DNA of 64,000 nt from Orbicella franksi. Taxonomy: Eukaryota. The stretch spans positions 5,456,001 through 5,520,000 of the forward strand of contig OZ116705.1 of assembly GCA_964199315.1 (NCBI GenBank). Reading direction: 5' to 3'. Both the position numbers and the translations under genes were made by a program. Below are positions 1 to 64,000 of this stretch, piece after piece. The first letter of the stretch is position 1; every line of letters begins with the position of its first letter. The notes beneath the pieces were generated by a model. It did not search any database. It was not told the origin of the DNA and saw only the letters and a program-made list of their open reading frames with translations.

Positions 1-1522
1 TCTAACCGGAATGATATTCAGTCTAACCGCAGTGATAGTCAGTCTAACCGGGAGTGATATTCAGGTTAAGCGGGAGTGATATTTAGTTTAACCAGGGTGA
101 TATTCGAGCTAACCAGGAGTGATATTCAAGCTATCGGGTAGTGATATTTAGTCTAATGAGTGTGATATTCAGTCTAACCGGGAGTGATATTCAGTCTAAC
201 CGGAGTGATATTCAGTCTAATCAGAGTGATATTCAGTGTAACCTGAGTGACATTCAGTCTAATCAGAGTGATATTCAGGCTAGCCTAAGTGATATTCAGT
301 CCAATTGGAGTGATATGCAGGCTAACCTGAGTGATATTCAGTCTAACCTGAGTGATATTCAGTCTAATCGGAATGATATTCAGTCTAACCGGAGTGATAG
401 TCAGTCTAACCGGGAGTGATATTCAGGTCAAGTGGGAGTGATATTTAGTCTAACCAGAGTGATATTCGAGTTAACCAGGAGTGATATTCAAGCTATCGGG
501 GAGTGATATTTAGTCTAATCAGAGTGATATTCAGTCTAACCGGGAGTGATATTCAGTCTAACCGGAGTGATATTCAGTCTAAGCAGAGTGATATTCAGTG
601 TAACCTGAGTGACATTCAGTCTAATCAGAGTGATATTCAGGCTAGCCTGAGTGATATTCAGTCTAATTGGAGTGATATGCAGGCTAACCTGAGTGATATT
701 CAGTCTAACCTGAGTGATATTCAGTCTAATAGTGATGATGTGATGAGTGATATTCCGGCTAACGTGAGTGATATTCAGTCTAACCAGAGTGATATTCAGT
801 CTAACTGGGAGTGATATTTAGTCTAACCAGAGTGATACTTAATCTAACCGGGAGTGATATTCAGTCTAGCCGGAGTGATATTCAGGCTAACTGGGAGTGA
901 TATTGAGTCCAACCGGAATGATATTCAGTCTAACCTGAGTGATATCCAGTCTAAGCGGGAGTGATATTCAGTCTAACTGGAATGATATTCAGTCTAATTG
1001 GAGTGATATTCAGTCTAACCTGAGTGATATTCAGGCTAACCGGAGTGAAATTCAGTCCAACCAGAATGATATTCAGTCTAACCAGGAGTGATATTCAGTC
1101 TAACCGGGAGTGATATTCAGTCTAACCGTAATGATATTCATTCTAACCAGAGTGATAGTCAGTCTAACCGGGAGTGATATTCAGTCTAACTGGAATGATA
1201 TTCAGTCTAACCGGAATGATATTCCGGCTAACCTGAGGGATATTCAGTCTAACCGGGAGTAATAATCAGTCCAACTGGAGTGATATTCAGTCTAACAGGG
1301 AGTGATATACAGTCTAACCGGAATGATATTCAGTCTAACCGGAGTTACATACAGTTGAACCGGAGTGATATTCAGTCGAACCGGAGTTACATTCAGTCTA
1401 ACGTGAGTGATATTCAGTCTAACCGGAGTTATATTCAGTGTAATCGGAGTGATATTCAGTGTAACCGGAAGTGATGTCCAGTCTGTTACTGGAGTGATAT
1501 TCAGTGTAATCGGAGTGATATT
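1..1522 (+). repeat. Tandem satellite, 20-22 bp unit (consensus GAGTGATATTCAGTCTAACCG[G]), with a 362-bp higher-order duplication; runs off the window start
   Basis: About 70 near-identical units; diagnostic variant GATATTCAAGCTATCGGG recurs at 121 and 483. Confidence 0.95.
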
Positions 1523-2020
1523 TGTTCTAGCTCGTGCTAGTTCTGTGTTTCCATCGAGTTATAGAAACACGATTTTTAACCAATCAGCGCGCGTATTTTC
1601 TTAGGACTGTTTTCTAAATATACTTAAAGCGTGTTTGTAGCATAGTACGCCGCGCGCTAGTCCTATTGAGCCATTATGAACAAAATCTCTATGTACGCAC
1701 GGCCGTGCGTATATAACATGACGTGTGCAGTTTCAATTTAGCTGTAAAGATTCCTTGGGGTTTAGTGCAAGTTCCTTTCGTTTAAGTTTCGGCAAAGTGA
1801 TGATTATTATGAACAATTTAAAGCCTACTTCGAGCTTTTGACCTTTGCCAAGCTAAGATGTTTACTTAAACGTGAGTATTTTGACTTTGTTTGTCTACAT
1901 TTTCATGGAGTAGTTTTGACTTTGTCTGCCTACATTTTCATTATAATTAATTAGAAGAAGCGAACTTTTCATTGACAATTTTAGAAACCAGGTTAAGCGA
2001 TTTCGCTCGTTACGGTTGCT

Positions 2021-2271
2021 CAATCCTCCGTAGGAAAAAAGATGGCGACTGGTACATTTACCCATAGTTCTTAGCGCAAGAAAACCTTAACAACGTTCAT
2101 AAAAACGTGCAGAAAAGTTATAAAATCTTTAAACCTAGGCTACACAATGTCCTCAGCACAGGAACAAATATTGTAAAAATGTGGCTTTCTTCGTGCCATA
2201 TAGGCTGTGTTAGGTTCGCAAGGTATTGTGGTAAAATGTACAGCCGCCATCTTTTTTCCTACGGTGGATTG
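2021..2271. mobile_element. MITE-like element with ~40-bp terminal inverted repeats
   Basis: CAATCCTCCGTAGGAAAAAAGATGGCG at 2021 is mirrored by CGCCATCTTTTTTCCTACGGTGGATTG ending 2271. Confidence 0.7.
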
Positions 2272-2833
2272 ATTGTGGCGTGTTAGGATCCTAATGACCT
2301 TTGTTTTTCTTCACCGTGTATTGTGAGAGCTTTGTAATCAATCACAAATAAAACATGTTTTAGCGCCCAAGTTGTTGTCGCCATGTTATAAAAGAATTGG
2401 TTCATGCTTTTAGCTGTGCGTATATCGAGTTATGGATGTACTTGGGAAGTTTGGAGAGCACTCAAGAAGTTAAGAGTTGCTCTCGGCTATCGCCTTGAGC
2501 AACGCTTGCGCTTCTTTCGTGCTCTCTAAACTTCTCGCGTGCATCCGCACGCTAAGCATGAACCAATTTTTAAGTAGTCTGCAGTCTGCATTTTACCCCT
2601 GGTCTGTGGCCGTCTCCATTTTACCCACAGTCTACATTTTAACCCCAGCTTGCAGTCTGCAGTCCGCAGTTAGACTGTTCACAGTCTAGTCTCTATTTTC
2701 CCACGCGAAAGAAAAAGCGAGCGACGCGAGCGCGATGCACGCGGGGGTTGGGGTGGTAGGGCCCCCACCCCCTACCCAGTCAAGTCTTCCGTTTTGCGCT
2801 GGCGACCAATTTTCTTGCGATTCTATCCGCGCG

Positions 2834-2906
2834 TAACTCTGCCTGGGTATAGCCAGTCCAGTCTAAGTATATCCAGCTGGTCTCAAGCCCGGGTAAAAGA
2901 GGAGGG
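2834..2906 (+). ncRNA. Twister self-cleaving ribozyme at the 5' end of the RTE
   Basis: U^AAC cleavage motif (2834/2835); P2 CUCU 2837-2840 / AGAG 2898-2901; T2 GC 2841-2842 / GC 2887-2888; P3 UGGGUAUA / UAUAUCCA; P4 CUGG / CCGG; L4 UCUCAAGC; 3' GAGGG. Confidence 0.85.
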
Positions 2907-5900
2907 TTGGGCATTGGGCTAACAACCCCATCCCGTAAAAGATTTATTGTTACGGAAACCAACGTCGAAGAAACAATCATTGGTGGTGACGGGGATGATA
3001 CTAGCCAGGGGACTGGACAGATGACGGAAGTCAACCAAACCCTGCAGGGAGTTGACACCCCGACTGTGGATTCCTTGAAACCGAAAGTGAAGACTAGAAT
3101 AGCCTGTTGGAATGTAAGAACTTTGTACCAGACCGGCAAGCTTGCCCAAGTGGTAAGGGAGTTTCATAATTACGGCCTTGACATCCTTGGGGTCTGTGAG
3201 GTTCGTTGGACAGGGTCGGGACAGAGAACATTAGCATCCGGACATACCATACTATATTCGGGCAGATTGAATGGCCATCACACAGAGGGAGTGGCCTTGA
3301 TCATGAGCAGGAAAATGGAGAGGACACTCATCGAATGGAAACCATCAGGATCGAGACTGCTCAAGGCCAGGTTCAACTCAAAGTACACCAAGTTGACGGT
3401 GATAGTGTGCTATGCTCCCATTGAAGATGCTGAGGAGGCAGACAAAGATGCTTTTTACGACCAGCTGCAGGAAGTGACTGATGAGGTCCCAACACTTCAC
3501 CTTCTTATGGTGTTGGGAGACCTGAATGCCAGACCCGGGAACAATAACATTGGCAGGGACCGTGTGATGGGGAAGCACGGTATAGGTACCATCAATGACA
3601 ATGGAGAAAGGCTGTGTCACTTCTGCGATAAAAAACAACATGGTCATAGGAGGTACCTTGTTTCAGCACAGAGATATCCACAAGACGACTTGGACCTCGC
3701 CCAGTGAAGCCACTAAAAGCCAGATAGACCACATTCTAATCAACGGAAAATGGAGAGGCCTACAGAGGAGCAGATGTCGCCAGTGATCACAACCTGCTGG
3801 TGGCAGTTGTTTCACTGAAGTTGCGTAGGGCACGAAGAGGACAGCGAAGGGGCCACCAGTTCGATTCCAGTAAACTGAGAGATGACCGGATCAGACAAAC
3901 TTTTAGACGGGAGATGAAGAACCGCTTCCAAATTCTGGGGGAAGAACAGGAGATGGACATCGACTCCTTTATTCAGGCCTTCAAGGAAGCGGGAGAGAAG
4001 GTCCTTGGATTTAAAAAGAGGAAGAAGGAGGAATGGATACAAAGGGAAACCTGGGAGAAAATAGAAACAAGGAGAGGAGTCAAGCAGCGAATGAACTCCA
4101 CCCAGTCAGAACGCGTCCGTGACCAGCTGAGGAGAAAATATTCAAAACTGGACCATGAGGTGAAAAAAATGACCAAACTAGACAAGAGAAAATTTGTAGA
4201 GAGACTGACGGTTGAGGCAGAAGAGGCTGCTGGTAGACAAGATCTGAAGACCCTACATAGAATTAACAAAAAGGTTAAATAATGGTTTTAAAAACAACGA
4301 TGTCCCTGTAAAAGACATAGATGGCAATGTTCTTTCGAAAGAAGCAGAAAAGTTGGCACGCTGGAAGGAACATTTTTAAAGCATTCTAAATAGGCCAGAA
4401 CCTGAACAGGTAGATGAGATTCTACCGGCAGTAGAGGACTTGGATATCTGCATAGATCCGCCTACCATGGAAGAGGTGAAAGCTGCCATCAGTGTGATGA
4501 AGAGCGGAAAGGCAGGTGGAGTAGATGGAGTGACAGCAGAAACGCTCAAGGCTGAAGAAACTGAGACACCATGCCTTTTGATGTGCATATTCAGAGAGAT
4601 ATGGGAGAGCGAGACGATTCCTGAAGCGTGGAAGACCGGACTCATTGTCAAATTACCCAAAAAGGGTGATTTGGGCGACTGCAACAACTGGAGAGGCGTC
4701 ACTCTGCTCCCCATTACCAGCAAGGTCTTCAGCAAGATCATCCATACAAGACTGGCTGAAACTCTGGATGAGTACATCAGGCAGGAACAGGCAGGTTTCC
4801 GCCCTGGACACTCGTGCTCTGACCACATTTTCACCCTGAGACAAATTCTAGAGTAGAGCAAGGAATGGAATGTTCCCCTGTATGCCAACTTTATTGACTT
4901 TGAGAAGGCGTTTGACAGCATTCACCGAGATTCCCTGTGGAAGATATTAAGGCACTACGGGATTCCATTAAAGCTGGTAAATGTCATCAAGATGCTTTAC
5001 AGTGACTTCAAGTCCCAGGTTATTTGCAACGCAGCGCTTACAGACGCCTTCAGCTGACCACGGGTGTGAAACAAGGGTGTATTCTCTCCTCTCTCCCCCT
5101 TTCTGTTTATCTTGGGGATCGACTGGGTTTTGAAACAAGAGACTAGTGGTGGAAGAAGAGGGATTAGATGGACATTGACCAGTGTCTTGGAAGACCTTGA
5201 TTATGCAGATGATATTGCGCTGCTCGCCCATCGACACCAGGACATGCAGGCAAAGACCAATGCCTTGGCAACTACAGCAGGGAAATTAAGCCTGAAGATC
5301 AACATTAAGAAGACAAGGTATTTGAGGATGAGTGGCAGAACCGATGAATCCATCATGGTGAATGGGGAAGTGGTAGATGAGGTTGATCACTTTACCTACC
5401 TGGGATCTAAGGTGTATGTATGTATGGGATGGAGAAGAAGAGATCCTAGTTCGGATTTCAAAGGCAAGCAAGGCCTTTGCCTCGCTTCGAGGCACTTGGA
5501 GATCCAAGAACATCAGCCAGACGACAAAGATCCGATTTTTCAAAAGCAATGTCTTAAGCACTCTACTGTATGGCGCAGAATCCTAGAAGATGATCAAAAC
5601 CATCAGCCACAAGCTAGAAATCTTCCAGAACAAGTGCCTGCGCAGGATTCTCCGTATATACTGGCCCCAGACAATCTCAAACTATGAGTTGCGCAGAAGA
5701 ACAGGAAAAGAACCAATCACACAGCAAGTCCGGCGAAAGAGATGGAAATGGATTGGTCATGTGCTGCGCATGCCACCAGCAGCATTACCACGAGTTGCCC
5801 TCGGGTGGACCCCTAATGGCCGTAGAAAGAGAGCCAGACCGAAAGAAACATGGAAGAGGACAGTGGAGAAAGAGATGAAGGAGAACACCTGGACATGGGG

Positions 5901-5985
5901 TCACCTGGAACGACGAGCACCCGACAGAAGCCAATGGCGCACTTTAGCCGAGGCCTTATGTGTTTCAAAACACGAAGTAAGTAAG
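2835..5985 (+). mobile_element. Full-length RTE-clade non-LTR retrotransposon (APE endonuclease + reverse transcriptase), inactivated
   Basis: 13-bp TSD TCTATCCGCGCGT at 2822-2834 and 5986-5998; (GTAA)n tail; APE motifs ACWNVRTL, GDLNAR, SDH; RT motifs QAGFR, FIDFEKAFDS, GVKQG, LDYADD. Confidence 0.97.
3021..5985 (+). pseudogene. Disrupted single EN-RT ORF of the RTE
   Basis: Fragments in different frames (2907-3707, 3595-3786, 3800-4282, 4440-4856, 5112-, 5590-); frameshifts near 3630, 4280, 5055 and 5415; in-frame TAG at 4854 and 5584. Confidence 0.92.
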
Positions 5986-6265
5986 TCTATCCGCGCGTTC
6001 AACGATCGAATAAAAATTCGAGAAACTAGAGGGCTGTGAACAGTCTAGTCCACAGTATGCGTTTTGCACTGACCGAGATTCGAATCTGTGACAGATTCAT
6101 TCAGTTTGTCAATCACAGTCGAATTACTGTCAGTGTTATTACTTATATACCAAACTCAATTGCTGGTGTGCACTGTCAAGGCATCAAAAGTAAGAATTAA
6201 AGAATCTGGGATACGATAGGAGATTGATATGTAAACAACCTCGCGAAGATTTAGGCCTGTGCGGT

Positions 6266-6347
6266 CAACCTCGTTCCCAGGGTCTTTTCCCTGGCTTGGG
6301 GGTGGGGCCACCCCCAAGCCAGGAAAAAGACCCTGGGAACGAGGTTG
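6266..6347. mobile_element. Short palindromic MITE
   Basis: Near-perfect 40-bp inverted arms CAACCTCGTTCCCAGGGTC... / ...GACCCTGGGAACGAGGTTG. Confidence 0.85.
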
Positions 6348-6820
6348 CTGTGCGGTCTTTCATTCGCGCGTTATTGGGAAAAGTATTTCAGCCAAATTTA
6401 TAGAGCTTTGTATGGAGACGCCATGTCGGTACCCCTCGTGTTTGAAAGTCACAAAGAACACCCTAACATGAGGTAAATGGAGTTTACCTCTACCTTGATT
6501 TACTACACTGTGGCTACATTTGAGCAAATTTTGGACTAAAGGGAATTTCCCATGCAAAGTCTATATTACATTGAATACACAATCACATGCAGAGCTTATG
6601 AGGCCTGTGGACTAAAATAAAAAAAAAACATTGGGATAAATTGAATACTATTTTGTCATTAGAGCCGAAAAATGTGAGTCAAAGGTAAGATGCAAAGACT
6701 AGTGTAAGAAAAAAGTACTCAGTCTGCAGTCTGCAGTCTGCATGTATGATCTGCACTTTGGAGTGACCAGTGTCTGTAAGGGCCTACCCTTAAAATTATC
6801 ACTGTCGAGTGAGTGATATT

Positions 6821-7189
6821 AGGGAGCTTAAGCAATGACGACGGCAACCCCGAGGACAACGCCTAGTAAAAAATGAATTTATAGTTTACCTTCGAATTTC
6901 GCAACTGTCTAGATCTGTTTAGTGCGCCTATTGGTCTCAGAACTTGCTCAAGCTAAATATGTAACGCCAGCGTTCAATTCCAAATGAAAATGCGAAAAAT
7001 TAGCCGCCGTCGTTCGCATTCTCCAAAATACGCAGAACTTGGTCATTTCACGCTGTTGTTTTGCAGAGGACGGCAAAGAAATGTACCAAGATTTATAACG
7101 CACGTGCACAGCCATTGGTTTCCTCATTAAACCCTTTTGATTGGTGGACTTCTCGTTCCCGTTGCCGTCGTGATTTGCTTAAGCTCCCT
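6821..7189. mobile_element. MITE, AGGGAGCTTAAGC TIR family, copy 1
   Basis: TIR AGGGAGCTTAAGCAA / TTGCTTAAGCTCCCT; homologous along its length to 7593-7960. Confidence 0.85.
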
Positions 7190-7592
7190 ATTAATTAAGG
7201 TTAACTGGAGCCCATTTTAGTCTAAGCTTAGAGCTCACTATTCGTCATTTCGCCATTTAGCAAAACTAGTGAGGAGCGTCGGATCAAGTAGTGACTGTAC
7301 AAAGGTTGAAATAATAAATAAAGTCTGGAAACCTTACGGCAGAAAGGGGAGATGAAGACAGAATCAAATCATCAAATTAAAAAAAAAAAAGAACTACAAA
7401 TTGCTGTTTGGAAAACCAATCTTCCTCAGGGGCTAAGAGACGGTGTTTTCCAAACGAAAATATTGAGCACATATATTTTGCAGTTTTATTTTTCTTTTTT
7501 ATTATTTGATTTGGAAATTCCCATAAAATGTTTCAGCACCACCAACTCATTTATAATATATTTAACTCTGTGAATTCGCTGTTACAGACAGC

Positions 7593-7960
7593 AGGGAACT
7601 TAAGCAACGACGACGGCGACGCCGAGGACAACGCCTAGTCAAAAATGATCTTATATTTTACTTGCTAAATTCGCGATTGTCTAAATCTGTTCAGTACGCC
7701 AATGGCTTTAAAAACGTGCTCATCCTAAATATGCAATGATAGCGTTTAGTTCCAAATGGAAATACGAAAAATTAGCCGTCATCGGTCGCGTTCCACAGAC
7801 TACGCAGAACTCGGTCATTTCACGTTCTTGTTTTACAGAGGACGGCAAAGAAAGGTACAAAGATGTATAATGCACGTGCAGAGCTATTGTTTTGCTCATT
7901 AAACCTTTTGTTTCGTGACGTTCTTGTTGCCGTCATCGTCGTGGTTTGCTTAAGTTCCCT
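7593..7960. mobile_element. MITE, AGGGAGCTTAAGC TIR family, copy 2
   Basis: TIR AGGGAACTTAAGCAA / TTGCTTAAGTTCCCT; collinear with copy 1. Confidence 0.85.
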
Positions 7961-9134
7961 AGTGTTGGACGGAGAGCGTGACGGCCTTATGCCCCTACTG
8001 GTGCGATGAAAAGAGATGATGATGAAGTCGCTGTTCTCCTGAAACTGTAGCTCGTCATGGTAATAGGATTTATTTTCACAGTGTTCTCCGTCACTCATCG
8101 TTTTCAGCCGCTATAATTTCAAGGGATAAAGCAATAGTTTTTTAAATTACCTTTTGCTTTGTTTTTGCTGGCCCGTAATCGGCCCGTGAGCATCACGGAA
8201 GAATAATGACCTAGAATAAGCCAATCAGAGCGCGCGTTATATCGGCTACAAACACAAACCACATAATGATAAACAATGAATAAGTTTCTTCTATGAAACA
8301 AACCTATGTTCCAGAACAGAGTGCATAAATCAAACCATGGATGCTTTACATTACGCCAGGCCGACCGGTCAGAAACAGCAGGATTAACCAAGGAAAAAAT
8401 GGAACGACATTTTCCAAACAAACCGGGCCAACCGAGAGGAATGGCTTTTACCATTTTCTTTTCCTTCACCCTATCCCTGACAAAAGTGAAATCCACTGAA
8501 GAGAATTAAGTAGGGCAACGAACCAGTTTATTAAAATGGAACAGCAAATTTTGGTCCGACCGGTCAAAGTGGACCACCTCCAGAGGTGAACCGGACTGTG
8601 CCGAAACGGACTTTTCCATTTGCCATGTGCAATGACAGATGAGGACAATTTTAACCATTTTAAGTCCAAACTAAAGACATTTTTATTTAGAAAAGCGTTT
8701 GAATAGCTCTTGATTTTTTATATACATTTTTACTAGATCCCTTGTTTTTAATATTTTAATTTTTAGCTCGCTACCTTAGCCTAATGTACATAATTATTGT
8801 AAATAATTAGTTTTAAATTTATCACACTATTCATAGCATATCGTTTAATTTATATTACTCATATGGTTTGTTAGGCGCATTTGATCATATTCACATGTTA
8901 ATTTGCGCCTTAGAAATATTAAATATTATTATTATTATTATTATTATTATTTGACTTCCGACCGAGATTTCCGAAATTTGTGGCATGATGAAAAACACCC
9001 CCTGTTTCAGACCTAAACTGTTTCAAAACAATACCCCTATTTCTCTACAGCTTATATGGAGGAGTAACCCCCTGATCGTTATTCATATTTCGCTGCAGGA
9101 TTAAACTTAACTTTTAGTTGAGAAGAAGACGCAA

Positions 9135-9405
9135 ATGGAATTGGAAGACAAAATCAAGAAGCTCGAAGAACAATTCAAAGGTTTGCCTAAAGTCCTCATC
9201 AAGAGAACTCTCTGTGGTGATGACGTCAATGAGGACATTAGCAAAGCTACGGATCGGTTACAGGAATTTCAACAGATGAAAAGTAGCTTGTTTTTCAATC
9301 CAATGGCGGCTACTCCTGTTACAGAGGAATTAAAAGGGAGTTTGTGTGTCACCCCTGCGGAGGAATTCGACAGAAGCTCAGTGGCAAAGAATTGCATTGT
9401 AGAAG
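9135..9405 (+). CDS. Gene A exon: CUE-like domain 1
   Basis: MELEDKIKKLEEQFKGLPKVLIKRTLCGDDVNEDISKATDRLQEF; acceptors at 9098 or 9117; donor GAAG|GTAAAG. Confidence 0.75.
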
Positions 9406-12400
9406 GTAAAGACCCTGGGGGAACTTCCATATTAAAAAAAAAAAACGGGGTGTCTCGTCGGAAATTTTGAAAAGAACCCCTAAGAGGTACCAAGATCCCG
9501 TTTTGTGGGCGTGGCATGAAATTCTTTTCATCCCTAAGAGATACCGATTCTAAAACAACACACCAACAAATCGGGATCCCGGTACCTCTTAGGAGTTCAT
9601 TTCTACATTTACTACGAGCATCCCCGTCCTTTTTATATAGGAGTCCCCCCGAGAATTCCGTCAGTATAAACGCCGTCAAGAGGCATGGTCCATAGACATA
9701 GACATACACTTTATTTAGACACGGTAAAAGCATCAGTTCCAAGATTGAGATTTTGTTTTTTAAACTGAACTACATGTTTGCCGTATGGGAGTACGAGGAG
9801 GACAGTTGGCGATTTATCTCATTTCTAAAGTTAATAAATATATGTTATTGGCCGGCTGGGAGATCCATATAGTGAAAAACTGTGACCTCGGTCGCAAGCC
9901 GAGGGCAGCATTTTCAAGCCCGAGGTCACAGTTTTTCACTATACGGACCGACCCTAAGCCGGACAATAACCTGTTTATCTTTTCTTGCGGTAAATTTTTC
10001 AAGTGGGTTTGTTTATACAACTTTGTCATTGAATTGGCTCACGCGCCGTCTACAAACCATTCGTAAAAAAATCTAACGAGCGAATGAGCGAGTAACTCTG
10101 ATACCAGACAAAGAAAGATTTATTTCGAACTGCTTTATGTTAGTTGCATTTAGTTCACCAGTTAAGTTCTCCAAAACTGTTTTTCCGGTGTGAAATTTCG
10201 TGCAATTTCTGTCAGTCGTTGCGAATCACTCAAAATAAGACTTTTCTACCGTAAATTGGGTAACAGATAGCGAGGAAATTCGTTAAGTGTTTTCCACAGA
10301 AATTCTCGCAAATACAGCAACAATCAAAGAAGTAAACTCGACTGAAATTCGCTCATTTTTTACTTAATATTGTACAGAGACAGACAGGATTAAGCGCCAT
10401 TACAGCGCCGAGCTACAAACAGCCAAACAAACTCTCACAACTTCAAAAAAACTCAATTGAATTTAATTACAGTAACTTTCTTTGCCATTTGAAGGTGAAT
10501 AGAAATAACCTTGCGTTGATTAATCGTCTATGGAACACATTACCGCACGAAAATAGATCAACTCGACGGATTCCGCCCGCTTTGGCGGTCCGAATGGGAA
10601 AATTCCGCCCGCTCTAGGAACCAATCAGATTGTAGGTTTTGTTGAATTCCGCCCGGTCATGAGCTAAGAAAACGATAAAAGATTTTACTATTGGCTCTGA
10701 CGTTTGATGGAAGGCTATTCCTCACTGTAGCAGAAACTACGTTTCAAAAAATCGGTACGGGGCTTAGGCAGAGCCAATTTGTTTTCAATGTTTCTGAGTC
10801 CACTAATTGCAGAGAAATTGTGACAAATAACGAGTTGGCAACGAAATTAATACTAGAGAAGATGAGTGATTCAACAACAACGACGATGATTAAGTTACTT
10901 ATTTATTTTAATTTTCTTTCAATAAAAGGTACTGAGACAGCAAGGTGTCATAGGACAGGAGACAGAAAGGCAACAGATCCACCAAAACCAAAACCAAAAC
11001 CAAACTGGAGGAAATCCCATGGTAAGAATAACTCAAGACAGGATCCCATTAATGGGCTCGTGGTCAGGATGATTAAGAACTAATCACTCATCCGCCAGGA
11101 GTGGAATAGAGGAACTAATTGCTCTTTATTGCCTATCGACTTTACAGAACATGTCGAGGACTGTAAAGAGACTCGAGAACCGCCATTACCACTCTACATG
11201 TCTTCAGCTATTGGGCTGCCACCACCCCCACCCCCGCTGCTATCGCATCACCATGTACAGTCAAAGCCAACCCCACCTCGACCACATGCCCAGTCAACTT
11301 CACCCCCACCCTGGACATATGGACGGTCTACACCACGGCAACTCCTACCACAAGCCCATTCAACATCAGCCCCACACCGACCACGTACACAGTCAACACC
11401 TTCCCCACCCTCACCCCCACCCCTACCACATAGATGGTCTACATCAGAGCCACTCCTACCACATGCACAGTCTGCACCATCCCCACCCCCACCACATAGA
11501 TGGTCTACATTAGGACCATCTCTACCACATGCAGAATTAGGACCACCACCAACCCCACCACATAGATGGTCTGCACCAGGACCATCTCTACCACTTGCAC
11601 AGCACACATTGCCGGCACTAAGGGCATCCATCAAAAAGTGCGTCCACAGTGAAGTGATTGGCAATGAAGCAAGACAGGACAATGATGCAGCCTTGGAGAC
11701 CAAGAACAACGTGCAAGAAGAGCAAATGGAGTTAGATGATAAAATAAGAATGCTGAAAGAAGAGTTCAGTTCTTTGCCTAGGGTCCTCATCAAGAAAACT
11801 CTTTGTGATGATGCAGTGGATGGAGATGTTACAAGAGCCAAACAACGGCTAATGGAATTCACACACCAGTTTAAGGATCGAGAAAACTGTTTTAAGAATC
11901 CAGGGGGAGCTGGACGTGATGCAGGAAACTTATACCGAGACTTGAACAGCTCTCCTGCATTTGGACGTACTAAAATGGCAAGCACTCAGTTTGAGGAACA
12001 AACACTGCCTGGAAGAGGTAACACGATGAGACAAAAAACGAAACAGTAGAAGAGCTACACGTAGACAGCGTACGAACGCAGACGTATTTCCGGTTGTCGC
12101 TTGCTTCCGCCGAAAATAGGTAAGCAACAACCGGAAATACGTCTGTGTTCACGGGCTGCATGTAGGAGGATAGCAACTGGAACAGTTGCCCTAAACATAA
12201 TTTATGAAGGGCTTTTGTTGATGGTCGTATCGATAATGGTGAAAAAGTAACATTTTTCTAAAAACACATACTCAATTTCAAGACTAGTATGCAAACACCA
12301 TACCCTATTTACGACCGAAATGGCCAAAATCGATACCCTATTTATGACCAAAACGGCTGAAAAACCATACCCTTTGGGGTCACACATACCTATATAGCCC

Positions 12401-14600
12401 ATATAAGGGAGTATCCCCCGGGATGTTATGGGCGTTAGTCTGAATGACATAATAGCAGAACGTTTGTTTCCATAGAAAACCTGTTGCCTAGGAACTGGGT
12501 ACCAATGCCTCGAGATGACCGAGGAAATGACATCGATGTTCATCTAGTGAAACTAGCGAGCTCGTCAGTTGAGTACCAGGATGTGATAGAAAGATTACAA
12601 GAAACCGTCCCTTCCAATCTGATGATAAAGAGTGTAGAGCGAATACAAAATCCTTATCTCTACCAGGCCTACCAACTGCGGAAGCAAAAAATGGACCGAG
12701 ACAACCCTCAAGCAAACAACGAGCGGCAACTATTCCATGGCACAAATTCAGACAATGTAACGAAAATTAATACGCAAGGATTTGACAGAAGTTTTTCAGG
12801 ATCTGCACACGGTGAGGGTTTTGAAGTAATGGTTAGAGGGAGGCAATTTGCAATTAGTTTTTTAGTAATTTTTCCAACACACGCTAACAAAACTTGACAA
12901 AGTTCTCGCGGACTTTTTCAATAGACCGTATTCGTATTTTTAGTTTTGGATTGCAACTAGCTTGCAGTGGAGGCTCATGCGGAAAAGTATCATTAAAAAG
13001 GGATAAATGCTATTTGCATTTGAAAAGACTCTGCGCTTTAGCCTCAGTTGCAAGCTATTTCCAATACAATACCGAGAATACGAATATGGCCTTTTATTAT
13101 CCAACTGCAGCGAATACCGTCCAAGTAACAGTACAAATGTACAGCGATATTGTACAGTTATTTGTGCAGTAGAAAACCTGTTTGCCGCACAGGTTGGAGC
13201 GCGCACGCAAAACTGTCTCACTCTCCCTCTTTCATTGATAAATTTATTGACTACAACAGTTGGATAATAAATCTCTTATTAGATGTTACGGCACCACTCG
13301 TAAAAATATACAGCGATACTACACACCAAAACATCTAATAAGATATATTTACACACTAGTTGTGCAAGTGTCACTCATCATATCATTCGTAGTAGCCTCA
13401 GTGAACTCATATTGAGTAAATGTTTTTAAAAAAAATGAGACTAATATAAGTCTCGATCAATGAATATCTGTCGTTATGGTAGATATTTTTATCATTGCAA
13501 AGTTTATTGATAGTTTTATTAGAACGGTTTTCAATTGAGTGTCATAAAACCAATCACCCTAGCCAATCACAAAGTACGCAGATAATCCAGTGAACCAATC
13601 AAAACTCCAAGTACTTACATGTAGCTGACGCGAAGCGCGGGAAAAAGCGTGCGAGTGAATCCCGATTGGTTTTAGTTTTACTTCTGATTGGATGAAAAAG
13701 TGGCGCGAGTTTTTTGAACCAATCGGGTGGCGTAGTAAATGCAATGCCAATTACTTTTCGACACTCAGGTGAAAACCGCTTTATTGTGAATTTTGAAGTT
13801 ATTGCACCTGAAAACCCTAATGGGAAGGCTCAGAGAGCGAAGATAGCGTCACTACGTTTGAGTGTGGACAACACCAAAAAAGCCATTTTGTACGTAAATG
13901 CCGAAAATATCGTATTACATTTAATTGGACACGCCGATATCGTACTTAGATGTAAAGAACTGGTTCAAACTAGTAAACAGTGAACCTTAGCGTGTTTTCT
14001 ATCGAGAAAGTCATCGACTAAAAAAACGAGTAGGAGTATAATACACCTTTTATTACCCGGATTGGAGGAGGGTGAGAAGAGTGAGGAGGGTGAGGAGACT
14101 TCCACAAAAAAATGACGGGAAGAGCAGTTTGCGTTAGTCAACCTCGCTCCATGGCACCTTTCCCTTCCAATGGAAGGGAACGGAAGGGCCTTTAAAACGA
14201 AGTTGCTCGTTAGTACCGTACAGTGTCATGTAGTGATTTCCTCCCCCCTCTCTAAGCTTTTGTTGTGTATTTTTTCATGAGAGTTTTATGAAATAAGCAC
14301 TGACATCAATTTATTTTTCTTTTATTATAAGGAACTCTTTACGGTGCAGGAGTGTACTTTGCAAGAGACGCCTCATATTCAATACACTACACTGGTGGCA
14401 GTCATCAGGTTGTGTACCTCGCCCGGGTCCTAGTGGGGCGATATTGTAAAGGCAGCTCGGGGTTGAAGAAGCCTCCCCCCATAAACTCCGAGCAGCCAGA
14501 GATCCTGTTTGATTCCATGGTGGACGACACGAATAATCCTTCAATTTTTGTCGTATACTATGACAATCAAACCTATCCAGAATATCTTATTACAATTTAG
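9135..14600 (+). CDS. PARP gene A: mono-ADP-ribosyltransferase with two CUE/UBA-like domains and a Pro-rich region, ~612 aa (an upstream exon is possible)
   Basis: Exons 9135-9405, 10929-11021, 11148-12017, 12476-12811, 14332-14600; GT-AG, all phase 1; sum 1839 nt in frame; LFHGT...GVYFARDASYS...PSIFVVY. Confidence 0.85.
9417..9650. mobile_element. MITE, GGGACTCCCATAT-type TIR family
   Basis: Ends GGGGGAACTTCCATAT / ATATAGGAGTCCCCCC; internal CCCTAAGAGGTACC motifs shared with other copies. Confidence 0.75.
10929..11021 (+). CDS. Gene A exon: KATDPPKPKPKPNW linker
   Basis: Acceptor TTTCAATAAAAG, donor CATG|GTAAGA; paralogous to gene B exon ending 18850. Confidence 0.75.
11148..12017 (+). CDS. 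Gene A exon: Pro-rich repeats + CUE-like domain 2
   Basis: ORF 11129-12049; acceptor TTTACAG, donor AGAG|GTAACA. Confidence 0.85.
12062..12157. mobile_element. Short palindromic MITE (AGACGTATTTCCGG family)
   Basis: CAGACGTATTTCCGGTTG / CAACCGGAAATACGTCTG; relative at 50185-50284. Confidence 0.75.
12476..12811 (+). CDS. Gene A exon: PARP catalytic domain, N-terminal half
   Basis: LPRNWVPMP...IERIQNPYLYQAY...LFHGT...GFDRSF; donor CACG|GTGAGG. Confidence 0.95.
13520..13783 (+). mobile_element. MITE, TAGAGCGGTTTTCA TIR family
   Basis: TIR-bounded; inverted homolog at 33671-33946. Confidence 0.8.
14332..14600 (+). CDS. Gene A last exon: PARP catalytic domain, C-terminal half
   Basis: GTLYGAGVYFARDASYS...LARVLVG...FDSMVD...IFVVYYDNQTYPEYLITI*. 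Confidence 0.95.
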
Positions 14601-15199
14601 AATCAACACACGAGAATAATCAAGGCGGCTGGCAATAGTTTCCAACACTTTCTGCAACCAGAGCGGAGAGCAGAGAGCGGATCCTTTCCGGATCGAGTAT
14701 TTAGTTACATTCTAGGGTCAACGCAAGGACATAGTTTAAGTGGCTGGGACAGCTTCCAAATTTCTATCAGCAGAAGCCCATGCTGTTATACTTTTACGGA
14801 ACACTTCTACCAAACTTTCCCAAGTGATGTTTCAATATTGGCATTATTCCACAAATGTATAGTCATTGTTTAGCAAGCTGTGGTCATTTTCATGGCATAA
14901 TAGGTTACATAGCAACGATACTACCTGTTCAAAGCACCCGTAACAGTTTAGCTTTATGCGTGTATGACTGAAAAACGACTCGGCATACCCCATTTTTATT
15001 ATCTTTATTATCAAAATTCTTACGAGGGGGTTTAAATCTCTAAGCTCGAAGAAAAAAAGTTCCCTTTGTGGGTATTATGTTAAATGCCTACTTAATGTTG
15101 CGTGACACTAATCTAGTAGGTCTCTCCTTTACCATCCTCTCAATATTGAATAAGGACTCGGACCATACAAAATTTGATTGCTCGTCGAGATGTATCACT

Positions 15200-15690
15200 C
15201 ACTTAACGCGGGCGATTTCCCTTGTTTTTATCTTACGTACTTAACTAACGCTAAAATCAAACATTATGTTGGCCTAATGCAGCAAAAGTATATTTTATAT
15301 TGGCAACAGGCCATGCAAAGCTCTACTAAACTAGAATTTTTCAACACTTTTAAGAACGATTATATACCCTCCTCTTATTTAGGCATAAAAAGCAAACCAA
15401 GCGAAAGAAAAGAACTAGTGAAATTTAAGATAGGCGATCACAAACTAAGGATTGAGACTGGTAGATATGATCAAATTCCACGAGTTAACAGACTCTGCCC
15501 TATTTGTGATCATCTTGCTTTGATCTACGCAATATTCTACTTTCAAATCAAACCAATGAAACCTGATTGCTATATCATAACGTTATTTTATGATCACGAT
15601 AACCGTTACTGTTTTAGCTTTAGTTTTGGTTTACAAAAGCTTTTGCAAGATTGTATGTATTTATGGTCATGCAAATAAAGCTAGTTGTTG
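15200..15690 (+). mobile_element. 5'-truncated LINE 3' remnant
   Basis: KLEFFNTFK...HKLRIETGRYDQIPRVNRLCPIC is typical of LINE ORF2 C-termini; followed by AATAAA and a GTTGTTGT tail. Confidence 0.75.
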
Positions 15691-15882
15691 TGAAATATTA
15701 AAAGAAGTCTTCGCAAACTCATTTCGGTTTTTGTTATTACGAGTCAAGATATGGGTCCGTTGTGGAAGATGCAGTTCCGTATATCACCCGGCCGACGCAT
15801 GAAACTGTGTGATTTGGTGGGAGGTAATATGCTGAAGAAAAGCACCAAAGGATGTGATGAGCTGTTAGTGTTGAGGAAAGAG

Positions 15883-16135
15883 TGAAAGACGACAAAACCT
15901 TTGCTTTTCTTCTTTGACGGCATGAAAAATAGTAGCTTACAATTCGTCGGAAAAACTTTGACCTGCTCGCGGAAGTTGTAATATATAAACAATCTTGCTC
16001 GTGTCATGTGACCGCGTAACCATAGATAGATTTGTTTCTCCTCGATAACCTCGTTTAGAATCAATCATTTTTCCGTGAGAATTTTTTTTACAGGTAATAA
16101 AATGTTTCAAAGAGATCTATCTGAAAATACAACAA
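15883..16135 (-). repeat. Dispersed repeat, inverted relative to copy at 19765-20041
   Basis: Shared ORF-track text MTRARLFI...NCKL.FFM.SKKKSKGF and DNA TTCTAAACGAGGTT...GGTCACATGACACG. Confidence 0.85.
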
Positions 16136-16262
16136 ATGTATTTTTCTTCAAAATTGTCTTAAATTAATCTTGTTTACACAGGAAAGAGTGGGTTTATCTC
16201 CGTGGCAGCTGGCAATAGTGATAACTTTGAAAACTGCACAGACTACAATTTAGAATATAGTT

Positions 16263-16508
16263 CTGGGCCGGGTCGTTCAAAGCCCGATTAAGCTAACTCA
16301 GGATTAGCAAGAATTTTTGATTTCAGTTTTGTAACTTTTCGGTTAGGTTTTCTGTTTATAATGTTTGTCCTTCAGTTTTGAGCTTGACTAAGCTTAAACT
16401 ACACAAAACGTGGGCAGTAACAAACATTTTTATGCAAGAAAAATTGATACTTCAGTTAACTTTTAATCCTGGGTTAGCGTTAACCGGCTTTCGAACAACC
16501 CGGCCCTG
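16263..16508. mobile_element. MITE with GGGCCGGG TIR
   Basis: CTGGGCCGGGTCGTTCAAAG / CTTTCGAACAACCCGGCCCTG. Confidence 0.75.
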
Positions 16509-17376
16509 TTTCTTTTTATCACTTTTTCCCAGGTAAACCCCATGATATGCACGCCAATTGAGAATAATCCATTGTGAGTCGTCCGACAAAATTTATTAAT
16601 AGCCTTCCATATTTGCGAGCAGATCGATTGAGCAAGTTGTTCCACTATTGCTTAATTAATGGACCCATGTCAGACCTTGGAAAACATTTCCCGTCCCTTT
16701 TTCATTTTATCATTGTGTATCTTCCGCCAAAAGTAGATAATAGCCTCCCACGATGGCGATCGGATCTTTGAGTCACTTATTTAATTAAAGGAACTCGCTT
16801 CTGCACCTGTCAGTTTGTGTGATCAAACTGCCTTCCTATTGGTCAATTGGTTTCTCAAGGGTTGCTCAATTCATATTTGAGAACGTACTTCCTTTTCAAT
16901 TTGCGCTAGGCGCATTCCATGGGCGCGCAGCAGTAAAGGGTCACGAAGTACGGGCGTTTACTTGTTCACATTTAATGTCCCAGTATATAGAGCTCTTATA
17001 TGAGAATATTCAGTTGTATTTGCTGTAAATAAGTTAGTTTTTTTTTCTGTATTTTTGTGTTGGATTGATTGAAGAATTTGCGGAAAAGAATAGAATATCA
17101 GAGGCAAGTTTTGCTGGTTGCCATGTAAGTCCAAATAAAAACGGAGTCACTGGGCAAACAGGACAAAGATGTCACCTAGCTATGCAAATATGCCAATGCA
17201 TCCCGAGCTATACATACCGGCGAAACTAAGACGTTTTCTCGAAAGAATTTGTATATAGACAAAAACGAATGGAGTTTAATTTTTGCTCGTTTCTTTTTTG
17301 GAAATGAAATGAAACTTAATGATTGTCGCTTGGGCCTAACATTGCGTCAAGTTCTGGTCGAAAATTAATCGGATTA

Positions 17377-17717
17377 AGGCCTATTCCGAATTACTGCTAC
17401 TGCGCTGCTCAACTAAATTCAAAAACACGACGTTTGAAACCACTCAGTTCGGCAGGCTGAATTAAGTGCAGCACGACTACTTAGCACGGTATGTCTTGCC
17501 GTGCTGCACTTGACTTCAAACGACGTGTTCTGCTGCATCAGCTGTCGTTGCTTTATAGCAATCCATTTAAAATGGTCTTCAGCAAAGCAAACTTCTTCCG
17601 ACCTTCGGCGCCACTGAAGTCGACGTTTGAAACCACTGCCGTTCTTTTGTCATGGCACTGCCGGGCCAAATTCGTTTGAGTTCAGCAAGGAAGTAGCAGG
17701 ACGTTTGTACTAGGCCT
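17377..17717. mobile_element. Degenerate MITE with AGGCCTA TIR
   Basis: AGGCCTATTCCGAATTACTGCTAC / GTAGCAGGACGTTTGTACTAGGCCT; internal CGACGTTTGAAACCACT repeated. Confidence 0.6.
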
Positions 17718-18735
17718 GAGCTGTTGAAAGTAGATGAAAATTGCAACAACATTGCGACCGCCGGCGTTTCAAGGAGGTTTATAAAACCTGGAAATATTTT
17801 CTCCTGTCAAGTGTATGGCATGGCAACTTCTATTTCAGTCATTTCGGCAGTCAATAGCGCTTAAAAATGAAAGCCAGCGACAACACTCTAGAGCCGCGAG
17901 AGCGGTTTCATGAAGGATTTGCACATCAGTATCTTACAGGCGTAGAAATTACTTAATTGAATAATGCAGCCGGCCAGATCTGCCTCGTAGTCAGGGGTAT
18001 GTTCTGTCTTTGTAGAGCTTGATGGAGAAGCAAACATTACGATTATGTGGCAGTGCAAAGACTGATTCAAAGTATCTCCAGTAATATTTCGCCTCGCTAA
18101 ATTAGTTTTGTTAACAAGGCAACCTCGGCAAGACATTATTCTTTTTCAAAGCGTTCTTCGGAGATAGCGGTTCAGCCCTTACTGATCGCGTTTGGTCGCT
18201 AACGCTAGCGCTGTTATATCAGAGCTCATATCTCCTTTGCTGATGTATGTATATTTTAAGCTATGACGACATGATAAGACCTGACCTAAACCGCTGGCGC
18301 TTCACTTCGCAAATATTTGATTCGCATGTATGTCAGGTGCATAATTAAATCAAACGCAAACAGAAATAATGCACGAAAATATATCTTGACCTGACAGACA
18401 GATAAATCTAATACTTTGTCGGACAGGCTGTGTAGAGGGGAGAAGTAAATACAGAGCGTATTGTATGCAAAGTGAGGACTGACCGTCACCTGCCCGATCG
18501 CGTTTATTCATATCCAGAAATACAATACCAACCATCATGTTTGAATCGCGTCGTGGCTCAGCGAGGATTGATGTATTCGTTTCAAGAACAGAATATTGAA
18601 ACGGAGAACTAAATCAAATTTTCAGTGATCAATTTCACATTTCGTTGATAACCCGTTCCGATTGTAAAATAAGCTGAAACAGTTCTAGACGTGATGTTAC
18701 AAATCTTAACCAGTTTTCAACGAAATCCTGGAGAG

Positions 18736-18850
18736 ATGACGATTGAGACGAATGAGGAAACCAAGACCGCCCTGTATGTCAAGACAGAAGCAAGGAAGGC
18801 ATCAGATCCACAGAAACCAGCATCAGAACCAAAGTCGTGGAAGCCACGTG
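18736..18850 (+). CDS. Gene B first coding exon (candidate)
   Basis: MTIETNEE...KASDPQKPASEPKSWKPR; donor CGTG|GTAAGA; missed by the ORF track (short). Confidence 0.7.
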
Positions 18851-21800
18851 GTAAGAATCAGTCTGCATAGTTAAGGACCCTCAGTAAACCAAATGCTAAT
18901 CAACCAAAAGGTTAACGGAAAGGTTCTCGCATATGGACAGATTTTTAAGATTTTAAAAAGGTTCCTCGCTAACTCACAGTTTAATTTCACTTTCTATTTG
19001 TTTCAATGGCTTATTTTCCCTGGTTGTTTGTTTCAGGTCCACCAGGCGCATGCGCATGCACGGCCTTGATTTCCGAGAATTCGACTTGTTTTTGACGTGT
19101 GTAAAATACATTTTCAAATGTTTTTGATGTTGTGTAAACATCACAATAAAATTAAAAATTACCAGCAAAATTACCTCAAAACCTGTGGCAAAACCACGTT
19201 GCCGAAACTTTGCAATAACAAATGAAAAAAATTGCCATGAAGAACAAAAATAGGTTCATTGACTTCTGAACTTAGATTTAATTTAAAGAAGAACAAAGTT
19301 ATAAAACCCAAGCGAAACTGGTGGGCTTGGAAATTTTAAAAGGATGTTTCTTAACTTGCGACAGGAGCAAAATTAGATAAAAAACACAAACATTCATTGG
19401 CTAATTTGATTGGCAGTTCTTCTCGGAAAATCGCTCTGCCAGATACCATGAAACTTTTGGCTCTATGGTCTGTAAACAAGATTAAGACAATTTTGGAGAA
19501 AAATATATTTTTTTGCATTTTGAACTTAGGTTTAATTTAGAGAAGTACAAAGTTATAAAACCTAAACCAGACTGGTGGGCTTGGAAATTTTAAAAGGATG
19601 TTTCTTAACTTGCGACAGGAGCAAAATTAGATAAAAAGGCACAAACATTCATTGGCTAATTTGATTGGCAGTTCTTCTCGGAAAATCGCTCTGCCAGGTT
19701 CCATGAAACTTTTGGCTCTATGGTCTGTAAGCAAGATTAAGACAATTTTGAAGAAAAATCTATTTTTTTGTTACTTCAGATAGACATTTTTGAGACCTTT
19801 TATTAAAAAAATTCACGGAAAAATGATTAATTCTAAACGAGGTTATTGGGGAAAAACAGTTCTGTCTATAGTTACCTCTGATTGATAGCTGTTATCAGTT
19901 TGTAACTCGGTCACATGACACGGGCAAGATTGTTTATACATCACAACTTCCGCGAGCACATCAAGGTTTTTCCGACAACAAATTGTAAGCTAATATTTTT
20001 CATGTCGTCAAAGAAGAAAAGCAAAGGTTTTGCCGTCTTTCAAATGCTAAGAAGGAACCCAAACGAAAAAAAAAGACACCGAAATCTTTCAATAAGGATT
20101 ACTGGCGATGCTTGCAAATTAAAAGGGTCGTATTTTTAACAGTAGAAGTAGTTTGCGTGGACGGAGGAAAACGAAAGAGACGAGAAAATAAATTAACCGT
20201 CAAGCGGAATGCGAAGGTATAACTGATAGATACATTATACCTCAGAGATCATTGCCTGAGCAGGCGACTTCCGGTTGTATATTTGATATTCATTTCATGA
20301 CCTGTTGCCAATTGCCTATTATTTGTCCTCGACAGAAAGTAACGCCTTCCACGGATGAATCAACAAACAACCGCAGCGCACTCTGGTTGAGAGAGTTTCT
20401 TAAGTATATATCACTCCCGGGAGGGAGAGCGGAGGGGACTCCGATGTAAATATGACGGGGGGTGCTCGTCGTACCTTTAAGGGGTTAAAAAGGCGGATTT
20501 GGTACCTCAGGGCCTGATTAAACCGAAAAAAAAAATTGACAGGAGATAATGTGTTGTTTCAGAATTGGTACCTCTTAGGGGTGAAAATATTTCAAGCCAA
20601 GCCCACAAAAAAGGATTTTAGTACCTCTTACGGGTTCTTTTCAAAATTTCAGACTCGTGAGCATCCCAGTCCTTTTTTATGCGGGAGTTCCCCCCGGGAT
20701 ATCACTGATCTAGTAGGAATGGAAATCATAACAAATAACTGGTTTTTCCATCTTTTAACAGAATACTATGAAAGCTTCAAGGAGTCACGAGAAGGGTCAC
20801 GACCACCGAACGATACGTCAGCTCCGTCAACAGCTCCACCGTCCCCAACACATGTACAACAAACATCGTCACCATCCCCATCACATGTTCAAAAAACACC
20901 GTCACCATCCCCACCACATGTACAACAAACATTCTCACCATCCCCACCGCATGTACAACAAACATCCTCACCATCCCCACCACGAGCATGGCCAATGCCT
21001 TCATCGCCCGCCCCTCATGCACAGCAAACAATACCGCCGCCATTACCACCAAAACAAGCGCAGCTCACAATTCTGCCACCTTTGCCGCCAAAACAGGCAC
21101 AACCAACACTACCGCCATCTTTGCCGCCAAAACAGGCTCACCTCACATGTCCGCCACCTTTGCCGCCAAAACCGGCTCACCTCACATGTCCGCCACCTTT
21201 GCCACCAAAAAAGGCTCAGCTGACTAACAAGGCAAAGATAAACTTCGAGGAACAAAATCTGGGGAGAAGAGGTAAAAAAGATTTCATGACATAAGGAATA
21301 AAATGTAAAGATCTTTGTTCCGTCTGAATTTTTCGCTAGTTAACGCTCACTGGCATTGAGTCTTGTAATGGAATTACTTGCCCTTTGGGGTGCGCTTTTA
21401 TATGTTCTTCATGTTAGCTCAGTTAAGTTGATAGGATAATTAGTGGAAATTCGCCAGTTTTTTGGAGCAAATTTAAGACAAACCAAGAGTCGGCATGAAT
21501 TTTTAGCTCAGTTTGAGACTGTAGGATTGATTGGTGGAGTTTCTATAATCATTGTCCTTCAATTTTGACTTTAACTTCTCAAACTCTACAAATCGTCAGC
21601 AGTGAGAAAAAAAAAACAATTTTACATCTTGCGATGTTCCTTTCATTGTCTGCTGATCAGTAGAACTTTTACTTAAGGGGATGTCCAGGAAACATCTCAC
21701 TAAAAGTGATATTCGGCAGACGATCTAAAGAACATCGCAAGCTACTTCGCGCGCCAAAGCGACAACTTGAAAACAATTTTACATCTCAATTCAGTTGCGT

Positions 21801-23637
21801 GGTGTTTAATCCTAGATTAGCGTAATAGGCCTAGAGTATTTACAGATTTCATCGTATTTTTATTCAATCGTTGAACGCGCGGATAAAACCACGAGAGAAT
21901 TGAATGCCAGTGCAAAACGGGAGACATGACAGGGTATGGGGTAGGGACCGAGAAACTGATAGATTCTTCGTTTGGCTCGTTTCGTTCGCCTCCCCACCCT
22001 TACCCCCGCGTGCCTCAAGCTCGCTTCGTTCGCTTTTTCTTTCGCTTGCGTCGAAAAATAAAGAGACTGTGAACAGTTTATTATAGGCCAATCTGTTTTG
22101 ATAATTATAGTATCGTTTCTGTCCGGTCCATAGGAAGCGTACTGCCCAGGAATTGGATACCGATGCCAACTGATGACAAGGGAAATGATGTCACCGTTCA
22201 TCTGGTGAAACTATCGAGCTCGTCGCCTGAGTACCGGGACGTTGAGAAAAAATTTAATGAAACCGTCTATATCGAGAAAATCAAGAGCATCGAGCGAATA
22301 CAAAATCCTTATCTCTACCAGGCTTACCAACTACGGAAAATAAAGATGGACCGTGAAAACCCCCAAGAAAACAATGAGAAGGGATTGTTCCATGGCACCA
22401 ATTCAGCCAACATAACGAAAATCAACACTCAAGGATTTGACAGAAGTTTTACAGGATCTGCACACGGTGAGAGGTTTATGCTTTTAACCCTTTGACGCCC
22501 AAGTAGCCATATATGGCCACTTAATGGTCGTGCTCTTTGTACTACTTGCGACGTCATCAATTTAAATATCACCTGATATTATTGATAAGCAGATGGTAGT
22601 ACTAGGCTAGGCCTTCCCGCACAATGGTCAGGTTTAGATATCGACGACATTCCGATGTCGCAAATCGAAAAACAACCTTATCAGTTTCGGTGCAAAAGCG
22701 GTGGTAAAATGGTCCACGCTTATGCGCATGCCCGGAATTAAAATTTTGCTCAATTTTGTACCTAATCCTCGAAAAATCTCTCCTTTTAGTAAAAAAAAAG
22801 CTTTCTTAACAAAACTTAGGCTTAATTAGCGTCATGGCAGCTAAAAAACCTGCCTAACGGTTAAAAACGGTATTTTTTGACGAAAGTTTGGTATTCAAAG
22901 GTTTAAGTAAATTCCAGGGGCTGATACAGGATTTTTCAAGGGGATTGGGGGGGGGGGAGGGGTGTTGGCTGGTATCTTGGGGTTTGAGAATCAACGGGGC
23001 ATCCCCCAATATGTGACAATTTGAGAAATGGAACCTAATTGAATACTGTTACACCAGAAATATTAGCAATCAGCACAAAGTAAAAATTATGATGAAGCAC
23101 CTGCCCAGGAAGTTTACCTTTATTTCTTTCATGATATTCACAACTGTTTTCAATTAAGTTTTCTTAATTTTAGTTCCTCCAAAGAGGGAGTGGCTAACCA
23201 CCCAACTTACCTTCTCTAGATACGCCCCTAAACTCAGTTAATAGCTAAGTTTTATAGACAAAGAGAATTGTATCACATACTTCACTTTTAACTGTAGTCT
23301 GCACTTTCCCACTAAATAACTAGACTTTCCCACTAAATAACAAAATGCGTATTACATCTATGTTTCAGGAGCTATATACGGTACAGGAGTGTACTTCGCA
23401 AGAGATGCCTCCTATTCTATGGATTACACTGGGGGCAGTCGGAGGGTTATGTACCTCGCCCGGGTCCTAGTGGGGCGATATTGTAAAGGGAGCCCGAACA
23501 TGAAGAAGCCTCCGCCCATAAACCCCAAGCAGCCAGAGATCCTGTTTGATTCCATGGTGAATGACATGAAGTTCCCTTCAATCTTTGTCACATATTATGA
23601 CAATCAGTGCTACCCGGAATATCTTCTTACTTTCTAG
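18736..23637 (+). CDS. PARP gene B: Pro-rich N-terminus + mono-ADP-ribosyltransferase, ~408 aa
   Basis: Exons 18736-18850, 20762-21271, 22134-22466, 23369-23637; GT-AG, all phase 1; sum 1227 nt in frame; exon-by-exon paralog of gene A. Confidence 0.85.
19267..19775 (+). repeat. Two-copy tandem duplication, ~254-bp period, in gene B intron
   Basis: TGAACTTAG at 19267 and 19521, followed by near-identical sequence. Confidence 0.9.
19765..20041 (+). repeat. Dispersed repeat, partner of 15883-16135
   Basis: See 15883-16135. Confidence 0.85.
20431..20695. mobile_element. MITE, GGGACTCCCATAT-type family
   Basis: GGGGACTCCGATGT...GGTGCTCGTCGTACC / TATGCGGGAGTTCCCCCC. Confidence 0.75.
20762..21271 (+). 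CDS. Gene B exon: Pro-rich tandem repeats
   Basis: SPSPPHVQQT and PPPLPPK repeats; acceptor TTTTAACAG, donor AGAG|GTAAAA. Confidence 0.85.
21832..22080 (-). mobile_element. Uninterrupted copy of the MITE that hosts the RTE
   Basis: Reverse complement reads ...TTTTATCCGCGCGTTCAACGATTGAATAAAAATACGA..., matching the rejoined 2822-2834 / 5999-6020 flanks. Confidence 0.85.
22134..22466 (+). CDS. Gene B exon: PARP catalytic domain, N-terminal half
   Basis: LPRNWIPMP...IERIQNPYLY...LFHGT...GFDRSF; donor CACG|GTGAGA. Confidence 0.95.
23369..23637 (+). CDS. Gene B last exon: PARP catalytic domain, C-terminal half
   Basis: GAIYGTGVYFARDASYS...IFVTYYDNQCYPEYLLTF*. Confidence 0.95.
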
Positions 23638-24135
23638 AATGAAAATGACGTCAATTTATAGAGTTAATTATTCACAACAGTTGCACATTTTCACCACGGA
23701 AATTGACCTATATAATGCTCGGGTTGTCTTCCTTGCGGTGGTAAAGAACAATTAGAAAATTAACTAAGCGTCTTCTAGCCAAGCTACATCCTTCAAACTC
23801 GGCGAATGCAATCTTCCACTCAGCATTTTAACGTTGCAATTCACAAATTGTGTAAAATTCAGTTTGGAAAACGTTATTTGCCTTCGCATTCCCATACAAA
23901 CACTATAACTTCTGACCGCTTTGCCTACTCGTCAAGGTAGCGTCGAAAACCGTGATAAGCCCTCTTGTCTGGAAAATTCTTTTGCTAAAATCTAATCACT
24001 GGAAAGTACAATACTAATGTTAATGTGTTTTAGTCAACTTAATTTTTGCTGATTTTGTTTTACCAGTAATCTCTATTATAATATCCAATGAGGTAATTTT
24101 TATAGCAAGTTATTGTTTTACATGCCATGTAAGTA

Positions 24136-24694
24136 CAGTAGAATCCCGGTAACTCGAACTTCGATAACTTAAATTTCTTGCTAACTCGAACTGAATTTCT
24201 TTTCCCTTGATAAAATTTACTCCGATAACTCGAATTCTGGTTCATGTAGCTCGCCAGGGACGTCATCCCATTAGCTTTTCTTATCGTGTCATCGGTAAAA
24301 ACACTCAAAACTAACACCACAGCAATTTGATTTTAATAGGCCCTTTGTACGATCCGGTCACATGGTACGGAATAAATTATGCTGGGACGCAAGTTGCACA
24401 GTGGGACTTCTAAAACAAAGGAAAGTCGGACCGGACTGGTACGAGTTCCTTTGTTTTGGAAGTCCCACTGTGTAACTTGCGTCCCAGGATAATTTATTCC
24501 GTACCATGTGACCGAATCCTGCAAAGGGCCTATTAGTGCAACAGACCGTGCCTTTAGCTGTCACCGTATAGTGAGGCGCTGAAAAATCAGTAAACTATCA
24601 ATTATTAACATGGCGAGTTGGATATTCAGTAGACCCCGCTAACTCGAACTGTTTTTCGTTTCCCTTCAGAGTTCGAGTTACCAGAGTTCTAATG
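24136..24694. mobile_element. TA-flanked Tc1/mariner-type MITE carrying a nested foldback element
   Basis: TA|CAGTAGAATCCCGGTAACTCGAAC ... GTTCGAGTTACCAGAGTTCTAATG|TA. Confidence 0.75.
24334..24535. mobile_element. ~200-bp foldback (near-perfect palindrome) MITE
   Basis: TAATAGGCCCTTTG...CACATGGTACGGAATAAATTAT mirrored by ATAATTTATTCCGTACCATGTG...CAAAGGGCCTATTA. Confidence 0.85.
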
Positions 24695-24879
24695 TAGTGT
24701 TTAGTAGCTTTTATATTTGTGAAGGTCAGGGCTTACACTTTTGTATATCTATTTTGTCAAACTTTTGAACTTTGGTACTGTAATTAATTAATTAGTGATA
24801 ATTTATTGGAGGGCGTCAACAGTTTCTATTGTGTAAATATGCCACTGGTGTCACTCTCATTGAATAAAGCTTACGCCCC

Positions 24880-25264
24880 GGGGGGGGGGGGGACTCCCAT
24901 ATGGACTGGACGGGGATGCTCATCGGAAATTTTAAATTTAACCCCTAAAGGAGACCAATCTGGGCGTGGCCGAAGCTTATGCAGACCTCTAAAAGAGACC
25001 AGTTTATAAAACAGACAAATAAAAAGTACAGTGACTTTTAATCAATTTTTATTGAATTTGTTTATATGAATTGACTAAATATAAAGAATCAAAATTCTTT
25101 CTGTTTTGTTATTTCTTCGCGTGCAACCCTTAACGAGACCTTGACGGCTAAAAATGATGACATTTTGCCCAGAACATCCTAAGCGAGACCAAAATCCGAA
25201 ATTTACACCCCTAAGCGAGACGACGAGCATCCCCGTCCATTCCATATGGGAGTTCCCCCCCCCC
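24880..25264. mobile_element. MITE, GGGACTCCCATAT-type family (subfamily shared with 32938-33332)
   Basis: GGGGACTCCCATATGGA / TCCATATGGGAGTTCCCC. Confidence 0.8.
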
Positions 25265-26290
25265 GGGGCTTACGTACCTTTTCACTCTTACTAGTTTATC
25301 AATTCCGTATCCTGCCACGCTTTTGGCTATATCCCGCCATCCCGCCCCACTCAGAATGTTTATCCAGACCCCGCCTGATTAGAGTCACAGGTCTCCGCGT
25401 CACGTCCGTAACCTGTGATTTACTGCTTTTCATTCCGCATCCCGCTGTCAATTTTAAAAACTAATCCCGCATCCAGCCTGTTGACAAGAGCAAAACCCGC
25501 TCCCGCCGAAGAAATTTTATCCCTCATCCCGCAATTAAAATTTCTGACATCCCGCATCCCGTCCCCATTTTAACTCTCATCCCGCATCCCGCCAGACCTA
25601 TGATGGACTTGTAGGAATTTTTTCCGGGTTGCCCAATTAGCATACGACTTTAGATGAGACGTCATGCAAGATACGAACTGACTCCTGACATTGAAGATGC
25701 TTGGTGATTTCTTAGATTTTTTAGATGCTTGATGATTTCTTATTGAAGGAAATACGAATAAATGTTTTCAAAAACAGCAATATTTGAATTTCTGGGCGGC
25801 AAAAGCGCTAATAGGCCCACACAAAGACAATACATTCATTGCAAAAGTTTAGTTTTTGAACACGCGTCACGCAACAAGTGATTAATACATCGGGCTCCGA
25901 AGAGTGTCCGAAGTTCTTCGTTCCATACCCTCTCAACATTCAAAGATTGAAGCGTTTATGTCAATAAGGTAAATATTGTGAACAAAGACCCCGCTATTTC
26001 AATTTTATTCTCGGGGAAGGGAGGTTGATGAGATAGAGATTGTCCCCTTCAGTTCAGCCAGTAGCTTTTACCAATTTCAGCCGCTTTCCCTAAATCAGTA
26101 AAAAAAAAAAAACAGAAAGTAAATTTGTTCTTAACTTTGTCATTCTTTTAGGCTCATACTGCGTCTAATATACCGTGAATATACCAGAAAGACAGGTTAT
26201 TCTTGATCAGATGGGAAGCGGAAGTCGCTTGTCGCCGTTGTGATTTGGCTCGTTCCCAGTCTCTCTTTCTCCTGATATTTTTCCTAGAAA

Positions 26291-26417
26291 ACCGGAAGAA
26301 GACGATAATTTCATTCAAAACACCAAAGTGAAACCGCAACACGGCAAATTCCATGTTGGTTTATCTTTCGTAAGAAGCATTGAAACCGACCAGTTGCAAG
26401 TTTATACAGATCAGAGG
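26291..26417 (+). promoter_or_regulatory. Candidate promoter / non-coding first exon of gene C, with ETS-like and IRF-like motifs
   Basis: Strong donor CAGAG|GTAAGT at 26417; ACCGGAAG 26291; AAAGTGAAACC 26325-26335. Confidence 0.35.
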
Positions 26418-26846
26418 TAAGTTATTAAGGATCTGTAAGGATGATTTTAGCCTAACTTCATGATCAAGTCGCCTTGTGTTGACTCAGTGTTTTCGTTTAG
26501 GTTTGTTTATGAACGAAGTCGATGAATTTGTTTCCTCTGTAACAAATATATTATATGCGCTTACTAGGTTCACTTACACGCCTGCAGAAGTAATTTAGAC
26601 TCATGAAGCCGTAGCTATTTGTCCGGTAATCCTTCCAGGAAAACTATTGGCGAGGGCTGCACGTTGATTTCGATTTTTGGCATTAAGGTGGATTATAAAT
26701 ATGAAGTTCTTCAAATGTAGCTGAAATAAGTGAATATGATACGTTTCACTTTCTATAAAGTTACTAACATGTAACACCACGCTTCCATTTAGAACTTCCT
26801 CCGGTTTCAAAGCCACTGGAGCGAGATTTTAACAGTTACATCGGCG

Positions 26847-26868
26847 ATGGACAACTCTTTCTATCATG
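26847..26868 (+). CDS. Gene C initiating micro-exon MDNSFYH
   Basis: GCGATGG Kozak context; donor CATG|GTAAGT; phase 1 matches the acceptor at 27975. Confidence 0.7.
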
Positions 26869-29800
26869 GTAAGTGAGTGAAATTCGAAGATCAGGTAAAA
26901 ATGTAGTTATGTGTTTAGCCATGCGATAGAATTATTCGACAGTGGTGTTGTGAGAGAATGTTTAGTTAGATATTACTTTTGATTTTACTGTATGGCTTAC
27001 TAAACTATTATTAGCGGGAAAAGCGATTTATTTAGCTAGTTTCGGTCAGTTCTGTATCATATATTCATCATGTTTTCGTTGCAATCAAAGATACATTCAA
27101 GAGCTACCCAGTTCCCGTAATGGATGCAACGTTCTGCGTGGAATAAATGTTTAAAATTTGAAAATCACTCAATGCTTGTTGTCAATTTTAGTTGTCCCTT
27201 TCAGTCTATTTAAATAACGTTGTTTTGTCGCCGCCGTTAAAGGGTAATCCCCCTGTTTGTGGAGGGGAAATTTATTTCCCAAGGCGGAAGTAATGTGATA
27301 TCGTACACCAAATTTTTCTTTTCTGCAATTGCTATCATTTTTGCTTCATTAGGTGAGGGCTAAAACATCCAAAATGAACCTGATACTGGGAAACAGCAGA
27401 ATGCACTAAATAAATCTAGTACCTCGAGTACTGCTGAATATCTCCAAAAATATTTATTCATGAACACACTGACTGTATGTCACATCACAATCGTAATTAT
27501 CTTAAGACCGAAAAATTGACTGATAAACAGACAGACGGCACTGTTCTACGGGATTATAGCACAATGAAAACCAAAACATAATGGCCGAACGGCCAACTCT
27601 TTGACAGATCGAGCGCCGATATGAAAGAGACACAGTCTAACGCGTGGGATCCCTTTGTCCTTCGGGATTTCTAAACGAACTCAGTCACGAATTCTCAGAC
27701 GGTCCAGGTCTCTCGCGGCCATGCACTCTTTCTGTGCGTGGCTGCGAATGACCTGGACCGTGTGAGAATCAGGCTACGAATGACGTGTCTATATTTCACG
27801 TTTATTATTGGAATTTTGTATCAATTTTCGCTTATCTCAAATATCCGGATTAGTTTTTAGTTCTAGTCAAACGTTACCTTTCCTTCGATTGAAGTCAATT
27901 TTGTTCATCACTCTTATAATGTGTATGAGTGACCATGACGTTCCAAAATATCATTTAATGAACTTTGATTTACAGAGGATGAATATGAAGAAGAAGTGGA
28001 AGAACAAGACGAAGATTTCGAAGAAGAGGAAGATGATTTTGATGTCAGTCGCTTTGTTGAGTCAGAAGATGACAATGGGGAAGAGAAGGCTAAAAATAAT
28101 TTGACAGCGGAGTCGTCATCTGTTACTGGCAAGAACGTACAAGACGAAGACCCCGAGGAGATGGACGAAAAACTGAAAAAGCTTGTGGAAATTTTCAGCT
28201 GTTTGCCACCAGTCCTGATCAGAAGAGTTCTAAATCGCGATGACGTCAAGGGAAACGTTGAAATAGCAAGCCAGCGGCTACAGGAATTTCAAGATATGGA
28301 AAATCCACTGGACATATTCGAAAGCCCACCGACAGTCAAGCCCTTGACAGGTACTGTAGAGGAAACGAGTTCTAGAAGAACTGATCAGCCGAGGAATTTC
28401 CGAGGAAAAAAGAGGAGAAATAGGATTAGAAGCGACAATGACATGCCCAAGGAACATGGAGAGATACAAGACTTGAGAAGAGATAGCTTTGACGATACCA
28501 GGGCGGAAAACAGGGGCGGTTACCAAGGTAATCGAGGCCAAAATGCAAAGCAAAGAGGAGGGTACAGGGGAAGGTCAAGAGGAGCACCAAGGGGAGGTTC
28601 CAGAGGCGGTTTTGCACAGGGACAAAGTGACTACCAAGGATTCAGAGATAATGATGTGGGATTGTCTCAAGGATGTGGATTTGGTGGCGACGACAACTTC
28701 CAGCCTCAACGAGGACATGGAAACCGCGGTGGTCGAGGACATCCACCGAAACCGAAGCCAAAGAACAGGGGTCGAGGCTGCAGGGGAAGAGGTAGTAATT
28801 ATCAGACACCTGGCGAAAGTTTCCAGCATGGCGATCAGTTTTGTTATGGCGATTCTCAGCCTCAATTCAACCCAAGGCAGCGTTATCCAGAGAGAGGTGG
28901 AGCCAGCCAACAGAATCAACGAAGGACTTCTGACGGTAGTGCGGTGAAACGCAGTGCTGATAACGACTCTCTACTAGGTCCATTTGGGGGAGATGATCCA
29001 AACAGACGCGGTCAAAGAAACCGCGGGAGGCCTCGAAATAATGGCAACAGAGGGCGTGGTCAGGGAGGAATGAGACGTGCGCAGAGCTTGTCGAGTGCCA
29101 CAGAGAGTGGTGACCAGAACTCCGGTCAGGCTGGATCAAATGTAAAAGAGCAGTCTCGATTTGAACGGAATCAGTTACTCGTTTGTGGACTGAGTGGGTC
29201 AACGACTGAAGAATGCGTGACGAACTTCATCGAAGTTATGAGCGGTGAAGAGGTGAAGGAAGTAACGCTGAGAAACGACAAAGCCCTGGTCACAATGGCC
29301 AACGACATAACAGGTTAGTCAAGTTGAGTTGTTATTTCACAGTTCATTTGGAGATATCTTCTGTATCGTTATTTTTCTTACTGTCAGCCTATTTCAACCC
29401 GCCATCTTTTGAGTCCAATAGGGTCTAACCTTGAAATAGGAGTTGGAATTTTAAGCTGATTTCAATTCAATTTCCGCTGCAGTGAAATCAACATTGGTCA
29501 ATGTTGTTTTTCCATAAGGTTCTCCCGCGCATGGAAATATTTCAGCAACGAGCACGAAGTACAGCAACATCACTATTTTGTGAAAAATTGTGTTTCTGAA
29601 TACTAAAGTATGATATACTAGGGGAAAACTCTCCTATAAGTCTCCAATGTTATTATAGTCAATGAGTTTTCTGAAGTTTGTTTGTTTCTTACAATAGACC
29701 CTTTTAGCTTGGGTGGTATGTTTTCCCATCACAGACCACGTGATATTCTCTAGAGAATTTTTCTTTTATCCATCTAAAAATTATTCATTCGTATACACAG

Positions 29801-32800
29801 GGCTATTTGAAAACTTGAAAGCAAGAATTCTCATGAGTCTGATCATCACATGGTCTGAAATGGGGCAACAAACCACCCATGCGAAAAAGGTCCATTGTAG
29901 TTGTACTGTAAATTAGCTTCAGTTGGTTTTACATGGGAAGGCGTCATGAATTTACTTATGTTTTTATTCATATTAGATTTTAGTAGAATTAAGACAAAAG
30001 GCGAAAAAAGAGGCTTAAATTCAGCAAAGGTTACCATCGAACAAGTTGCTGTCTGTTCAAGCATTGTCGTCAGCGGCATTTCGGATAATACTACCCATGA
30101 TGCCATTGAACTACACTTCGAAAGTCGAAGAAACAGTGGGGGTCCTGTGGAAAGCGTACATTTTGTACCTAACAGTGGTAGAGCTGTGGTTGTGTTTGAA
30201 GATTCAAAAGGTTTGTAACGCAATTGTAACTAACGGCTCCGGTTAGCAGCCTTTTGTTGACAGCTCTTTAGACAGGATATTCAGAGCCCATGCAGACTGC
30301 TAGCAGCCGGACATTCCTCTCAGGGTCCGACGAGGGTCTATCTGCGAAGGCAAACGCAAAGGGGCCGGTTGTAGACGAAAGTGCTTGGCGCGCCCATATC
30401 TTGTGCCAATCTCTAGGAGAGAAAGAAAGATTGCAAACGGTCTTGGCTTCAATTTGGCCATGGGATAGCCTCAACTACAAATTTCATTCCAAAACTTCCC
30501 CCTCCCTTTTGTTTTTGCTTACAGTCGAACCTCTGTTAGCGCTTGCGAGCACCTCTCGTAAGCGACCACCTCTCCTCAGCGACCAGTTTTCCAAAATACC
30601 AAAAGTTTCCAAGTCAAATCACTATATTCGGAACCTTCTTTCAGCGACCACCTCTCGTAAGCGACCGCCACCACTTTCAGAGCTAAACGTTTAAAACTTT
30701 CTTTTGTTTTTAACCTTCTGTAAGCGACCATCAGACAGACAATGGAGCATAAGGTGTTGTGTTAAACATTATATTATCGCATTCCTGGGTAGTTCAAGAG
30801 ACGGGAATTTCTCAATGGGGAATACTATTTTTTTTCTCGAAATTGATTTTCACATGAATAAAACAATTAAAACATGGGGTAAGTCTCTGCAGTTACCATA
30901 TGCCAATGAGGCAAAATTTTGACCCAATATGGTCAAAGCTCTTGTAGGCGACCACCTCCCTTAAGCGACCACCTAGACTTGACATTTTTTGTAGTCGCTT
31001 ACGGGAGGTTAGACTGTATTTGCGGTTCTGGAGGGAAGCCGCCGGAAAAATTAAAAGGAATCATGTTTCTAAGCTATTTAATTTCCATTTATTGTAGTCA
31101 TTGTACGGTTCTTCGAGTATAGAGATTTTATTTTTTCGTTTACAGATATGGAAAGAGTTTTAGCCAGACAGGGAGAAAAACCACATGTCTTAAATCAAAC
31201 GCAACTGTCAATCAGAATCTACAATGAGTTTTTCGAAAGTGAGGAGGATGACGTGCCAGACGATTCAGCTGGACTGGCGGCTACCTCAGACAGTACCGAA
31301 CAAACTCAAGTCAGCCAGCAGTCCAAAGCGAATTCGCAGCAGTTGCACATAGCTGTAGACCCGGATGTAATGGAATTCGTCACCACTTCAGTATTTCATG
31401 ATAAGCTGAAAAATTCCCTGGCAGCGAAGAAGAGTGAAATTACCTGGAAACCGAACAACAAAATGGCTGTAATAGTGTACCAGGGAGGAGACGACAGTGA
31501 TTCGTGGCAGTCCGAGTGCATTGATGAAGTACAAAATTACTTCGGCAAATTTGCGAAGCACGACGTTCAAGTCAACAAAGATTTCTGGGGAGCCGTGGTG
31601 TCACAGTTATCCACTATTCTCGCCTGCTTGGGAGTAGATCCTCCGCTGGTCAAACTTATCGATGATTCTTTTGTTGCCAGAATTGTTTCCCTGAGCTCAG
31701 ATGTGAAAGATTATGAAGAGAAGTTGAAATCAAAATTGGAGGAGATATACCGGGAGGAGACCAGAAAAACTTACCTGAAGAAAAAAGTACCAAACGTTCC
31801 TGAGGAACGCTTAATTCTGTTGAAGAAGATCAAGTTTGTGGAGAAACTTCAAGAGAAGAACAAGGAGCTGGAGATAAAGTTGGACACTGAAGGTGAAGAA
31901 ATCTATTTTGAAGGCCCTCAGCCACAGTTTACAGAAGCAACTATGAAGTTTTACAAACAAATGTCCGACATGGTTGAAAAGACTTTGACTCTATCCGACC
32001 GCATCTTAGAAGTTTTAGGCTCGGACGAAGGGTTAAAGAAAGTGAAATGTGAGTTGGAAAACAACAATGTGGAGGCAGTGTTCGTCATTGACAAAGACGC
32101 CAAGATCGTGGGGACGTCAGCTGCGCATGCGGACAATGCCGCAAGGCTCGTGAACAAGCTGATGTTGGAAGAAAAAGTCCAAGTGGATGATAAGAGCAAA
32201 TACTTATTGAAATCAGCAGAATGGCGCAGGTTGTGTGACGAAATCAACACTGAAACATCTGTCCGTATCCATAGGAACAACTGGAATGACACCTACGTGG
32301 CTGGGTTCCGGGATGACGTCATAGAGGTGATGAAGAAGCTCAATACGTTTTTAGAGAGCAACTGCATCAGGAATGAACGTTTTGTATGCTCGTCTCAGAT
32401 TGTCAGAAGGTATGTTGCCGAGCTTTGTCAGGAAGATTTACGCTCCATTGAAAATCAACTGAAAGATTTTGAAGTGAAGATTAACAAAGGAAAAGGCGAT
32501 GATGATTTTGACATTTCTGGAAACAAAGAAGGCTTGATTCGTGCGAGAAAGAAGCTTGGCGCTCTCATAAAGGACACTGCGTCTGAAACATTTGACGTGA
32601 AACAGCCAGGCCTTCGGAAGTTCTTTGACAGTGGTAAAGGAGATCGTCTTGTTAAATCAGTGGAAAAGGACCATAGCTGTGCGATTCAAGTCAAGAATTT
32701 TGGCCAAAGGTGGGATGACTCGCGCAGCCAAGCAGCGGCTGTAGATTCTGCTTCGTCTGGAAGTGACGATGATGACAGTGATGTTGATGATGAAGGTGAC

Positions 32801-35800
32801 GACGACGCTGCTGTGAGCGGTTCTGATGCGTCTACCTTGGTGATGACTCAAGGCCACAAGATATCATGGAAACCTGGAAACATTGAGATGGAGAAGGTGA
32901 GTGTACAGCGAAACTGCTTGATCTCTTTTCAGTACCCAGGGACTCCCTTATAATATGGTCGGGGATGCTCGTGGAAAAATTTGAATCACGCCCTTATATA
33001 TAGGAGACTAATCTGGGCGTGGCTCATTCGCTATTTGTCCCCTAAAAGAAACCACTTGAAACAGAATATTCTCGATTAACAACCGCCGTTCAGGAAAGAA
33101 GCCCGCACTAGTGGACCGGAATAGAGAGACCGGTGGAAATCGAGCCCAAAAATGGAAATAAGAGCGTTTTTTAACTATTATTTCTTCGAGTCAACCTTGC
33201 AGCTGAAAAGTACTTTGACAGCTAAAAAGAGTGGCGTTTTGTCATGAAGACCAAAAAGAGACCAAAATCCTTGATTCATACCCCTAATCGAGACGACGAG
33301 CAACCCCGACCTTTTCATTTGGGAGTCCCCCCAGGCCAGGTTGCCCGATTCTTAGAGTTGATTAGTTGTCAGCGAGCCATCAATCACGACAGCTACCCGG
33401 AAGTTCACGACCTCGACTTTTTAATTCAGTTGCAGCTCGTCAGATTTCAGGAAAATCCTTATTTCCTAACTGTCTGTCACTCAATTAATCCCATTTAGAG
33501 TAAGACCTGGCAAACGTTTGTAAGCTGTACTTTAGTGCACAATACATTAATCAACTACACTTCTTTGATTGTTTTTCGTTCTTCATCAACTAAAACTAAC
33601 TGGCTCTTCAACCAAAATTGAATTTTACATAAATAGCGCACTCTCTTGTTACGGTCTTTGTTTTCCTACATAGAGCGGTTTTCACTTGACTGTCGAAAAG
33701 TGATTGGTTTTGCACTCCGCCACACGATTGGCTTAAAAAACTCGCGCCAATTTTTCATCCAATCAGAAGTAAAACCAAACCGAATCGTGACTCGTGCGCA
33801 CTCGTTTTCCCGCGCTTTGAATTGCGTCAGTTACATGTAATTACTTGGAGTTTTGATTGGTTTACTGTATTGTCTATGTCCTTTGTGATTGGCTAGAGCG
33901 ATTATTTTGATTTTGATTTTACGACACTCAATTGAAAACCGCTCTATATTAAGGTTTGTTCTTTACAACCCTTCACAATGCCTTCAACATCGGTCTGAGC
34001 TAGGAAACTAATTATAAGGCAGGTCTGAAAGAGGGTATTGATTTAAGTGTGAGGTCTTAATTAAATAGGCTATCGAATGTTTGGTCAGGTTTGGGTACGG
34101 AAAATCGCAGATTTTGGTCTTGATTGGGGCAAGAGTTTTGGGAAGCGGTCCGCACACACCCACCCAATTTTTCTGGGAGTAGCCTTCCCCCAGGGGAATA
34201 ATAGTTACGGCATGTCGTGTTTAATTACGTTGGTCATCAGCTTCTGTTTAGAACGATTGATGTAGATCGTCTGTAGCGATAACCTTCTAGCTTGAAGGCA
34301 CTGGGATCCCAACGTCACTGGGATTTGTAAGTCGCTCAGCCGATAAGTCTAATATAAGGCGCTTGATCGTTATCTCACCCTCCCCAAACCCGCGGGGGAA
34401 TTGCTGGATTTTCTCCGCGCTCTCAGTGCTAACTAATAAATGTTGTGTATTTTTTTTACTGTTTATTCTTCACGAATTAATTTTTTAAACCGGAATTGCA
34501 GGTTGACGTATTGGTCAGTTCGGTCGGAGCATCCTGTCAAGCGATAGTCAATGCTGGTGTTCCTGCAATGACAAATCCAAACGTTGGAGACATTACTGTT
34601 AATTCCGGTTTACCTTTGACCAAGCAAGTGATCCACACAAACTGTTGCCAGTGGCAGGGTGGCCAAGGGGACGTGGTAGGTATATTTACCGAATGAATAG
34701 TGCTCTTTCTTTACCTTGAAGTAACATTTAAGAAGTAGGAAACACTTTACGTGTTTCCATGGCGTTATGAAAACACGATAAAATGTTAGGGGGAATGAAC
34801 ATGCAGGCGAGTGTTTCCACAGCTTTCTTTGGTTCTCCCAATATTTCAAGGTAGTAAAATACCAATGGAAAGAACAAAAATGAGCAAAGCTAGTTACCGT
34901 TTGGGGAAGATCGAGACCGATACAAATTCAATCCCGCGACGAAATAAAAAAACCCCTCGATTTCTTTGCCTGAAAATTTATTGGTGGAGAGTTACTGTTC
35001 AGTCAATTTTTGCCATTCCTTTTTACTTTAGACTCTACGGGCCATCGTCCAAAAGTCTCTGCAGAAGGGGGAAGAGCTTGGAGCGAGGTCCATTGCATTT
35101 CCTGTCATAGGCACTGGAAAACTCGGCTTCCCACGAGATGCAGCCTCGAGAATCATGTTAGAAGAAACGATCAGCTTTTGCCAAAACAATCCTTATTCTA
35201 ACGTGCAGGATATTCGATTTATCGTGTTCCAGGGAGATCAGGCATTAACTGCTGCCTTCAAACAAGAGATGGACAAATTGAAATCCAAATTCCGTCCTGC
35301 CTACACTATGAGGGGGCTGTTAAGCAGTATTCGTTCTAGGTTCCGACGAAGGGTCCCACTCTCTTCGGGGGGTGTTCATATCGAGGTTCTGCAAGGTGAC
35401 TTGTGCCAGGAGACAACAGACGCCATCGTGAATATAGCCAGCAAAGACATGAATATGGAGACTGCAGGAGCGTTGAGCAAGGCAGTGAAACTAGCAAGTG
35501 GTCCTCAAGTGGAGGCTGAGTGCAACCAGTTGGGACAGCAGTCGGGTGGATCAGCGGTGATTACTAGTGGAGGGAATTTAAAAGCTCATCACATCATTCA
35601 CATGATCCCAGACTCTGCGACAAAGGATCATCTGCAGCAGTGCGTGGAAAGATGCCTTCGTCTTGCAGAAACAAAAGGTCTTCAGTCCATTTCTATCCCA
35701 GCAATTGGAACTGGAGCATTCGGTTTGTCTGCTGTAGACTCAGCTAGCCTGATATTTCAAGCTCTTGGCAACTTTAGCGGAAGTTTCAACAACATTCGTA

Positions 35801-38611
35801 AGGTTAGGATTGTGGTCTTCCAACCTCAAATGCTGCAGTCATTTCAGCAGGAGAACCAGAGGCACTTCTCGTATTCTAGTGGAGGCACGGCTGCACCCAT
35901 TGGTAAGGATCACCGCTTTAGTGTGGAAGTCATAAATGGTGATCTAACTCAAGAGAGAACCGACGCCATCCTGAATATCAACAGCGCAGATATGAACATG
36001 AATAACGCCGGTGACTTGAGCAAAGCAATAGCAAGAGCCAGCGGTCAACAGGTGCAGCAAGAGTGTAGCCAGCTGGGAAAGCAGTCCGCGGGCTCAGCTG
36101 TGATGACCAGTGGCGGGAACTTACAAGTATCTCACATCATTCACATAATTCCGGGATCTTCAGATAAACAACATCTTCAGCAATGTTTGGAGGAGGGTCT
36201 TCGTGTTGCAGATGCACACAACCTTCGATCAATCTCAATTCCAAGTGTTGGTACCGGCGGATATGGCTTGGCCGCGGCGGACTCGGCTCAGGTAACGTTT
36301 CAAGCGCTCAACAACTTCAATGGCAGCTGTAAGAGTGTTCGCAAAGTGAGAGTGGTTGTATTTCAAGCTCAGATGATCCAAGAATTTTTGCAAGAGCAGC
36401 GGAGAGACTCAATGCAAGATGTGGACGAAGAAGAAAGCGACTCATCTTCAGATGAGACAGATGCTGGCCAGCCAAGAATGCGTGTAAAAAGTCCAATAAA
36501 ACAAGCAAGTCTTGACCACTCTGTGCGAATTTGTGTGATTGGCAAGAAAAAAGCTGGAGTGGAAAAAGCTGTGGAGTCTTTGAAGAAAGGTTTCTCTGAA
36601 GCTTGTACAACTGAGAAAGTCGAAAGTGAGGTCATTAGTCAACTCTCTCATAAACAGATTGTCAGCCTGAGAAGAAAAGCCGAGGACCGTGACGTCAAAC
36701 TTGTAGTCGAGGCTGATGTTGATCGCATTGTCGTACGGGGTCAACCGGCTGAAGTGTCCGGCATGGTCGGGGAGATCTGGAAAGAGATAAGTGAGAGGAC
36801 AAAAAAGACCCAGGAGGAAGAACAGGCGCAACTGGTGGCAATGAACATAGAATGGAGTTATGAAATACATGGTAGTAAAATGAATTTCGGTCGGAAAGCC
36901 AACGCCAAGATTGAGATGGCGAGCAGCAAAGATAAGCCCATAGTACAAGTATCTTTACGTGGAGACCAGTTTGCTATCGATTTGAAGGCAAAAACTGGCC
37001 GAGCGCAACGAACCGGTGAACAAATTACACTGACGAGGAAGGTAAAGGGAGCTGAAGAAGGTGAGTCACAGTCCATTATGTTACCGGTTATTATTATTAT
37101 TGTTATTTTGGCATCAGAAGTACAGCTCTGAAATGGAAAACCGCGCAAAAACACTCCTTAAAGTAAGATCACAGCAAAGCAATGCAGAGCAGAGGCTCGT
37201 GGAGCAGGGCAGGGCAGAGCAGAGCAGAGCAGCGCACCACGTTGCCACGTAACGCAGACAATTCATCCACAATAATTGTTGAGATGGTGAAGGGTGAAGG
37301 TTTTTACAGTTAGACATCCATTTAAATTAAGGGGGGTGATGCTGAAAATAAGTGAATCGACCCCGGCTTACACCATTTCCAAAGCTTTCTCGATACCCTA
37401 TAGCAAGTTTTCAAACAGAGAATTTGATAGAATTAAAGGGGAAAAGAACGGTGTCACATCGTTCTTCGTCACCTGTTTCTAAGATCGTTGGTTTAGTTTG
37501 GTGTCAGTGGAGTTAGCGATCACGGACCCATTCATATTCAGCCTAGTCGTTTGTCAATCTTTGTCTGGGGTATTATAGAGGAAACTAGAATGGATAGACT
37601 TGTCTGTTTTTGTGTAGACTATTTGTTAACGTAGTAGCCATTCTGTTTTCAGGAATTGCTCTTCCCAAACACTGGACGCCAATGCCAAATGCTAACATGA
37701 CAGTGCACCTGGTTCCACTCTCACGAAGTTCCACTGAGTACCAGGATGTCCAGCGCAAGTTCCAAGCTACCGCTGGTGCAGTGAGTATTCAGAAAATAGA
37801 ACGAATTCAGAATCCTCATCTTTATCAGTCTTACACCGTAAGAAAACAGAAGATGGACAAAGACATCGGTGGGAACAGTGAACGGCAGCTGTTTCATGGA
37901 ACCGATTCTAAAAATGTCAGCCATATCAACACTCAAGGATTTAACAGAAGCTTTTGTGGGGCTCATGGTGAGTGGTTTGTTAGTTACACCATTACTCTGG
38001 AAGGGTAGCTCACTATCCCCATTGGATCGATTATTTAACTTTTTCGTTGGGCTTATCCCGGATTTAGAAACAAAAGGCCTTCCATTTCAATTCACTCCAG
38101 TGAATTACAGGAATATCCGCCCTATTCTTGCTGATAACATGAGGTAGTGCTCTTAACATCCGTCTTCGCTCAAAAATTACTCATATTACCTCTATTCTGA
38201 TCGGTATCTAAGTAATTTTTTTTCTGTAATAAATTTTCTTATGCTGTTAGATGAATAGTTTGGAATCATTTCAATGCAGAATATATGCAGACAAATGTGT
38301 TATCCTTTTAAACACTTTTTCTGTTCCTTGCAGGAGTTGCCTTTGGCCGCGGTGTGTATTTTGCAAGAGACGCTCAATACTCACTTGGTTACGCAAGGGG
38401 AGGAGTCGGGGGCCGCCACATGTACCTTGCCCGGGTCCTGGTCGGGCAGTATTGTGTGGGCAACTCTTCAATGATAGTGCCTCCCCCAAAGAATCATTCA
38501 AGACCTGAGATATTGTATGAATCAGTGGTTAATAATCAAGGAAACCCGTCTATTTTTGTTGTATTTTATGATAATCAGTGCTACCCTGAATACCTTATAA
38601 CTATGCAGTAG
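26847..38611 (+). CDS. PARP14: PARP gene C: PARP14-like multidomain mono-ADP-ribosyltransferase (acidic tract, CUE-like, RGG, RRM, KH-like, 3 macro, WWE, PARP), ~2046 aa
   Basis: Exons 26847-26868, 27976-29313, 29977-30210, 31146-32896, 34502-34675, 35032-37060, 37653-37967, 38334-38611; all GT-AG and frame-compatible; sum 6141 nt. Symbol reflects architecture, not proven orthology. Confidence 0.9.
27976..29313 (+). CDS. Gene C exon: acidic tract, CUE-like domain, RGG-rich region, start of RRM-like domain
   Basis: ORF 27996-29318; acceptor TTTACAG, donor ACAG|GTTAGT. Confidence 0.9.
29977..30210 (+). CDS. Gene C exon: PARP14-type RRM
   Basis: SIVVSGISDNTTHDAIELHFESRRNSGGPVESVHF...AVVVFEDS. 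Confidence 0.9.
30522..31016. mobile_element. TA-flanked Tc1/mariner-type MITE
   Basis: TA|CAGTCGAACCTC ... GAGGTTAGACTG|TA; internal GCGACCACC repeats. Confidence 0.8.
31146..32896 (+). CDS. Gene C exon: KH-like repeats, acidic linker, start of macrodomain 1
   Basis: ORF 31148-32953 (601 aa); donor GAAG|GTGAGT. Confidence 0.92.
32938..33332. mobile_element. MITE, GGGACTCCCATAT-type family
   Basis: GGGACTCCCTTATAAT / TTTGGGAGTCCCCCC; homologous to 24880-25264. Confidence 0.75.
33671..33946 (-). mobile_element. MITE, TAGAGCGGTTTTCA TIR family
   Basis: TAGAGCGGTTTTCA / TGAAAACCGCTCTA; inverted homolog of 13520-13783. Confidence 0.8.
34502..34675 (+). CDS. Gene C exon: middle of macrodomain 1
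   Basis: VDVLVSSV...KQVIHTNC; phase 0-0; donor GTG|GTAGGT. Confidence 0.8.
35032..37060 (+). CDS. Gene C exon: end of macro 1, macro 2, macro 3, KH-like, WWE
   Basis: SIAFPVIGTG; GDL..E.TDAI.N; SISIP..GTG..G; IEWSY...KIEMA; donor GAAG|GTGAGT. Confidence 0.95.
37653..37967 (+). CDS. Gene C exon: PARP catalytic domain, N-terminal half
   Basis: LPKHWTPMP...IERIQNPHLY...LFHGT...GFNRSF. Confidence 0.95.
38334..38611 (+). CDS. Gene C last exon: PARP catalytic domain, C-terminal half
   Basis: GVAFGRGVYFARDAQYS...PSIFVVFYDNQCYPEYLITMQ*. Confidence 0.95.
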
Positions 38612-39304
38612 GCAAAATCCTTATGCGTCGACATCCTTGGTAGAAAAGTAGTTTGTAGTTCAATCAGTTATATTTTAATTATGCACAGTTTACCTGGTTT
38701 ATTCGGAGAGAGCAGTGAATGAAATGTAGTGAGTAGTGTTTTTTCTATGCACTTTTCAAAGTGCGTTTTTCCTTAGCGTACGGTGGTTTCAAAGGCCGTT
38801 TGTCCCGTTCCTGGGGAAGGGGGTACTCTACAAAGTTTTATACGGGGGGGGGGGGGGGGGGGCTCCGCCCCGAGGTCCACTGAACCCCTTATATTACCCT
38901 TTTGTATACCGTTTGACAGAAAAGGTCCCCCTTTCACCATGTTAACCAAACAAGCAAGTATTATTCATCTAATTCACGTTGTGCCGGGGTCGAGATGATA
39001 GATTTCCCTACCCTTTCATATACCTCAACATGTGGAATCCTTACCCTCTTATATACCTGAAGGGTGAAAAGGTACCCTTTTGAGCGGAGCCTCTTCGTAT
39101 AGGACATTATAGGGAGCACCCCCCTCCCCCCGTGGCTCCGTTATCCGTGGTTGCGAAATTATGAAAAACTAGCATTGAATTATATCTCCAGTAAGAATGT
39201 TGTAGTTATGAGGCCATGACGGAAATTTATTCATCTTTAACCCTTATGGTAATATTCATAATGTAAAGTAAAAACAGCTGCTCTCTTACAGGAAATTAAC
39301 GCCT

Positions 39305-39379
39305 CGTGATTAGTAATAGTAATCGGACCGAGTGGAGTACAATTCAGGCAGTAATCGGGCGAATGATCTTAAAATCGGA

Positions 39380-39428
<49 letters not shown>

Positions 39429-39430
39429 GG

Positions 39431-39470
<40 letters not shown>

Positions 39471-39710
39471 TGTCTAAAACAAATTTCGGAGTTAAAAATG
39501 TCTTTTGAGAACTTCTTTTGAGCGAAAACAAGCGCGCGTAATTGGCATGCGAATTGCGTGAGTATCCAATTACAGGTATCCAATTACAAAAAGTTCAAAT
39601 TGGATACCTGTAACTGGACACCCACGTGATCGCGCACCGATTACGTGACAAATAGACGCGCGGAGAACCAATCCCAATCGAGAATTTTGTTATAGACACG
39701 ATTAATTCCA
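39305..39710. mobile_element. Non-autonomous DNA-transposon-like repeat
   Basis: Internal inverted AATCGGACGAGCGCGAAGCGCGAGGCCGATTT and TACAATTCAGG / CCTGAATTGTA; ends fuzzy. Confidence 0.55.
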
Positions 39711-40512
39711 TTATTTTCGTCCCAGTTTCGCTATACCATCCCATGCTAAGCTAACAAAGGCATTCTACGAATGTCTTGGAGCAGAAGGGAAATCTATCAG
39801 GGTGGAGATCCGTCACTATCATGTTCACCGTGAAGAACCCTCGATGTGGCAGGATTGCTTCGCTAGACCCCTGCGTTATGGGACAATTCCACGAACTGGT
39901 TTGCAGCTGAGATTTTTACACCTTGTGTTGTCCCTTTGCGTAATAAGTCGCGTTAATTAACCCCGTGTTGAAATGTTAGCACCTCTCTCCCGTGAAGCTT
40001 CCATTGTTAGGATGTAATTTTTCCTTCAATGCGTTTTAATTTAAGTAGCGTATGTAAAATTTGAATAATTCATAATAAGGTACTTAGGAGGACTTCGACA
40101 TGTAATTTTTTTTTAGATGTGAATGTTAGGATTGGAATGTTATTGAACATGAAATTAACTTGAACTGGTGTTTCTGTTCTACATTCATCGGAGTAAATAT
40201 TTTACGGAACACATGATCAGAATAGTAACCAAATTCCAGGAACGACTTAAATAAGTTTGAGAGTGAAAATGGGTTAAGAATCAGTGTCATCGTTGGTGCA
40301 ACTGTTACAATTCGGACCCAAAGAATTATATAGATGTACGGTAATGGCCTCTCGGACACATCTCTGAAGTCGTTTCAGGAGGAAATGGATTTCCAACGGG
40401 TTCCTACGTGTCACATTGTCAAGCTCGCTAGAAAATGCATCAATGCATGCCTTCTCTTTATTAGCCTAAAAGTCGCCATTATCTTATTCTGTATTTAAAC
40501 ACGATAAGCACC

Positions 40513-40864
40513 GGGGGAAACTCCCATATACAAGGGACCGGGGTGCTCATCGGAAAATTTTTTCACCCCTAAGAGGTACTAGTCTCCTTCGCAGCCGTTA
40601 TTAGGGTCGTCACGCAATGCTCCTCCCCACTAACCCGTTAGTGGGGAGGAGCGTTGCGTGACGACCCTAATAACGGTTGCGAAGGAGACTAAAGAGGTAC
40701 CAATTCTAAAACAACACATCCCCTGGCATATTTTTTTCAACTCAATACCCTAAGAGGTACCGCGAAAGCTCCGGCCGTGGGGCTTTTGAGGCTGAACACC
40801 CTGAGAGGTACCAAAACCACTTTTTTTTTAACTCCCGACCTTTCTATATGGGAGTACCCTCCCC
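40513..40864. mobile_element. MITE, GGGACTCCCATAT-type family, interrupted by a nested MITE
   Basis: GGGGGAAACTCCCATAT / ATATGGGAGTACCCTCCCC. Confidence 0.8.
40580..40691. mobile_element. Palindromic MITE with a 9-bp TSD
   Basis: TAGTCTCCTTCGCAGCCG... / ...CGGTTGCGAAGGAGACTA; TSD AAGAGGTAC at 40571-40579 and 40692-40700. Confidence 0.9.
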
Positions 40865-42339
40865 AGGGGATAAGCACTCAAAGTAAAGATCACTTCTGTT
40901 AAGCTAATGTTTCGGCAAGAAAGTTCACTTGACTTTATGATGTCATTAATCCAGCCCAAAGCGTTGAGGTTAAAAAGAGGAAGGTTCACGTACAGGGAAC
41001 CCAGGAGTGAGTAGATCTACGGGAATAAGGTGTTCTAGCTCACTCCAGGCTCTCGGTCAGTGGCGAAGGTCGAAAAAGCGGGCGCGGGACGAGCGGGATC
41101 TGGTAGTGTGTGCATTGTTACGCAATAAAGATTGTGATATTATAGAAAGTGAATAAAGGAGAAATTTCTCCAAGTTTAAGCTGTGTGCGTTGTCCCAAAG
41201 TTGAGATATTCGTCGAAATGTTCCGCGCAAAATTATAGAGCCCCCCGCCATGTTGGTGGACCTCCTTAGTCCTCCAATATCGCGGCCGGAAAACTTACTT
41301 TGGTTATCTAGTTGTCTGATTATCTGAACAGAACCAAAAAGCATTTACACAAGCACTTTCCTAATATTTTAACTCCTAAAATGGCTAAATATCACGAGAT
41401 AAATGTATATTAAGTTGTAATTTTAGCATTTTAAAATCATTGTAAGTTTACGTTTAATTGTAATTTTAGCTTTTTAGCCCTTTTATTTCCTGATGAGGAT
41501 GACTTTAGTTTTGGATTTGAGAATTTGATGACGTCACGTGAACACACTGCATGACCAGCGTTATCACCCATGATGTCAGGTCACGTGGCACCAAAAAAAT
41601 AAGCTTCATGTGGTGGCATGCACTTCCTTGATTGCCTGATCCCTCATAGCCTACGTGTAGCCGATCCCTCGGGGTTTTATTTCTTCTTACCTGAAGGTAA
41701 GCCACTACTTTTTTTTAGGTTAGGTTTCTACTCAATAACAACGTATTTCCGTGCCTGTTTGGTGGTGTGTGGTTTTTGACACGGGCTTGCGTGATTCGTG
41801 AATGATACCTCACCTAGATCGTTCTACAGCACAGTATAATATAAGGACATGAAGATATCATCTAACTTACGTATGTAGTTCTGGGTTTGTCTCATGTATT
41901 CCTTAACACTCCTCAGCCACCTCGCTATGTTTTGTTGTTTATACACTGGCTATCGCTCTGAGTTTGCGTGACATTTTATTTAGGCAGGACAAAGGGATGT
42001 CAGGGATGTAAACAACTATACAGAGTTGTTATTTTTAGTCCATGATCGAATGCTAAAACGTTGCGATACACGTAGAATTTTCATTTTAGCCTCCGCACCT
42101 AAATGTCCGACAGTTTCCGACATTCAATAAACACTAGTAAATTTTCCCCGTTTCTTAGCATAAACTTAGCTTCGAACCGAATCGAAGTATCCCTTCCGGC
42201 TCGAAATCAAATGCTCTGATGTATATTCTAATGTATGTTTTCGTTGTAATTGGAATGAATGATATACATGTGTAATATAATTACGTGCTATTGCAGGTAA
42301 CAAATTAATTCGAGTGTACTCGGTTAAGCTTTCAACATT

Positions 42340-42604
42340 ATGCTTGGTGGAGGACAACATACCGGTCCAGATTTAGCGAACACAGAATGGAGTTATGAAA
42401 GACATGGGACTAAAATATTATGTGATCAGGAAACAAAGGAAAAGATTGAGATGGCATACTACAAAGATGAACCCAGAGTAGACGTAAGCCTACATGGAGA
42501 AGTGTTTATTATTGATCTGATGACTAAAACTGGCCAGGGGCAGCAGACTGGTGAACACATAATACTAACCAGGAAGTGGTTGAGATCCTCTGATCAACCT
42601 GCAG
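42340..42604 (+). CDS. Gene D exon: WWE domain
   Basis: TEWSYERHG...KIEMAY...VDVSLHGEVFIIDL, homologous to the gene C WWE. Confidence 0.8.
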
Positions 42605-54667: not shown

Positions 54668-54739
54668 TATCAGATACGTTAAGTAGGCGAGTCCACCAAA
54701 TGTTTTTGTTAAGTTAAGTGACTGTAATAAACTCCGTAC

Positions 54740-54840
54740 CTTGAGCGCACAGTGGAGACAGAAACTAGAGTCGCCAATACTGACACGACCACACATAGCA
54801 GTATGATAACTGCCGACTTCCAGTGCCTCTTTATACATAG
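54740..54840 (-). other. Candidate upstream exon of the MACPF gene encoding a hydrophobic signal/anchor helix
   Basis: Acceptor TTGTTTTCCAG, donor CAAG|GTACGG; frame 0 reads LCIKRHWKSAVIILLCVVVSVLATLVSVSTVRS; linkage to downstream exons not established. Confidence 0.35.
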
Positions 54841-55530
54841 CTGGAAAACAACATGAAAATGACGTCACCTATTTCCTTCCCTATTCTGTGAAAAGAGTTC
54901 TAACGTAACTGATTCAAATACAAGCCTTTATATTTATTTTGCAGTTTCCCTCTTTTGTGGTCAGTATGTCTAGATTCATCTTATCACAAAGTTTAGAACT
55001 GTGGGGCAGATTTAGAGCTGCCTTAAATTTTCGCGAAAATTTAAAGTGGCTCTGAATCTTTTTCGACGAATTTAATTTAATTTTGAATTAGGTAAAATGT
55101 CGGATCTCCACAACTAATCACCGTTCAACAATGAAAATAATGGGCCACCGAGCTCGATGTTGAGTTATTATTACCAAAAGCTAAACTTAGTGTGTTTCTG
55201 ACAGATTTTACTATTGCCATAATAACCAACCTATGATGTCAAGAAAATTGCCATAGGATGTTTACCGATGGTTAGGTATGTGTTTGATACCACTATTGTG
55301 CTATCACCTTACAGAGAAAGGTACTACCCATCCGCCAAAGTACATAGACGCTTAACAAGTACTAGAAATCGATGTCAGCCACCTTAAAATCCCATAGCAT
55401 GCCACGACGGCAACTCATATAAGAACTCCGCCAGCTCGATGCGGAAGTGCGAGGAAATCTTAGGCAGCTTTTGCTAAAGGTCATATTTACCACTGAGTTT
55501 TAACTCTAACCGGTAATGATCTGTTTGATA

Positions 55531-55766
55531 AAGCCTGGTTCACACTAGCGACATAACCACATAACGACATCGTCACGAACGACATAAAAAGGACGTTATC
55601 TCGACGTAAATTGGACGTTATGTTTGTAGCGTGAACATGTAGACATAATGACATATTAGCAACATAACAGCATGAACATAACGACATAAAGATTAAAACT
55701 GATCTTTTCCTTATGTCGTTATGTCGATGTCGCTATGTCGTTATGTCGCTATTGTGAGCCAGGCTT
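55531..55766. mobile_element. Palindromic MITE with internal (GACATAAC)-type repeats
   Basis: AAGCCTGGTTCACACTAGCGACATAAC / GTTATGTCGCTATTGTGAGCCAGGCTT. Confidence 0.8.
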
Positions 55767-57001
55767 AAGAGGGACTATTATAAGTAAGCTTCTCGCGGTC
55801 CCTTTCTGCATGATAGTCGAGAGCCTCAAACATGTACATGCAGCTCAGCAACACTGGAACGAGAAGAGAAAAACAAGAAGGGACTGGGGGAAACTCTCCC
55901 TCGACCTTCCACAGTTCATCGACGTCAGGCTCCTTCAGTCTCGCCGCTCTTTTGGCTAGTACTCTCGACATCCACAATGAAACAGCTAGAAGTCTAGATG
56001 AAAGGTATCCAGGAACTTTCAGTTTATTAGTATCAATCCTACCTTGGACTTTGTCAAACGTGCAGGATTAATTTCACCGACTTGACTCTCCAGAGCCTCT
56101 ATTTGTCTTTCCTGTTGCTCTACAGTTCGTGCAGTTTTATCCACCTCCTGTTGCAACTCAATGTTTTGCAGGTATCTAGCAGCTGGACCCTGCAGTGGGA
56201 AAGATATGTTTCAGACAAGGTTTATGCTTTGTTCTGGCTTTAACTGAGGGTAAAACCTTAAAATCGATAATGAAAAACAAAAGAGGGTGAACAAATGGAA
56301 GTCGAGAAAGAACACGTTGAGGGAATATAGGACAGCAAGAGAACACATAATAAAGGGACATATTACAGAAGCTTATCACATGGGCCTTGGCAGCTTAAAG
56401 GATCCCTTTATAGCCCACTCTTGACTCGTCAGTGGAAAGATCTTGCAAACGTCTTGGAACCCTAAAAGACGTCAGCCTCCCAGCTTATAATCAAAAAGCT
56501 GACGTGTAAAACGATGACAACTCGCTAACCAATCATAACAACCTTCCTGCCTCACAGATGAAAAAGGGTAAATTGTACGATTGATCAGTGGCGAGGAATG
56601 GTAAATGCGAGACTGTTTGCGAGATGGCATGACTATCGTTTTTTTTCCCAGCCCGAGAAAAGTTGACTTTAATTTCGAGACTGAGACTTCATGGTGTTTT
56701 AAGTGAGAGCGCGAGACGACCAGACTCGATCACATTTAGGGGTGGAACATTTATGTTTTGAAGGAGGGAGGGGGGGTTGGTTTTGAAAAAAATATCCTGC
56801 AATCGTGCACGCGACCCGCCTACGGAAATTCAGTGAGCTGAAAAAGGCATGTTACATGGAGAAAGAATACCATGCTTGCACATGTCCCGAGATAAAATAA
56901 AAATTCCTAGTGCATGAAAGAGCTGAAAAAAAAAAATTATACCTATACCGAATCACACCCCCCCCCCCCCCTCCCACTCAAAAGTCAAATGGTTCATCTC
57001 T

Positions 57002-57936
57002 TGGGATTGACCTTTTTCTTGGAAATTTGCTAGTTACATTATGGAAATTTCAAACCAAACAACGAGCATCTGTCATTTATATAAAAACAAACAAAAGAAT
57101 CAAGACAGTCACCAGTCGTACAAAAATCGACCGCTTCGAGATAGCTTCGTATAAGAATCAAGACTAGGAGTCGCATATAAACGCTAAAAAACACGAGCCT
57201 GCGTGACCAGTGAAATATAAAATTCGTCTACAATTGCAGTTTCCGAGACCCAGAATGTTTAAGGACCATTCGCCACCGTTTTGACTTAAAGTTAAAGGAG
57301 CGATGTATCAAATACTCGCTACTCATTCGTATAACGAAGGAAATCAATCTGGCAGTTTTCCAATATAAGAATCTTTACAAGATACTTTGATCGAATAGCT
57401 TATTGTATGAAATTAGCACTTTGATGATTAATTTGCCAGACCGTCCGCTTTGAAAGTCTTTGAGTCAATGCTGCTCGCAACCAGTTTTCATGTCTTTCTT
57501 TTTACCATTCCAAGCGTAACCGATGCCACATGCTCTTTTCTAAAGCAGAATTCTTTCAAGTCTTTACGTGGTTACCAATCTTACCTTACTCATGGTTTGC
57601 GTGTCTTAATAATAACAATTCTTGCTGGTCTAATGCTGAATTGCTGACTGCAAAGGGAGAATTCAACTTGGGCTTTTAAGCAGCGCTACTTGATGTCTGA
57701 AAACCAAGAAGCTGACTTCAGCACATCAATCGAAATTATTCAATGGCATTAGAGGTAATTTCATTGGTCCTTGAGCCTCGAGAACTATGACGCATGAATA
57801 TCTAACTTGGTTACGGATCTCGTGATTATTATTACATCATGTGGTTGGTTTATTTCCGTATTTCTATATTATCCGGTTTTTCCTAGTATTCTTAGCCATA
57901 AGCCAAGCTGATGTTATTTTTTCCTAAACGGGAAAA
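57002..57936 (+). repeat. Duplicated block A, copy 1 (~930 bp)
   Basis: Collinear with 59959-60887. Confidence 0.92.
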
Positions 57937-58033
57937 GGGTTTTGATCCAATTTATATCTCCTGTCGCGAGAGTTTTCGTATCTAGATCTTTCTTAGACAT
58001 CTGTAAAACAGAGATGACAAAAATTTCCAAGAG

Positions 58034-59118
58034 AGTTTGCGCTTTTGTGGCATAAAAGAGGTGTTACTAAATAGAGTAACGTGACGAGTAACGAGTAACA
58101 GAGTAACAGGAAGACGCGTGACGGGAAAAACTTTCAAAGGGTTAAAAATTCTGAAATCTTCTAAATATGCGTAAAAATCGATTGAAACAAATAGAAAGTA
58201 AAGGAAGCATGCTCGGCAAGGCACGAAACGCATCTTGCTCTATAGTATGTTTTCTGATTCGTGCGAAGACCGCCTATTTCAGCTTTATATCATTCCATGT
58301 AGAGGAGGGCGCTGGGATTTTCGGTTTTGCGGATTTGGTCGATTTTTGGTTCGGTTTTTCGGTTTTCGCACATTAAAACTGCGATTTTTCGGTTTTGCGT
58401 TTTTGTGCAGTTTGCGGGTTTTCTCCAATTTAGTCTTTGGTTTTCGGTTTTTGTCAACAATAATGGCGGTTTTTCGGATTTTTCTGTCCAATGCATTTAA
58501 TGGTTTTTCTGGTTTTGCCGTGGAAGTTACACCCTGGAGTCGCCCTAAACTGTAATTCCAAGTGACCTCTTATAAGCTTTCTTCCTAGACTTTCTTTTAG
58601 AGGAATGCATGACAAGCCTAGTCTCTTTAGCAGCTGTTATTTGGGTCGTAACGGCTGCTAAGCAGACTATGAAAAGCTAAAGATAACATCAAAGCAAACG
58701 ACTATTTCTCAAATATTACGCAGCTGGGATAATATCTTGTGGAGTTTAACCTTAGACTGTGGACCATCGAGTTTCTCCGCATTGCTCGATTGCGAGTTGT
58801 CTCTCCTTTTCGTACCGTGGCGGGACTAACATTGTACTCACTCGCTCCGTTAACGTGTGATAACAGCAATGGAGAGACTGTTTGTTTGGTTGTAAAATAA
58901 AACAGTTTGGTTATAAAATACAACTGCCATTGTGCCCACACAATGAAACGTCTTTTGAGGCAAAATTGTTTCACCATTTACATTCTGATTGGTAAATGGT
59001 AAACGTAATATAATGCAATGAAAGAGGGATTTCTTCGGCATAGTTCAACTGGAATAACTCAACAAAAGCTGCTTTGTTTCACGCGTCTAAGGGGAGCTGA
59101 GAGCATGTAGGAAATTTA
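58034..59118 (+). repeat. Duplicated block B, copy 1 (contains TTTTCGGTTTT-rich non-autonomous transposon-like repeat)
   Basis: Collinear with 62719-64000. Confidence 0.92.
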
Positions 59119-59692
59119 ACATAGTTAGTGTCCTATTCCTTAACTCCGAGTCCACTGGTGCGCTGGCTTTTCAGCTGGCTTTTGCGTCTGTTGATGATGA
59201 CTAAAAATATCCACATGCAGCTAATGACCAAAACAGCCCAATATCCCACTTGACTGGAATCATGTCTTGGAAACCGGATGTCTTTCTGGGGAATTTTGAA
59301 AGAGCGACATGCACAGGAACTATCTCGCAAAAACCCGATCTCGTGATTGAAACGGAATGAACTGATAGCATAGCGTGACAATGTGACAATATGCGCCGAA
59401 TCTCACAGTTGGAGTTCTGTGCCTGTGGTCATTTGGGGTAATGGTTTTTTAAACGTTTTTCTCAGAAAATGAACTACACACTTTGGAAGTGATGAGCGGA
59501 GACGGAAATCCCTCCTTTGTTTAATCATGTTTTTCTTGGCAGCTTTGAGGAATCCCTACATCTTCGTGTTTATAGGAAAAAAATCGAAGACGTACTGAGT
59601 TAGGTTTTGAGTTAGGTTTAGTACTTCTGACCCTGTCACTTTTAGTACTGCGCTTGTTGTTCGGCTCTTCGCCATTAAAATTTCCGCGTCAC

Positions 59693-59848
59693 TTTACGGC
59701 TGAACACTGGGAAGTAAAGTTGTGGCGGCGTGTTAGTTTTGGCTCCATTGTGGGTATAATACGCAATCCTCGGAGCATGTTTAGGCAGGTTTAATTTACA
59801 TCAGGAATCTGTCTACCTAGCCTTTAAATTCAGCGTAGTCATGGCCAG
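59693..59848 (+). repeat. Duplicated block C, copy 1
   Basis: Matches 62949-63102. Confidence 0.9.
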
Positions 59849-59958
59849 ATTCATAGGCCTGTTTTTTGCCTTAGCACTGTCCAAGCACCTTTTGTTGCAG
59901 GTTACGGAACATTACAGGTGCAATTCATCGGGAATATCCGGATGTGAGTGCTTGTTTC

Positions 59959-60887
59959 TGGGATTGACCTTTTTCTCGGAAATTTGCAAGTTCATTATGG
60001 AAATTCCAAACCAAACAACGAGCATCTGTCATTTATATAAAAACAAACAAAAGAATCAAGACAGTCACCAGTCTTACAAAAATCGACCGCTTCGAGATAG
60101 CTTCGTATAAGAATCAAGACTAGGAGTCGCATATAAACGCTAAAAAACACGAGCCTGCGTGACCAGTGAAATATAAAATTCGTCTACAGTTTTCCGAGAC
60201 CCAGAATGTTTAAGGACCATTCGCCACCGTTTTGAATTAAAATTAAAGGAGCGATGTATCAAATACTCACTACTCATTCGTATAACGAAGGAAATCAATC
60301 TGGCAGTTTTCCAATATAAGAATCTTTACAAGATACTTTGATCGAATAGCTTATTGTATGAAATTAGCACTTTGATGATTAATTTGCCAGACCGTGCGCT
60401 TTGAAAGTTTTTGAGTCAATGCTGCTCGCAGCCAGCTTTCATGTCTTTCTTTTCACCATTCCAAGCATAACCGACGCCACATGCGCTTTTCTAAAGCAGA
60501 ATTCTTTCATGTCTTTACGTTGTTACTAATCTTACCTTACTCATGGTTTGCGTGTCTTAAAAATTTACAATTCTTGCTGGTTTAATGCTGACTTCACAGG
60601 GAGACTTCAACTTGGGCTTTTAATTATATAATAATAATAATAATAATCAATATTTAAGAAGCTGACTTCAGCACATCAATCGAAATTATTCAATGGCATT
60701 AGAGATAATTTCATTGGTCCGTGAGCCTGGAGAACTATGACGCATGATTATCTAACTTGGTTACGGATCTCGTGATTATTATTACATCATGTGGTTCGTT
60801 TATTTCGGTATTTCTATTTTCCGGTTTTTCCTAGTATTCTTAGGCATAAGCTCTCAAGCTGATGTTATTTTTTCCTAAACGAGAAAA
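59959..60887 (+). repeat. Duplicated block A, copy 2
   Basis: Collinear with 57002-57936. Confidence 0.92.
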
Positions 60888-61799
60888 CAGTAGTCATGTT
60901 CTATCCCTGTGAGTTTTTCTGCTAGAAATAAAGCCCAACATCTACAATTTTTAGTTCAGTTTTCGTGGTTAAAAACTGTCTGTTGCGAAATACGTCGTCT
61001 CTGTCTTTGAAGCTCGGAATAGTACAAACGACTTAAAATATTGCTTCAGTGACAATAGTAAGTACACTTCTATACGATTTTTATTTTTTATTTTACTTCT
61101 ATATTAATATTTCTATACTTATTTATTTCGTCAGTATAGCAAGGCGGTTTATTAGATCAAAATGCAGTATACTTTTATCTTTTGTTCGTTAAGTGTTTTC
61201 GCTTTCGTAGAACACACAATTAAAACTGCAGGCCAAGCAGTGAAATACACTATGACAATCACTGCAATCGAAAGTCTCTGATATTGACACCAAAATGACG
61301 CTATAGCAAAGAAGCTTAGTCATAGCAATGTTAATTTTGAGGTGTTAATACTCAGTTCAGAGCTTAGGAAACTAGAACAGTAACCAAGCGCTGTTTGCAT
61401 AGATATCCGTGCCCAGCATGAGCGATATAGCGGAAATGAATAAAAATATTAAAGTTGTTTGAATATTGACTGGAAAGGCGCGCCATAAGTTGTTACCGCG
61501 TAATTACTTTAGCTTTAGACTGTAGACCCTCAACTCGTTAATTCACTCGCACTGTTCAGAATACAGAACATTTGTTTTCATCTGAGAATCTGACTTTTTG
61601 AGTCCCCAACCTTCCATCATTAAAATAATTACACAAAATGTCTGATGTATAAGTGAAAAAATAAAATACGAGTATGTATTGCGGATAATAGCTAGAAAAC
61701 GACTGTACTCTTAGAGCTGAATGATGGTCCTATTGACGACATGTTTACAGCTAACTTGAAAGTCGAAGTTAAAAAAAAAAAAAACGTGAATAACTAATA

Positions 61800-62108
61800 A
61801 AGGTCGGCACACACGGGGGGACTAATCCCTACGACTAGCCCCCGCAACAAGTCGCGGCCGGGGACAAGTCCCATCGTGTGAACTGGCCATTTTTGCCAAA
61901 AAATCTGGTCGCAGAGGACTAAATTTGGTCCCTGCGACTAGTCCCACGAATTCAAACCGGTTTGAATTTTTGGGACAAGTCCCTGCGACTTGCTCCTCAA
62001 AACGCTTCGTGTGAACTGTTCGTGGGACAAGTCCCTGCGACCAGTCCCTTCGTGTAAACTCTTCCGGGGACTAGTTGCTGGGACTAGTCTCTCGTGTGTG
62101 CCGACCTT
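61800..62108. mobile_element. MITE with AAGGTCGGCACACACG TIR
   Basis: AAGGTCGGCACACACG / CGTGTGTGCCGACCTT; internal GGGACTAGTCCC-type repeats. Confidence 0.8.
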
Positions 62109-62718
62109 AAGTCTAAAAAAGTTTCCATACCTATATGGTATTATTGCGGAATTACAAACTGCGTGGCAATGAAAATAATCCTTCAGGTCAACGCTCAGGA
62201 AATCCGTTATCGGTGACTCCTTCTCGAATAATAATAATAATAATAGTGAGTGGCAGAATATATAGTTTTCTTAGTAAAGCGGTTGATGGTTACTTTACTC
62301 CAGTGTGAAACGTTTCATCGTGTAACCGTTGTGTCACTGTTGTGGTTCACTATGTTGTGGTTCTTTATGTTGTGGTTAACGGTATCGTGGTTTTTTTTTT
62401 GTTTTGTTTTTTTGCCTTTTTCATAATATTAATCCTTTGGCTGAACGATATTAATCAATATTAATCCTTTGGCCGCACAGTAGGTGCACTGTAGTACGAC
62501 TGTATATGTAATAATCGAATACCATATTGTTTGCGGTCACTGTGATTCGTGAAAGCACCGTGCTGAAGCGCATGGCATCCGAGCGGTATAATGTCCGGGA
62601 GGTCTGCTTACAGGAATAAAGACCCTTTCACGGTCTCTGACGCCATGTCTACACACACCGTTCTTCAATGTTTTAGACGTCCTAACATTGAATAACATTG
62701 ACTGTTTCCGTGCTCTAA

Positions 62719-64000
62719 AGTTTGCGCTTTTGTGGCATAAAGGAGGTGTTACTAAACAGAGTAACATGACGAGTAACGAGTAACAGAGTAATAGGAAGAC
62801 GCGTGACGGGAAAAACTTTCAAAGGGTTAAAAATTGTGAAATCTTTTGAATGTGCGTAAAAACCGATTGAAACAAATAGGAAGTAAAGGAAGCATATTCG
62901 CCAAGGCACGAAAAGGCACTTCGCTATGTTCTCTGATTCGTGCGTTAATTTACGGCTGAACACTAGGAGGTAAAGGTGTGGCGGCGTGTTAATAGTTTTG
63001 GCTTCACTGTGGGTATAGTACGCAATCCCCGGAGCATGTTTAGGCAGGTTTACATGAGGAATCTGTCTACCTAACCTTTACATTCAGCGTAGTCATGGCC
63101 AGGCACCAAGGCACGAAAAGGCATTTCGCTATGCTCTCTGATTCTTGCAAAGGCCGCCTATTTCAGCTTTATATCATTCGATGTAGAAGGGGACGCTGGG
63201 GTTTTCGGTTTTGCGGATTTGGTCGATTATTGGTTCGGTTTTTCGGTTTTCGCACATTAAAACTGCGGTTTTTCGGTTTTGGGGTCAGGTGTGCGGTTTG
63301 CGGGTTTTCTCAATTTAGTCTTTGGTTTTCGGTTTTTGTCAACAATAATGGCGGTTTTTCGGATTTTTCTGTCCCATGCATTTTATGGTTTTTCTGGTTT
63401 TGCCGTGGAAGTTACTCCCTGGAGTCGCCCTAAACTGTAATTCCAAGTGACCTCTTATAAGCTTTCTTCCTAGACTTTCTTTTAGAGGAATGCATGACAA
63501 GCCTAGTCTCTTTAGCAGCTGTTATTTGGGTCGTAACGGCTGCCAAGCAGACTATGAAAGGCTAAAGATAAAATCAAAGCAACAGACTATTTCTCAAATA
63601 TTACGTAGCTGGGATAATATCTTGTGGAGTTTAACCTTAGACTGTGGACCATCGAGTTTCTCCGCACTGCTCGATTGCGAGTTGTCTCTCCCTTTCGTGG
63701 CGGGAATAACGTTGCACTCACTCGCTCCGTGCACGTGTAATAACAGCAAAGGAGAGACTGTTTGTTTGGTTTTAAAATATAGTAGTTTGGTTTTAAAATA
63801 CGACTGCCATTGTGCCTACACAAATGAAGCGTCTTTTGAGGCAAAATTGTTTCATCATTTACATTCTGATTGGTACTGGTAAACATAAGAGAATGCAATG
63901 AAAGAGGGACTTCTTCCACATAGTTTAACTGGAATAACTCAACAAAAGCTGCTTTGTTTCACGCGTTTAAGGGGAGCCGAGAATATGTAGGAAATTTACC
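62719..64000 (+). repeat. Duplicated block B, copy 2, with block C inserted; runs off the window end
   Basis: Collinear with 58034-59118 apart from the 62944-63105 insert. Confidence 0.92.

Follow-up and report, generated by a model that had tools for sequence, protein, structure and literature searches.

What is the motif of about 47 aa that recurs in a 64,000-nt stretch of Orbicella franksi DNA (hereafter the window), and does it couple ubiquitin sensing to mono-ADP-ribosylation, as the initial annotation proposed? Three homologous copies are present, all on the forward strand, and direct translation reproduces all three peptides: A1 (9135..9275) starts at the start ATG of one gene, here called A, and forms its aa 1-47; A2 (11726..11866; aa 315-361) lies in exon 3 of the same gene, downstream of a Pro-rich repeat region; and C (28155..28295) is near the N-terminus of a PARP14-like gene, here called C. 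These limits are slightly wider than those first given (9147-9270, ~11738-11858, and ~28164-28291). In-window tblastn gives E-values of 5.6e-16 for A1 against A2, 1.7e-11 for A1 against C, and 2.4e-9 to 4e-10 for A2 against C, with 18 of 47 columns invariant among the copies, so that the reported threefold occurrence is reproduced. The window yielded no fourth copy at E<0.4 in this search, and the 67-sequence family profile described below added none at E<1.

Copies A1 and A2 are joined into one gene by RNA contigs from X1 and X4, with GT..AG junctions at 9405|10929, 11021|11148, 12017|12476, and 12811|14332; the joined CDS is an open frame of 612 aa, on the forward strand. Exon 1 (9097..9405) begins where the transcript contig does, with CDS from 9135. 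Exon 2 (10929..11021; 93 nt, splice sites checked) encodes a PPKPKPKP stretch; the transcript contig covering it has 95 nt between its two matched pieces. Exon 3 (11148..12017), covered by overlapping contigs, contains Pro-rich repeats, motif A2, and a linker. The PARP catalytic domain is divided between exon 4 (12476..12811; N-terminal half, triad His in LFHGT) and exon 5 (14332..14600; C-terminal half, Tyr in GVYFA and Ile in SIFVV, stop at 14598-14600). Both score above the Pfam gathering cutoff for PF00644 (38.8 and 28.6 bits, cutoff 26.7), and their closest PDB relatives are PARP14 and PARP15 chains (exon 4 against PARP14/15, E 3e-18; exon 5 against PARP15, E 2e-22). The three short catalytic sequences align to the PARP15 triad positions, giving H-Y-I, not H-Y-E. 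By domain score and triad, the gene A product is a clade 3 mono-ART of the PARP14/15 type.

Copy C opens a full PARP14-like gene. Its first large coding exon (27996..29318, +) is one ORF comprising an acidic tract, motif C, an RGG/PKPKPK low-complexity region, and the start of the first RRM; aa 2-415 of an Orbicella faveolata PARP14-like RefSeq model (P0164) map to 28116-29312 at 91% (tblastn). The rest of the gene (29970..38611, +) was delineated by Pfam and by tblastn with P0164, which is collinear with it at 87-99% identity, with exons at ~29970-30221 (RRM_PARP14_3), ~31145-32905 (KH region), ~34499-34675, ~35032-37086 (two Macro domains and WWE), and ~37652-37978 and ~38294-38611 (PARP catalytic, H-Y-I). 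Pfam on the window exons thus gives RRM_PARP14, KH_PARP14, Macro, WWE, and PARP in order, the KH matches being weak (E about 0.01). In both genes, then, the motif is fused to an intact H-Y-I catalytic domain of the mono-ART type, in agreement with the initial annotation.

Among 1.84 billion proteins, a profile built from the three copies retrieved 67 cluster representatives at E<=1e-3, of which 51 reach E<=1e-10; the recurrence is therefore far beyond chance. The reading that the similarity is fortuitous, or that the copies are non-coding or pseudo-exon remnants, found no support apart from two poly-A RNA runs (X23 and X24) with no reads on gene A exons. It is refuted by pairwise E-values down to 1e-16, the 67 conserved clusters, spliced transcript contigs over the exons in X1 and X4, the open 612-aa frame, and the inclusion of the motif exon in RefSeq models, and its probability is close to nil.

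About 25 of the 67 clusters were examined as full sequence or locus, and all but one have the order acidic tract, motif, RGG, RRM, or motif followed by linker; the sole exception is a repeat-protein false positive. In all the others examined the motif opens a coral PARP14-like gene, in some cases as tandem copies. One locus (L002) has the order motif, RRM_PARP14_3, Macro/WWE, PARP; in another (L003), three copies of the motif precede a PARP exon. Among annotated full-length proteins, the motif is N-terminal in Pocillopora verrucosa XP_058949771.1 (“PARP14-like,” 1766 aa), an Orbicella faveolata “PARP 14-like” protein (2008 aa), and an Oculina patagonica protein, and a Stylophora pistillata protein has two N-terminal copies; the PARP catalytic domain in full-length orthologues scores 88 bits (PF00644). 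Conservation within the gene C motif exon peaks at the motif (0.70-0.77, against 0.23-0.5 in the flanks), and this peak between weakly conserved flanks indicates purifying selection on the motif. It constitutes a previously unannotated family, so far found only at the N-termini of stony-coral PARP14-type clade 3 mono-ARTs.

A three-helix fold of the UBA/CUE class is supported by structure prediction. AF2 models of A1 (helices 3-13, 19-26, and 35-46; pLDDT 88.5) and of C with the 67-sequence alignment (helices 4-17, 23-30, and 39-53; pLDDT 85.4) share one helix-loop-helix-loop-helix bundle, obtained in 10 of 10 models at pLDDT 72-88; the predicted helices are of about 10, 8, and 12 residues, with two loops, as in UBA-like folds. 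The positions conserved in the 67-sequence alignment (L16, F20, L23, P24, L27, I28, L32, D36, V37, G39, D/N40, A44, L48, and F52) form a UBA-like core pattern: hydrophobic core residues and a loop 2 Gly, followed by [DN]-h-x-x-A-x3-L.

In four structure searches the top matches were UBA, CUE, or UBA-like domains. Those from the PDB by Foldseek were all UBA/CUE (e.g., the EDD UBA: TM 0.78, rmsd 1.4, prob 0.99), and those from AFDB Swiss-Prot were Tollip CUE domains (TM 0.82-0.84, rmsd 1.2 Å); the Foldseek E-values are all at least 0.47. VIA gave Z-scores of 5.4-8.5 for 50 listed matches, nearly all UBA-like folds but including two 16S rRNA methylases; most are below 8, a range which by the tool's own guidance can reflect a common helical arrangement. 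An unbiased search of 48,161 chains was led by the Dcn1 UBA, EF-Ts, and the Tollip CUE, with a Cue2 CUE-Ub complex at rank 9 and a few non-UBA three-helix units also among the matches. An ESM Atlas shape search returned no match. The three-helix bundle, set beforehand as the check on the initial annotation, is what AF2 predicts, with the Tollip CUE as best structural match.

Could AlphaFold have over-packed a conserved amphipathic stretch, such as a coiled coil or short linear interaction region, in an otherwise disordered N-terminus? The segment is very short, with low-complexity flanks, its Z-scores are within the range of common helical arrangements, and weak Pfam noise matches to the coiled-coil-type families ABC_tran_CTD, SlyX, and SOAR would suit such a stretch. 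It would not be expected to give an identical bundle in all ten models, however, and the motif has no heptad pattern; it has instead a Pro-containing loop 1, a D-V-x-G-D/N loop 2, and L/F/I/A residues at core spacing, and its hhalign register with CUE covers all three helices. A non-globular stretch is accordingly an improbable reading.

CUE is the closest type in both shape and sequence register. In pairwise hhalign comparisons (P-values not corrected for database size), the family aligned to the Tollip CUE, a sequence verified against PDB 1wgl, with Prob 75% and P 2.5e-5 over 38 columns, and in the same register to the CUE domains of Vps9 (P 0.0015) and CUEDC1 (P 0.03); reversed Tollip, as a control, gave P 0.26. 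This register places F on F, G on G, A on A, and L on L. Protein-language-model neighbors are mostly CUE and UBA clusters. Like the CUE domains of Tollip, Vps9, Cue2, gp78, and CUEDC1, the coral motif is a (predicted) three-helix bundle of about 40-45 aa, with a Phe ending helix 1, I-x-x-[VI]-L of helix 2 eight residues later, a loop 2 of the form G-[DN]-[LIV]-x-x-A, and A-x3-L in helix 3. It differs in having a loop 2 two residues longer, x-F-[SK] (followed three to four residues on by a conserved L-P) in place of MFP, and L-Q in place of the di-leucine, and in being found on coral PARP14-like proteins only.

Membership in the CUE family itself is unproven. The window copies have no match to PF02845 (CUE) at E<=10. 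No Pfam family reached threshold over the 67 members; CUE matches occur in five (best E 0.0037), do not outrank noise families, and reach at most ~14 bits against a gathering score of 21.1 (two are listed at 14.3 and 14.2 bits, E 0.03). PDB sequences, searched with a profile, yielded neither CUE nor UBA. The motif does not fit the UBA model either: none of the 67 members matches PF00627 at E<=10, and the spacing from F to helix 2 is of the longer CUE type, while in the UBA M-G-F/Y loop helix 2 follows about 5 residues after the aromatic. The CUE/UBA pattern of the initial annotation therefore stands as regards the predicted fold class and a CUE-like register, but not as regards a Pfam-level CUE match.

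In established CUE-ubiquitin structures the ubiquitin-contacting residues are MFP and the di-leucine. Over the 67 sequences in the hhalign register, the family has neither in canonical form. The Phe of MFP is kept in 63 of 67, but E/V/I/Q stand at the Met position and mostly S/K/C at the Pro position, with F-P present in only a few members (P0011, P0030, P0035, P0057, and P0061); the first Leu of the di-leucine is present in 66 of 67, while the second position is Gln in 47. Because the family does not keep the Met, the Pro, or the second Leu, “ubiquitin sensing” is a fold-based proposal, and on the fold ubiquitin binding seems plausible at somewhat under an even chance. The picture of gene A as a minimal mono-ART with tandem readers is thus borne out for the short protein of two modules and a catalytic domain (X1/X4 junctions, open 612-aa frame), with “reader” as the conjectural part.

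Several UBA-like domains bind partners other than ubiquitin. The coral domain might likewise serve in dimerization or in docking to a further protein (a DTX3L-like E3 or a second PARP14-like paralogue, for example), by analogy with SMARCAD1 CUE1-KAP1, KHNYN CUBAN-ZAP/PARP13, and DSX/DMA domain dimerization. The altered contact residues fit such a role, and non-ubiquitin binders are among the structural neighbors (SMARCAD1 CUE1, KHNYN CTD, DSX, EF-Ts, and TAP), some with equal or better Z-scores (HBS1-like 8.5, KAP1-bound SMARCAD1 CUE1 7.2-7.7, EF-Ts 7.4, DSX 6.9, KHNYN CTD-ZAP 5.9). Against it, Tollip, EDD, Cbl-b, and Cue2-Ub, the best matches over the full length, are true ubiquitin-binding CUE/UBA domains; human PARP14 is tied to polyubiquitin-rich p62 bodies and DTX3L (PMC12084362); and avidity-based readers of ubiquitin chains typically have tandem copies on flexible linkers. 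A different ligand is a tentative possibility, with the odds tilted against it. The KHNYN C-terminal CUBAN/CUE-like domain (PDB 9bgl; Z 5.9 to the model) likewise has three helices in a UBA-like fold and acts together with an antiviral member of the PARP family, but it is on a separate protein, binding the ZAP RNA-binding domain (and NEDD8/ubiquitin), with no PARP fusion as in the corals.

MARylation-ubiquitin crosstalk is an active field, including DTX3L/PARP9/PARP14, ADPr-ubiquitin esters, and PARP14 condensates in p62 bodies; the vertebrate PARP-ubiquitin link is in trans and hard to dissect. Perina et al. (2014; PMC4245714) conclude that each of the six PARP clades is linked to ubiquitination. 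PARPs fused to UBA, U-box, UBCc, and UIM elements are recorded there, so the independent coupling of ubiquitin sensing to MARylation suggested by the initial annotation, while plausible, would not be unprecedented. In the protist and fungal cases a PARP catalytic domain is joined to a domain of the ubiquitin system, as (putatively) in coral. Those of Acanthamoeba, Trichomonas, and fungi are UBA/UBCc fusions of clade 6 (PARP6/8-like), and Dictyostelium has a U-box in clade 3; a CUE-like domain on a metazoan PARP14-type protein is not among them (PMC4245714). Human PARP10 has UIMs, as initially stated, and like the coral proteins is a clade 3 H-Y-I mono-ART with a ubiquitin-reader element (a candidate one in coral) and RNA-binding/Gly-rich regions (PMC4245714), but its UIMs are short single helices just before the catalytic domain, whereas the coral domain is a predicted three-helix unit at the extreme N-terminus. 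Human PARP14 shares the RRM, KH, Macro, WWE, and ART architecture of gene C and is described without a UBA or CUE domain, again as first stated (PMC13224862). It is functionally coupled to polyubiquitin-containing condensates and an E3 ligase (PMC12084362, PMC13224862), but in trans, through p62/NBR1 UBA domains and DTX3L, while the corals have a candidate reader in cis. The coral CUE-like domain on PARPs is a new form of a known theme of ubiquitin-domain/PARP fusion.

The reading we prefer, with a probability of about 0.5 for the whole, is a UBA-like, CUE-closest N-terminal domain of coral PARP14-type mono-ARTs that may serve in docking. This small three-helix domain, predicted to be folded, occurs in one to three copies per protein, and low-complexity linkers (RGG/PKPKPK or Pro-rich) tether it to the remainder. 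It heads a complete PARP14-like protein in gene C (RRM-KH-Macro-WWE-ART); gene A is a trimmed paralogue retaining only two domain copies and the catalytic domain. Most likely the domain would recruit the MARylating domain to a target or assembly modified with ubiquitin or a ubiquitin-like protein, and tandem copies would add avidity. If ubiquitin is bound, the PARP14 lineage would, in an early-branching animal, have a built-in reader that wires it to ubiquitin, and the 612-aa paralogue, with two readers and a catalytic domain, would be a compact natural tool for reader-directed MARylation. The stronger version, in which the domain is a working reader of ubiquitin or ubiquitin chains and the gene A product (reader-reader-ART) MARylates ubiquitylated cargo or ubiquitin itself, is rather doubtful. 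Were it true, the gene A product would be a minimal enzyme, and an invertebrate would encode in cis a counterpart to the PARP14/DTX3L/p62 coupling of vertebrates and to ADPr-ubiquitin hybrid signaling. For annotation, the gain is a domain that Pfam misses. One RefSeq fragment carrying the motif is labeled “troponin T-like.”

The initial annotation had reported three copies of a short peptide motif in the window, and translation confirms all three exactly and in place. With the domain limits used here they lie on the + strand at 9135-9275 (A1) and 11726-11866 (A2), both in gene A, and at 28155-28295 in gene C. Their low pairwise E-values in tblastn searches inside the window (5.6e-16 for A1 against A2, 1.7e-11 for A1 against C, and 2.4e-9 to 4e-10 for A2 against C) mark them as homologous, with 18 of 47 columns invariant; chance similarity was rejected as an explanation. 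There is no fourth copy in gene B or the rest of the 64-kb window, where the next-best tblastn match has an E-value of 0.47, and a 67-sequence family HMM run on the six-frame translation of the window likewise finds none beyond these three.

The window contains four PARP genes, all on the + strand, and their models are supported. Gene A (9135-14600) is defined by transcript contigs and an open coding sequence. Contigs from two RNA libraries (X1 and X4) give GT..AG junctions at 9405|10929, 11021|11148, 12017|12476, and 12811|14332, with AG-checked boundaries placing exon 2 at 10929-11021 and the start of exon 3 at 11148; the joined exons form an open coding sequence of 1839 nt (612 aa). The transcript is pieced together from several contigs, none spanning its full length, and since these overlap by k-1 at variant positions, they are most simply read as a single transcript path. 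The encoded protein begins with the motif (aa 1-47), followed by a PPKPKPKP linker, about 170 aa of Pro-rich repeats, the second motif copy (aa 315-361), a further linker, and a PARP catalytic domain. The catalytic exons pass Pfam PF00644, with human PARP14 and PARP15 as nearest relatives (E 3e-18 and 2e-22, respectively), and the predicted triad of His (in LFHGT), Tyr (in GVYFA), and Ile (in SIFVV) is the H-Y-I signature of a mono-ADP-ribosyltransferase, as judged from sequence. Two poly-A RNA-seq runs from 2026 with the same species label (X23 and X24) have no reads on the gene A exons (region 9000-14700) in about 12% of each run, so that the splice evidence rests on the assembled X1 and X4 contigs; expression seems to vary with condition or sample. 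Three intronic stretches of gene A (9382-9572, 12056-12437, and 13011-13774) have very high RNA contig depth, with many loose ends and odd joints; they most likely represent dispersed repeats whose transcripts come from other loci, outside gene A proper.

Adjoining gene A, gene B (about 20536-23637, + strand) lacks the motif and is a natural “domain-less” comparator; it has one Pro-rich exon (20536-21294) and a pair of PARP catalytic exons whose DNA matches that of their gene A counterparts at 79-83% identity. Gene C (27996-38611, + strand) is a complete PARP14-like gene in which a single uninterrupted ORF carries the motif, an RGG/PKPKPK region, and the beginning of the first RRM; a 2008-aa RefSeq protein (P0164), “poly [ADP-ribose] polymerase 14-like [Orbicella faveolata],” is collinear with 28116-38608 at 87-99% identity. 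Together with the coral labels on RNA and DNA runs containing the same DNA, this match assigns the window to Orbicella or a very close relative. Gene D (about 42340-45285, + strand) is 57-66% identical to gene C; WWE is encoded at 42340-42630 and the catalytic exons lie at 44041-44355 and 45028-45285. Two further series of ORFs are found on the + strand near the start of the window: two at 141-814 built from tandem 18-nt repeats that translate as S-D-I-Q-S-N units, probably a minisatellite rather than a gene, and several long ones at 2907-6039 with endonuclease/reverse transcriptase-like translations, resembling a non-LTR retrotransposon.

A search with the three-copy profile against 1.84 billion cluster representatives returned 67 proteins at E≤1e-3, 51 of them at E≤1e-10. 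One (P0048) was rejected as a repeat-protein false positive; about 25 others were examined as full sequences or fetched loci, and the rest in the motif region alone. Those examined are exon-level ORFs of two kinds, one like gene C (acidic tract, motif, RGG, and RRM start) and one like gene A (M-E-L-E-E-K... motif, then a linker). Both gene types share two short conserved elements: an acidic tract with F-[DN]-V-[ST]-x-F upstream of the motif (27996-28100 in the window, and in P0129, P0163, and P0087), and a P-K-P-K-P-K-P stretch in the downstream linker, also found in gene A exon 2 (10929-11021). Tandem motif copies occur in P0011, P0023, P0027, P0057, and P0061, and a Stylophora protein (P0162) has two; for P0001 and P0003, look-ups added no informative context. 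In one outside locus (L002) the order is motif, RRM_PARP14_3, Macro/WWE, and PARP. Another, from a different coral assembly (L003, ENA ERZ25071797; span 7941-15201), has three copies on one strand (7941-8729, 9636-10301, and 13368-13829) followed by a PARP catalytic exon (14830-15201), and could represent a form of gene A with three readers.

Among full-length proteins, the motif is N-terminal in Pocillopora verrucosa XP_058949771.1 (“PARP14-like”), an uncharacterised Stylophora pistillata protein, a hypothetical protein of Oculina patagonica, and the Orbicella faveolata PARP14-like protein; none of these four has a Pfam annotation over it. The O. faveolata protein XP_020630997.1 (P0129), labelled “troponin T, cardiac muscle-like,” maps to 28047-28682 of the window and is the N-terminal exon (acidic tract, motif, and RGG) of the PARP14-like gene; its label is likely a misannotation prompted by the abundance of Glu. 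When 33 N-terminal exons are compared, the motif is the best-conserved stretch of 40 residues: the residue in the window is matched at 0.70-0.77 here, compared with 0.23-0.5 in the flanks and 0.62-0.65 at the RRM start. This peak indicates purifying selection on what would be a folded unit.

Structure prediction is consistent with such a unit. AlphaFold2 gives three helices from both the three-copy alignment (3-13, 19-26, and 35-46; pLDDT 88.5) and the 67-sequence alignment (4-17, 23-30, and 39-53; pLDDT 85.4), all ten models agreeing over the two runs. A Foldseek search of the PDB is headed by UBA and CUE domains (EDD UBA with ubiquitin, Mud1, Cbl-b, gp78 CUE, CUEDC1, and Tollip), with the EDD match at TM 0.78, rmsd 1.4, and prob 0.99. 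Against AFDB Swiss-Prot, the first seven matches are Tollip CUE (TM 0.74-0.84, with an rmsd of 1.2 in the top five), and DMRTA2 DMA, EF-Ts, AUP1, SMARCAD1, and further CUE/UBA domains come next; Foldseek E-values are 0.47 or higher because the domain is so short. Re-scoring with VIA-align gives Z of 5.4-8.5, where values below 8 may, by the tool's own caveat, reflect a common helical arrangement; nearly all rows are UBA-like folds, and 2 of 50 are 16S rRNA methylases. A Foldseek-independent search of 48,161 chains places Dcn1 UBA (7.7), EF-Ts (7.6), and Tollip CUE (7.4) at the top, with the ubiquitin complexes of TDP2 UBA (6.9) and Cue2 CUE (6.8) at ranks 7 and 9, and a clamp-loader chain and the KAP1 complex among the ranks in between. 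In a protein-language-model search, CUE clusters make up 22 of the 100 nearest neighbours and UBA clusters are also present (score 0.82, to be taken as a lead only); an ESM Atlas shape search with the motif gave no match. A simple coiled coil was considered and rejected.

Pfam searches with the three window copies (E≤10) returned just a coiled-coil noise match (ABC_tran_CTD), and those with the 67 members gave CUE in five, below threshold and level with noise families. When PDB chains were searched by sequence, using the family profile and two FP-bearing members as queries, the matches were designed helical proteins and unrelated entries, with no CUE or UBA. The family profile was also compared by hhalign with single CUE sequences from the PDB (a Tollip CUE identical to 1wgl, with CUE segments of CUEDC1 and Vps9 from the same PDB comparison). 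The resulting values, which are pairwise, address an a priori hypothesis, and would be borderline if corrected for a Pfam-sized search, were probabilities of 75% for Tollip (P 2.5e-5, 38 columns), 17% for Vps9 (P 0.0015, 19 columns), 1.6% for CUEDC1 without helix 1 (P 0.031, 28 columns), and 0.2% for a reversed Tollip control (P 0.26, 2 columns). All three CUE sequences align to the family in one common register: its near-invariant Phe corresponds to that of MFP, I-x-x-V-L of helix 2 to I-x-x-V-L, and helix 3 agrees at its G, A, and L, with loop 2 two residues longer in the family. Given the borderline corrected values, homology to CUE-type domains is graded likely, short of established. Of the proposal that the motif is a CUE/UBA-class domain, the UBA-like, CUE-type three-helix fold is supported by prediction, but Pfam has no threshold CUE match and family membership is unproven.

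In CUE-ubiquitin structures (Vps9, Cue2, and Tollip), ubiquitin is contacted by the M-F-P that ends helix 1 and by a di-leucine that ends helix 3. In the register given by hhalign, 63 of 67 members retain the Phe and 66 the first Leu; the family has E, V, I, or Q in place of Met and mostly S or K in place of Pro (a few members have a true F-P), and Gln replaces the second Leu in 47 of the 67. These changes, and structural neighbours with other partners, divide the odds over three readings. It is plausible, if tentative (probability about 0.4), that the motif binds ubiquitin or a ubiquitin-like protein. It could instead bind a non-ubiquitin protein or dimerise, a reading held with somewhat less credence; many of the structural neighbours are UBA-like domains that have other partners. 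A ubiquitin-type ligand is favoured by the tandem copies on flexible linkers, by the nearest full-length structural matches, which are true ubiquitin binders, and by the coupling of human PARP14 to DTX3L and polyubiquitin-rich p62 bodies (PMC12084362). That the motif is a non-globular segment is improbable.

The initial annotation also held that vertebrate PARP14 has no such domain, in agreement with the composition of the human protein: RRM1-3, KH1-8, MD1-3, WWE, and ART, neither UBA nor CUE being among them (PMC13224862). The same source, a 2026 perspective on PARP14, mentions neither cnidarians nor corals, nor UBA or CUE, and no paper in the literature library searched joins “PARP14” with “CUE domain.” The initial annotation's attribution of ubiquitin binding in PARP10 to UIMs likewise agrees with the literature (PMC4245714). 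Fusion of ubiquitin-system domains to PARPs is already documented: besides the UIMs of PARP10, UBA and UBCc are fused to protist and fungal PARP6/8 homologues, and a U-box to a Dictyostelium clade 3 PARP (PMC4245714).
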